Assembly: GCA_024137785.1 (NCBI GenBank)
Contig: JAHRHZ010000030.1
Span: 7,568,288-7,632,287 of the forward strand
DNA from: Ginglymostoma cirratum
Lineage: Eukaryota
DNA length: 64,000 nt
Direction: 5' to 3'
A program made the translations under genes and the position numbers. How positions within the stretch are numbered: the stretch's first letter is position 1; each line of letters opens with the position of its first letter. Below, piece after piece: positions 1-64,000 of the stretch. The notes below the pieces were generated by a model. That model made no database searches and was not told the origin of the DNA. It saw only the letters and a list, made by a program, of their open reading frames with translations.

Positions 1-332
1 CAAGCGTATGCCATTGCATTATGTACAGCTAGAAACCGTACATGAAGGGCTGAATAAAATGGAAAGAACGGGTGTTAAAAAGGTCAAGAGGAGTGCATGG
101 GTCATATCCATTGTAGAAATTCAGAAAGCAGGTGGCTTTGTTGCAATTTGTAAAGATTGTAAGCAACCCTTAAGACATTTGTCCACTACCTTCCAGTGGG
201 ACAGTTGTTTTCAAATTTACCCAGTGCAGTACAATGAATTTATCAAATGCATACTTGTAATTAAAATTAACTGACGAGTGCAAGGAATTGTTTGCCATGA
301 GTAGATATAAAATAGGATGTACGGGTCTAAAA
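1..332 (+). mobile_element. Decayed Ty3/Gypsy LTR retrotransposon pol fragment (RT N-terminal part), interrupted by the PLE
   Basis: ORF 8..274 (ETVHEGLNKMERTGVKKVKRSAWVISIVEIQKAGGFVAICKDCK) is a degenerate form of the Gypsy RT motif KVEAELDRLEKEGII.PV..SEWATPIV.V.K.DGSVRICGDYK. Confidence 0.7.
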
Positions 333-1080
333 GAGATAACAAGGTGTAGAGCTGGATGAACACAGCAGGCCAAGCAGCATCATGGGAGCAGGAAAGCTTG
401 ATGTTTCGGGCCTAGACCCCGCTTTCAGAAATGGGGGAGGGGAAGGGGTTCTGAAACAAATAGGGAGAGAAGGGAGGCGGGTAGAAGATGGATAGAGGAG
501 AAGATAGGTGGAGAGGAGACAGACAAGTCAAAGAGGAGGGGATGGAGCCAGTAAAGGTGAGTGCAGGTGGGGAGGATGGACAGGTCAAGGGGGTGGGATG
601 AGGTTAGTAGGTAGGAAATGGGGGTGTGGCTTGAGGTGGGAGGAGGGGATAGGTGAGAACAAGAACAGGTTAGGGAGGCGGGGATGAGCTGGGCTGGTTT
701 TGGGATGTGGTTGGGGGAGGGGAGATTTTGAAGCTTGTGAAATCCACATTGATACCATTGGGCTGTAGGGTTCCCAGGCTGAATATGATTTGCTGTTCCT
801 GCAGCCTTCGGGTGGCATCGTTGTGGCACTGCAGGAGGCCCAGGATGGACATGTCGTCTGAGGAATGGGAGGGGGAGTTGAAATGGTTCGCGACTGGGAG
901 GCGCAGTTGTTTATTGCAAACCGAGCGCAGGTGGTCTGCAAAGCGGTCCCCAAGCCTGCGCTTGGTTTCCCTGATGTAGAGGAGGCCACAACGGGTACAG
1001 CGGATGCAGTATACCACATCTGCTTGATGTGGAAAGTCTTCTTGGCACTTGGGATGAGGGTGAGGGAGGATGCGTGGGGA
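333..1080 (-). repeat. Inverted copy of the PLE 3' end (GIY-YIG C-terminus, 3' UTR, hammerhead region); reverse complement of ~3160-3940
   Basis: Minus ORFs 585..1091 and 670..1266 repeat the peptides of plus ORFs near 3149-3744; this copy lacks the terminal ~33 nt tail found at 3941-3973. Confidence 0.93.
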
Positions 1081-2969
1081 TGCTGCTTCACCCATCACTG
1101 AAGTAGGCGCAACTCCGTCCACTGACGCAACCCCACCCACTGCTGACGCCAGCGCAACTCCACCCACAGCCGACACTGACGCTGACATCGCTCCGCCCAC
1201 CACCTCCACAGCCAGCAGCTCCAGAGGAGACAGCAACACTGAGCCCTGCCAAGTCTTCACCATCACCTCCCCCCTACTGAGGACAAACGGTCAGTCCTCA
1301 GTAAGGGGCTCACCTTTGTCCCCCTCCACCCACATATCAACGAATACCGGTCATGTTTGGACATTGGACATTGAGCAGTTTTTCCGTTGCCTTTGCCTCC
1401 GCCTCCACGCTTACGACTTCAACCGTGAACCTAACCCTCCCTCTGCTGACCCCTTCTCCCACCGCCAACACAAGCCGCCCTCCTGGACACCACCCCAAGG
1501 CCTCCTACCCTCCCTCGATCTCTTCATTTCCAACTGCCGTCAAGACATCAATCGCCTCAACCTGTCCACCCCTCTCACCCACTCCAGCCTCTTGCCTGCA
1601 GAACGTGCAGCCCTCCGCTCCAATCCCAACCTCACCCTACAATCCACGGACAAGGAAGGCGCAGTTGTAGTATAGCGCACTGACCTCTACATCGCTGAGG
1701 CCAGGCGCCATCTCTCCGACACCACCACCTACCACCCCCTGGATCATGACCCCACCCCCGAGCACCAAACCATCCACAACCTCATCACCTCAGGTGACCT
1801 CCCACCTACAGCCTCCAACCTCATTGTTTCCCAACCCCGCACTGCGCGCTTCTATCTCCTTCCCAAAATCCACAAACCTGACTGACCTGGTTGACCCATT
1901 GTCTCTGCCTGTTCCTGCCCCACCCGAACTTATCTCCACCTATCTCGACTCCATTTTCTCCACCTTGGTCCAGGAACTCCCTACCTACGTCCGTGACGCC
2001 ACCCACTTCCTCCAGAACTTCCAATTCCCCGGTCCCCAACACCTCATTTTTACTATGGACGTCTAGTCCCTATACACCTGCGTTCCCCATGCAGATGTCC
2101 TAAAGGCCCTCCGCTGCTTCCTGTCCCGCAGGCCTGACCAGTCCCCCTCCACTGACACCCTCATCTGCTTAGCTGAACTCGTCCTCACCCTCAACAACTT
2201 TTCTTTCAATTCCTCCCACTTCCTACAGACAAAGGGGGTGGCCATGGGTACCCGCATGGGCCCAAGCTATGCCTGCCTCTTTGTAGGTTACGTGGAACAA
2301 TCCCTCTTCCGTACCTACACTGGCCCTAAACCCCACCTCTTTCCCCCGTTACATTGATGACTGTATCGATGCCACCTTGTGCTTCCACGAGGAGCTTGGA
2401 CAGTTCATCCACTTCACCAACACCTTCCACCCCAACCTGAAGTTCACCTGGACCATCTCTAACACCTCTCTCACCTTTCTGGACCGCTGTCTCCATCTCC
2501 GGGCAACGACCTAGAAACCGATATCCACTTCAAGCCCACAGACTCCCACGGCTACATCGAATACACCTCCTCCCACCCACCTTCCTGCAAAAATGCCATC
2601 CCCTATTCCCAATTCCTTCGCCTCTGCCGCATCTGCTCCCTGGATGAGGCATTCCACCCCCATACATCACAGATGTCTTCGTTCTTCAAGGACTGCAACT
2701 CTTCGCCTCCCCCCCCCCACCTCACGCGCCCCCCCCCCCCCCCCGCAGTGGTCAAGAACTCCCTCGACCGTGTCTCCCGCATTTCCTGCAACTCGTCCCT
2801 CACACCCCGTCCCCGTAATAACAACCAAAAAAGAATCCCCCTCGTCCTTCACGTACCACCCCACCAACTGCCGGATCCAACACATCATCCTTCGACACTT
2901 CCGCCATCTGCAATCCGACCCCACCACCAAAGACATTTTTCCCTCCCCACCCTTGTCTGCTTTAGGGAC

Positions 2970-3075
2970 CGCTCTCTCTCGCGCTCTCTCTCGCGCTCTC
3001 TCTCGCGCTCTCTCTCGCNNNNNNNNNNGCGCTCTCTCTCGCGCTCTCTCTCGCGCTCTCTCTCGCGCTCTCTCT
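2970..3075. repeat. 12-nt tandem repeat (CGCTCTCTCTCG)n inside the PLE ORF, spanning a 10-N gap (3019-3028)
   Basis: Directly visible. Confidence 0.9.
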
Positions 3076-3845
3076 GTGACTCCCTTGTCCGCTCCACAGA
3101 CCCCTCCAGCCCCACCACACGTGGCACTTTTCCCTGCAACCGCAGGAAGTGCTACACCTGCCCCCACACCACCTCCCTCACCCCCCCATCCCAGGCCCCA
3201 AGAAGACTTTCCACATCAAGCAAATGTGGTATACTGCATCCGCTGTACCCGTTGTGGCCTCCTCTACATCGGGGAAACCAAGCGCAGGCTTGGGGACTGC
3301 TTTGCAGACCACCTGCGCTCGGTTCACAATAAACAACTGTGCCTCCCAGTCGTGAACCATTTCAACTCCCCTCCCATTCCTCAGTTGACGTGTCCATCCT
3401 GGGCCTCCTGCAGTGCCACAACGATGCCACCTGAAGGCTGCAGGAACAGCCAATCATATTCAGCCTGGGAACCCTGCAGCCCAATGGCATCAATGTGGAT
3501 TTCACAAGCTTCAAAATCTCCCCTCCCACTACCGCATCCCAAAACCAGCCCAGCTCGTACCCGCCTCCCTAACCTGTTCTTCCTCTCACCTATCCCCTCC
3601 CCCCACCTCAAGCCGCACCCCATTTCCTACCTACTAACCGCATCCCGCCCCCTTGACCTGTCCGTTCTTCCATGGACTGACCTATCTCCTCCCTACGTCC
3701 CCACCTGCACTCACCTTTACTGGCTCCATCCCCGCCTCTTTTGACTTGTCTGTCTCCTCTCCACCTATCTTCTCCTCTATCCATCTTCTATCAGCCTCCC
3801 CCTCTCTCCCTATTTATTTCAGAACCCCCTTCCCCTCCCCCATTT

Positions 3846-3873
3846 CTGATGAAGGGTCTAGGCCCGGAACATC
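3846..3873 (+). ncRNA. Degenerate minimal type I hammerhead ribozyme motif in the PLE 3' terminal repeat
   Basis: CTGATGA-A-GGGT-CTAG-GCCC-GGAA-CA-TC; GAAA box mutated to GGAA, so probably inactive. Confidence 0.65.
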
Positions 3874-3973
3874 AAGCTTTCCTGCTCCTCTGATACTGCT
3901 TGCCCTGCTGTGTTCATCCAGCTCTACACCTTGTTATCTCGGATTCTCCAGCATCTGCAGTTCCTATTACCTC

Positions 3974-5000
3974 TACCGGTCTAAAAGATTAACATTTGTC
4001 ACTTCTGCTCCTGTGCTGTTCTACAGCACCATGGGTCAGCTGCTAAGCTGATGAGAGGAGTGTGCTGCTTCTGAGATGATATTCTAATTGGAGTCAGTCA
4101 GAGAAAGAGCTCATTAATTTACACAAAGTTGGAGGATTACTTTTCAATATGCTATTAAATCTAAAACTCACAAGTGATGTCATGTCATACATACACAGTT
4201 TGCTGAATAGATGGTGAAGGTATCCACCGCTACAGGAGAAAGTTAAGGGGATTTTGAAAGCTAAGAGATCATGGGGGGAAAAAAACCCAGAAGTTGCTGT
4301 GTATTATTTGAAGATCATCCCTAACTAAAACCACTCGTTTGCTTCACTGTGTCACCTGCTCAAAGATGGACCAGTCTGTGGAGTTTCAAGCATTTGAAGA
4401 AATGAAGGAACTGCAGAATAGTGATGCAGTTTTTTCGCATAATGATCTGGAGAAACAATTAGTTTTGGCGTGTGGTATCTTGCCATGCGGTGGTGAGTTG
4501 GGGTGGTGTTATTTCACATTGGGCACTAGCCAATGTGGTTTAATGAGTCACAGCAAAACTACTTGCAGGTTGAGACAGAGGCATTAACATTCACAGGGTA
4601 ATATAAAGATCCACAGAGATTTATACAGTAGCAAGTTCTCTTTGTTAACTGATCACCAAACCCTTATGATCATATTTGGTTTAAAATGAGTCTCATAACT
4701 TGTGGCAGCACTGTCGCAGAGCCAGGTGTTGATTTTTGATGGTTCATTAGTACACTATTGATTGTAGAAAGTCAGCAGGCCACATTGAAGTGGGCATTCT
4801 TTTAAGATTTCAAGACTGAATCATTTCTAGCACTGACTTGCCTGTGAAATTACTTTAAGTACAAATTACATGTTGATATCTATTGGAGAAGATAATGAAG
4901 AAACTTTCAAAAATGTGGTGTTCCATAAAGTGCTCAAGTTATCTAATGTATGGTGATGAGAAATTGCAGGAGCATGTCTGGTGTCTTCAAACAAGTTAAA
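3974..5000 (+). mobile_element. Continuation of the decayed Ty3/Gypsy pol (RT C-terminus and RNase H); right boundary approximate
   Basis: DLEKQLVLAC near 4444 (cf. DP.K.LVLACDAS) and LYSSKFSLLTDHQTLMIIFG near 4620-4680 (cf. LYGRKFTLVTDHKPL..IFG). Confidence 0.7.
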
Positions 5001-5454
5001 GAATCATTATTCTGGTTAGGTTTAGAGAGATTCTGGGAGAAACTTCAGGGAACTTAAGTTATGTCTTTTTAAACCTATTAGTATTAAGGAAAAACTGTTT
5101 TTAACATAACTTATTCTAGCATTATTGTTTTAGAACTAATTACAGTAGAAACAAATACAACTGTTAAATTTCAGATATTGATATTTCAAGCATAATTGAC
5201 AAGCATGTGCCCCATTTCACAAACATTTTAGTGTAAAAATTGTTCTTTTAGTACAGAAGCTATGTAGTGTATTGCAAGATCTGAGCCTTGTCTTATATTG
5301 CCCCTCTTTCCTTTCTCCTCTACTGTGAAGGTGTAAACTTCTATAATAGTTCCTGTGGGTCTGCATGTTAATGTTACTTGAATGCATGCAAGCTGTCATG
5401 TGTCTATGTAAAGACCGGACTTTTCTCACCCGGTTAGTCCAGTTTTGCCCATGA

Positions 5455-5640
<186 letters not shown>

Positions 5641-5852
5641 TGAAAGCTTCTAATTAACTTATGGGAAATACACAGGTGCAAATAGATCAAATGGTTTCTT
5701 GAATCAGTTTTTCTGTAATTTGTAATTTGCAGGTAACAAACTAGAAACATTATGCCTGTTTATTTGTTTTCTATTGTGTCTTGAAATTGCTTTTAAAATG
5801 AAGATCAAGTTTAAACCGAAAATAATTTCCCTGAATCTTAAATTTTCTTTGA

Positions 5853-6011
<159 letters not shown>

Positions 6012-7489
6012 TAAATTGAAGACTTATGCTTGATGAAATTGGTCTGTTCACTGAGCGTTCCAAATTCATTCCCAAAAGTGAATTAAAGCCTTTTCTGAAG
6101 TTGTTAAGCCAATGTTACTATAACTGCCAGACCATCAGTTCGACAATCTGGATTTCCAATTTATTTGTACTACAAATGCAAACAAAATAGTTCCAAAATT
6201 TGGATAAATTACATAATGATTAGTTGTTTAATTCTGTTAATGGGCATGGTTTATTTCATGGATTTTGTTCTGGAAAAAAATCTTTGAAGAACATGTGAAC
6301 AGCAATTTTCAAGACGAATCAAGTTATAGGACACTATTTAATGTCTACTTCATGGCAAGTTTGTGGTGATGGGACATTTTCTCAGGCAAGATGGTGGCAG
6401 GAGGAGACTTTGCTGCCTTCCTATCTCTGCCCCAATTAAACCCATGACCAGAGGGCTTGTGGACAGCCTTCCTTACTGCTGCCACTAGTCTCTGCCTTGT
6501 GGTGCAGGGGCAACGTACTATGTGGGAAACCTGAAAAGCAAATATTTTTTGGGATGGGGCAGAGCAAGTGCAAACCTCCCCCTGACCCTTTCCTCTGGAA
6601 CCATCTCCTGCCATTACTCACCTGTGGCCTGGGGTCTTAGTGATCCTTAGTGAATATCTAGCAGCAGGAGCCACCTCCCCAGTGATGCTGCTGTGCAACA
6701 AAGTTGCTGGCATATCGTTTTTCAGCTGCCACAATTTGCACCCTGGTGTCCTTGATTCCAGAGAAGGGTTCGTTGCTGCCCAATTTAAGTGCCTGCTTGG
6801 TAAAGGAGACTCTCCTCACCAAAACTAAATTTTACCAATAGCAAGGTGACTTTTTAATACAGTTGTGGTAAACACTTGCATCTGCTTTGGTGATAGCATT
6901 TAATTAGCTGTTGAGTCAGAACTACACTGAAGTCAGCATGAAGTGTGCATTTGTGTGGGTTTGTACATTTTCCCAATCTTCATTTCAAATCTGACTGCTG
7001 ATTCTGTATGTGCATTTTGAATGTTGTTGATGTGCTTTCGCAGCCAAAGGTTTGAAATGAATTCCCCAACAAATTTGAAAACGTCTTCCATATGAGATTA
7101 ATGAAATTCATTGACTTTTCTGTGCAGAAGCTGAGTGCCTCTGATGTTGCTAATGTTGAATGTATTGTTATGTTTGCCAGCCGCCCCACTGAGTAGAAAT
7201 CTGTACTCTTAAGTTCACTGGCTTGTGCCTACTTAGATATCAAGTGAGAAGAATTTTGCTTTATTATATAGGAACATTTTGAACTTTGGGAGAAGATTCT
7301 AAATGTATTGAAGTAGCCAATAACTTCCACTAGTTGAACATAATTGGTTTACTGTATATTTAACAGTATGCTGCTTGCTTCAAATAAGAATGATATTCAA
7401 ATAAATGCTGGATTTTAGAGTGTGGATCAAGGATTTCTCTATAAAACTTGAAAGTTGCACAAATTCATTCAATCAAAAGCGTGAATGTT

Positions 7490-8200
7490 GTCGAAAATGA
7501 AAGCCTGTGTTTATATAATACTTTTAACTTAATGCAGTATCCCGAAGTGCTTTATCAGAGCATCATCACAATATATGACAACAGGCCAGAACAGAGATAT
7601 TAGTCTGATTGCTAAATGCTCGATCAAAGTTACAGGTTTCGAAGTGTCTCCTACAGCAAGGAAATGAGATTGTGAAGCAGAGACGTGTAGGGAGGTTAAG
7701 GCTTAGGTAATTAGAGGTAAAACCACCAATGGTGAGGTAATTATCATTAGAGGTGCACAAGAGCCCAGAGTTGGTGGTGATAGTCAAATGTATCTGATGA
7801 TCTTGCTGGAGAAGATTAGAGTTGGAAGGGACATAGACATGAAAAATTTGAAGATGAGAATAAGAACATGTTACATGATAGGGATACAATGTATGTTGAT
7901 AAGTACACACAGGTGGTAGGTGAAATGGGATTTAATGAGCAACAGAATTTCGGAAAACCTCCAGTATATCAAGACTAGAATATGAGACACCAGCTGGAAG
8001 TGTGTTGAATTGGTCAGGTCTAGAGGCAACAAAGCATAAATGAGGATTTCAGCAGCAGTTAAGCTAAGTCCAGTGATATTATAGAGTTTCAAAAAAGCAG
8101 TCTTAGCAATGACATAAATATGAAGTCAGAAGCTCACCTTGGAATCAGTATATGACTCTGAGGTGGATTAGCTTTATCTCCAAGGCTGATGAGAGAGATG
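7490..8200 (-). mobile_element. Old L2-like LINE fragment (boundaries approximate)
   Basis: Purine-rich degenerate sequence with the L2-type 3' end pattern tttatataatacttttaac...cccgaagtgcttta; recognised by eye only. Confidence 0.45.
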
Positions 8201-8389
8201 AAGTCAGTAGCAAGGGAGCGTTGCCAAACGTTGTACCAGGTAACAGCCCCACATAACCACCAGATTGCCACTGAACTGTCATATAGCAGCATGCTTGAAA
8301 AGCCATTGCATCCCCTGGTCACAACAGAACTACACCCTTCTGGTTGACGTAGGAGGCCCCTTGCCAGTCTCTAACTCCTCCATGTCAGG

Positions 8390-8665
8390 GCTTGACCAGT
8401 TGTGAACATGAGAGAACTGGAAATTTGAAACAAAGGATTGATGAAAAGTTTGAGTTTAGGCTGAAAGCTGGAAAGGGTAAACATTCAATTTACAGTATGT
8501 TGGCACAGGTGACAGACTCAGTCTTCCTCGGTCTGCAGCAAGGAATGCCCCACAAAAAGGCAGGCGTAGACAGAACCTATATGGGTACCTATAGCTGCAC
8601 CTTTCATTCCAACAAGTGAGTTGTGTTAAAGGAGAAATTGTTCAACATGAGGTTGAATATTCATG
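8390..8665 (-). mobile_element. Old PLE RT fragment
   Basis: Minus strand reads LMLNNFSFNTTHLL / MKGAAIGTHIGSVYACLFVG, homologous to the RT motif of the 333-3973 element. Confidence 0.7.
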
Positions 8666-10358
8666 TCAAGAAAGAGATGGTTTGGGTCAGGAATTTTGAA
8701 ATGGCTAAGACAAAAAGAGAAAGGAATTGAGTGAGATCGGATGATTGCAAATCCCAGTCGCTGCCCTGTTTTGTTGCCATTATCTTTGCATGTTTTTCTC
8801 TTGTCCTTTCTTTCTTAGGGTAACTGTTCATCATTCTGACATTCACACCTCTCTGAACTTGTCCAATTACTATTTCCTTTCCCCTCATCTGTTATTTCAT
8901 CTCTTCTGTGTACCATCCTTTCACACCCTTCGTTCTTTTGCTATGTTCTCAATTTCACTTTGTTTTGCTCATTCATGGCATGTAGGCAGTTGTAGCTGGG
9001 CCAGTATTTATTGCCGATCTCTAGTTACTCTTGGGAAGGTGAGCTGCCTTTTTAAACAGCTGCACTCCAGTTAGTAGATCCACAATGGGATTAGGGAGGG
9101 AATTCCAGGATTTTGAGCCAGCAATTTTGTAGGAAGAATGGTGTATTCCCAAATCTGGATGGTGAGTGGTTTGAAGGGGAACATGCAAGTTTCCATGTAT
9201 TTGCTGCCCTTTTCTAGATGGTAATGGTCATGGATTTGATAGATGCTGTCTTCAAGATCTTTGGTGAATTTCTTACTTATTTACTTCAGATATTTGCTTC
9301 AATTGTTACATTTCTAACCTTGCCCTGTTCTGATCAAAGGTTATTGCTGCACAGATGTTGAGTATTTCTAGTGTTATTTGTTTTGATCTTTTGCAATTTA
9401 TCATGCACTCCTTTATAACCTTTTAAGGAAAGGTCAAACAAGGTGCATGCCCCAGTTTTAAGAGTGTTTTGCAAATTGTTTAATATCTCTTCTTAATTTC
9501 TGCAGAACAGCTTGGTTGTATATGAATTTTTTTACTCATTTGAATTTGCAGTTTTATCGCTTTCATTAAAATGTTCTTTTCTGCAAACTTAAAGCTAACA
9601 CTGCATGTCAAAAACATCTTGGCTTTAAATAAAAGGACTATTAAATATGGCTCTAGTTGTAATAGATGCAAAATATCTACTTTAATGTGGGTAATTGCAT
9701 CATCTGATATGAAACGCATGTTTCAGAAGTTACTAGTTCCAGTTCCTCCTGTGCACTAAGGTAGTGGGTGACAGCGGATGATAGAGGATGAAAAATTTGG
9801 ATTGGTCTTCGTGCTTCTGGGCTATGAAGAACCCTAGACTATATGTATGATTGCTATTCAAAATCTCAATATTTACTTTGAGATAATAATTGAGCTCTGT
9901 TCTGACAGTTCCATAACCAGACAGCATCCTATCTAAGTTCACGTGTAGTGATTACTTGAGTGAATTTTAGGCTAATCTAGGTTCAGACCTGAGGAAGGGT
10001 AGAGGAGCGCATGGATTGGAAACGTTTCAAATGTAGACTTGCTGTGGTCTTTACTGACATCATAGCTTGTCTGTTTTGGTAAATTGCATGATCGTGTTGA
10101 AAGAAGTAAACCTAATAGACAAGTATATTGCTGGCATGACTTATTTAAATGTGCTCAGTTATACTGGCTTTTTAACTTGTGTGAGATAGTGAGAACTTTA
10201 TGTAGACACACATTAACATGCCTCAGAACAATTTGCAAAATTTGTAAAATTGCTCTGTGTAAATGAAAATCAAATGCTGCATGGGTAAGGATCAGCCTGA
10301 TTAATAGTTAAGAATGGCAAATTTAAATGCACAGGTAGGCTTTGAAAAATAGTGATAA

Positions 10359-10577
<219 letters not shown>

Positions 10578-12827
10578 TAAGTAATTTAGTTTATTTCTAA
10601 TGTTATGATACCAGCTAATGGTATTACTGAACAGGTCAGAGACTGAGATCTGCCATCATAGGTTTTTTTCTTAAATTTAATGAGATCGTCTTTCATTGGA
10701 ACTCAAGCATGCATTACTACAGATCTTGCATTAACAATTAAAGGGGACTTCATAATACAAAAGAAAAGGACTAGAATAAACCAGCTATTTAAATGTAATC
10801 TTTTGAAAGTTTTTAAAGTACGGTAAAATGAGATCCCTTTACAGTTCTGAAAAACCAATGAAAATTTCCTTCTGTATTGTCTCTATTTAACTAACCTATT
10901 GCTTTCAATTCCCAGTGTTGAATCTAATAGCTTCTTCCGTGCATATTTTCATAGCTAAGTTTAGATTTACTTAACTTCAGATAATCCTTTCAGGGTTCTA
11001 ACCAAACACTTCTGGTCCAGAACTTTCAAACTCGATCGTTACAGAGGTAACCTATTTCTAACTTTTCTGAACTAACCCCTTGCTCCAGAAGGACGGCGGT
11101 CATATATCTAGCTTCAACCAGGAGGTCTGTGAACTGTGCTAAAAGAGGGCTTCAAGCTATGGTTGTTTCGCAGAAGCAAAAAAAAAAACTCTTGATCCTC
11201 CTCATTGAAAGCAGGGTAATGTTCTTCAATGTTTATTCTGTCCACCTGTAAAACTCTTCAAATGCAAATAAATTCCCATTACCACTCCAGGGGCTATCTG
11301 TCTCATTCTGGTTTCACAACAAAACCATGAATCCAGAGAAATAATGGCTAGTTAATTAAATGAAATCACTCTCTCATATAGACACACAGAAACTCGCATG
11401 CCACTAGTTCAAAACCCAAACTCCTCTAAATCGCTCAACTTGCATCACAGTATTCAAATCCTTATAATTGAACCTTTGGCATTCAGGACCTGTATTAGAT
11501 GTGACATTCTGCCAATGCCTGTTTGCTCCTTCAAATAGATGTAAAACATTCTACAGCATCTTTGTTTTCCCTGATTTGACATATCGCTTAGATTATCTGC
11601 TAATTATCTCAGTACTGTTTGTGGGACCTTGCTACCAATTATATATTTGGACTGTTTCAATTTAATGTCTTGAGTCTGAATCATAGAATTAAAAACGTGG
11701 CATGATTCATTTCAAAAGCATTAACACTTGAGACTACAATGATCTCGGAAGTTTGATTGCCACTGAGAAAACCTTCACATTAATTGTTAGTTATGTTTGG
11801 ACAAGAGGATGAAGCAACTTAATAATGCTATTGGTTAATATTGATATAAATTTAATGTAAATTTATATTCAGTACAAGTGACATAGAAAGCATCATTCTT
11901 TGAGAAGTTTAAGTCATGACTTAAAATTAGCTCTTGTATGCTATAATTTATTCACCTCTAAAAGGAATTGCAATTTATATACGTATGTCAGATGTTGGCT
12001 GTTTTTTCATCAAAAACATCTATAACCATCAGTTAATCAGTTTATTGAATAGATTCCATTATTGATGGTTATTAATGTACAAGAAGGATGAGAACTTTTT
12101 TTATTGATACTTAGAAAAAAAAATGAAGTGATGGAGCATTGATGAAATATCTGCAATCATTCTTGAATAGATTTTAAACAAACTGAGCAATAATAAGATA
12201 CAAGTTTGATTAGTAAATTAAGCTATATTGCTCCATAGTGTAAGTTTTGCATTGTGAAGGTCAGCATTGCCAGATTCATGGTGCTCCCAATTTTCTCTCA
12301 TCAATATGACTTTGATTAAATTTCATGACATTGTTGAAATGACTTAATCACTGACATTTTGTGGTATTTTTAATGCTGCTCATGCAAAACCTATTGGCAC
12401 TTATACATTTGCGAATGGGGTTTGTTAAGATTGGATAGTAATCACAGTGATGGGAGTAATAGGCTGATGGATTAAAGGCACCATGGACTTTTCATTTTTT
12501 TAAAACACATTCAGGTTTTTGTGTTTTACCTTTTTCCATTTGTGCAGATATTTTCCCCTACCTGTTAAACCTTCCGTAGTTAGTCAGATGGGTTAAGCAA
12601 TAGATTTTTCCATGAATGTGAGTACATCTAAATTGTTAGGCAATGGCAAGTATAGCGAGGAATGTAGTGCAGTTACTCTTTGACTTACTGCATTCTTCTC
12701 TTGGACCTGGAATTGTCATTCATTAACAAAACCATCCAAAACAGACTGACGAAATTCTTTTCAGTGTTGGGAGACCATGGAAAATATGAATTTAAAGATG
12801 ATCATGATCTTGCTCTGTCAAGGTTGA

Positions 12828-13013
<186 letters not shown>

Positions 13014-15206
13014 TGAGTATATTTGAATATTGATTATTTCTAATGAATTCTGTTTGGTCAAGACTCCTGAAACTGTATGTTTTAAGCAGCATTTACAGAA
13101 TACCTTTTGACATTCTGTACACTACCACGCCTGTTTAAACAATTACAACTGTGACCCAATTTCTGTGTTTATCTTTGGAGTAGTACAACACTCATAGTAT
13201 GCATAACTAAATTAAACTGTTTAATACAAAGTCAAGTGCCCTCTGAATCTAGTATTGAGCTGAGCAGCAAATATTGTGGAGTCAAATCAGTTTCTGAATG
13301 GGGTTGTAAGTGATGACATAATGACATGAAAGAAAAACAAACTGTTATTGGAATGGTGGTAGCACTTCAATAAGGATACTTACGAGAAATGCAGGACCTC
13401 TGTTTGTGATAGCATTGGTAGGAATGGCCTCTGCAGATTCCTTCTAAAAGTGAAATCTTTTCATCATGTCAAGATATTGTCCATTCTGTTGCATGATATA
13501 CAAATGAAAATGGATTGAGTGCTTATGAGGCATGTAGATGATGGCCAGCTGATTTGAATAGCCCCACTATATTTAATCTCAACCAAATACATCTTCCACT
13601 CTTCCATCTCCATAGAGTCACAGCTATAGCTAGGTTAATGAAGAGGATGAATGGATATTCTAGGAACAGCAACAGACTCATTTAGATGCTGACACCAAAA
13701 CCTGAGGTTATAGTGCATAACAGCTCCAGAACGTTTAATCGGGCAAGCTTTTTTAAGCTCCAGCACATCAAATCAAGAATTCCTCCAGCTGTCCCGATTG
13801 TCCCAAACATTTCAACTACTTTACATTCTTCTGCTATAATGAATGAATCTTTTCATGGATCGCTTTTTACAGTGTCTGAATGATTCTTAGCTGCAAGTCT
13901 GTCACACCTCTGATAATATCCTTGAACTCACCAATTGTAGGTAACATTTACATTATCAATATACTTTTCAGTGACTTGAGTTTAAGAAAATGCCAACCAC
14001 CTTTAACTGACTGTCAACAACATGTATCAATGTTCTTGGAAATCCCATTAGCAGCCTAACAATTTCTTTGAGTATTCTAGGTATGTTTGCAACGAAAGGC
14101 ATTCTTCCTTACTGCTTAGTGTTTCACTACCATTTGGATGTCTTGAATCAGGAGTGGAATGAAATATCACTGATCTGGATGGATGCAGTTGAAACAGCAT
14201 GAACACCAGCGCAAAGCCGTTATTTAATTGGACTTATTACCACTAGCTCTCAATTCACCTCTGAGCTGTCAGTACACTATTGCTATTATATGTACTATCT
14301 ATAAAATGCAACACATCCTATCAGGCTTATTTCAGAACTAAAAGCAATAAGAGCTGCAATGTTGTGAGAACACCATCTCTACTAAAATGCCAGCCAAGTC
14401 ACACCTTCGCTCTGATTGAGACGCGAACTTCTGCACTTTCATAGTCACTGTGGAAAATAATTCTAGCATTATTGGAATAAAAAGGGAAGTGTTCTAAAGG
14501 AAAGGCTCACTTGGTAGACTTATTATTAGTACTTTATTCTTGAATATTGATCGTATTGGGATTGCACCCTTAGTTTTCCTTTGTCTTAATGCTGTCCCCA
14601 GGTTATTCCTAGTTAAATCCACATAATTTGGCATTTTTGAGCAGTGTTCAATTTGACTTTAATAGAGAAGTGTTCTCTCGATAGGTAATGTGAAAATTTA
14701 TTTTCACCTGTACGTGTGTATTGGCACTTTAGTTGACGAACAACAACAGCATGCATTGATTTAATAGGTGAGGCAGCATCTGCAGAGAGAAGCAGAGCTA
14801 ATGTAAAGTGTCATTAACCCAAAATATTAACTTTTTTTGTTTTTCTGTACTACGTTGCCAAACCTGAAGATAATGGAAATACTTAATAAGGTTTTATTTC
14901 AAGTTTCCAGCATCTGCAACATATTGCTTTTACATTTTTATATTGCCTTTTAAGCGTAGTAAAACATTTTGTAATGGGGAGAAACAACTAACTGACTTGA
15001 TGTTGTAATAGCACTCAATCTGTGCCTGTAGTTATCATCAGATAGTGTTGAAACAGATATGTGCCTATGAATAAACACTGATACTCTTTTGCAATGCGTA
15101 TATAGATGCTGGTCTCCAAGTCATTTGATCCTTATGTATATTTCAACCAATGTGGGTCACATTGTGAAGTGCATCTCTTTACACAATTTCTTTTCTTTCT
15201 CCCTAG

Positions 15207-15301
15207 GGATTTTGCACAAAAGTTAGCCAGTGCCCTTGCTCACAATCCGAACGCAGGACTTCATACAATCAATCTTGCCAACAATGCACTGGAGGACAGA
15301 G
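15207..15301 (+). CDS. CARMIL1: CARMIL1 coding exon E (95 nt, phase 2-1): (T)[31 protein letters not shown](G)
   Basis: Long polypyrimidine tract ending ccctag, donor gtagat; LRR motif LHTINLANN; peptide visible within ORF 15106..15309. Confidence 0.96.
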
Positions 15302-16368
15302 GTAGATGATCTTTCATCATGTGTAATTTAGCTGCAAATATCTTTATCTTGGATACATTATACTTTAGATATTTCTAATTGTGGCACTCAAATTTATTCA
15401 CAGTGTGAAGTGTCATTCCTTCAGGATTTAATCGTTGGAGATTTTGAAATTGTGTGTTTTTTAAAAAAAAAAAAAAATTCCTTTTAATCTCCTCTGTGAA
15501 TCTATACATTCTTTGTATAAATGCACTGTCTTTCTATAGTTGATATTAACAATGAATTTACCCAGTCTAACTTGCAATTTATCTGGTACATATGCAGTGA
15601 TAATTATCAGAAAGGTTGTTGCTTGTTCCGTTCTGTCGAGTCTCAGGTGCCCTTTTCCCGCAGTACGTTGGTATCAACTCTTGCTTTTAGCAACTTACTT
15701 ACAGACATTTACAAAATCTTAACATGTAAAGCCAAAACTAAATAATGGCAGATGCTGCCCTTGGGTGCTTTGTTGTAGTAATTTATGATCCAATATAATT
15801 TAAAGAAGAGCAGTTTCAACTTCTTGAAAAGACATTCTTAGTTTCTTTAGATAGATTTAACACTGCTTTTTTATCATGGCTAATATTCTATAAATTAAGC
15901 TTCTATTTTAGAATAGTTTTGGCTCCTTTAAAATACTTATTTCAGATGCCATAAAAGACCATCAATGGGTTCTGACCCTGAGTGCTCCAAGTACTATGAC
16001 ATAAGTAAGTAAGCTTTTGAATACTTGCTTGTACATAGAGAAGAATAACATTGAAAAGTTTCAATCTTTTCTTCATTGTATACTATTCTGTGATGACCCT
16101 TTAGACTGTACTCAAGGGTTAGAACTTGCTTATGACACTGGGCAATTTCTGCAAAGTGTGTGTACTTAGTAGCGTCAACTATGACTCAGTTGGTAGCACT
16201 CTCGGCTCCACGTCAAAAGGCTAAGAGTTCAGGTTAGTTGTAGAGACTTAAGCCGAAGAGTTTAGGCTGATGCTCAGTCTTTCGGATAAGATGTTAAACC
16301 AAGAGACAACAAGGTGTAGAGCTGGATGAACACAGCAGGCCAGGCAGCATCAGAGGAGCAGGAAGGCT

Positions 16369-16396
16369 GACGTTTCGGGCCTAGACCCTTCTTCAG
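16369..16396 (-). ncRNA. Minimal type I hammerhead ribozyme motif, intact catalytic core
   Basis: Minus strand CUGAAGA-A-GGGU(CUAG)GCCC-GAAA-CG-UC; palindromic ACGU stem-loop III; stem I is weak (2 bp). Confidence 0.75.
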
Positions 16397-16408
16397 AAAA
16401 AACGTTAT

Positions 16409-16436
16409 CTGAAGAAGGATCTAGGCCCGAAACGTC
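16409..16436 (+). ncRNA. Minimal type I hammerhead ribozyme motif, intact core with one stem II mismatch
   Basis: CUGAAGA-A-GGAU(CUAG)GCCC-GAAA-CG-UC. Confidence 0.65.
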
Positions 16437-17015
16437 AGCCTTCCCGCTCCTCTGATGCTGCTTGGCCTGCTGTGTTCATCCAGCTCTACGCCTTGTTGTC
16501 TCAGATTCTCCAGCATCTGCAGTTCCTACTATCTCAGAAACATGTTAAACCAAGGCCCAGTTTGCTCTATTCCAGTGGCTGAGAAAGATACCATGGCACT
16601 ATTTCAAAGAAGAATAGTAGATTTATTCCTGATTTTTGAGAACAATATTCATTCCTCAATCAACATCAATATGAAACAGTATTATGAGATGGAGACAGAC
16701 AACTAAACCAAATCAGACTTTTAACCTCTGTATTCACAAACAGTAAAATTTAAAACCTTCAAACACCCTCAAAAATGACCCCATTGGTTCCTGACCAGAC
16801 TTCTGAGTAACTAAACTCAGAGACTTTGCAAATAATCAATTCTCAACATCAGTTTATAGCGTCTGTAAAACACTTAACAATTTATCAACAATATAGTAAC
16901 GTTAGTCAAACAAAATTAAGCAACAAAGTAATTTAACTGGTCTATGCTATAAACAAAAAAAACTACTTCTACTGTTTTTAGCTTCATTCACAGAAAAGAC
17001 CTAACTAAAAGTTAA

Positions 17016-17365
17016 GGAGGCATGGTGGCTCAGTGGTTAGCACCGCTTCCTTTCAGTGCCAGGAATTCTGGTTCGATTCCAGCCTCCGATGACTGTTTGT
17101 GTGGAATTTGCGTATTCTCCCCGTATCTGAGTTGGTTTCCTCCGGGAGCACTAGTTTCCTCCCACAGTCCAAAGATGTGCAGGTTAGATGGATTGGACAT
17201 GCTAAGTTGCCCATAGTATCCAGGGGTGTGTAGGTTGGTTGTAGTAGCCATAGAAAATGCAGGATTACCAGGATAGTGTAGGGTGTAGGTCTGGGTGGAA
17301 TGCTCTTCGAAGGATTGGTGTGGACGTGATGGGCTGAATGACATGTTTCTGCACTGTAGGAATTT
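17016..17365 (+). mobile_element. HE1-like V-SINE (tRNA-derived head, V domain, CR1/HER1-type tail)
   Basis: A box tggctcagtgg, B box ggttcgattcc, V core tttcctcccacagtccaaagatgtgcaggttag, tail tgggctgaatg...ttctgcactgtagg. Confidence 0.88.
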
Positions 17366-20154
17366 ATTGGTTCTATATATAAAAGAAAATAACAAAACTG
17401 GCCAGGTTACTTAAGTGGTTTTCACAATGTGTTGTTTCACTGGCCTATTTGATAGTTTCTTGGTTGAATTTTTATCTTGAAAATGTTGATCAGGATTACT
17501 TTTTCAGTTCATTCAGATAAAGGCAGCTCATGGGAGGTTACGCAGGATGCTTTCAAATCTTCATGCTGTAGCAATTCAGCCAGATTCCTTTTTGCACTGA
17601 AAATACAGTCCAAAACCCAATTCAACCTCTGACCACTCCCTGACAGGCTAATCATCTTTTTCACAACATCCCAAATACCATTCAACATCTGCTTGAGCGT
17701 AAGTTCTTTTTCCAGACTTGCTAGAATCAGTTCCAGGTACTGACCCTGTTGATGCCCAACTTCTGCTATCTTTTTAAACATAATGATCCTCCATGGTGAT
17801 GAAGCATCTACATAATTTTTTGATCAGTAACCAATCTGCAATTAACTTTCGGGACCTAACCTCATGAATTAATAACAGCTTGTTTTGTCTGTTTTCCTTT
17901 TAACACAAGCTGTCACCACAGGCCAAAACTCATCTTTAAATTACAGTTCCCAGTTCACAGCTTCAAAGGTTTAAAGGGATATGGCCCAAATGCAGGCAAA
18001 TGGGAATAGTACAGTTTAGGAAATCTGGTCGGCATGGACTGAAGAGTTTGTTTCTGTGTTTTATGACTGTGAATAAAACAAAAGTAATGAAAAATGAGCA
18101 AGGGCTCTAACAACAGAACAACATATGTAAGAATACTTGGAAATCATCAGCAGACTAACATAATTTCTGTTTAGGCAGATAGTTTCCACTTATAGCATTG
18201 AGTTTTCAAAGGTCCTCAAGAATATCTCCAAAGTAGTAGGAGGAAACAAACCATGAAATGCAATTCATTTTTAAGCAAAACATGCGATTGTTGTGGCCTT
18301 AACTCCAAACGATATGCAATGGAGAAAAGATTAAAGCATCAATGGAAAGTCATTGACTGTCTGTCAGGGGCTTGTATTGTGATGATGGAAAGCTGCTTAG
18401 AGTAGGGTAGTAGACAATTATAGACTATTTATTTTCATGTAATTGTTCAGTGCAGTTAATATTCTCTGATCTGTTTCAGGTGCCAAGTGTAATTGTAAGT
18501 GTATCTTTTTAGCCTGAAAGTGAATGGATTGGTGGAACTACATTAAAACTATTCTCAAATCTGCAAGCTACACAGCTCTGAAAGAATATAGGGTTATTAG
18601 GGATTTGGTCAGATTCCAAAAACTGATATAAAATTGATGAGAGAAATTGCGATATAAAAATCTGAGAATGCAGATCTTGCAATGAGATAACAACCAATCC
18701 TCCTCAACAAAGAAAGTCATTTGCATTTTAAATTGTACATAAATGTACAATCAGAAAGAACATATGGGGACTATAAGCTCTGATGTAGACAGGAAATATC
18801 TAAGCTTTGTTTTTAAATACAATGGTCTGTGCATAGATTGTATTTGTGGACTTTTGCAAGTGTTTTCCTCTAAGTTCCTTATTTGGTGTGTGCTAATAAT
18901 AATTTTACATACGTTTCGTAAAACAGAGATTATGCCATTTTGACAATTTTTCTACCTTAAATGCATTCCTAGAGAATGTTCTTTGACTTGGTTGAAAAAT
19001 CTTGTTGCTAATCTGTTTGAGAAATAAAGAAATTGAGATGCAAAGAACCTCATGCAATCTGATCAAATGTTATTGGTGTTAATCTAGTGTAGTTTCAGTC
19101 TGCTACTTTATTGAACCATGTCCTGCAGACAGCAAGTGTTTATGTTAAACTGAATACCATTGCTTGGAACCTCCTCGGTTCTGTAACGCTGCAGATTTTC
19201 AAAAATTGCAGGCTTTTTACCTTTCTGCCCCACTGAATAGTTTCTGGTCTTTGGTGCAGAGTGCCTTGCGCTGTATTTGACACAGCAGATAATTTGTAGC
19301 ATTTGTTGTTTTAGAAGGTTAATGTGAACTTAATTTAACCAATTGAGTGTACCAGTTTTTTTCGTTCTGGAATTTTTTTTTCCTTTTTAGTATCAATGAC
19401 AATTTTTAAAAAAATACATTACAGGTCAGTTTCCAGCTGAAAGAGGAAAATTAGATTAACTCTTTATTTAAAAAAATATTCATCACCATAAAATATTAAT
19501 CTATTTCATATGCTAATTGGCTTCAGCATTCTCGATGATCTTTTCATTTTTCCACCAATTATTTGTCTCCCTTTATGACTGCATTAACTTCGCTGGAAGA
19601 GACAGCTATCATCTCTGGTGTCGTACACAAGTGGACATTTTCCTTTTGAATTGCAGGACTTCTTTAGCAGATTATTCAACTGCAGAGTGGCTGTCACTGT
19701 TGACAAGGGTTTTATCCTCACGTTCCATCTAACAATGTGCACCTGCGTGAGCAGTGATACTGATTATGTTTCCCTCCTGTGAAGTCAATTGCAATATTTC
19801 ACCCAGTTTTTCCAACTGTATCCCCCTCCAACTATCATCCCCCGTCCCTAAAATGAAAGAAAACGATTCAGCAGAAACATGGGTCATTTTGTCTGTACAG
19901 TTCAGCTGCTCAGTGAATAAATGTGTTTTTTTATATTTGAACTTAATGTTCTTGCCTGTGAATTAAAACAACAGCAGAAGAGCTTTAATATTACTTTGTG
20001 CACACTCTTGGACATGGTTCCACATATGTGTTTGAACTTTTTTTTTTACTGCTTTGACCAAAATTGACACTTTGGTTGAGTATGAGTAGTACCATCTGCC
20101 TACTTATAGCCAATTAAAATGGTTATCCCAAATGATAAAAACTGAACATATATG

Positions 20155-20258
20155 TTCTGCAGAAGGGTCACTTGAGCCGAAATGTTAACTCTTGATTTCT
20201 CTTCACAGATGCTGCCAGACCTGCTAAGCTTTTCCAGCAATTTCTTTGTGTCTGAGAT
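20155..20258 (+). mobile_element. Short PLE terminus (family 2) starting at a degenerate hammerhead
   Basis: gttctgcagaagggtcacttgagccgaaatgttaactc...cacagatgctgccagacctgctaagcttttccagc. Confidence 0.8.
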
Positions 20259-20284
20259 TACTTAGTTTACTCACAGGTTTATGG

Positions 20285-20790
20285 GCTTTATATTAGCATA
20301 GTACAGGCATAGTTCACTAGGATGATGCACAGTATGGAGGGATTGTGTGATGAGTGAATGCTGAGTAGGTGGAATTCATACTCAATGGAGTTTAAAAAAT
20401 GAGAGGTGATCTCATTGAAACATATAGGATTCATAAGGGGCTTGACAGGGTAAATGCTACAAAGATGTTGCCCCTCATGGGAGAGTCTAGGACCAGAAGG
20501 CAAAGTCTCAGGATAAAGGGAGCCAATTTAAGACTGTGATGACAAGGAATTTCTTCTTTGAGGGTTTAAATTCTTTGGAACTCCTTGCCAACCAAAGCTT
20601 TGGAGGTAGAATTCTTGTGTATATTTAAGGCTGAGATAGCTGGATTCTTGATCAGTAGGGGAATCGAGGATTACTGGGGAAAAAGCACAAAAGTAGACAT
20701 GACGGATATTGGATTATCCATGATCCTATTGAATGGTGGAGCAGGCTCAAAGGGCTGAACGACCTATTCCTATTTCTATTTCATATGGTC
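20285..20790 (+). mobile_element. CR1-like LINE 3' fragment
   Basis: gagaggtgatctcattgaaacatata (RGDLIETY) and 3' end tgaatggtggagcaggctcaaagggctgaa. Confidence 0.82.
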
Positions 20791-20999
20791 TAGAGACAGG
20801 AAAATCTTAGGAATTGATGTCAATTTTGAAGTCTTTGAAATGAAGGTCCATGGTTTTTCGTAAAACAGCTGAACTGGTGTGACTGAATCTTTGAGATAAG
20901 TTGGTGTTGAACATAGAAGTGAAAAAGAAAACTTGCTGTTTAAGCAAATCTCATGAAAAAGAAGTTTGACGACATTATAGTGTTTACGCTATGTACCGG

Positions 21000-21500
21000 T
21001 TGAAAATGCCTCACAGCCAATGAAATGACTGAGTGTATTCACTATTGTAAAAAAAAGAGTAACACGAGAAGTAATTCGGAAGCACAAAGCCTGACAACCA
21101 TTTGTGCCACTAATGACCAGATATTCTGTTTTTCTTGGTGTTGGTTGAGGAATAAATGTTGGTCAGGACACCAGGAGAATCCACCTGCTTTCCTTTAAAT
21201 GGTGCCAAGGGATCTTTTCTTTAGTGTAATTGACACATTGGTCTCAGTTTAAATTGTTTGAGAAATGACAACTTGCCAACAGTGCCTCACTTTGAATCCT
21301 CCACTGGAGAATAAGGGCAATTGTGTTTTCTGAAGAAGGGCCTAGGCACAAAACGTCAGCTTTCCTGCTCCTCTGATGCTGCTTGGCCTGCTGTGTTCAT
21401 CCAGCTCTACACCTTGTTATCTCAGGCAATTGTGTGTTCAAGTATGTGGAAAAGACTTGATCCTGTAACTTGATGACCTTGACAAGGGCACTACCAATTT
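21000..21500 (-). mobile_element. Old Deu-domain SINE hosting a short PLE insert (boundaries approximate)
   Basis: Reverse complement of the Deu core (ggtcaggacaccaggagaa...ggtgccaagggatctttt) with a degenerate head at the right end. Confidence 0.55.
21327..21424 (+). mobile_element. Short PLE terminus (family 1), solo, starting at the hammerhead 5' edge
   Basis: tttctgaagaagggcctaggcacaaaacgtcagc...accttgttatctc; TSD ggcaattgtgt 21316-21326 / 21425-21435. Confidence 0.9.
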
Positions 21501-23683
21501 GCTACAGTATACATATTTAGTTGTATACTACTAATCTTGTATTGAGTGCACACTGTTGATAAATATTGCTGCAGTTCTCCTACTTAGACATGATGTCAAC
21601 ATTTATCATTGAATAGGAAATGCTGATTAAGAAATTTACGATATGAAGAGTTTTAATATAATTCCAAGCTCCTGCCAGTTCCACAGAGTGAGTTTTTGAA
21701 GTTTCTCTGCCAACGTTGTTGCCATCTTTTATGTCAAATATTCAGTCTTCAACCAGCTACAGAAAAAACTGGGCAACTTTCCGTTTAAGTTTTGATTAAA
21801 ATTAAACGTCCTTCCAAGGTAGATGAAATCACTGTTTACCATGTGATTTTATTGTGATTTAGTGCACTGCAAACTTGCCTGTAGAATTTTTACTTTTGCA
21901 TCCTTGTCCGGTTTGCTTTATGGATTTCACACTCACTATATTTTTCCCCACAATTGCTTGCTGTTGTTTGCTCTTATATAGCTGCCCTCTACTGTTTTAG
22001 GGCTGTCTTATTTGCTTTGTCATTTGTCCAGGTTCAATTTACACATTTTTAGCGCTGTTGCATACACTCATTCATTTATCCTTGCTGCTCATGATGTGCT
22101 TATGGTGTCTGAATTGTATAATTTATATAGTTATGACTTCTACTCCTGCTAAATATTTCCTCCTTTCTGATATGTTGAGAGACAGGTCAGCCCATTGTAA
22201 TGTTTAATGCCTTTTTATTCTGGTGTTAATAGATAATCCAAATATGTTTGCACTTGAATGGCTGTAATACTCTTCATTGACTCTTGAGCGCTATTTTTGT
22301 ATTTCTGCTTATGATAATATAAGAAAAGATTAAAACTCAGCTCTGTTAATTGTGCATTTTTATAATGTTCCAGTAAGGTGACTCATTTCTATTGGTTAGG
22401 CAGTAGTGTATTGTCATTTTGATTAAGTTCTTCTCTATACATTTATGTAGCAAGTAATTTGGTTAGGAAGTAACATTTGACTTTGTCCATTCTGCCAAAC
22501 AGTCAATGGTGAATAAATAACATATTTTACTCCATCTGTTTCTATTTTCCAATTAGAAGGATGTAGATTGGACTTCCAATTCACTATTGCCTGTCTTGCA
22601 TGACTGTTGAAACCCACTTTTGCCCCCTTTTTGTTTCTACAGGTGCAAGACCTTTTGATAAATGCTTTGCTCTTCACTAATTTTCTAAAAAAAACTATGC
22701 CGTAGTGGGAAGAATTTTTATCCAATAATTAATTCATAGGAAATACCATTGTGATATGTGGCAACAAAAGTATTAAACTGATGTTTTCTTTGGTTGATGT
22801 ATCAAATTATAGAGGTTGTCATATAGTTCTGCAGGGTGTTGGTGAGACTACATTGGGAGTACTGAGTGTGTTTTGATTTCCTTTATTTGAAAAAAATATA
22901 TACTTGCTTTTGAAGCAGCTCTGGAGGTGACAGAGTCGTCTGAGGTATACTGTTGGTGTTTCAAAGAGCGGAAGGTGACCTTACCAAAACAGATAAGATT
23001 TTGAGATTGGATTTGTGGTTCCCTGGAGGATGTTTCCATTTGTGTGGAGACTAAAACTAGGGTGCATAGTTCAAACTTAAGATGTCTCTTTTTAAGGCAG
23101 ATTTGACGTGCAAGTAAATTATCTCAAGGGTTGTGAATATGTGCCCAGAAGGTAGAGAATCTTCAAATTTCTCAAGGCTCAGTTTGTTAGATTTTGATCT
23201 AAGGAAATCAAAGGTTGTGGAGTGCAGACAAGAAAGCGGAACTGAGAGCACAACCAGTTCAGCAATCATCTTGAATAAAAGTGGAGAATAGTGGTGAAAC
23301 TCAGCAGTTCTGGTAGTATCTGTGGAGAGAAAAACAGAGTTAATGTTTTGAGTCTTTAGAACTACTGAATGTGGAGTAGGCTCAAAGGGTCAAATGTCCT
23401 ACTCTTTTTGTAAATCCTAAATTCCTATGGATATTATCTGGATCTAATGGAGATGCTTTAAATTGTGTTTTTAATTATGTGATGTATCAATATAAAATGC
23501 CTTAGGAGGAATTAGCCACCTTGGCTAGTTTCTATCTACCATTATTTCCTGGGGGAGTGGAGAAAACTTGTCTGGAATAAAGTTTTACTTGAGTTGCGAA
23601 ATTCTACTAATCAGATGTTTACTAGTTCCAAAATTACATATGTATTTGTTTCATTGTAATGATGAATACCTCTTGTTTTGCAG

Positions 23684-23770
23684 GTATGTCTTCTCTGAGC
23701 AGCCAATTTGCCAAAATTCCAAAGGGATTGAAGCATTTAAACATGTCTAAAACCTCTTTGTCACCTAAAG
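23684..23770 (+). CDS. CARMIL1: CARMIL1 coding exon F (87 nt, phase 1-1): (G)[28 protein letters not shown](G)
   Basis: Acceptor tcttgttttgcag, donor gtatga; LRR motif LKHLNMSKT. Confidence 0.95.
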
Positions 23771-25504
23771 GTATGATAATTTTATTTACTTGTTCATTCC
23801 ATTGGAATAAAGGGAAAGTTGTGTTAAGGATCTGACTGCAATGGAAATGAATATCAAGAGGAATGCAGAGGATGCTGCTGATTTGTTATTGACATACACT
23901 ATTGCGATGTCAAAGTAAACACTATGAAGGCCATTCGGCCCATTGTGTGTATAAATATTTGAGAGAGCAACATAAAACTGAACCCTGCTTTCTTCCACAA
24001 AGGTCAATATCTTCCACTATTTCAAATGTTTCCCCTGTTTTCATTTAGAAAATACAATTTTGTGTACATCATCAATTTGATGTGATATATTTCATGGCGC
24101 AACAGTTGTCCGTAAAGCCAAATTCAAAATCATCTCTAGTCTCTGCAGAATAGTGGATTCAAAATCTTGATAGCATCTCATTGAGTTTGTGCTGTACCTG
24201 GGCTACCAAAATGGCAAGCACTCATCTAACTATGGCTCAACTGTCGCTTTGTGTACATTTATCGTATCTGTAGTCTCTGCCTTATTTATAAAGGCTAAAG
24301 TGCTGAGGGCTTTTCTTTTCGTAACTTGACCTATTTGCATTTATGCTTTCAATGGATTATGCATCTTCCCTGTATGTTTGTACCACTTCATATGCTTCAA
24401 CATTCCTTTTTGAGTATATGCCCTGAATTCTTGTTTTTACTCCTAAGTATTGTAAACTGCAGTAACTTGGTTGCATGAATCATGTATATGTCAATTTGAT
24501 TAACAATTCTAATCTCATTTATTTGCCAAAGATTTCAGGGTATTTCTTGTTTTTGTATAAAAAACTGCAATTTCGTTCAGATTTCTTTTCTGCAATAAGT
24601 GTTTTCTGTATCCACAGAAAATGCAGTTTTCATTCAAACTGATCTTTAAGATTTATTGCTTCTTGTAAGTGTGCACCTGAATCTCTCCATTAAGAGGATG
24701 TAACTGTTACAATCCAAGAGAGCTTTCTGTTGTTTAAAGTCCTATTTTTCTCATTCTTGGAATGTAGATGAAACTGGCAACACTACATTTATTGTCCATT
24801 CCTGGTTGCCCTGAGAAGGAAAGTATGTTACTGACCTGTTGAAATCCTTGCAGGGATATTGTTTCCATAATGATGATGGGCACAGAACTGCAGGAATTTG
24901 ACCCAGGAATTGTTACTGAATGGCAATACATGTTCAAGTCAGGATATTGTGATACTTGGACAAGAGCTTGCAAAATGTGATGTTCCCATGAAGTTGCTGC
25001 TCTTGTCTTATGATATAAGGCATTTGGTCTGAAAAGGTTAGCTGAGGAACATTTTTATATGGCTCAACTCACTGATATTTCAGTGAAAGCCAGTCAGTCT
25101 GCTTCAATTTGCAGTTAGACTAGAGTCTAATCATGTAGTGTAAACTATCTTGTAGGAGATAATTACCTTGCAAGGTAAGTAATGTCGTTTAGTCTTAGTC
25201 TTTACTGTAACTTTCTATCTTATGACTATATAATAAAAGAATGTACCTCTTCTTGAATTTTTCATGTGGTTATCCTTCACCACTTTATGAGTAAGCCTTA
25301 GACTAGTACTAGAAGAGGGATTTATGACAGCTTTCTACCTAAGATATTTGTACATCTTTTTAAGATTAACATCTAGCAAAATTCCACCTTACAACAAGAT
25401 GCCAGCTGCAGGCATCTCTTAAAAGACTTCCCACTCCTGGGTCCAAGTGCAATTGTTGAGATAAATTTGGTGAGTTGCTGCAGTGCATGGTATGTACTAC
25501 AGCA

Positions 25505-26045
25505 TATTGTAGATATCAGTGAGGCCACTTTTGGAATATTGCATTCAATTCTAGCCTACCTGCTATAGGAAAGATGTTGCGAAACTTGAGAGGTTTCAGA
25601 AAAAGTTTAGAAGCGTGTTGCCGGGATTGGAGGGTTTGAGCTATGTGAATAGGCTGGGGCTTTTTTTCCCTGAAGCGTCAGAGGCTGAGGGGTGACCTTA
25701 TAGAGGTTTATAAAATGAGAGGCATGGATAGGGTGAATAGCCAGGGTCCTTTCCCCAGGATGGGGGAGTCCAAAACTAAACTGCATTGGTTTAATGTCAG
25801 AGGGAGAAGATTTAAAAGGGACTAGACTGCCAACTTTTTCACAGAGGGTGGTGCATGTGTGAAATGAGCTGGTAGAGGCTGGTACAATTACAACATTTAA
25901 AAGACATCTGGATGGGTCCGTGAATAGGAAAGGTTTAGCAGGATATGGGCCAAATGCTGGCAAATGGGACTAGATCAGTTTAGGATAGCTGGTCAGCGTG
26001 GACAAGTTGGACCGAAGGGTCTATTTTCATGCTGTACAACTCTAA
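25505..26045 (+). mobile_element. CR1/HER1-like LINE 3' fragment
   Basis: VRPLLEYCIQF-like start, ctgaggggtgaccttatagaggtttataaa (LRGDLIEVYK), tail ttggaccgaagggtctattt. Confidence 0.85.
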
Positions 26046-26189
26046 GTGTTGGTCAGTGGAGTGGATATTGAGATTAGTGATGGGTACCAAACATGTAGAT
26101 GATTATGTACTAGGTGAATACAGTTTACAACCAATTAAGGATTTTTGAATTGTTGGTATTGAGGGCAAACAAAGCTTCCAATTTTAACT

Positions 26190-26449
26190 GGGACAGTAGG
26201 AACGGCCAATGCTGGAGAATCTGAGACAACAAGGTGCAGAGCTGGATGAACCCAGCAGGCCAAGCAGCATCAGAGGAGCAGGAAAGCAGACGTTTCGGGT
26301 CTAGACCCNNNNNNNNNNNNNNNNNNNNNNNNNNNNNNNNNNNNNNNNNNNNNNNNNNNNNNNNNNNNNNNNNNNNNNNNNNNNNNNNNNNNNNNNNNNN
26401 NNNNNNNNCTGCTCGGCCCGCTGTGTTCATCCAGCTCGACACCTTGTTA
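26190..26449. mobile_element. PLE-derived fold-back (family 1), tail on the left arm, centre hidden by a 100-N gap (26309-26408)
   Basis: Inverted arms on either side of the gap; TSD ttccaattttaact 26176-26189 / 26450-26463. Confidence 0.88.
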
Positions 26450-29400
26450 TTCCAATTTTAACTCCTGATTTACATTCTTTACAAACCTTTTAGCTCATTC
26501 AAACCTTACCCTATCCCACATCAAGTCCTGCTCACACATCACCTGTACTTTTTGACTCAGAACTCAGTACCATACGTTTCAAATTCTTATCTTGTATTTA
26601 AATCTTCCCATGATCTTGCCCTTTCCCGCAATCCTTTCATACTGCATTTCTCGAACTTTAGTCTCAAATAGAAAGTAATCCTTCAGTCATGAAGGTTTGA
26701 TCATCTAGAATTCTCTCCTTAAATTTCATCTTTTATTTCCTTCTCTCTCCCCCTTTAGGATTATCCCTAAAACCCACGACTTGAACTTCATTTAATCGCT
26801 CCTCTTTATTGTTTCTGTAATCACATCTTTGTGGAAATCCTTTGGATATGGCTCAATGTTAAAGATTCACACCACCTTTAATGATTATACTTCCAGTTGC
26901 CTTTGTGTGATGCTGTAAGAATCCCCACGCCACCACTTCAAAATCTGTCTCTTCAACTCTATCTCCTTCTCTTTGACCAGGCTTATAGTTGGTCATTATT
27001 GGATTTCCTTCTTTGACTTTGGTCACCAACTTTATTTTTCTCTCATGCACCTCAGAAGTAGCTTAGAAAACTATTTTACATGAAACGTACTATACGGATG
27101 CAAGCTGTGTTGTTTTGAAAGAATGAGTGGCCTGAACTTGTATCGGGAAAAAGGAGCTCAATTTGGGCTGTTATCTCAGCTTAACGTGTCTTGTATTTAT
27201 TGTTAAAGCTTACTCTGTTTGTTTAGGAGTATTTTTCCTTCTTGGTAATTTATGGTTATTGAAGGATTAATTTCATGAAAAGCACTCCAGTGAAGGCTAA
27301 GAAGGAAAATATTGCAGTGGAAAATGCCCACGTTAAATGATAACGATGGCACAATAATGTGTTTGCAAATGATTCTACATCAAGATACAAATAACGTTTT
27401 AAATGTATTGTCAGAAAAACAGATTTGGTATGTCGGTTTCAAATTATTAGAATCTATCTTGAGTTTTTAAATTTGAGTTTAGACTTCCCAATGGTAGTGA
27501 GCATTTCTTTTAAAACATTTTGCCCATTGATCAACTTGGACATGTCACAATATCAAGTCAATCTTCAAAACGTGAAATGTCAGCCTTCTGATGCTGCCTA
27601 GCCTGCTGTATTCCTCCAGCTCCACACTTTGTTATTACTGTCTGTACCAGTGTGTTTGAAACACCCACATCATTAGTTCAGGGAGTGAGTTCACTAAGAA
27701 CTGATTAATTAGACAGTAGTAGAGTTTCTGCCATGAAACTACTAATAATAGACTCAACTATATATTTTGGGTTTTGTTTCAAGCTTTCTTTTAAAGGTAT
27801 TTTCCTATTGCATCAAGTCCTATTTCAGTAGCCTTGACTCCCACTTATGAGGCTGCAATCCAAAAATTAAATTGGTAGTGTTTGCAGTCAGGCAGACCCT
27901 GTTGTCTTGGCCTTTTGTTCTCTGTGAATTCACACAAGTTTACTTTTTGGTTAAAAACCTACGGAGAAGGACCACAAATATGAATCCAGCACCATGTGCA
28001 TCATATACAAACCGTTTTCTGAAACAAGGAATAATGGCAAAACTTAAACTAGTCAAAGCATAATGCTGCCTAGCCAGTGACACCCTCATCCCATTAATGA
28101 ATAAAAAAAATGACATGAACTTGTGACTTCACCAAGCTCTTGAAGGAGAACATTGTTGTAGGAGGACGAACAATGCGTGTTGTGTACTGAACACTAACAG
28201 CTTCCAGTTGTTATGCTGGAGTGTTTACTCTTCAGAAATTGCAGGGCTGAGATCATGGGGAAAAGTACATATTTATTTTGTCAAACCTAACACACAATAC
28301 CACTTTAAATTAGGATGCTGCATAATCTAATTAGTGCATAAATATGATGTACATAGAAATATTGGGCAGTTGTTTATGCCTCTTACACTGGCATGTAAAA
28401 ATTTTACAAATTTTAAGTAGGTAAATATATGGTACTTGCTTTAAGTTCTTGGCCAATGAACCACTTCACTGATTACTATGATTTATTATGATTTTTGCTT
28501 TGAAAGGTCTGGAACATGTACAAATATCTTTATACATTTTATGTATGATCATTAATAATTACAATGAGAATAGGAATTTATAATAGCACCTTTAATGTAA
28601 ACGAGTCCAAAAGTGTTAGAAATTAAGCAATCCAAGTGGACAAATTGACAAAGAAAGGGAGACTGGTAAAGATTTAAGAGATGAGGATCAAGGAATATGC
28701 CGGGTATACTGAATATGACTTTGTCAATGTTTCTATCCCAATTTCATTGTCAAGCACTTATCAACCTGACATGCTGATGCTGATCGCAGGGGTAGTCTTG
28801 GCAGCCAAGAAAAATCCCACAACACCGTAGAAATTAGATTTACATGAAAATGTGAAGCATATATTTAAATCATGAAAAATTTAATCTTGAAATGTTTCTT
28901 TATCTAGCAATAATTTGATAATGGTTTGATTTAAATTGTATTACGTTGGTTGTGACAAATCTAATGCAAACACTGTATGTTTATTGCTGAATGGTTGCAT
29001 GCTCAAAAGTTTAACTTGTATACTTTGGTTATGAGGGTGTGAAAATTAATTTCAGAATTTGCTGCCTTGCCCTGTTCCCAACTGAGGTCCTTTAGTGACC
29101 ACTCAAGGGCCTAACCCTGCTGGGGGACAATTCTTTCCATTCCAGATAGGCATATACATTCTCATCTTATCCAACTGGGTAAACCAGTGCAGCCAGGCTT
29201 GCGAGGTAGTGGGTTTGGCCCTTATTCTGCACTAATCTGTGTCTAATTAAGAACCCCCTAATAGCCATGTTCTGCCCTTCCCTCCCCAAGTAACCATTGC
29301 CCCATGAAGCCCTCCTAACAACATTTTTTTTCTATAGGTAGTTATCCATCCTGGCAGTCCAGGAATATTGTATTAGAACAAGCTACAGCCTCTGATTAGG

Positions 29401-29570
29401 CAGCAGTTCTTGGTGGCTGGGACTACTTGTCCCAGGCCTGTCTTCTAGTAGAAAGCCCTGCAGTACCAGTCAGCTGTTTGATTGCCATAAGGCCTGTGGT
29501 GCCCCCATTTTGGGACTTCAGTCTTGGTGAGATGTTCTCGGTAACTTGAGTCTGACAGAGAATTTGCTTA

Positions 29571-30110
29571 CAAAANNNNNNNNNNNNNNNNNNNNNNNNN
29601 NNNNNNNNNNNNNNNNNNNNNNNNNNNNNNNNNNNNNNNNNNNNNNNNNNNNNNNNNNNNNNNNNNNNNNNNNNNNNNNNNNNNNNNNNNNNNNNNNNNN
29701 NNNNNNNNNNNNNNNNNNNNNNNNNNNNNNNNNNNNNNNNNNNNNNNNNNNNNNNNNNNNNNNNNNNNNNNNNNNNNNNNNNNNNNNNNNNNNNNNNNNN
29801 NNNNNNNNNNNNNNNNNNNNNNNNNNNNNNNNNNNNNNNNNNNNNNNNNNNNNNNNNNNNNNNNNNNNNNNNNNNNNNNNNNNNNNNNNNNNNNNNNNNN
29901 NNNNNNNNNNNNNNNNNNNNNNNNNNNNNNNNNNNNNNNNNNNNNNNNNNNNNNNNNNNNNNNNNNNNNNNNNNNTCTGAGGAATGGTCACCGGACCCGA
30001 AATGTTAACTCTGTTTTCTCCTCCACAGATGCTGCCAGACCTGAGCTTTTCCAGCAACTTTGTTTTTGTTCCTGATTTACAGCATCCACAGTTCTTTTTG
30101 GTTTTTATTT
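29571..30110 (+). mobile_element. PLE family 2 insertion, probably fold-back, mostly a 400-N gap (29576-29975)
   Basis: Right arm tctgaggaatggtcaccggacccgaaatgttaactc...gtttttattt; caaaa before the gap fits the start of an inverted arm; TSD agagaatttgctta 29557-29570 / 30111-30124. Confidence 0.82.
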
Positions 30111-30158
30111 AGAGAATTTGCTTAACTGTTTACTTTGTGTACTCTGCGTTCATTATAG

Positions 30159-30262
30159 GAGTGAATAGCCTTGCCCAATCATTGAGTGCCAACCAACAAA
30201 TTCCTAACTCGCTCACACATCTTGACCTCTCAGGGAACTTCCTCCGAGGAGATGACCTATCG
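30159..30262 (+). CDS. CARMIL1: CARMIL1 coding exon G (104 nt, phase 1-0): (G)[34 protein letters not shown]
   Basis: Acceptor ttcattatag, donor gtatgt; LRR motif LTHLDLSGN. Confidence 0.95.
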
Positions 30263-31194
30263 GTATGTTGGGTTTTCTTTTAATTCTCTGGGTACATGTA
30301 TTTTTGACAAAGCCGACTTTGAGAAAATGATGGCAGACATTCTTAAAACATTACAGTCCTTGTTGTGAAGGTACCTGTACAATATTGCGAGGTAGGAAGT
30401 TCCAGGAAGGATTGTCAGTATAAGTCAGAATGCTGAAAGATTGGAGGAGAACACAAAGGTAATCATCTTCTCGTGCATCACAGGTGCTGGATGTTGCAGA
30501 GGATGAGAGACTTTTTTCCCCTCTTATTAGCTATACTGTGGTAATTTTTTCGGTATCAATGTGTTGATGTAAGAAAATGACTTTTATTGTCTCTTTTTAT
30601 CACTATTATGCAATATATTCCTATATTACGCACCTTAATTGAAATGAAATGATGTTGGGAAGAGCTTGTGCATTAACACAAACAAGATTATGTGCAATGC
30701 TGATAAGCTGCAGGAACTTCTTGTAACACCTTCCCTTAAGGACACTAAAGTGACAAGACTTTCTATGGTTGTGTGAGACTACAGTGTAGGTGGTAATGTA
30801 ATAATTTAATGAAACAATGATTAAAATAAACCTATGATGCCAGAGGGGCCCAGGGAACTCATTATTTCGACATGTGGTGTATAAAGTTTGATTTCTTCCA
30901 CAAAATGTAGCAAAGCATCAAGCCATGTACTTTCATGTTATGTGGTCGTTTAAGGGCTATTTAAAATGTCAATGTTTCAGCAAACACTTCAGAGCAAGGG
31001 TGAATAGAAGCTGCTGCAAATGCTAACACTCATGTAAAACGTTGCATGTGACAAATTAGATGTTGCTTATTTGTTGCTTAGATGGATTTCCCCAAGTGTA
31101 TTGAACTTAATTGTTGTTGTGAGGATTGCAACATTTATTGGTATCAGTTGATTTTATTTTTTAAATAATTTGTTCTCATTTGGTATCTTTGAAA

Positions 31195-32000
31195 ACTGAG
31201 CACAGGAGTTAGGAACTGGAAGAGGCCATTTGGCTCCTCGAACCAGCTCTATCATTTAACATTGTCATGGCAAAATTTGATTGTCCTAAACCCATTTTGC
31301 CTGATGTCCCCTATAATCTTTGACTCACCTTGTTAGTTAAGAATTTATCTGAAATAACTACACAGGCTCTTATCCCATCACCAAGTCAGCCTTTACTTAC
31401 ACGTGCATAGTACTTGACGCTCGTCCAGCCTCATCAGAGCCAGCTCTGAGTGAACAGAACCTCTGATACTCCTGTTTATATCTGTCAGCCAGGGCTCCCT
31501 GATTGGACCAGATTTTAACGGTCCCCAGTAAGGGAACTCATGTTCTATGAGGTCCACCTGACTGAACTTGTTACCATCACTACACAATCTGTCTCTGTCT
31601 TAAAAATATTCAATGGCCCTGCCTCCGCCCTATGTTTCCTCAAAATTTTTCAGCTGCTCTATGGGCCTCCGAAATCCGTGCACAGCAGTGACTTTCCAAA
31701 CCAGAAGTCAGTATGTGTGCTGAACAACCTAATGGCCGTGCAGAATAGAGAGAACATTGGCTCTGCTGCTCTCTGGAAGTGAAATCCACAGATTTGCCAG
31801 TCACTGAGAGAAAAACATCTTTATCTCTGTCTTAATTGGGACACCCCTTATTTTTAAACTGTCTTCTAGTTCACATTTCTCCTACAAGGGAAAACATCCT
31901 TTTGGTATCCATCTTGTCAAGTCCCCTCAGGATCTTTGATGTTTGAACGTAATCACTTCTGATCAATACAGGCATAACCTGTCCAACCATTCCTCATTCC
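31195..32000 (-). mobile_element. CR1-like LINE 3' fragment interrupted by a solo LTR
   Basis: Reverse-complement CR1 tail (aggccatttggctcctcgaacc) and body (cccttatttttaaactg, ttgtcaagtcccctcaggatc). Confidence 0.72.
31350..31584 (-). mobile_element. Short solo LTR (~235 bp)
   Basis: TG...CA termini; on the minus strand CCAAT (ggtccaatcagg), TATA (gatataaac) and poly(A)-like agtaaa in order; diverged 5-bp TSD ttatc/caatc; cleanly interrupts a CR1 fragment. Confidence 0.7.
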
Positions 32001-34159
32001 AGGAATGCTTCAAAAAGTAGTGCTCACATTGAAATAAGACGACTAATGTGTAGTGGCTCAGAGGAGTTATTAAAACTATGGTTAAATATTCAGATTTTGA
32101 TGGTGTTTCGGAAGGGTACAGTGGGGAATAATGTTTTAGGAAGAATGCTGAACAATCTGCACTGCCTAGAAATGTGGAATCTAGAGTATTTTCTCACCGT
32201 GCATTTGCTTCTTTTAGAAAACCTTTTAAAACAGTTCTCTCTCTAGTTCTCAATCTTTGTATGAAGGGACCAGTTCCTCCCTCTTTCCTGTAACCAGGCC
32301 GCTCATAATATTGGAAATTTCTATGAAATCTCTTAATCATTGTCTTCTCTCAAAAGAGAACAATACCAATTTATCTGAATTTTCTTCATAACAGGGAACA
32401 TTCATGTGAATATCCTCTGCGCTGTCTCCATTATATCCTTTCTATGGTATACTTTTCAGAAATGTACGCAGTGCTCCAGCTGAGGGCCAATCAGTGTCTT
32501 ATATAGGTTCGTCATAATCAACCTGGTGTTGCACCCAATGCTTCTATTTATGAAACTAGATACTATATGCTTTAATAACAGCTTTCTCCACATGTCCTGC
32601 CACATTTAAAGACTTTTGCATGTACACTTGCGGTAATTTCTCCTCTTAATCTAAATATTGGATTCCAGTATTATTCTGGTAAATCTACACTCTCTCTCCC
32701 TCCAAGGTCAATATCTCCTTCCTAAGGCATGATGATGAATGTTTACTGCATGTGTGGTTTGACCATCCCCAATTTTAATTGTCCAATCAACAGTGGGCAA
32801 GTCTGCCTAACACAAAGCTCACTAAATCTCTCCGTTGACTCTACCTTCAACATGCTTTTTAAACCTGTATATCTGACCACTGTGATGGTCATTTCCCCAT
32901 TATCCCCTTGTATTCCTTTTCAGCTGTCTGCCTGAAATGAGCTCTGTCGTTGTGAGAGCTGCAAGCCTCCACCATGGGTAGGACAAGGAGGCAATTACTG
33001 AATCCATGCTAACTAGCACTGGAATCCAACCCAGTGCTGTTGATTCTGTCTGAGCCACTTTGGCCATCCAGCCAATCTTCCTCTCAATGAAAACATTGTT
33101 GGGCGCAGAGTAGAACTGTGAGCCAATTATTGCATGTGTAGGTCTATGGTTGAGGGTGGGAGCACAATCATAAGCACCCGTGTGCGGGTCCCTCAGCACA
33201 TGTGGGGAATGGGAGTATGGAGCTGTGGGTAAGGTAAGTGTAGGAACTCTGGATGAGGGTTGCTTGTCTGTGTGTGGGAAAGCTGCATGCATGTGAGTGT
33301 ATCTGTGCTGTTCCACTGGAATTTGTGTTCAATGCTACTGAATGAATACAGACTAGGTTCTCTGATATTAAAGGATGCAGGAATTCAAGGTGCAAATTTG
33401 TGACTGTCAGGATTGGCCCTGACTCTGAGGTCCTGAGATTCGATAGCAAGCTGATCATTTCATTGTTTGATTGTGTTTAGCCTTTGAAAAAGGAAGAATT
33501 TGCATTTAGGTGTCACTTTTCACCACCAGCACAGTACCAGACTGGTATGGGTTTTCAATTGTTTCTGATGTGGAGGATACAGGACCGTTCTGTCAGATGT
33601 ATATTAAAAGTCGCAGCAACTTCAACTAGATGCTGTGTTTCAATAAACTGCAGTTTTTCGTCATAGGATTCTGTCATGAATGGTAACTTGGCGTTGTAAT
33701 AACAAATAATGTTTGAGTGTTGAAATGTGCCTTTCAGTTGGTGTAAAATGCTTTTATGTATTCAAAACTAAAGAAAATATTGTTTGGGATATCAACAGTA
33801 ATACTCTGAAATGAATTAAATGCCCAGAGTTCTTTTTAAAAAAAAAAAAATTCCAACAGCTGTCACTTAGGAGGAGACAAAAGCAGACACCTGCTCATAG
33901 GCTACTTTGATAGGCAGGACATTTGCTGTAGTTTATATTTTTAAAGGAAGGCAGTCTTCTATTTTCACATTTCAGTAGTTTCTATTTAGATATCCTCAAG
34001 TTTGTTTTAACATCTGAGCCAATTATGAACGTTTGACTGTATTTGAAAAAATATAATCACTTATCGCAGCAAGTGTCTGTGCTTATACTTAAATTGATCA
34101 TTTTAAGATGTTATTTCAAGGATTATCTGTCTCTTATAGTACAACAATAAGTTGCCATA

Positions 34160-34545
34160 AAGTCATAGCGACATACTGCATGGAAACAGACCCTTTGGTC
34201 CAACCAGTCCATGCTAACCATGCCCCCAAACTAAACTAGTCCCACCTGCCTGCACTTGGCTCACATCCCCCCCCCAAACTTTTCCTATTCATGAACTTAT
34301 CCAAATGTCTTTTTAAATGTTGTTGTAAATGTATCTGCATCCACCACTTACTCTGGCAGTTCATTCCACACATGAACCACCCTGTATTTAAAAAAAAAAA
34401 GCTGTCCCCTGTGTCCTCTTTAAATCTTTTTCCTCCCACCTGAAAAACTTGCCCCCCTAAATCCCAAATTTTGAAACGTCCCCCCCCCAGCAGCCGACCA
34501 TCCTAAAAGAAACACCCATGTTATTTACTTTATCTATGCCCATTC
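34160..34545 (-). mobile_element. CR1/HER1-like LINE 3' fragment
   Basis: Reverse complement of the same family as 25505-26045 (catggaaacagaccctttggtccaac...ctagtcccacctgcctgc). Confidence 0.82.
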
Positions 34546-35239
34546 CTTCCAGAAAATTTGGCAGGAATTGCCTTTGCAGAGTCAAGCTCCTGAGGCGCAC
34601 ACCAGGCAATGCAGAGCACAGCGATAACCACATGGCATGAACAACTATTTTATGAGATAAAAGTTTGTCACCAACATCAACCCATCCTCGCTGAAGGAAT
34701 CCCAACTGTCACAGTGGGCCAGATACTTCAGGGGTTGAGGAAAACAGGATTCTGGCCCTATTCTGGTTTCTGAAATGTTAAATCCTCCTATAAATGCCAT
34801 TCCTGTATATCTTCCTCTCTGACAGGAGGTTGTGACGGGCTGAGTTTGAAAGATGTAATGCAATATGAGAAGAGGTGAGGATGCACACTTGGGCCAGTTT
34901 AGAAAGTCTGCCTTTGTTCTTGGAGATGTCATTATTCTTATTTACCTTCTAACCTCACTCTATACCTGCTCAACATCTCCTCACCCCCACCACCCTTCAT
35001 CACTCTTGATACTTACCGTACCCCTCACACACTCCCCATGTATCAGTCATAGCCATTCACCCAGTTTCCACTGAGCAGGGCTCAGGATATCGGTGAAGTG
35101 GATTTTCTAACAACCTATTAGGGCTGTCATACAAATTCATTTCACACACTAAAAATGTGATTTTTTTTTTTTTTTTTTAGGGGAGACAATGGACCGGAAT
35201 GGTCTATAATTCACTGGCTTAGGTTTTCTGTGACCCTTT

Positions 35240-35890
35240 TATTCATTCATGGATTGTGGGATTCACTGGCTGGGCCAGCATTGATTGCCCATCTCTATCT
35301 GCCCTTGACAAAGTGGTGGCAAACCACCTTGAACCGCTGCAGTTCATTTGGCATGGAAGCATTCACAGTGTTGCTAGGGAGAGAGTGCAAAGATTTTGAC
35401 TGACACTGAAGTAATATATTTCCAAGTCAGAATGGTGAGGTGGCTTGGAGGGGAACTTGTAGATGAGGATTGTATGTGTCTGTTACCCTTGTCTTTCCAG
35501 ATAGTAGTGATCATGGATTTGGAAGGTACTGCCTAAGGAAAATTCTGCAGTGCATTTTGTGGATTGTACACTTTGCTACTGTGCTTCAGAGCTAGAGGGA
35601 ATGAATATTTCTTTATGTTGTGCCAATGAAATGGACTACTTTGTCCTGGAAGGTATCAAGCTTCTTGAGTGTTGTTGCAGCTGAACTCATTCAAACAAGT
35701 GGGGAGTATTTCATTTCACTGATGACTTGTGTCTTGTCGATGGTGGATAAGCCTGGGGAAATCAGGAGAGGAGTTACTTGCTGCAGGATTTCTAGTCTCT
35801 GACTTGCTCTTGTAGCAACAGTACTTGCAGGGATATTCCAGTTTGTTCCTGGTCAGTAGGAACTCCAAAAATATTGGTAGTGGGATTTTG
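35240..35890 (-). mobile_element. CR1-group LINE 3' fragment (family ending ccacatcccatgaatgaataaa); related pieces at ~8965-9270, 24740-25050 and 62075-62380
   Basis: Shared sequence tttattcattcatgg...ggctgggccagcatt...gcccttga...gggaattccaggattttgacc. Confidence 0.72.
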
Positions 35891-36900
35891 TGTTGGCTAG
35901 GCTTGTCTATTCTGACATGCTTCCAAACAGTCAGTCTGTAGAGATCACGGCATTAACTGACTATGTCCCATTTGTCAGTGTACATATGTGTCCTCCTTAC
36001 CTTGCATGCAGGTGCCCTTTTAACAGAGCTATGGACGTCCAGAAAACAATTACCAAGTGGCCAGTCGGGCATGCAAAAGGTCCATTGGTTTATTGTCGTC
36101 ATCCATCTGATGAATATGTTTATGCCTGCAGACATTGTTGGCTTAGCAATTTGTGGCACTGATGGAGTTAGTGTACTTTTGGATCTAGACTTGTTCACTT
36201 TGTCCCACCAAGAGATGACAGGAATGTGTCAGACAGTGAAGATCAAATTATTCAGAATTTTCTCCTACCTAGTATGGATTATCATGAACCTCATCATAGA
36301 ACATAGAACAGTACAGCACAGTACAGGCCCTTTGGCCCATGATGTGCCGAGCTATTATCCTACTCGAAGATCAAACTACCCTGCATACCCTACATTTTAC
36401 TATCATCCATGTGCCTATCCAGGAGTTAGTTAAGTGTCCTCAACGTATCTGACTCCAGTACCACTGCCAGCAGCGCATTCCCCGCACCTCACTGTAAATG
36501 AGTGCAGTGAGGATCCAAGCTTGTAAACTGTTTGTTCTGAGTTAGATTACTGTAGTTCCACACTCTCTCTTATGTTGGATATAACAGCTGCAGCCTTTGC
36601 AATGTGTGTGTTGATTTCAGCATCAAGTAGCTGATTACTGATGAATGTGCAGTTTAGATACATGAAGCTACCAATGCCTTACCAAGTCACGTTGTAAATG
36701 CTGACAAAAGATATGTTGTTGTCCTAAATCATGGTCAAACCACAAACTCTTCTACAGGCATGAGCCTGTCCACTTGCAGCTGCAGGTATTCTGTGGGTTG
36801 GCATGTTAATGTAATATCATCAGCAAGCAGCAATTCTGATGAAAACTTTGTGCAACCTTATCTTTGATCTCAGATGAGCAAGGCAGAACAGCTTCCTATC
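35890..36900 (-). mobile_element. Old RTE-like LINE fragment, with a CR1 tail inserted at ~36295-36500
   Basis: Minus strand ELLLADDI (~36810-36840; cf. ELLFADD) and HIHQMDDDNKPMDLLHARLAT...SGRP (cf. HV.RM.D.R.PK.LLYGEL..G.R..GRP). Confidence 0.6.
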
Positions 36901-38397
36901 AGTGCTGGAGTGTAAGTTGATGCTCTCGATAGATTGCCTGAAGACATTTAATAGCAGCAAAGAAGAAAATATAGTTATGAATATTGGTGCCAGAACTTTA
37001 ACCCTGTTTTGACCTCACTATGAATCTCGAGTGTTCCAATGTTGTGTCGCCACAGCTGATCCTTTCTGTCATGTTGTCATGTGAAGAGGAGGTCACATTG
37101 CCCTACTCCAGTAGACTACCAATTTTCTTTAACATTTTAAATAAATCATCTCAATACACTTGATTGAATACCTGGTTGAGATCAACAGAGACAATGTGTA
37201 GTGGTCTCTTTTGTTCATGGCTTTTCCCTTGTAGTTGCTGATCTGAGAGATCATATCAATTATAGATTTTCCAGTTCTGAAAGGGATAAGCTGTGAATAT
37301 TAGGAGTAAATCTGAGTGCAATTAAATATGTTTTGTGGATGTAAAGGTGTAGAAATGTCCAGTTCACCAAAACTTGTGTCAGAGTCATGGGCTGGTTGTG
37401 GTGAAATAGATAAATAGCATTAATGTGCATGTGGAAATAACACCATGATTATTGATAAGTAGGGTCATATTCCCACAAAGTTATAATGTAGAAAACAGAT
37501 CAGGACATTATGGCAGCGCAGATTCAGTTATTCTGCAAAGTCTGTACATGACTGTAAATAGCTTGCGAAATAAAACCTGTTAGATTTACAACTTCACTTC
37601 AAAGACTGTGACAATCGGAGACCTGACTAAAGTTGAATGGATATGAAATATTCCAATTGCGTGTGTGTGTTTATGTGGTGGGCTTGGTGGGGAATAACAA
37701 ACTCATGAAAAGAAGAAATTACTTCAGTCAAAAGGATTTTACTGAGTAATTGGATGGTGGAACAGTATGGGAAGTAGTTATTATCTTTTCCTTGACTTCT
37801 GGGCCTGAAGGCAGGACTATGGTATTTGACTGTCAAACCAGAGTAAAGATCTATAATTTCTACTTTATGTAGGAAGCGGTACTGAATTACCTAACCTGAA
37901 ACTGGGATCGAACCCTATGTTCTTGGCAATAACCTGATCATTTCACAATCTGTCTAGCCAACTAGGCAAGCCATCATCCATGGGAAGAGATAAGGAGCAT
38001 CAAAGGATGCGAGATGGGTAGATGTTACATACACACCTACTGATAATATTGATGTAGTGGAAGAGTAAGCATAAGATCTAATGAAGTATGTTGTAATATA
38101 GTGTAGCTCTAATGGGAAATTTTAATTTGCACATAGACTAAGAGAAGCAGACCACCTCAAATAGAGAAGGCAATTTTTAGAATGTGTTCACATGGTGTTT
38201 TGTAACAGTATGTTTTAGAACCAACAAAGGAACAAACTGTACTAGGCTTAATGATAATTAGTGAACCAGAATAAGTTAATAACTTGACAGTAAGTGAGCA
38301 TATTGCAAATTGTGATCATATGATTGTATTTACCTTTTAGGTTAGGGAAAAAGAAGGGCAAGTCCTAAACCAAGGTGTTAAATTTATTTTTCTTATT

Positions 38398-38699
38398 CAT
38401 AGAATCCCTACAGTGTAGAAACAGGCCCTTCAGCTCAACAAGCCCGCACTGACCGTCAGAGCATCCCACCTCGACCCATCCCCTACAACCCACCTAATCT
38501 ACACATCCCTGAACAATACGGGCAATTTAGTGTAGCCAATCCACTTAGCCTGCACATCTTTGTTCTGTGGGAGGAAACCCAAGCAGATACGGAGAGAATG
38601 TGCAAACTCCACAAAGACAGTTGCCTGAGGGTGGAATCGATCTTGAATCCCCACTGCTGTGAGGCAGCAGTGCTAACCACTGAGCCACCGTGCCAGCCC
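38398..38699 (-). mobile_element. HE1-like V-SINE
   Basis: Reverse complement of head ggcacggtggctcagtggttagcactgctgcctcacagc, V domain and tail; TSD aatttattt 38381-38389 / 38705-38713. Confidence 0.9.
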
Positions 38700-38879
38700 T
38701 TAGTAATTTATTTAAACAAAATAAATTACAAAGGGATGAGAAACAACTGACCACAGTAAACTGGTTTGAACTGTTAATTGATAACCCTACAGGCAAACCA
38801 GGGGAAGTATTTCAAGAGGTTTTTGAAACAAGCATAAATGCAAAGTAATGACCACTATGCTGGAGTTGTTTACTCAAAC

Positions 38880-39130
38880 ACCTCAAAACCACAGGTTGAA
38901 CTCCCTCTCCAGGGGTTTGAGAGCAGAAATCGAGACTGATACCGTGGTGCAGTATGATGACTCATTGCACTGTTAGATGTGCGATCTTTCAGCTGAGATG
39001 CTAAATCCAGGTAACCGTCAGCCTGTTTGGGTATATGCAAGAGACCACACACCACTATTTTGAAAAATTAGAGGAGTTAGCGATGGTGTTTTGGTCAATG
39101 CTCGTCCCTCACTGATTTTAAAACAATATA
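38880..39130 (+). mobile_element. Old Deu-domain SINE
   Basis: gcactgttagatgtgcgatctttcagctgagatgctaaatccagg...ccactattttgaa...ggtgttttggtcaat. Confidence 0.6.
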
Positions 39131-39340
39131 TGTACTTTGCTATTCTCACATTCATAAAATGTTTGTAGTATACAAGTATTAGTCTGTGATGCTGACACAA
39201 GCAGGAAGTGGAAATGCAACAAACTGAGCAAAGAAAGCCCCACAGGGAGATGGAAGTATGACCTGTAGTCAGTGTTGCTGGGAAGCAATCAGGGCAGAGT
39301 GCTTCCAGTTGGCATCACAGTGGTGACTAGAAAGAGTGGC

Positions 39341-39518
39341 AAAATCATAAATTGCTGGAAAAATTCGACAGGTCTGATAGCATCTGTGCAGAGAAAGTAG
39401 AGTTAACATTTCAGGTCCAGTTACCCTACTTCAGAACCAGTTCTGAAGTTTTTCCAACAATTTATGATTTTATTTGATTTTGAGTATCCACAGTTCTTTG
39501 GGTTTTTTGGGGTTTCTG
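39341..39518. mobile_element. PLE-derived fold-back (family 2), older, with internal deletion of the right arm
   Basis: Centre cttcagaac-ca-gttctgaag; ends aaaatcataaattg / caatttatgatttt; TSD gaaagagtggc 39330-39340 / 39519-39529. Confidence 0.82.
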
Positions 39519-39842
39519 GAAAGAGTGGCCTTCAGTCAGTTATTGTTGGAAAAATACAACTAAAACAAAGTTCTGTAGGTTCACTGACTCTTACTGGAAG
39601 GATTTGAAGGCAGGAAAGGATAGGAGATTGTGACTGCAAGTGGGGCAGGTAAGGGGACCCAGAAGACAGGAGCATAGGAGTGTCAGCCTCTGCAATTTTT
39701 TAACATGCTTGACGTTCTCTCATCCTCTTTGTAAGGGAGTGAAGGTTGTTGGATAGATCGGATAAATTACCGTGGCACTGTCTTGTAGGAAGCTATTCAA
39801 GTCGGGGATACCAAAGGAATGTAGTGGAAATAGGGAACGACT

Positions 39843-40905
39843 GGGGTCTGTTATGCTGCAGTGGTAATATCCCTGCCTCTAAGCTAGGATGCATGGGTTC
39901 AGGTCCCACTTGCTCCAGAGGTGTATCATAACAGGTTGATTTGAAATTATCTCCTTAAGTCCTGACTTTACATGTAAAAGAAGGGAAAGGGGTGAAACAT
40001 GATGAAAAAGAAAGATGAAAATCAATAAAGCAGACCCAGGGGCTCTACTGTGGTAGTGTCACTGAGCCAGGAGGCCTGGCTTCAAGTCCCACCTTTGGAG
40101 CTGTATAATGACGACATCTCTGAACGGCGTGATTTGAAAAATATAGAGCAGACCCAGAGAGCTCTTGTTACTACAACTGTGCCACATCACTGAACAGCTA
40201 AATTAGAAAATAGCTATGCAGCAGACTCAGCCCCTTCGCATTCTCTCTGCCTCTCCCTCACATCCAGCCGACCTATCCCTCATATTTGATGGTAAGCATT
40301 GCACTTAATGGACTTCGCGTGTAAATATCTAATTGGCTGCATTGGTCATTTACTGGAGGTGGTTAGGTGTTATAAACAAAAAAAGAATGGTGATGGGCGG
40401 AAACTGGTTGTGAGAGAGAGCACTTTGGGATATAGAAAAATAATCAGGCCTAAGGACGGGCTGTTGTGGTACAGTAATAGAGTCCCTACCTCTGGACGAA
40501 GAGGTCAGTGTTTAGTTCCATCTGATCAGCTTTGTTGTGGCATTTATGAACAGATAGAGTAGAAAATTTCTTGGAAGAAACTGGTAATGAGTGCAGTTTA
40601 TTGTGCTTGTTTTCTAGTGGTACAGCGGTCATGTTTCTATCTCAGAGACAGGAGGTCTGAGTTCAAGTCCCATCTGCTTCCGAGGTGGATAATAACATCT
40701 CTGAACTGGATTGATTAGAACATAACTCCATGTGGAAACTGGCGGTCTCTTGTGGAGTTGAAAAGGTTTAAAATAAATATAACACGGGGAGGAGTTCTTC
40801 TGGTGCAGTGGTATTATCACTGCCTTTGAGCCAAGAGCCCCATGTTCAAGTCCCACCTGCTCTGGAGATGCCCAATAACATCTCCATAACAAGCTCTTAA
40901 ATAGA
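39843..40905 (+). repeat. Cluster of five ~110-bp tRNA-derived SINE-like units, all on the + strand
   Basis: Units at ~39843, 40040, 40458, 40610 and 40790 share tggtgcagtggt (A box)...gttcaagtcccacctgctc (B box)...ataacatctc...gattagaaaa. Confidence 0.8.
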
Positions 40906-41169
40906 AAAGTCCCATAAAGCAGACCAAGCCCCTTCCAACTCCATTTTGATTTAGCTCCTTCCCACCCTCCCTCACCTTTTTTAATGGCTTGCATTGCCCC
41001 TTAATGCACTTTGCATGTATTCAGCTGAAAATTCAGGTGATGTGCTAGTAGTGGTTCATAGAAGGACCAAAAAAAAACTGATGATTTATTGATGAGGGAA
41101 AAAATAATTCAGTTGTTTGTGATAGCACAGACCCAGGGTGTTTACAGAGCTGTTTCTCTCTGTATATCT

Positions 41170-41410
41170 CTCCTTCAATTCCTCCCACTTCCTACAGACA
41201 AAGCGGGTGGCCGTGGGTACCCGCATGGGCCAAAGCTATGCCTGCCTCTTTGTAGGATACGTGGAACAATCCCTCTTCTGAAGCTACACTGGCCCTATCC
41301 CCCACCTCTTGCATTTCTGAAGAAGGGTCTAGATTCGAAACGTCAGCTTTTCTGCTCCTCTGATGCTGCTTGGCCCGCTGTGTTCATCCAGCTCTACACC
41401 TTGTTAGCTC
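41170..41410 (+). mobile_element. Internally deleted PLE (family 1): RT motif fragment fused to the hammerhead terminus
   Basis: ~41174-41310 matches ~2205-2341 of the long element, then jumps to catttctgaagaaggg (~3841); TSD ctctgtatatct 41158-41169 / 41408-41419. Confidence 0.88.
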
Positions 41411-41479
41411 TGTATATCTTGGGCTGTGACTTGCTTATGAATGCCACATGCAGTGGCCCTATTTTGATGTTCAACAGTA

Positions 41480-41950
41480 AGTGCCAGGCTTCCTGAATTA
41501 TTAAAATTCAAAAGGAGGGAAAAATCAGAGTACGAGAGAAGTTATCAAAAAATAGTAAAACAGATAGTAGTTAACATTTCTTCAGATATTTGAAAAGTTA
41601 ATGAAGTAAGTCTTGGTCCTATAGAACCACTTCTGGAGAATCAGTAATGGAGGATAAAGTGATGACAGACAAATTGAACAGAGATTATGCATCAGTTTTC
41701 CCTAGAGAGGATGCAAGTAACGTGCTGGAAAAAGCTGTCAATCGGGAATTGAAAGGAAGGGAGAAACCCAAGAAAATTACAGTTACCAGAGAAGTAATAC
41801 CAAATGAATTGTTGGAACTGCAAGTTGACAAGTCTCCAGGTCTCGATGGATTTCATCCTCTGGTCTTTTTTTAAAAAAAGTATTAAAAATGTTGATGCAT
41901 TGGTTTTGATTTTCCAAAACTCATGAGATTCCGAGAGAGAGTTCTTTTAG
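41480..41950 (+). mobile_element. CR1-like LINE ORF2 internal fragment
   Basis: ORF 41647..41874: MTDKLNRDYASVF...LQVDKSPGLDGFHP, typical of the region upstream of CR1 RT. Confidence 0.8.
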
Positions 41951-44900
41951 TTTGGGTCCAGAGGAGTTACCGTGACTCACTCCCTAGACTCTAATTGTAC
42001 AGATCCACAGACCAGCCTAAGTAGCTGAATGAAAGGAACCAAATTCCAGGAGATTGATAGCATATGATGCCCTTGACATGCTGTGCCAGGACCCCTTAAC
42101 TGAACGTTGTCTCCCTTGGCCTGACTGAGGACTATGTCCTACAAACGTTGAGACGTGGCCATTTGGTGAATTGTGTGCAGCATATTCACTGTGAATGTTG
42201 CTGCCACATACTGCAGGTGTGAGATTGAAATAGCATGGTGCTGTACAGAAACATGTCCACTCCCTTGAATGATCACTGACATCGATTATAACCTGCCTGA
42301 CAGAGTATGGAGAGCCTTTAGGCTCTGGCTGAGGGGGCAAAGTGCAAAGGAAAAGGCAAAGCAGAGATGTTGTAAGCATCCAAAGTGAGCAAATGCTAAG
42401 AAAGGAGTCCTGAGCAGCTTGATTCTTACACAGTAGTAAATTGACAATATTCTCTTGTATTTCCAATGGAGTGTCAGCTCTGCCGCCCATACGTCCTGAG
42501 GCACGTTTCTTTTTGGCTCCCTAATTGTATAGGGAAGGATAACTCCTGACTGGTGGGACTTGACCTGGTTCATGGCTGGGCTTTAAAAATGGTTATATGC
42601 TAGAAATCCAAAAAGTGTTCTGGCAATGGCAAGTATACGTCTGCCTCTGGCAGGAGGAAAGATAGGCTGAGAAGGGCACTGTAGAGGTGTGATGAATAGC
42701 TAATCGGGTGAGCTGCTGAGAATAGTATGAGGACACTTATTGAGGCTCACGGACAGAAGCTGTTCGAGAAACATGTCATAATTGACCCTGTCTATTTCTG
42801 GTAAATACAGCCGATAACGTTCAGACCTTGTAATATTCTGCATGTTTGTCAAGTAGTTTTGAAAAGAATTAAAAGCAGAAATGTTGGAAAACACTCAACA
42901 AATCATGTAGTTTCTGTGGAGAGTGAAACTGAATTCAGTTTTCAAATTAATTTTCACTGGAGTGTGTGGTAAGCTTTAGTTTTAAAAGGTGAACATATGA
43001 CGGTTCTTATGAAGGAGAGGAACTTGACACTGTGTATAAGTCAGTTCGTCAGAAGTTGTAAAAATGAAAAATAATTTTTGTATTATTTTTGACAAATCAT
43101 CAATGCATCACAATGTTAAAATTTCATGTTTAGTGATAGGAAATGGACAGTCCATCCAAGACACAACTCAAGATTAAATATGCTGATGGAATATTTCACA
43201 CATAACCATGTTGCTATTAGCTCTGTTGTAGTCCAAACGTAGTTAGTTACAAACCAGCAGTAATCGATAGCTGGCTGCTTATAGCAATAATCATGTGGAA
43301 CAGGCAAGTTTGGGATCTGGTAGCAGATCAAACCATGAGTTCAAAGACCCTTGTATCCAATGAATGTTTTTATCTTGGGTATATTTTTGTGTATTAGTTG
43401 CATTTGTGTACACAGTCAGTTTGGAGACTGTGACTGAACCTATGTTCCAGTGTTTTTCAAGATGTTTTAAATTGTGAATCCAAAGCTGACAAGCAGCAAG
43501 GCTGCCGTCATAAGAAATGATTATAGATGACACAAGTCAGGGACCCTGTTGTGACATACCAATAGCTAAATTTATCAAGGAGCCTATTTTCAAACCAGAG
43601 TTTTAAATTATGTTAAGGCAAGAGATGTGACTATGTTTGATATTATGAGAAGAATAAGTAAAAATTTAAGGTTACTGTAGATTTAGCCACATTTAATGGT
43701 ATTTATTTACTTGTTTTATTAATTTTTTTAAAAATCTGCAGTAGTTAGAACCTGAGCTATAATCTGAGGAGTGAAGGATATGTTATATCCAATTAGCCAA
43801 AATACAAGGAGAAGCGTTATCTTGACCCTGGGGTTATTGGATTCACCTAGACACTGAGCAAGTAAAGGCACATTACTAGGCATAGATAGTAAGGAGTATT
43901 ATAAGTCGGAATCTTCTGTAAGTTTGGGGGAGAGATGAATGTAAGAGCTCAAACATGTTAGGCTTATTACCTGGAAATATTTTCAAGTGCAGACCAAAAG
44001 ATTCAACTTGTGATTAATGATAGAAAGTGACTAAAGTTTGTTTCTTCTGTGAAACTATTGACTGTACTTTATAGGTGATTTGAACTGTTGAAGCAAGACC
44101 AGTCAATAACGTGCAGTAGTCTCAGTAGGTTGTTTCTTCAAACTCATTTCTCACTGTTAGTTTTTCCCTTTCACAAATTATGATGATTACTTTGAATGAA
44201 TTCCTTTTAATATGAACTGTCAATTGAGTCTCCCTCAGATAAGATTTGTCTTTTTTAAACCAGAGTTGAAGTGAAAACAAAAAAGAAAATGCTGCAACTA
44301 TTCTGCATTCAGGCAGCATTGATAGAAAGACAAATATAGGATAAAAGAAGGGAGAGATTGAATAACAGAAGAATCAGCTTTAGAGAGTCAAGTGGATAGC
44401 TGCTGGCAAAAATAAGAACCAGAGATATACCTAGAGCAGCTTTGCTGTTGTTTGACAGCAAAATCTAATGAAACCAGAAACATGCAAAGTAAAAGAGCAA
44501 AATAGGAACCAGAGATAATGAACCCAAATTATCTGGCCATCTGTATCTGTTCTTACAGATGTTAGGTGGTCTCATTATGAGCTTGGCTGAGCTTCAAGAG
44601 TCATTAATGGATCAGCCAATCAGGTTGAAATTGAGCATTAGCTTTGATTGACTTCCTAGAGGTTATATTAAATTATTACTACTTTGATCTGCTTTTTCAT
44701 TGTGTTCATTTGGACAAGGGTCAGATGTGTGAAATAAGGTAAAGCTTCTCTCATTGCAACTATGAACAGCTCTCTCTGGTTGATATATGTGTAGGAGGAA
44801 ACATCAGTTTATCTCAAAGCTATTTTTTAATGGGTGTTTTTTGCATGATTGATTCAAGATTTTCCACTGTTCGTTGGCTCATAAGTTCTGTGTCTATTAT

Positions 44901-45273
44901 ACCCATTCGGTAACTAGGCATAAATGATACACCAAGCATGCAGTGAGGAAGGCATACGGAAGGGGCATTGGAATGGATAGAGGGTGAAAGAATGCATGGC
45001 CAAGAAGGCCAAGCAGCCTTTTATGCAGTTGGATCAAAGTCCTAGCAAATTGAGGCAGGTCTTCTCATCAGTAAGCGCATGCACTGTCTGCAGATATGTT
45101 GGAATTGATTACACCACACTTCTGCCTTCCTGAAATGCTTATATCATCCATGTCAAGCCTCTCAGTATTCTGCATATCAATTAAAATTAAGTCATTACAC
45201 TTTTAAGGTCTGATCTCTTGAATGATTGAAACCAATTGCAGTTTTGTTCAATTTTATCTTCTTATTTTTACAG

Positions 45274-45351
45274 AATTTGTACAGTTTTCTGGCCCAACCA
45301 AATGCTCTTGTTCACCTTGATTTGTCAAACACGGACTGTGCGTTAGATATG
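45274..45351 (+). CDS. CARMIL1: CARMIL1 coding exon H (78 nt, phase 0-0): [26 protein letters not shown]
   Basis: Acceptor cttatttttacag, donor gtatgt; LRR motif LVHLDLSNT. Confidence 0.95.
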
Positions 45352-45705
45352 GTATGTACTCAAGTTTCATGTGATTGATCTTTGCTATTTTAACTTGATA
45401 ATGTTAATGATTAAGGGAAATTTTCTCACCCAGAGGGTTGTAGAGATCCGGAACTCATTTTGTGAAATGGAGCTAGAAACAGACACCCTCATCACATTGA
45501 ACAAATACCTAGAATTGCCCTTGTTGTGCTGTGACCAGCAAAGCAATGGAAAGTGAGATGAGGCTGCATGCTTATTTGTTGTCTACTGCAGATATATCAC
45601 ACTGAATTGCCTTCTCTTCTATTCATGCTGTGAGTGTGAATGTTCTGTCCTTTCAGCTTACTGAGTCTATGGAATTGCTAATGATAAGCAAATAAGGAAA
45701 ATCGG

Positions 45706-45846
45706 AATAAAAACCGAAAGAACTGCGGATGATGTAAATCAGGAACAAAAACAGAGTTTCCTGCATAAGCTCAGCAGGTCTGGCAGCAACTGTGAAGAAA
45801 ACAATGGAGTTAACATTTTGGGTCCGGTGATCCTTCCTCAGAACTC
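45706..45846 (-). mobile_element. Short PLE terminus (family 2) with tail, ending at hammerhead stem I
   Basis: Minus strand gagtt-ctgagga-aggatcaccggaccc-aaaa-tgtt-aactc; 5-bp stem I GAGUU/AACUC; GAAA box mutated. Confidence 0.85.
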
Positions 45847-46874
45847 AGGAATATTGGAACATGGCTTTCAGAATTAGTTACTGTTTTGAAGTTCTGATTT
45901 TACCTAGATAAAATATGGGCCAAAAGTCTATTTAATTCCAACGAATTCTCTCTTTTTCTAAATCCTTCTCACCCCTGTGTAGGAAAAAGTGAACACCGGC
46001 CAGGATAGGGGCTAAGGTGGGTTGGTTTGGGGTTTGTGAAATTGCATGTCATGACCAGTGTACACCATGCCTGTTGCCAATTCATCTCAACTGGTATTTT
46101 GCTAGTGATAGAGTACATATCAGGCTCCATGCCCACCTTTTAGGCCAGTTGAGGCCCTTGAGTGAATAATTCACATCCTCCTTTTGGTAACTGTTGGCAA
46201 TTTGCCAATGATGTATCATGCCTAAACGATGTGTCAAGGCCACCAGATAAATCATATGCATAACACACGACCCATTATTGCAACACAGACTTGCACAACC
46301 TCACGTTCTGAATGCGGCTACCCAACCCTCTTTCTCACCTTAGCACAGCTGTCCTGATATGTCTTAGAATCTAGCCTCTATTACCCTTCTCTGCGTTGGG
46401 AAATAATTCTGCACTGATAAATAGCCACGCTGGCAGTGATGCTGCTGAGACTGGAACGCTGGTAGCCATCTAATTAGCCAGCAGTTCTGGTAGGTGAGAC
46501 ATTCTCCCATTTGGGGTGGAATCTGTGACAGTTAACATCCTAATTACCATAAAATCTGGGGTTGACTTCTTGGCTATCTGGCCTGGCGGCCACAACACTG
46601 GCTCAGCCATCCCTTGGAGAAGTAGAGCAATGCTATCTAAAATTTCAGCTGTAGTTTTGGAAAAATTTCTTCATTCTCAAAGGGCTTTTGGTTGATTTGC
46701 ATTCCTGTAGAGCTCTTTAGAATATCTTACCACATTAATGGTGGTATCATCGCAAGTTGTTAATATATGAATATGAAACAGCGATACAATTGACATGTAA
46801 TTTATAACAACATCATGAAATTTACCAGTGTACAGCCTTTCTTAATCCATGTACAGTTTTGCTTTTCTTTTAGT

Positions 46875-46955
46875 CTCTGTCTCTCTCTCTGTCTGTCTCT
46901 CGTTCCCGCTCCCCCTCTCTCTGTCTCTCTCTCCCGCTCCCTCGCTCTCGTGCTC
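46875..46955. repeat. Degenerate (CT)n microsatellite
   Basis: Directly visible. Confidence 0.7.
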
Positions 46956-47319
46956 TTTACAGTTAAGTACACCGTATCCTCTGATTACAGTCCCTTCCTA
47001 CATTTCACATTTTTGATCTGTGTTCACTTGTTAGTTCTATTTTAAGGCTCCATCTTGTATTTATTTCTGTAGCTACAGGTGGCATAGAGAGAGACACCAT
47101 TGGTGATGTCCAGATGGGAGAAAGTGCATTGATGTCTAAATTAGTAACTAGGCAAGACTGCCATTTAAGGACCTTGAGTGACTGGGCGTGAGGAGGATCC
47201 ATCTTTATGGATTTGAAATTACAGGATCTGTGATTTGACTGAAGTACATTCGTATAGCGTATGCATCAGGGCTTTCACTAACTAGATGTTTGGCTGGACA
47301 CTAATCTGCCCACCAATTT

Positions 47320-48360
47320 GATTGATTTGACTTATTATCACATGTACCTAAGTACAGTGAAAACCTCGTTTGCGAGCACTACAGCAATGACAAACAGGTC
47401 ACAGGATGATGAAAAACATTTGGACAGGACATGTTCTATGCAAGATCAACCTTTAACGGGATCAGCTTTATTTGAAGTTAGAGAGTCCAATCATCAGTCT
47501 AATAATGGCAGGGAAGAAGCTGTTATTGAACCTGCTGGTGTGCATTCAAGCCTCTGTATCTTCTGCCTGAGGGAATAGTTTGTTGGAGAGCATTACCAGG
47601 GTGGGATGGGATTTGATGATGGCAGCCTTTCCACAAGATGTGTATTTGGAGACCATGGATGGGAGATTGGCCTCTGATGGCCTGGGCTGTGCACACAACC
47701 TCCTGTAGTTTCTTACGGTCCTCAGCAGAACAGTTGCTGTACCAGGCCACATGTGCCCAGACAGTGTGCTTTCTGTGGTGCATCTGTAAAAGTTGGTGAA
47801 GGTCCATAAGTACATGCCAAGTTTCCTGAGCTGCCTGAAGAGGATGAGGCTTTGTCATGCCTTCTTGACTGTCACATCTACATGGGAAGCCCAGGACAGC
47901 TTGTCGGATATGGTCACTCCTAAGAACTTGACCCTCTTAACACACTCAACCTCTGCTCCGTTGATGTAGAAGGGGATGTGTTCTCCACCTTTCTGGAGTC
48001 AATGATCAGTTCTTTGGTTTTGCCAACATTGAGAGAGATGTTATTATCATTGCACCTCATCACCAAGCCCTCTATCTCCTTTCTGTGTTCTGACTCATCG
48101 TTGTTTGATATCTGTCTTACCATGGTGGTGTCGTCAGCAAACTTGTAGATGGCATTTGTTCAGAATTTGGCAGTGCAGTCATGGGTGAACAGGGGGTACA
48201 GTGGGGGCTGAGATTACATCCTTGGGTGGCTCCAGTATTGTGTTACCATGGAGGAAGTGCAGTTGTCAATCTTTACTGATTGCGGTCTATGGATTAGGAA
48301 GCCGAGGATCCAGTTGCAGAGGGTAGAACTGCGATCTAGGTCTGAGTTTTGAGATCAGTC
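47320..48360 (-). mobile_element. Rex1/Babar-like LINE 3' fragment
   Basis: Minus strand YKFADDTTMV, CNDNNISLNVGKTKELIIDSRK, FYRCTTESTLSG and AWYSNCSAEDRKKLQEVV. Confidence 0.85.
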
Positions 48361-49719
48361 TCTAGTTACCTTAGAGTAAGCAGCCAAATGCCCTTTTAAT
48401 GAAGGTATACAAACTTGATAGCCTTGGAAAACCCACCATCCATTAATAGCTGAACATATTCTGCAATTTGAGGACTAGATGCTAGAGCCTTTAATGAAGG
48501 ACCAACTGCAGTTGCGCTCATAGTATTCTTACCTCCCTGTGCTCCAGAGTAAATCAATGTTTTATTGTAATATGACATCAAATCTTAGTGAAATCCTGTT
48601 TAGCACAAGGTCTCATTGGACATTTCTTTTGTTCTGCTGAAATGCCTAACTGATTTCATGGTTTTTGGCACCTTTGCATTATTTCGCCTGTTTAAAGGGA
48701 GTTAAATCCATGGGAAATTGTACTCGAAAAGACTACAGTGAGGGTTCACAGGCAGTGCCTGTATACCCATCAGAATTGCCTGATGGAAAATCATAGGCTG
48801 TGTACCAGCAATTTCTGACCATTATTCTCTGTCAGTGCTACTCCCTGCTGAAAGCCCAGAGGGTGGAATTTATTCCGTTGTTAGGAGCTATTCATGGTAG
48901 TGTAGCCTAAAGTATAAACACTTTAGGAAGGAATGGAACATGTACTTTTTTTTGCACTTTTGTCAACAGCAGATTGGTTTCTCAGTAGATATGAAAGTCA
49001 TGCAAGCTGAAGATTGAATCCAGGTGAACAGGACTTTTTATGTTGATTGTGCTATATATTACAATAAAAACAGAAAAATATTTGAAATTATTAGGTCTGG
49101 CAACACCTGCAGAGAAGGAAAGAAGAAGTTAACATTTTCTGTTTAATAACCTGTAACCAGATCTGTTGAGTATTTCCAAAATTTTTCTTTATTTCAAATT
49201 CATGACCTTTTGCTTTTCAGTGTAATCGTGCAAGTTGTATACTGTTAAAATAGAAGTCTCCATTCATTCCAACTTCTTTTTTTTTCCCTTTCAACCATGT
49301 TGGATCTATAAGCACTATTACTCCGTTATTCTCAGCTTGAAGGTTGACACATTGAGCTCTCTTCTTGAACTTGCAGGCCCTGTGTTAGACCCAAAAGCTC
49401 TCAGGGAGAGAATTCCAGGATTGCATTTGACCACTTAAAGACCTCAGTTGACCCAAGGGTGGATGAAGTGATGGATGCCCCCCCCCCACCACATTTGTAA
49501 TTGTGAAGGTGACAAGGGCTGTAGATTTGACTTTAACAATAAGGCTCGAAGTTTATTTACCCTAAAACGAAGATAAGAGAATAAAACTAGGCTATTTACT
49601 TATGACGCAATTGTTAAGATTTCAAAACACCTAAATAAAATCCAATCTATCTCAAAGCAATACTTTCCAGTACTCAACTATCAGAGATTTCCCTATCACA
49701 TCGACAGGTTTGCCTTACC

Positions 49720-51075
49720 GGTTTGGTCTTGAACATTTTATAGCCTTTTCCTTTTTGAAAAAGTGACTAAGAAGATAAAACAGTGGTGGTAGACGTTGTC
49801 TACACGGACTTTAGCAAGGCCTTCGACACGGTTCCGCATGGTAGACTGGTTAGATCAGTTTAATCGAGGGAGGGCTAGCCAATTGGATACAAAATTGGCA
49901 TGATGGTAGGAGACCAAAGGGTAGTGGTGACGGAGTTGAGGCCCATGACCAGTGGTGTGTGACAAGGATTGGTGCTGAGTCCATTGTTGTTCATCATTTA
50001 TGTAAATGGTTTGGATGAGAATATAGGAGGCATGATTAGTAAGTTTATGAATGACAGCAAAATTGGTAGTATAGTGGACAGTGAAGAAGGTTAAACACTG
50101 AAAGAATGCGGATGCTGCAAATCAGGGACAAAAAGAGAAATTGCTGGAAAAGCTCAGGGGTCTGGCAGCATCTGTAGAGAGAAATCAGAGTTAGTGTCTC
50201 AGTTCGAGTGACCCGTCCTCAGAACTGCAGAAGAAGGTAATCTGGGAGTACAGCAGGATCTTGATCAACTGGGCCAGTGGGTGAGGAATGGCAGATCGAG
50301 TTTATTTCCGATAAATGCAAGGTGTTGCATTTTTGCAAGACAAACCAGACCAGTATTTACACAGTTAATGCTAGGGCCTTAGAGAGTGTTGTCGAGCAGA
50401 GAGACCTAGGGCTACAGGTACATAGTTCCTTGAAAGTGGCTTCACAGGAAGATAGGGTGGTGAAGATGGTGTTTGGCACACTTGCCTTCATCAGAGCATT
50501 GAATACAGGGTTTGGGATGTCATGTTACTGCTGTACATAGCACTGGTAAGGCCACATTTGGAGTACTGCGTACAATTCTGATCCCTCTGTTGCAGAAAGG
50601 ATGTTATTAAACTGGAAAGGGTGCATAAACAGTCTAAGATATTACCGAGACTGGAAGGTTTGAGTTATAAGGAGAGCTGGATAGGCTGGGACTTTTTTTC
50701 CTTGGAGTGTAGCAGGGTGTGACCCGATAGAGATTAAAATTATGAGGGGGCATAGCAAAGGTCTTTTCCCCAGGGTAGGGGAGTCAGAAACTGAAGTGCA
50801 TGGGTTTAAGGTGAGAGGAAACATTTAGTACGGACCTGAAAGGCAACTTTTTGATGCAGAGGATGATGCATACATGGAACAAGCTGCCAGAGGAAGTAGT
50901 GGGGGCGGATACAATTACAACATTTAAAAGGCATCTGGATGGGTACATTGATAGGAAGGGTTTAAAGAGATATGAGTCAATGCAGGAAAATGGGACATGT
51001 TCAGTTTAGGATATCTGGCTGGCATGAGCAAGTTGGCAAAAGGAGCTGTTTCCCTGCTGTATGACTCTGTGACTC
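49720..51075 (+). mobile_element. CR1/HER1-like LINE RT and 3' end, with a nested PLE terminus
   Basis: VVYTDFSKAFDTVPHGRL, ISKFMNDSKIG, WQIEFISDKCKVLHF, LVRPHLEYCVQF; tail tttccctgctgtatgactctgtgactct. Confidence 0.9.
50092..50229 (-). mobile_element. Short PLE terminus (family 2) with tail, nested in CR1 RT
   Basis: Ends at cctcagaact (hammerhead 5' edge); flanked by direct repeat gaagaaggt. Confidence 0.85.
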
Positions 51076-51619
51076 TCGTCACATGACTGAGTTTAAACTT
51101 CATTTGCTTCACATAACCACCGCAGGTTTCAAATCAATTGCTTTTGGTCTGGAATTTTCATACTAAATCCCTTACATGAAAGTAACCTATTTTCTGACTG
51201 TTCTGAACTAACTCCTTTCTCCAGGTGAAACTGTTCTTGCATCTAAACTCAACTAAATCTTCTGAAACCAAAAATTTTTAATCTATGGGTTTTACTCCTA
51301 AGCAACAAAAATTGAGTCTTTTAAAACCAAAGTGAGCTAAAATGTTTGAAGAAATAAGCATTGAAAACATTACTGCTGCAAACAAATACCCATTATCACT
51401 CTAGTGGCTGTTCTGCCTCACGTGCAGGTTTAAAAAATTATGGCTGTAGAAAGACTGACAAGTTCATTTTTAAATCACCTCGCACACATGGACAAAAACC
51501 TACTTGCCACTGGTTCAAAATTCAAACTCAATAAAAAGTAATATATAATTTACTTTAGAGATAACAGACTTTGCATCATAAAGCTGTGATTGACTCTGCT
51601 TCCACCATACTATTGGGTA

Positions 51620-52310
51620 GTGCTTTCCATATCCCAACTACTCCTCAAGCTTTCCTTCTGTTGCCTTCACTACTTTTGCTATTCATTGCAGTAGTTCCTC
51701 AGGATAGTGTTGTAAGCCCAACTTTCAGTGCTTTGTCAAAAACCTTCCCTTTATCATAAGATAAGAAATGGGAATATTCGCTGATGATTACAGAGTTCTC
51801 AGCACCATTCAAATCTCCTCAGATACTGAAGTAGCCTGTATCCAAATGTACTGGATGGACAGTTTTGGGCTGAAAGATGGCAAGTAGCATTCACACGATA
51901 GACATGCCAGGCAATGACCATCTCCTGCAAGAGAAAATCTAATCCTAACCCTTTTGACATTCAGTGGCATCAACATCAATGAATCCTCCACTGCTGACAT
52001 CTTTGGGGGTTACAATTTACCAGAAACTGAACTACACTAGCTATATACATAAATTGGCTATAACATCAAGTCGGAATCTTGGAATGCTGCAGCGGGTAAC
52101 TCTTCACATGAATGCCCAGATCTATCCATAATCTATCAGACAGAAGCCAGGAGTGTGGCAGAATTCCCCTTCCTTCGGAACTCCCTTCCTAACAACCCAG
52201 TAGATATGTGTACTCCTGAAGGATTGCAGCAGTTTAAGAAGGCCACTATCATCATCTCATAGTAATTACAGTTTAATGCTGAATTTGCCCACATCGCATG
52301 AATGAATGAA
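51620..52310 (+). mobile_element. CR1-group LINE RT/3' fragment
   Basis: gttcctcaggatagtgttgtaagccca (VPQDSVVSP, cf. VPQGSVLGP), IFADD at ~51775, 3' end cccacatcgcatgaatgaatgaa. Confidence 0.75.
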
Positions 52311-52880
52311 ATGGACCTTATATTCTGTTTTTTGGGTCTTGACGCTGCTATAATTGGAACAGTTTTTCATGATCTATTCTGTCAAAGTCCCTCATTCTTG
52401 TTATTTTCAATATGTACCTCCTTGTCTCAATCACCTCATCAAAAGAGAAAATATCCAGTTTTGCAATTCTTGCCCCTTCCCCCCCCCCCCCACCAACTGC
52501 TTCTTTCTCTTCGTCATTAAAGCCCCTTTGACTTTTGTCTGCATCTTTTTCTCATGCTTTCACTTCCTTCATTAAAGTACGGTGCAGATAATAATTGATA
52601 CATTTTCCCCTTAAAATGAATAACTTCACAGCTTGCTGCATTAACTTGCACCTGCCACATGATTGCCCATTCTATCAACTGTACTGTCGACTTTAGGTCG
52701 GTCTTTAGCCTCCATACAGTTGACAGTATTTCCAAGTTTTTTTTTTGTCAACCACAAATTTCTAAATTGTGCCCATGCACCCAAATTAAAGTTATCAATT
52801 TTTATCAATGCGGACCAATACCAGTCCTTGGAAATCTGGACTGTATATCTTCATCTGTCTGAAAAAAAGCCATTCATCAC

Positions 52881-53009
52881 AGAGGTAGTAGGAACGGCCG
52901 ATGCTGGAGAATCTGAGATAACACGGTGGGGAGCTGGATGAACACAGCAGGCCAAGCAGCGTCAGAGGAGCAGGAAAGCTGACGTTTCGGGTCAAGACCC
53001 TTCTTCAAG
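52881..53009 (-). mobile_element. Short PLE terminus (family 1) with tail, ending at the hammerhead core
   Basis: Minus strand ttgaagaagggtcttgacccgaaacgtcagctttcctgctcc... Confidence 0.88.
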
Positions 53010-53489
53010 TTCACAGGCCTCGATTTCCTGTGATGCTGCCAAGTTTGTCTTCAATCTGCTGTTGTCGCTGTCAATTTCATTCCATGTTCTTCAGTTTTGC
53101 TTGCAACCAATTATGGGGCATGTTTTTAAGCACTCTTCGGAAATCTATGTACACCACATCTGCTAAGCCTCCTAAACAGACTGTTATTATGTCAAAAGAC
53201 TGAATCAAATTAGTTAAACATGATTGTCTTTAACTGATTAGCTGAAGAGCATTAATCAAATGGAACCAAGAGTTGGCCATTCTACGCGTTCTTGTAATAT
53301 CATACACCTACCTTGGGCCCTTCTCCCTAAAAGTCCTTTGCTGTGGAAAACCTTGCTAGATCCACTCTAATAAATTCCTTCCAAAGACCTCAGTCAAATC
53401 ACTGTTTGACTTTCTGTTCTCCCTGGTTTACAAGCCTGGTTTATTTTAGCTGTCTTCACTATTTACTGTCTTTTTTCATAGCAACAGCC

Positions 53490-53730
53490 TGGGGAATCTG
53501 CTCTGCTTGGCTGTCAGTTAGTTCAGTTGGCTGAACTGCTGGTTTATAGTACACAGTGATGCCAATAGCATTGGTCCAATTTCTGTAAAAACTGAAGTGA
53601 CCATGAAAGTCATACCTTCTTGACCTCGCTCCTTGCCTGAAACATGGTGACCCTCAGATTAAAACATCAGCAGTCATTTCTCTGTAATGAGAGAGCAGCC
53701 TGTGGTCCTCAGGGACTGTTATGACTTTTG
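53490..53730 (+). mobile_element. Old tRNA-derived SINE
   Basis: Head gttagttcagttggctg...gtgatgccaatagcattggtccaatttc, body ggtgaccctcagattaaa...aatgagagagcagcctgtggtcctc. Confidence 0.6.
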
Positions 53731-54820
53731 CTATTATTTCTAAGGTGTAGTGTCCGGAATATTACCAAGTAATTCTGATATGATCTAACAAGTGCTTAGT
53801 TAGATTTCTGTTTCCTTTTTCATATTCTGGTTCACTTGTGATAAAGACTAATGTTGCATTAGCCTTCTTGTTTGTTTTATGTCCCAGACTAATGAATTTC
53901 AGTGGTCTGTATGTGGACTCCAAAATCTCTCTTCTAGATTTTCACTATTTGAAAATTACTGGAGCCATCCTTTTCTGTCCAAAATGGATGAACTCGTACC
54001 TTACTGACATCTAGCATGATTTTGCGCACTCGTTTAGTTTGTAAATGTCTCTGCAATTTTTTTTTTAAAACCATCTGCATTACATTTGCTTTAACACACT
54101 TGGATAAATGTTACCTAAATCAATACAGTTCAGCTTGGGGTCATTGAAAATATTTCAAACATTCCAGCAGAAGTCACGTTCGAGCTGGCTGTGCCCCTGC
54201 CCTACCACCTCTTATGACTGTAAGAGATTATATTTTTTGTTTGAAATGTGAACCGAACATGGAAAAAAAAAATGGGCCTGGCATTAAAAGGGGGAAAATA
54301 CAAGGATATGTTTGCAGCTTTGCCTCATATGCACCAGTTAGCTCCAGTGTCAGTTTTGCGGACAGCATGCCCAGACAAAGTGGCATTTCCTTGTGTTCAG
54401 GGCATGTCTGTCCAGATTTTGATTGGCATCGGTTATGTGCTCCGGACAGTTCAGCGTAGTAAAATCCTTCTGATTAGTTTGGCTGTAGTTTAGCATAAAC
54501 TCTGTAAAGGGGAATGAAAACATCAGAATACTGAGGGGTCCAGCTGCTTGCAACATCAACACCTATCTCTTTGTTCACTTGCAATGAAAATTTGCCTTCA
54601 TTAACTCTGAAAACAGCAAGGGAAAAACTACTTTGAATTGCTAAAGAAAAATCCAAAAACCCAAAGGAAAAAGACCGTAAGTCCAACAAAACAAGCAGCA
54701 AATTAAAGACTGATCATTGCTGTGTGGATAATATCAAAACATCATCGAAGAATCAAAAGGAATGTGAAACCAACTAATTTAGTTTTGGCATTTTGAACTG
54801 GTGAAATAGAACTCAATACC

Positions 54821-54915
54821 TTTCTGAAGAAGGGTCCAGACCAGAAACATCAGCTTTCTTGTTCCTCTGATGCTGCTTGGCCTGCTGTGTTCATCCAGCC
54901 CTACACCTTGTTATG
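54821..54915 (+). mobile_element. Short PLE terminus (family 1), solo, starting at the hammerhead 5' edge
   Basis: tttctgaagaagggtccagaccagaaacatcagc...accttgttat; short flanking repeat tcaata. Confidence 0.87.
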
Positions 54916-55387
54916 TCAATATTTGTGTTAGGTTTTTGTATGGCTGGGAATATTTAGAAGGGGTAAATTTGAAGTCATTTTGATGAGAAATCCTGTTATT
55001 TCATTCTTGTTTAACTTGAGAGTGTTAGAATAAATATCTACTTTTCACGTAACTAAATAAAATCTAGTATGGTTTGCTTTTATCTTGAGTAGCAGTCAGT
55101 CGGGGCAAATTAGGACTGTTAGTAGTTTCATTAAATCTTAAGGTTTGTTATAACGTTGGGAATTGTAGGGCTTGATTTCCAGTATACAACCTCAACAGGT
55201 CGTGAAAATGTTTAGGGGCTCTTCCAGGATAAATTGGAACAAGGACGGTATAAGTTTGGGTACAGTGTTGGTGTAAGTAATAGAGGATAAAGGGACAAGC
55301 ACCAACTTTTGCAATAGAAATAAAATGACATTGGAAGTCGCAGAGTCCTTTCTGCAGATGGAATTTGGGAGGCACTAGCCTAATTGT

Positions 55388-56140
55388 ATTAAAAACTGAA
55401 AGAACTGCAGATGCTGTAAATCAGGAACAAAAACAGAAGTTGTTGGAAGCTCAGCAGGTCTGGCAGCATCCCTGATGAAAAATTCATTGTTAATGTTTCA
55501 GGTCTGGTGACCCTTCCTCAGAACTGATGGTAGCTGGGAAATCGTTGGTTTATAAGCTGAAAATAGGGAGGGGGTTGGGGTAGAGAGTAAACAATAGGAT
55601 AAGGGACAGAGCCTGAAGAGGAAAGAGCAGTTGGATAGACAAAGGAGTTGATAACGATCTGGCTAGGAGCGTGAATAGCTGTTAATGGGGACTGTTAGTG
55701 ACAAACAATAGGTATTGTGTAATGGCAGGCGATGTGATAGCGAGGCCTGGTGTGTGGGATAGGGGGCTAGGACATGGGAGACTTTAGGCCCTAAAGTTAT
55801 TGAACTCTATATTGAGTCCGGAGGACTGCAGGGTCCCCAAGCAGAAAATGAGGTGGTGTTTTTCCAGCTTGCATTTGAGGTTCACTGGAACATTTCAGCA
55901 AGCCAGAGACAGAGATAAAAACACGGAACAAAAACAAAGTTTCTGGAAAAGCTCAGCAGGTCTGGCAGCATTTGTGAAGGAGAAAACAGAGTTAACGTTT
56001 CCTTCCTCAGTGACCCTTCCTCAGAATCTCTGAGACAGAGATGTTTTCTGGGGAGCAGGGTGGTGTGTTAAAGTGGCAGGCAACTGGAAGCTTGGTCTTT
56101 TTTGCGAGCAGAACGTAGATGTTCTGTAAAGTGGTCACCC
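55388..56140 (-). mobile_element. Longer PLE family 2 fragment (GIY-YIG C-terminus, 3' UTR, hammerhead, tail) with a nested short family 2 copy at 55917-56031
   Basis: Minus strand KLPVACHFNTPPCS...KLEKHHLIFCLGTLQSSGLNIEFNNF; hammerhead ctgaggaagggtcaccagacctgaaacatt; nested copy has TSD gagacagagat 55906-55916 / 56032-56042. Confidence 0.87.
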
Positions 56141-56260
56141 AGTCTACAGATTGAGATAGAGCGGGATATGAAAAAGATGGAAATGGATTTGGGAAGACAT
56201 GAACTAGAGAATCAAGAGGGAGAGACACAAAGAAAAACAATTTAAATTTAAAATTGTATC

Positions 56261-56805
56261 AGAGATAAAAGGTACTGCAGATGCTGGAGAATCCGAGATA
56301 ACAAGGCGTGGGGCTGGATGAACACAGCAGGCCAAGCAGCATCATAGGAGCAGNNNNNNNNNNNNNNNNNNNNNNNNNNNNNNNNNNNNNNNNNNNNNNN
56401 NNNNNNNNNNNNNNNNNNNNNNNNNNNNNNNNNNNNNNNNNNNNNNNNNNNNNNNNNNNNNNNNNNNNNNNNNNNNNNNNNNNNNNNNNNNNNNNNNNNN
56501 NNNNNNNNNNNNNNNNNNNNNNNNNNNNNNNNNNNNNNNNNNNNNNNNNNNNNNNNNNNNNNNNNNNNNNNNNNNNNNNNNNNNNNNNNNNNNNNNNNNN
56601 NNNNNNNNNNNNNNNNNNNNNNNNNNNNNNNNNNNNNNNNNNNNNNNNNNNNNNNNNNNNNNNNNNNNNNNNNNNNNNNNNNNNNNNNNNNNNNNNNNNN
56701 NNNNNNNNNNNNNNNNNNNNNNNNNNNNNNNNNNNNNNNNNNNNNNNNNNNNNCCTATGCTGCTGCTTGGCCTGCTGTGTTCATCCAGCCCCACGCCTTG
56801 TTATC
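56261..56805. mobile_element. PLE-derived fold-back (family 1), tail on the left arm, centre hidden by a 400-N gap (56354-56753)
   Basis: Arms share the private variant aaggcgtggggctgg / ccagccccacgcctt; TSD ttaaatttaaaat 56242-56254 / 56806-56818. Confidence 0.9.
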
Positions 56806-59433
56806 TTAAATTTAAAATGATGCATTTAGAATGAGATCGCAAGGCAAAGAAGGTTGTCATGGGAGAAGTGCTAGTCATAAGCATTTCCTTACAGGACTTT
56901 AGATTAAGTTTGTATAAGCCCTACCAGAAAAAGGACGTGGAGGCGTTCTTTGACATCTGATAAAATAGCAAGACAAATAAATTGATTGAATGAAAACTGG
57001 GTAGTGCCCAAGCAAAGTAAATTAACATGTAGGAGCACTTGAAATTTATACTTAATTGCCAGCGAATGTTATGATGGGTTATGTTATGAAGGGTTATGAT
57101 GATGTAAGCCAGGCTGCTCTGATGTATTCAGGTAAGGTTTTGGAATTTGAGGAAACAGACAGGTTGAACCTACACTAAATTTGAAAGGCTTAAACAAAGT
57201 ATAACAAACTCTTTATTAACCAGCTCCTATGGCATTAGGAGTATGCCAGTTGATCAAATGTTCTGGATAATCAAGAGGTCCACATAATCATTGTAAAAAC
57301 ACACACTAAGTAATAGAAATTCTGGGGAGGTGGGTGTTATGCACATCACTGTTATACTTTACTTACAGCAGTAATCATTTAAATAATAAGGCAACTTCGC
57401 CTTAAATAAAATTTACCAGCAGAGAGCCTTCTCGCTTGCACCCTCAGCTGACTACTTGGACATCGCAGAGATTACGATAAACACTGAATTTTGGCATTTG
57501 TGTATATAATTTTTGCAGGTTTATCAAGAGTACTGGTCATAAAGTGCTGTTAAAACAGTTTGCTGTAATTTTGATAGGTTAAAACAAGAATTAGGAGTAA
57601 ATACTAAGTATGAGACTCTCTGATAATTCCCTTAGAATTTAAAACTTCTTACCTTTTCTAATAAGAACAAAGGTTATGCTGGGTGCCTGAAAGGGTTGGT
57701 GGGCAAGAAAGAGGCTGCAAGGATAGGTATAGAAAAGAAAGAGGATGTGAGGGTGGTTTGGTAAGAGAAGCTACAAGGGGGTGACTGGGAGAGGGAGAGC
57801 TGCAAATAGGGTGGAGGAGGAGGAGGTTGAGATGGCAGAGAAAAGGGAAGCTGCAGGAGGCAGTGGGAGCAAGTTGGGGGGAGGTGGGCAGGGTGGCAAG
57901 AGAGGGAAGCTACAAAAGATGAGGCATTGAAAGGAGGTTGAAGAAAGAACAGTTTAAGACACATGAACAAATGGAATGATCCGCTAGCTAGGAGCCATGA
58001 AAATTTGAAATTGTTATGGTAATGAATTGCTTGTAAATAATTTTGGAATCTCTATTTCTGGCTGCGTTTGTTCAGGAGCTTCTGTATGAAGAAGAATATA
58101 TTGGATGTTATTTTTTTTAAAAAACTGTCTACAGTTCATTTTTATCTGAGAGGCAGTACAAAGGTGAAAACTGCCAAATTAAAATTTTCCAGCCTTGTGC
58201 ATATACAATGAAAACTCATTAGTTGTGACTTTGCCAGTCTGTAAAAGGTGTATTTGTGTTACTATCTCATCCATTTGTTACAATGTTGCAACCCTCTAAA
58301 TTTCAACAGCTGGAAGAAAACCAGTTTTTTTCCATCCCAGGTGGGCCTTATCAATGTCCCTTAATGTTGTTTGAAATTATACCAGCTGTTTCGCACCCAC
58401 AAGCTAAAAGACAGTAAACGCACAAGAACACCACTTGCAAGTTTCCTTCCAAGCTACACATAACCCTTAGTTGGAGCCATATCACTGCTTCTTTACTTGC
58501 AGATTCAAAATCCTAGAACTGCCCTCCTAACAACACTGTGGATCTACTATACCAAATGGTCCGCAACACCTCTAAAAGGTGGCTCCCTTCTCAGTGACAA
58601 TTAAGAACTTTTTTTTATTCCACTTACTGTTTCTCAGACCACCTGAAATGTCTGAACTCTATTTGTGTTGAATTGTAAACTAGTTTTCAACAAATCACAG
58701 CAGATCAGAGATTGTGGTTTCAACTTTGAACTCCTCTCATAATTGCATTGACCCTATTCATTTGAGTTAGGATGAATATCAGACAAGGGAAATCTTAATT
58801 TAAGTACCTTTTTGTCTTGATTCAAACCTACATGCTTCTGTACCTTCAAAAATTGGGGGAATTGGTGAAATGGTGAAATGTTACTGTGTACGGTTAAATG
58901 AAAAACATTGCATCTTATACTTCATGTTTAAACATGTTGAAAAATTATATTTCTGTTCATCTTGTATAATATAATTTTATGTTACTATAAGTTCAGCAAG
59001 GTGTGATGTGGAGTGGATGAAATTTCCATATGCCTGTGCCATGAAAAACATGCAGACTAATTATAGTTGATGTTTCAATATGTTAGTCTATCCAGAAAAA
59101 AATATTTTAAGATGTGTAAGATCAGGTAACAAGTCTGTTGGTAGTAATGTAGTGGGACCATTTTGGTACAGTTTAAGGTTATTGTACGTGCTTTACCATG
59201 ATTGGTATGTCAGCTTTGCAATTTTTCTTGCTTACGAATGGTCGAGGAAAAACAAATATACATTTGTATAGCTTCTTCATATCTTCAGGATGACCTAAAT
59301 TGTTTCATACTTAATGAATTGCTTTTGACCTTCAGTTGGTTCCTCTATAAATGAGGATTGGTTTAATTGTTTCATACTTGGAGGATGTGTGAATTATTTA
59401 ATCTGTCGCTAAGCTACTTTGTGTATTTTTCAG

Positions 59434-59510
59434 GTGTGCGCAGCACTTCTGCGTGGCTGTTGTCAACAGCTGGCATCTCTTCATCTCTCTAAGAGCATCT
59501 TCTCTCACAG
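59434..59510 (+). CDS. CARMIL1: CARMIL1 coding exon I (77 nt, phase 0-2): VCAALLRGCCQQLASLHLSKSIFSH(R)
   Basis: Acceptor gtatttttcag, donor gtagtt; continues the frame; the next expected exon (KGKEVPPSF-like) was not found before the window end. Confidence 0.94.
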
Positions 59511-61044
59511 GTAGTTATTTTGTTCTTAAAGTCACTTTCTCTTTTGGCACGGCTTTAAAAGAACATCAGTGCCAAAATTATCTATGCCAGACTAAGAACT
59601 GGGCTCTGGCATAGACATGTATAAAGTTTTTTGTTCTGGTTATCTGGACTTTGTTTCCTTTGCACTTTCTCTCAATGGAGGGGGAGAAAAAAACTCATGC
59701 AAACAGCAAAATCTGAGGATTTGGTGGGAATTGGAGACTGAGATCTGGTTGAGGTGAGTAAGCAGATGGGCTCAGGAGCACAGTTCAGGTGCCATCGTTT
59801 TTCTGCTTACTGCTTTTATTTTTAGTTTGCTGTACTTTGGAGTTAGTTCCTAAGAAGCATGCAAACTCATACTAACAAGTTTCCAAGAAATGAGCCTCCG
59901 CTCACAAGTATATTACCTTTTACCAGATTTGTGAAGGCTGATGACCCTGAAGAGCTTGTTTAACAAACATGTTTTTGCAGTGATTAGTCTTGAAAAATAT
60001 AGTTCAAGTTAAATTGTTTTGGGAGAGCACAACAGTAATTTAGTACCCAAACAATAAAAAAAACCTAATAACTGTCCACCAGAAAATGGATCATAAAGCG
60101 TCCTTTGAGTGAGAGTCATTCATAGAACAGATTGTTCTATTTTTAGTGTCTCAAGGGCAGCATGTTCCACATAATTACCACTTGCATTTAAAAAAAACCT
60201 CTTCCTCATTGTCCCAATATTTTTCAACTCCTTTGTACTGTTTGACAGATTGCACGTGAATGTACGGTGAAGCACCTTTGTGTATTTGAATGAATTTCAT
60301 TAATTTAGTTTTGAATGCAGTGATGTGTAAAGTAGTGTAGATGAGTTTGAATCAATCATTATCAAAGGCATCCTGTATGTAATACTACTTGCGCGAATCT
60401 CCAAGGAAGCTCATGTAGTCATAAAATTTTGTGTTCAAACTGAAGATTAAACCCTTGGTCAGGTAATAATTAGAGCCGTTCTCCAGTGGACCAGTTAACA
60501 GCAATAACTGACTTGCCAGTGAGCTAATTCTGTTTGCCTTCAGACATCTTCTGAAACACCTATGAAGTGCAGGTGGGACATGATATGGGACCTCCTGGCC
60601 CTGATGTAAGGACACTACCTGCACTAATTCTGATTATCCAGGGCTGTTGATTCCAAAAGCCAGGTGCAATGGAATTATCTAATAGTCTGTAATTAAGACC
60701 CAAGCCCTGCACAAACGCCAACAGTAGTCCCTCAATACTGTTAACCAGTCATCAATTACCTTAGCTCTTTCACTGATTTAAAGGCAGGAAACACAAACCA
60801 GAACTCTGGTAGATGTATTGATGTGATTTCACATTAAATCATCGTTTACTGTTCTGTTGCAGTTGGTTTATGTATTTTGGAAAAAGAATAAACATTTTGT
60901 GAAACAGATTATCTTTGTATTTGATTCATAGAGTGATGCACCATAGAAGGAGGCCAATTTGCCCATGCCTGTAACCCTTTGAAAGAGCTATCTCATTTAG
61001 CCCCGCTCCAGAGCCCTGTGAAGGTCCTTCCTTCAAAAATTTGT

Positions 61045-61335
61045 AGAGGTGCCGGTATTGGACTGGGGTGGACAAAGTCAGAAATCACCCAACACCAGGC
61101 TATAGTCCAACAAGTTTATTTGAAATCATAAGCTTTCAGAACACTGCTCCTTCATTAGATGAAATGGAGGGAAGCGCACAGGTGCAGAATTTGTCTACCT
61201 CCTATGCTGCAGGAAAGAATGCCCCAAGGCATGGTATAACAATGAGACCATGCAGACGCTACGACAACAGATGAATGGCCGCCACGCAACAATCATCAAG
61301 CAGGAGTGTTCCCTCCCAGCCAGAGAACGCTTTGT
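61045..61335. mobile_element. PLE family 3 fragment with inverted architecture: minus-strand hammerhead terminus joined to a plus-strand GIY-YIG piece
   Basis: Minus strand ctaatgaaggagcagtgttctgaaagctt (61129-61158); plus strand VYLLCCRKECPKAWY / ETMQTLRQQMNGRHATI; flanking repeat aaatttg. Confidence 0.78.
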
Positions 61336-62794
61336 GAAATTTGCTGTTGAATCTGCTACCACTGTATCTTTTTTTCCAGGCAGGGTATTGTAGAGTACAG
61401 CTTACCGCAAAATAAGTTCTTGGTCACCAGTGTTTATGCTACGATGTGACCGTAAGTAATAAGAGCTGGGTTAGGTCGTTCAACTTCTCCAACCTACTCC
61501 ACTATTCAATAAAATCAAGGCTAACCTGATCGTGGCCACAGTCTCCATTTGTCTGCTGCCTTGCTTACAACTTGGATTTCCTTGTTAATTCAATATATGT
61601 CTAAACCACTCTTGAATATAAGACAATGGCTCAGCCTGCACTGGGAAGAGAATTCAAAGACTATCAAGCCTCTGGGTGAAGAAATCCCTCCTAATTACAC
61701 CTCTTACTTTTAATTGCTGCCTTTTAGTTTTAGATTTCCCCCCCAGAAGAACTTATCTGCAATTATTTGTCTAGCCTCCACAGAATCTTCAATGCTTTGA
61801 TCAGTTGGCTTCTCATTTTCTAACTCTGACAAGCATAGGCCATCTGCAGTCTCTTTCCATTTAGATAATATTCAATGTTTCTATTCTTCCTGTCAATGTG
61901 CACAATCTGTGATTTTTATCACAGACTAAATGTTTCAAATTTTTTTGTCCACTGACTTAGCAGTGTCTTCACTCAGAATGATCCTGATCCACAGATTATT
62001 GTGATGACATCATGCTGAATAGCAGAAAAATAATCTTTTCATTTTTTTTGATGTCATTATAGTTAGGATTTTTTTTTCTCTATTCATTTGTGGGATGTGG
62101 GCATCGCTGGCTGGCCAGCATTTCGTGCCCGTCCCTAGTTATCCTTGAGAAGGTGGTGGTGCGCTGCCTTCTTAAACTGCTGCAGTTGTCCTGCTGTGAG
62201 CATTGTGGGTCAACTATTAGGGAGGGAATTCCAGGATTTTGACCCAGCGACAGTGAAGAACTGGTGATATATTTCCAATTTAGAATGGTGAGTGGCTTGG
62301 ACGGGAACTTGGAGGTGGTGTTCCCATATGTCTGATACCCTTATTCTTCTAGGTGGAAGTGGTCATGGGTTTGGATGACCCAGGACATTATCTAGAAGAT
62401 GAAAAATCTTGAAGCAAGTATTGCCTGTGACACAAAATTCAGCCCAGGTAGAGACAAGAACCATTCTTGAAAAATTGTCCCAGTTATCTAGGCTTTCTAT
62501 TGGATTGCCAATTTGTACTGTGCAGCTTATTCCAGTGAATAACCATTTTTGTGATGACTTTCTTTTGATAGTCAGGAAATGTTTAAGTTGCTTCTGTTTT
62601 AGACATAGCTGCCTCATCCATCACTTTTTATTATGAAAATTGCAACACGTCTTAAAATATTCAAACTAACTATCACTGAAACATCAGTTGTTTTTGCTCT
62701 TCAATTTAGATGGCCAAGTGTCTTCCAATGTGTTCCATCATGCTGTGTCTCGTATGACTTAGTTTGGTGGTACCATGCTTAAAGGTTTCACATT

Positions 62795-63380
62795 TTGTTT
62801 CAGTTATACAGGGCCATGGTGAGGCCACATCTAAAATATTGTGTGCAGCTCTGGCCTCCTTGTCTGAGGAAGGATGCTCTTGTTCTCGAGGGAGTGCAGC
62901 AAAGGTTTACAAGGCTGATTCTGGAGATGGCAGGACAGACTTATGAGAAGAGATTGACAAGGTTGGGATTGTTTTCTCTGGAATTCAGATGAAGGAGGGG
63001 GGAATCTCATAGAGACTTATAAAATTCTACCAGGATTGATACAGGGGGTATGTTTCTGATGATGGGTGTGTCTAGAACCAGGGGTCACAGTATAAGGATT
63101 CGGGGTAGACCATTTGGGACAAAGATGAGGAGACATTTCTTCACCCAAGGAATAGTGAGCCTGTGGAATTTATTACAACAGGAAGTAGTTGATACCAAAA
63201 TATTGAGCGTATTCAAGAGGTGGCTAGATATAGCACGTGGGGTGAATGGGATCAAAGGTTATGGGGAGAAAGCAGGATTAGGCTATTGAGTTGGACGATC
63301 AGCCATGATCGTGATGAATGGCACAGCAGGTTTTGAAGGGCCAAATGGCCGCCTCCTGCTCCTATCTTCTATGTTTCCAT
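62795..63380 (+). mobile_element. CR1-like LINE 3' fragment
   Basis: ORFs 62795..62992 (LYRAMVRPHLKYCVQLW...LEGVQQRFTRLI) and 63050..63289 (SRTRGH...FFTQGIVSLWN); tail cctgctcctatcttctatgttt. Confidence 0.9.
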
Positions 63381-63559
63381 ACTTATTGACTTTCGGCATT
63401 ATCATGAGTTGTACCTAGCGTAGTGGAAGACAGCCTGTTACTAGTCACTTGTCCTCCAGCATTACAGAACTTTAAAACCTATAAATTCATTTCTAAAATA
63501 ATGGGTTTCTTATTTTCTTATTTCCAGACTCAAGTGTTCTTGACTCGTGTTTATGAGGA

Positions 63560-64000
63560 ACATAGAAACAGGCATAAGCCATTTGGTCTGCCTTCATCAT
63601 TTAATATGATCCTAGCTGATCAAAAATTTCAGTTGTACTCAACCTGTCCTCGTAGTCCTGTATGCCATTACTAATCAAAATTATCTCAGCTGCTACTTTT
63701 AAGTGCACTCAAAGACTGAGTTTCCACAGCCCTGTGGGGTAGAGTGCTCCAAAGATTCTCAACCTTCTGAGTAAAACGGATGCTCCTCATCTTGGTCTTA
63801 AATGACATTACCCTTCTTTTTAAACTGTGTCCCTGCTTCTAGCCTCCACAATCAAGGGAAACATCTGCATGTACCTAATTAATCCTTTAAGTATTTTGAA
63901 GGTTTCAATGAGAACATATCCAGTGCCTCAAAACTTAGAGAATACAGGTCCAGTTTGCCCAATGTCTCTCCATAGGACAGTACCATCAACTCAGGAGCAA
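63560..64000 (-). mobile_element. CR1-like LINE 3' fragment running off the window end; related piece at ~61460-61850
   Basis: Reverse-complement tail aagccatttggtctgcc and body tccacagccctgtggggtagagtgctccaaagattctcaaccttctgag. Confidence 0.75.

Follow-up and report, generated by a model that had tools for sequence, protein, structure and literature searches.

A Short Inverted Insert With Two Hammerhead Motifs in Ginglymostoma cirratum as a Probable Dead-End Product of Penelope-Like Element Insertion

The insert at positions 16291–16554 of the window (the whole 64,000-nucleotide stretch of Ginglymostoma cirratum contig JAHRHZ010000030.1 that was analyzed) is probably a one-off, dead-end product of the normal insertion of a Penelope-like element (PLE), and not a self-spreading ribozyme element. 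Both readings had been offered in a first-pass annotation, which described a fold-back with a hammerhead ribozyme motif on each strand and considered either a non-coding hairpin that spreads as its own non-autonomous element or a stereotyped product of abortive PLE integration. The second reading is supported by a unique junction, heterogeneous spacers, and a layout that is the same at all arm lengths. The first found no support, its hammerhead cores being predicted to be sequestered. The insert is a real, abundant, and ordinary feature of this genome.

The 238-bp insert is enclosed by a 13-bp TSD, ATGTTAAACCAAG, with copies at 16291–16303 and 16542–16554; a looser alignment of the two copies covers 16 nt with one mismatch. 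Its inverted-repeat arms (16303–16400 and 16405–16502) comprise 98 nt each and are 95% complementary, and the RNA fold of the insert has a z value of −24.8 relative to 200 shuffles. CUGAAGA boxes are located at 16409–16415 on the plus strand and at 16396–16390 on the minus strand, and the series CUGAAGA-A-stem II-GAAA-CG-UC was found on both strands. The head-to-head arms, the one-sided tail, the TSD, and the hammerhead boxes in both polarities were thereby confirmed as first annotated, with the short spacer measured as 12 nt (16397–16408). The arms do share variants, namely a G at +90, which is carried by both insert arms and by 7/129 family arms, and a C at +32, which is a common subfamily allele (66/132). 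Within their first 88 positions, the two arms differ at four. The features are listed below; for arm positions, the C of CUGA counts as +1.

16174..16290, plus strand: older dispersed repeat, 5' part, SINE-like
16291..16303, plus strand: left TSD copy, 13 bp; its final G doubles as arm position +94
16303..16399, minus strand: untailed arm, spanning approximately −2 to +94 of the PLE pLTR; outer end is the putative RT start site 1
16369..16396, minus strand: minimal hammerhead motif, stem I of 2 pairs
16397..16408, no strand: junction between the CUGA boxes, 12 nt, unique in the genome
16408..16502, plus strand: sense arm, pLTR from 0 to +94
16409..16436, plus strand: minimal hammerhead motif, stem II G>A mismatch at 16419, stem I of 1 pair; nominal cut after 16436
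16503..16541, plus strand: PLE tail of 33 nt (+95 to +127) plus 6 nt; outer end is the putative RT start site 2
16542..16554, plus strand: right TSD copy
16555..16685, plus strand: older dispersed repeat, 3' part
333..3973, no strand: long-armed sister insertion of the same layout, 15-bp TSD with one mismatch
333–1079, minus strand: sister insertion, untailed arm
3068–3973, plus strand: sister insertion, tailed arm, including a broken GIY-YIG region

One other copy of the older dispersed repeat aligns contiguously across both flanks of the insert (65–69%) and lacks the insert. This single uninterrupted copy hints that the insert may have split an older repeat, as had been annotated; the label given to that host repeat, Deu-SINE, is tentative. 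A second tRNA-like SINE head is present at 17017–17300, which may resemble shark HE1.

Each arm of the insert corresponds to the pLTR, with its hammerhead, of a Penelope-like element that encodes RT and GIY-YIG. In the natural frames of two genomic copies of this parent, a GIY-YIG profile matched above the cutoff (E 3.4e-6); RT-like motifs are visible in natural frames as well, with a weak RVT_1 match below the cutoff (E 0.009). The arm is contiguous with an ORF comprising RT plus a C-terminal GIY-YIG, as expected of an EN+ PLE, so that the annotated PLE parentage holds. Arm and tail also precede the 5'UTR of the parent, and the arm is therefore the pLTR; what had been called the PLE 3' terminus is indeed a PLE end, better described as the pLTR at the 5' start of the transcription unit. 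The 6 nt past the tail of the insert resemble the continuation of the parental 5'UTR. Judged by motif likeness, the parent presumably belongs to the Penelope/Poseidon clade. In the sister insertion at 333–3973, the arm terminates a longer copy whose upstream portion encodes the broken GIY-YIG region; this insertion also holds fragments of the PLE ORF, together with a (CT/CG) microsatellite.

The occurrence of such arms was determined in a census of 1,034,270 bases (1.03 Mb), made up of four non-random blocks including the window, with two of six sampled 200-kb blocks excluded as all N. Among 137 terminal arms, 86 make 43 head-to-head pairs within 3 kb, compared to nine tail-to-tail and seven same-direction neighbours. 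One tailed and one untailed arm were combined in 41/43 pairs, and a TSD of 12–17 bp flanked 30/43 pairs versus 21/1806 mismatched flank pairs. A few pairs with kilobase gaps and without TSD are probably chance neighbours. Arm lengths extend to approximately 1 kb in the census pairs and, at separately picked loci of the same layout, to 2.5 kb. Short fold-backs account for 29 census pairs, which by crude extrapolation corresponds to some 1e5 per genome (1.2e5 by scaling). When the insert served as query, 2170 candidates were obtained, and all 40 that were scored (40/40) were near-full-length fold-backs, in a set biased toward query-like copies. Additional arms were found approximately 120 to 1,300 bases off, not flush, at 14/45 targeted fold-backs; these are putative separate insertions. 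Assembly gaps are found at these hairpins as well: two of the four N gaps in the window are inside head-to-head pairs, and the assembly seems to break at hairpins of this type. The head-to-head pairs at window positions 26195–26450 and 56262–56812 each have an assembly gap between their arms, and the first is flanked by a 14-bp TSD.

The annotation of minimal type I hammerhead motifs in the arms is supported by the core boxes on both strands, a stem II with G-C closing pair, and an NUH site at the insert. A hammerhead descriptor gave 51 matches in 1.03 Mb and none in the reversed sequence, and no match to Rfam reached the gathering score in the window. A stem I of ~4–5 bp was not found at the insert, where contiguous pairs number one (plus strand) and two (minus strand), and position −2/+31 is paired in only 3/89 family arms. 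For D. virilis, a variant with a 2-bp stem I is reported in the available part of one study (PMC4209133). Stem II pairs are kept in 115–122 of 123–126 arms. Changes were one-sided only (U-G 97, U-A 25), no compensatory stem II changes were seen among these 123–126 arms, and source-level variants are located at N7, in loop II, and at one U-G/U-A pair. Such conservation suggests that stem II may be under constraint in the parent. A related, older family in the census carries CUGAGGA; its loop II is longer, its stem III has a 3-nt insert, and its stem I comprises 4 bp. This family is a better ribozyme candidate than the family of the window.

Within the hairpin, the predicted cost of opening the core with stem II is 50.6 kcal/mol (plus strand) and 52.9 kcal/mol (minus strand), with a predicted core unpaired probability of ≤0.003. 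Whichever strand is read, the antisense arm is transcribed ahead of the ribozyme. The hammerheads are predicted to be passengers, inactive in the hairpin. The 5' ends of the arms lie between −12 and +4 in 46/137 cases and between +25 and +35 in 7/137; as a peak of 5' ends at the cleavage site is absent, cleaved RNA did not serve as the main template. As monomers, minimal PLE hammerheads showed no activity in vitro, according to the available text of the same study (PMC4209133).

The junction of the insert occurs once in 4.36 Gb, with one mismatch allowed. At the 45 targeted loci, 35 spacers could be parsed, 33 of them distinct, and many include snippets of nearby arm sequence, unlike the shared spacers and diagnostic variants across loci that had been named as the sign of a propagating family. 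One near-palindromic spacer of 11 nt recurs 70 times. It is present in both the CUGAAGA and the CUGAUGA subfamilies and was therefore probably formed repeatedly; its two sides were concordant in 69/70 places, and about seven pairs of copies ~430 bp apart are apparent assembly doubles. Its recurrence would fit repeated joining through a terminal GC, which could follow cap copying. Subfamily alleles are common to partner arms (+32, p 1e-8; +17, p 2e-7): across 71 pairs, the +32 allele was present in both arms of 25 and in neither arm of 28, with 9 discordant. CpG-decay sites were not common to partner arms in the 71 pairs, and rare variants were present in both partners in 10/215 cases (1.1 expected by shuffling). 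The distance between arms was 7.2% within a locus and 9.1% between loci. Shared subfamily alleles together with so few shared rare variants indicate that both arms derive from one source and decayed separately, without wholesale conversion.

We propose that the insert arose by priming from both target strands during PLE insertion. A protein dimer would nick both strands of the target ~13–15 bp apart, and each 3' end would then prime cDNA synthesis on RNA of one source, one cDNA starting at ~+94 and one at ~+127 to +134, helped by 1–2 nt of pairing. On a 5'-proximal pLTR copy, both cDNAs would run off the RNA 5' end, that is, off a predicted transcription start 3–8 nt before CUGA, and joining of the cDNA ends would add bases that are untemplated or copied from local sequence.

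The outer ends of the arms cluster at +88 to +96 (untailed) and at +126 to +137 (tailed). At these two clusters, the mean target microhomology was 1.5 and 1.8 nt, respectively, whereas shifted controls gave 0.35 and 0.5 nt (26 of 41 elements, exact TSD required, 30 query-like loci excluded). The untailed arm extends further 5' by >10 nt in 9/27 close pairs and the tailed arm in 7. This unequal reach fits two independent cDNAs, a pattern that asymmetric post-insertion deletions could mimic.

The boundary before CUGA is also found in near-full-length copies. A sense arm was obtained from 35 of 39 5'UTR-joined copies, which were picked by the sequence that follows the tail; it starts at −6 to 0 in 16, at −11 in one, far upstream in two, and inside the arm in 16. 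The boundary truly lies at about −3 to −8, because the reference carried a variant at −4. Several of these copies have an inverted arm directly upstream, and they belong to the CUGAUGA subfamily, not to the CUGAAGA subfamily of the window. The boundary site reads CCATTTC, which fits the initiator consensus YYANWYY. An extra G before the boundary was present at 12/17 ends or at 13/25 ends (p 0.04 for the latter), depending on the filter, and hints only weakly, and post hoc, at cap copying. An internal promoter is described for D. virilis Penelope in the part of PMC2377424 available. In raw RNA-seq reads, no discrete read ends (start or cleavage) were found, and both strands were equal. The unique flank of the insert was not covered by any of the three RNA-seq runs, which therefore say nothing on the insert locus and probably come from another source than this genome. 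The run-off step thus stands as an inference. Family sequence was abundant in one poly(A) run (47,251 reads from 24% of the run, strands equal).

The same final layout and the same shared alleles would result if a single cDNA, primed at the tail site, folded at its 3' end and copied itself into the second arm. A similar self-priming idea appears in the available text of PMC3846280. Near-palindromic junctions at some loci, and arm starts within 10 nt of one another in 11/27 pairs, agree with this route. However, the untailed arm passes the supposed template 5' end in the 9/27 pairs noted above, by up to 556 nt, its outer end falls in the +88 to +96 cluster and shows microhomology to the target, and most spacers contain inserted snippets and are not palindromic. 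We consider this route unlikely. Short fold-backs might also be remnants of long inverted insertions that later lost their middle, or products of arm-to-arm conversion. Palindromes are unstable, and long inverted pairs are common; yet solo arms and the 5' end of 5'UTR-joined copies have the same pre-CUGA boundary, and the 10/215 rare variants common to partner arms speak against conversion, which leaves this explanation highly improbable.

The idea that the hairpin itself is a non-autonomous element, which would be copied into RNA and re-inserted whole while its ribozymes act in both polarities, could draw on at least 780 exact genome matches to a 30-base junction pattern (reversed control, 0), on the spacer found 70 times, on the mostly short copies of the CUGAAGA subfamily, and on family RNA from both strands. 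Against it stand the unique junction of the insert, the presence of the recurrent spacer in both subfamilies, the predicted folding costs and buried cores, the antisense arm transcribed ahead of each ribozyme, and the lack of a peak of 5' ends at the cleavage site, and we regard it as having very little chance of being correct. The excess of short copies (26 short to 11 long for CUGAAGA, 7 to 22 for CUGAUGA, p 4e-4) is without explanation under priming from both target strands. It might reflect a CUGAAGA subfamily fed largely by short, ORF-less pLTR RNA that would be mobilized in trans by the Penelope protein, with copies landing as hairpins via the same dual priming. This extension is rather doubtful; if true, it would amount to a non-autonomous family that records, throughout the genome, a strong-stop-like PLE intermediate. 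For the insert itself, dual priming during normal PLE insertion remains the preferred reading.

Both the inverted-copy-plus-tail layout and opposite-strand pairs of minimal hammerheads are already published. Canonical EN+ PLE units, as described in the available parts of PMC8557442 and PMC3846280, contain an inverted 5'-truncated copy and a 30–40 bp tail at one end. The insert resembles them in its head-to-head inverted pLTR, its one-sided 33-nt tail, its TSD, and a parent with RT and C-terminal GIY-YIG. It differs in that both arms are cut to ~100–130 nt and no ORF is present, and, relative to those descriptions, in very high copy number and a sharp pre-CUGA boundary. Dual minimal hammerheads on opposite strands, ~100–700 bp apart, were ascribed to truncated PLEs in Schistosoma in 2014 (PMC4209133, available text). 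They have in common with the insert the minimal type I motif, a bulged base before stem II, and a palindromic CG at stem III, whereas the insert has its cores separated by only 12 nt and a stem I of 1–2 bp, and the units are TSD-bounded. A search limited to the open-access literature did not find short palindromes of such kind described in sharks. Non-LTR retrozymes likewise carry type I hammerheads in small, PLE-related repeats that do not code for protein; in the accessible text of bioRxiv 10.64898/2026.07.22.740005, they form head-to-tail tandem arrays with same-strand ribozymes. The insert was not assigned to them, since its arms are inverted rather than in head-to-tail tandem; it is further distinguished by its TSDs and by ribozymes that are predicted unable to fold. 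Upon read-through, the hairpins could give double-stranded RNA.

The closest functional parallel concerns Poseidon PAc of the green anole (PMC11167929, as far as its text was available). The purified anole PLE protein, predicted to be dimeric, nicks and extends both strands in vitro, two start sites bound the tail, and ribozyme cleavage is not needed; the route proposed for the insert is alike in its two tail-bounding start sites, the extension of both strands, and an uncleaved RNA template. In that in vitro system, the start site is alike on both strands and initiation is termed non-homologous, unlike the pairing of one start of each kind and the short microhomology seen here, and joined head-to-head products such as the insert are not described in the portion of the paper available. 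The formation of PLE inverted repeats and tails was termed undefined (PMC8557442, in part), and the value of these loci is that of a large natural dataset on this process. The rule of one tailed and one untailed arm, the independent arm lengths, and the boundary ahead of the ribozyme yield testable predictions for the in vitro system already established.

Follow-up and report, generated by a model that had tools for sequence, protein, structure and literature searches.

The elements analyzed here resemble, by their features, the EN+ Penelope-like elements (PLEs) of the Neptune clade. In the accessible parts of two accounts of that clade (PMC8557442, PMC3846280), the elements have the same RT, Cys-rich linker, C-terminal GIY-YIG, and pseudo-LTR (pLTR) with a hammerhead, together with the same heavy 5' truncation, adjacent inverted copy, TSDs, and 30–40 bp tail at one end. 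The same parts note a TATA/Inr-like pair in a rotifer pLTR, give no fixed 5' breakpoint, and ascribe head-to-head palindromes to self-priming on an antisense template. The anole Poseidon element PAc differs in clade, and its ORF starts inside the ribozyme, whereas the ORF here begins near +160 (offsets are counted from C3 of the CUGANGA box, taken as 0). In vitro, TPRT with PAc was primed internally at a pair of fixed positions close to the 5' part of its RNA, with both strands cut and extended, a dimer predicted, and uncut ribozyme RNA used as the template (PMC11167929), and the copies described here point to the same start sites, two-strand extension, and uncut template. The 5' ends of genomic copies and the RNA start were not mapped in that paper.

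Minimal type-I hammerheads of metazoan PLEs, as far as described in the available part of PMC4209133, have the same CUGANGA/GAAA boxes, bulged base before stem II, short stem I, and palindromic helix III as those found here, and most of these motifs are likewise single, as truncated PLEs. Cleavage and circular templates are proposed there, whereas the copies here keep an uncut ribozyme, with no clear peak of genomic breakpoints at the cleavage site (+27 to +33) in either family. L1 works alike in its inverted insertions with discrete TSDs (twin priming) and in the extra G at the 5' end of the RNA, which marks capped full-length insertions; however, each of its two arms covers its own part of the RNA, whereas the arms here overlap, with their starts at two fixed positions (PMC11702581, available part). 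Non-LTR retrozymes are also short, non-coding, hammerhead-bearing, and pLTR-related, but the accessible text describes head-to-tail tandem arrays with lineages of their own (10.64898/2026.07.22.740005), whereas tandem units are absent here and the copies are solo or head-to-head without their own lineage. The formation of pLTRs, the inverted copies, the one-sided tails, and the role of the ribozyme are open questions in these PLE papers.

Elements and copies in the window

The window is the whole 64-kb stretch of nurse-shark DNA that was analyzed. Its insertion architecture, with a pLTR/partial tandem, an inverted 5' copy, a tail at one end, and TSDs, is that already known for EN+ PLEs. The RT motifs QxxGxxMG and YIDD along with a C-terminal GIY-YIG/CCHH region were read in the translations, and a CxxxxCxxC Zn-finger-like linker connects RT and endonuclease in both families. 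The Pfam search gave a weak GIY-YIG match on the inverted partner arm at 333–1079 (E 0.042, below the cut-off) and no RT match on the broken RT pieces. An ORF start was looked for and not found in family 2. The core boxes, stem II, short stem I, and palindromic helix III of a minimal type-I hammerhead were read from the sequence; the Rfam search gave no hammerhead match, and the lowest-energy RNA fold is not the hammerhead. On the hairpin at 16400, Rfam gave microRNA matches only, all below threshold.

The copies are listed in Table 1. The sequence-only reading had placed the element-5' boundary at the edge of the ribozyme, and all ten of the sites that it listed were confirmed, with offsets of -5 to +1. 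Its view that these are insertion boundaries is borne out by TSDs of 11–16 bp at six of the ten; the search at these sites found none at 20155, 45846, 53008, and 54821.

Table 1. PLE copies and predicted promoter elements in the 64-kb window
Feature	Position	Strand	Description
Long 5'-truncated family-1 copy	1064–3975	+	Broken RT, CxxxxCxxC linker, GIY-YIG endonuclease, 3' UTR, hammerhead, long tail to +128; whole unit 333–3975 bracketed by a 15-bp TSD (1 mismatch)
Inverted partner arm of the 1064–3975 copy	333–1079	-	Short tail (+94)
TATA-like box TATTTAT (predicted promoter element)	3811–3817	+	31 nt before A(-4)
Initiator-like motif YYANWYY	3840–3846	+	A at 3842, on the edge of hammerhead stem I, is the inferred start of the RNA
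Family-1 head-to-head fold-back	16303–16538	.	Arms 16399–16303 (-3 to +94) and 16408–16538 (-1 to +130); TSD 13–16 bp
Family-2 short copy	20154–20245	+	-3 to +88
Family-1 short copy	21327–21423	+	-3 to +94; TSD 11–15 bp
Family-1 copy, 5' end into N gap	26197–26308	-	Left out of counts
Family-2 copy adjoining N gap	29976–30107	+	-1 to +133; left out of counts
Family-2-like fold-back	39340–39507	.	Arm 39437–39340 (-3 to +95), partial arm 39447–39507 (aligned +70 to +132); TSD 14 bp
Composite insertion	41171–41410	+	140 nt RT-coding, one G at 41311, then family-1 short copy (-5 to +94); TSD 12–13 bp
Family-2 short copy	45708–45845	-	-4 to +133; G before A(-4)
Family-2 short copy	50092–50227	-	-5 to +133; TSD 11 bp
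Family-1 short copy	52880–53007	-	+1 to +129
Family-1 short copy	54821–54917	+	-3 to +94
Long family-2 copy	55390–56146	-	About -500 to +133; endonuclease end, 3' UTR, hammerhead at 55521; split by the short copy at 56026
TATA box TATAAA (predicted)	55549–55554	-	29 nt upstream of A(-4) (55525); initiator-like TCAGTTC 55527–55521
Family-2 short copy nested in the 55390–56146 copy	55925–56026	-	-2 to +99; TSD 11–13 bp; first ribozyme box tandemly duplicated

Breakpoints across the genome

The genome was sampled as 160 stretches of 10 kb, 33 of them wholly N, leaving 1,249,218 readable bases (~1.25 Mb), and copies with a tail identity of at least 85% and a junction without N were counted. Starts fell at -8 to +5 in 51/129 copies of family 1 and 49/75 of family 2 (~40–65%), with the mode at -3 in both families. 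Among 58 loci chosen by the tail alone, the counts were 33/61 and 27/46. The per-base stop rate in this interval was 0.055 for family 1 (84 of 151 at risk) and 0.093 for family 2 (76 of 88), 6–40 times the 0.001–0.009 of all other bins (p against a uniform stop rate, ~1e-35 and ~1e-33). All family-2 fold-back arms extending as far as +5 end at the edge (39/39), and none goes further. The peak has a sharp left side and a ragged right one, the shape that a template end would give. In four public runs, which carry three organism labels, the most frequent loose ends with unrelated flanks lay at -2 to -6, with -3 the highest in all four. Extrapolated from the sample, edge copies number ~2e5 per family.

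The non-random breakpoints noticed in the window thus hold genome-wide, and a flat distribution is excluded by this peak. Loss of alignability in the upstream UTR was rejected as its source, since mutated long copies gave false edges in 0/1216 and 0/299 simulated cases. Upstream of edge copies, the flanks are neither richer in pyrimidines nor more UTR-like than those downstream. Starts at +27 to +33 made up just 3/136 and 2/88 events, in agreement with the earlier argument that self-cleavage is not the source of the boundary.

Predicted promoter and RNA start

Pol II TATA-initiator promoters have consensus motifs and a consensus spacing. A promoter of this type is likely to lie in the upstream pLTR, with the RNA start inferred at A(-4), and this base is probably where the element's own RNA begins. 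In both families, the A of an initiator-like YYANWYY motif falls at -4; the motif occurs five and six times within ~435 nt. Eighteen groups of copies with pyrimidine-rich upstream DNA were compared; these groups are related, perhaps representing 3–4 independent lineages, and three are probably not element UTR. A(-4) is present in 13/18 and a perfect initiator-like motif in 11/18, and a TATA-like 7-mer starts at -37 to -33 in 9/18, every other position having at most one group. The TATA-like box is retained across diverged families, ~30 nt upstream of the initiator-like motif. Of the copies whose match ends at A(-4), 11/20 have G as the adjoining base (expected 25%, p = 0.004, post hoc), and G is the commonest base next to this end in the three public runs that list it. 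Such an extra G is what a cap may be expected to give.

Several observations count against a start at A(-4). The commonest boundary is -3, which makes it necessary to assume a loss of 1 nt, and A(-4) together with a G is retained in only a minority of copies. Among the copies that keep A(-4), 24/44 also match C(-5) or beyond, above chance, and the start is thus heterogeneous or partly misplaced. Some of the C(-5) matches derive from the opposite fold-back arm. In D. virilis Penelope, according to the accessible parts of PMC2377424 and PMC4209133, the start precedes the ribozyme by ~120 nt and an intron lies in between, so a start at the ribozyme is not universal. Contigs guessed to be RNA show loose ends no different from those of DNA and cannot reveal a start. 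The ribozyme-headed RNA of the sequence-only reading survives in a changed form, as a likely transcript of the element itself and not as a separate class. A promoter or cap reading of the PLE boundary was not found in print; supplements (PMC11167929 Fig. S2 and a bioRxiv preprint) may bear on 5' boundaries.

Tail sites and fold-backs

Short copies have two fixed 3' ends, at ~95 and ~130 nt. Head-to-head fold-backs combine one long-tail and one short-tail arm in 89/93 cases (51/53 and 38/40), and this pairing points to twin priming. TSDs, mostly of 14–17 bp, flank 57/74 fold-back units, and long arms co-occur with long arms (4/5 versus 0/38, p = 4e-5). The arm that extends further 5' is the short-tail one in as many cases as it is the long-tail one (35 versus 35), and snap-back self-copying was rejected on this symmetry. 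With arms symmetric in their 5' reach and strictly paired long to short, the nurse-shark fold-backs are fitted better by twin priming than by the self-priming proposed for the Neptune clade. Linkage of UTR, ribozyme, and tail variants across 87 long copies showed no special drop and was uninformative as to strand transfer through a terminal repeat.

Proposed mechanism

Here, we propose that the short copies are insertions produced by internal priming at ~95 or ~130 nt into the element's own uncut RNA, followed by run-off at a predicted capped 5' end at A(-4). On the sequence evidence, we hold this to be a good deal more probable than any other account. The start that the copies share is likely the RNA start, and the short copies would then be run-off products of ordinary copying. 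The TATA-plus-initiator promoter in the upstream pLTR would start the RNA at A(-4), which would put the ribozyme right at the mRNA's 5' end and thereby the RT-binding tail near that end. Retroviral minus-strand strong-stop DNA is a short cDNA running off the 5' end of the RNA. Priming at the 5'-proximal tail would give a short cDNA of this kind, to be joined to the target with a loss of 0–10 nt; however, the elements here have no tRNA primer and no integrase, and strand transfer is putative. Long copies would result if priming took place at the tail's 3' copy or on read-through RNA, and the short copies, which lack the TATA box, would be dead on arrival. In fold-backs, both cut strands would be primed, one per tail site, on one RNA or an RNA pair, and the two cDNAs then joined head to head. 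Two overlapping cDNAs from one RNA would require strand displacement, which counts against this step.

A wider scheme is conceivable, but we regard it as rather unlikely as a whole. In it, Neptune-type PLEs would replicate by a retrovirus-like strong-stop route, with a dimeric enzyme priming both cut strands at two 5'-proximal sites on a TATA-driven mRNA that begins at the first base of the hammerhead. The palindromic helix III of the uncut ribozyme would pair the RNAs, and ribozyme cutting at the 3' copy would leave a ~31-nt terminal repeat for the strand transfer that regenerates pLTRs; the short copies, in their hundreds of thousands, would be failed transfers and a fossil map of the cap site.

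Should the boundary be the cap site, genomic copies alone would suffice to locate the promoter of these PLEs and the 5' end of their RNA, the copies would show that uncut RNA serves as the template in vivo, and twin priming would be favored over antisense self-priming for inverted copies. For annotators, the abundant 100–140 bp repeats and hairpins should not be filed as a SINE, MITE, or microRNA family.

Other explanations of the boundary

The sequence-only reading had also offered the hammerhead fold as a fixed stop or template-jump site. In this case, the fold, or a protein bound to it, would halt the RT on a longer RNA. The boundary does coincide with the 5' strand of stem I, where A(-4) to U(-1) of family 2 can, as read from the sequence, pair with +30 to +33, and a few composites (at 41311 in the window and at loci L182 and L129) join another part of the element straight to the edge. 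However, an RT moving 3' to 5' would meet the fold at +30 to +35, where the stop rate (+27 to +33) is roughly ten times lower than at the edge, and would have unwound it by -3. The RNA ahead, from -100 to -5, has predicted folding energies of only 0.0 and -2.3 kcal/mol, and jumps are not enriched at the edge (4/187, versus 13/60 in long and 5/104 in inner copies). The TATA spacing and the extra G are also unexplained, and we consider a stop at the fold improbable.

TATAAA and CATAAA are variants of the poly(A) signal. The AT-rich box could accordingly be read as such a signal, with the template being what remains 3' of an RNA-processing cut (e.g., cleavage-polyadenylation) behind the CA at -5/-4. 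The mode at -3 in both families, directly after this CA, and the U-rich sequence downstream agree with a cut of this kind, but 44 copies retain A(-4) or more, AATAAA or ATTAAA occurs at the box in none of the groups shown, and family 1 has TATTTAT. With the tight spacing of the TATA-like box and the extra G sitting before A(-4), the chance of a processing cut appears slim.

Also improbable is a cut in a DNA intermediate by the element's endonuclease. Near the ORF-pLTR junction, ATT is preferred by the anole enzyme (PMC11167929), the sequence of family 1 at -4 to -1 is ATTT, and endonuclease-mediated resolution was proposed for the tail in the accessible part of PMC8557442. Yet family 2, with AGTT at -4 to -1, has the sharper peak, and the more AT-rich box at -35 to -27 has few breakpoints. 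A splice acceptor, for which family 2 has CAG at -5 to -3 and D. virilis Penelope, with an intron that ends at helix I, is a precedent (PMC4209133, available part), is very improbable, as family 1 lacks AG at the boundary, no common upstream exon was seen between TSD and element, and the TSDs abut the edge.

Short and long copies

Another candidate is a separate non-autonomous master element of ~100–140 nt, SINE-like or retrozyme-like and copied in trans, its SINE-like form being the other proposal made from the window. The very high copy number, fixed ends, and TSDs would suit it, and non-autonomous PLE derivatives do exist (10.64898/2026.07.22.740005, in its accessible part). The short copies, however, have no predicted promoter, are not in tandem, and do not form one clade. 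Monophyly of the short copies was rejected by the AU test (p = 1.3e-4), which was made for family 1, family 2 having only 12 long copies. The number of changes on the tree (39 in family 1 and 11 in family 2) was given no weight, as it came without a shuffled control. No diagnostic variant splitting short from long copies was found in either family, and the three family-1 subfamilies mix the two (53/23, 21/20, and 19/8 short/long). The proposal is therefore largely refuted for family 1, and overall its probability is very small. ORF-bearing copies share the boundary: of the 39 copies chosen only by their ORF start, 22 reach +5, and 9 of these stop at -2 to -5 while 13 continue upstream.

Identification of the elements

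In the window, the CUGANGA box of the hammerhead is borne by two repeat families, in a genome of 4.36 Gb; the repeats look shark-like. Translations of the long copies in the window (see the table) and of 60 genomic long copies show RT motifs, a CxxxxCxxC linker, and a GIY-YIG/CCHH endonuclease end. 3′ of the coding part lie a 3′ UTR rich in pyrimidines, a minimal hammerhead, and the tail; in family 1, the ORF begins near +160 (numbered from C3 of the box, set at 0). Coding domains, UTR, hammerhead, and tail are features of Neptune-type Penelope-like elements (PLEs), as described in the accessible part of PMC8557442. Pfam support is weak because the reading frames are broken, and Rfam did not recognize the hammerhead. 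The 5′ boundary beside the hammerhead, described below, is a real, genome-wide feature of a known element class. Sampled loci elsewhere in the genome (L061, L090, L099, L131, L236, L037, and L014) hold four or more additional PLE families that are older, bear a hammerhead, and share the TATA-like/initiator spacing discussed below.

Features in the window and at sampled loci
Feature	Location	Positions	Remark
Family-1 long copy	window	1064-3975	
Inverted partner of this copy	window	1079-333	
CT-rich 12-bp tandem array and 10-base N gap	window	2970-3075	interrupt the family-1 long copy
Family-2 long copy	window	56146-55390	
Fold-back	window	16350-16455	microRNA-precursor match, below Rfam thresholds
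Repeat with tRNA-like head	window	17019-17244; 38483-38694	probably true SINE (by eye)
Dispersed repeats	window	25508-26043; 50532-51068; 8969-9238; 35240-35523; 62081-62375	probably LINE fragments (by eye)
Head-to-head young family-1 copies around N gaps	window	26308/26409; 56353/56754	also at L087, L061, L142, L143, L158, L160
Composite insertions	L182	2216-1474	
	L129	5628-6016	
	L061	5444-5079	
	L050	8438-8796	

Distribution of 5′ breakpoints

All ten sites at which the sequence-only reading had placed an element boundary beside the hammerhead were confirmed, with 5′ boundaries at −5 to +1; the flanking target duplications (TSDs) it had reported for several were found at six of the ten. 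The genome-wide sample comprised 160 stretches of 10 kb (33 wholly N; 1,249,218 readable bases), 100 placed at round coordinates on contigs with earlier matches and 60 about 10–35 kb from matches. A further 58 loci were selected solely on 64 nt of tail. The main counts exclude copies whose tail was less than 85% identical or that had N near the junction. Starts fell at the edge (−8 to +5) in 51/129 family-1 and 49/75 family-2 copies of the random set and in 33/61 and 27/46 of the tail-selected set; when copies were kept regardless of tail identity, the figures for the random set were 59/143 and 72/132. The most frequent start was −3. The stop rate per base at the edge was 0.055 (family 1) and 0.093 (family 2) versus 0.001–0.009 elsewhere (uniform-rate null, p ~1e-35 and ~1e-33). 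With each fold-back, a head-to-head inverted pair, counted once, 67/136 and 65/88 events lay at the edge. TSDs flanked 19/39 and 17/40 solo edge copies of the two families, versus ~1% for mispaired flanks. The 3′ ends were bimodal, at +93 to +98 (short tail) and +127 to +133 (long tail).

Contigs were also taken from four public sequencing runs, filed under three organism labels; loose ends whose flanks were unrelated clustered at −2/−3/−4 (249/410/320 in X2, 338/545/459 in X13, and 40/58/51 in X17); X1 had 56 at −2, 85 at −3, 65 at −5, and 47 at −6.

Family-1 edge copies have 4–9 T before CUGA in 23/71 cases, and 41/42 long copies have exactly three; slippage, added bases, or pairing with a T-rich target are options for the extra T. 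Young family-1 copies often lie head to head around N gaps, so assembly has probably missed part of the youngest perfect fold-backs, and their count is probably too low.

Origin of the 5′ boundary

The proposal of a SINE-like class mobilized in trans was rejected on three grounds. No variable column distinguishes short from long copies, and the family-1 subfamilies mix them (short/long, 53/23, 21/20, and 19/8). Monophyly of the short copies was rejected by an AU test confined to family 1 (p=1.3e-4; 93 short copies constrained, 93 columns, quick tree), family 2 having only 12 long copies. Among 39 copies chosen solely for carrying the ORF start, 17 end before +5 and 22 reach it; of the latter, nine stop at −2 to −5, three at −14, −32, and −75, and 10 continue into a pseudo-LTR (pLTR). 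ORF-bearing copies thus stop at the same place, and the boundary is common to the ORF-bearing template of the element. The alternative that the hammerhead fold is a fixed RT stop is weak, since RT is expected to halt on the 3′ side of a fold and no structure is predicted for RNA upstream of −4. Self-cleavage, already discounted from the sequence, should give ends at +28/+30, and only 3/136 and 2/88 events lie at +27 to +33. Loss of alignability was rejected, as long copies mutated to 73–76% identity gave zero false edges.

The left edge of the distribution is hard (39/39 family-2 fold-back arms), which suggests that it is the template end. In both families the edge coincides with an initiator-like motif whose A is at −4; this A is preceded by TATTTAT at a distance of 31 nt in family 1 and by TATAAA at 29 nt in family 2. 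Promoter motifs, TATA–initiator spacing, and poly(A)-signal variants were judged against their general consensus forms. In 18 copy groups with pyrimidine-rich upstream DNA, which perhaps amount to ~3–4 independent observations given that they are related to one another and that the upstream DNA of three is probably something other than UTR, A(−4) was found in 13, a perfect YYANWYY in 11, and a TATA-like 7-mer starting at −37 to −33 in nine (eight by representative, one by group consensus); at any other position the 7-mer never occurred in more than one group. The base beyond matches ending at A(−4) was G in 11/20 (p=0.004 versus 25%, post hoc), and G was commonest there in the three public runs listing that end. 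In L1, an extra G marks a reverse-transcribed cap (PMC11702581, excerpts). Speaking against an RNA start at A(−4), the mode is −3, not −4, and of the 44 copies keeping A(−4), 24 have a match that extends to C(−5) or beyond. Judged from sequence, an RNA start combined with twin priming is the likely explanation.

Head-to-head insertions

Roughly every second copy is joined head to head to an inverted partner. Fold-back units combine one long-tail and one short-tail arm in 51/53 and 38/40 cases; in solo copies, tail lengths split near-evenly (74:58 and 44:45). Both arms were scored in 74 units; the arm extending further 5′ was the long-tail one in 35 and the short-tail one in 35, and 57 of the units lie between TSDs, mostly of 14–17 bp. 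Arms diverge less within than between units (0.068 versus 0.122; 0.096 versus 0.140), and long arms pair with long arms (4/5 versus 0/38). If a cDNA had snapped back and copied itself, one arm would be contained within the other, a pattern not seen. The fold-backs fit two cDNAs from one RNA or an RNA pair, each tail site being primed once. This pattern matches the in vitro behavior of the anole enzyme, which, in the accessible part of PMC11167929, cuts and extends both strands, has two internal start sites, uses uncut RNA, and is predicted to be a dimer. Hairpins like the fold-back listed in the table may be misannotated as microRNAs or supply double-stranded RNA.

Proposed insertion mechanism

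Here, we propose that the promoter sits in the upstream pLTR and that the RNA would begin at A(−4). The enzyme may bind the tail close to the RNA 5′ end, from which one or two cDNAs would run off; end joining with removal of 0–10 nt would then yield solo or head-to-head copies with TSDs. Long copies may arise when priming occurs at the tail copy further downstream or takes place on a read-through RNA. As a further step, the short cDNA could be transferred to the RNA 3′ end via a repeat from ribozyme cleavage, for which no test here gave support.

As far as the accessible parts of these papers go, earlier work on PLEs already describes inverted 5′ copies, one-sided tails, palindromic junctions, and the wide occurrence of solo hammerheads (PMC8557442, PMC3846280, and PMC4209133). 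A TATA/Inr-like pair was noted in a rotifer pLTR, and palindromes were attributed to antisense self-priming (both PMC3846280, in part). Excerpts of PMC2377424 place an internal promoter and an intron ending at helix I in Drosophila virilis Penelope, and retrozymes are tandem PLE derivatives according to part of 10.64898/2026.07.22.740005. In the literature searched, which included few subscription papers and no Repbase, we found no paper that shows 5′ breakpoints peaking beside the ribozyme, interprets such a peak as an RNA start, or counts long/short arm pairing. The explanation by RNA start and twin priming, likewise not found there, is directly testable. Composite insertions that join a 5′ element piece (ribozyme, tail, and ORF start) to a second copy are possible intermediates of pLTR formation.
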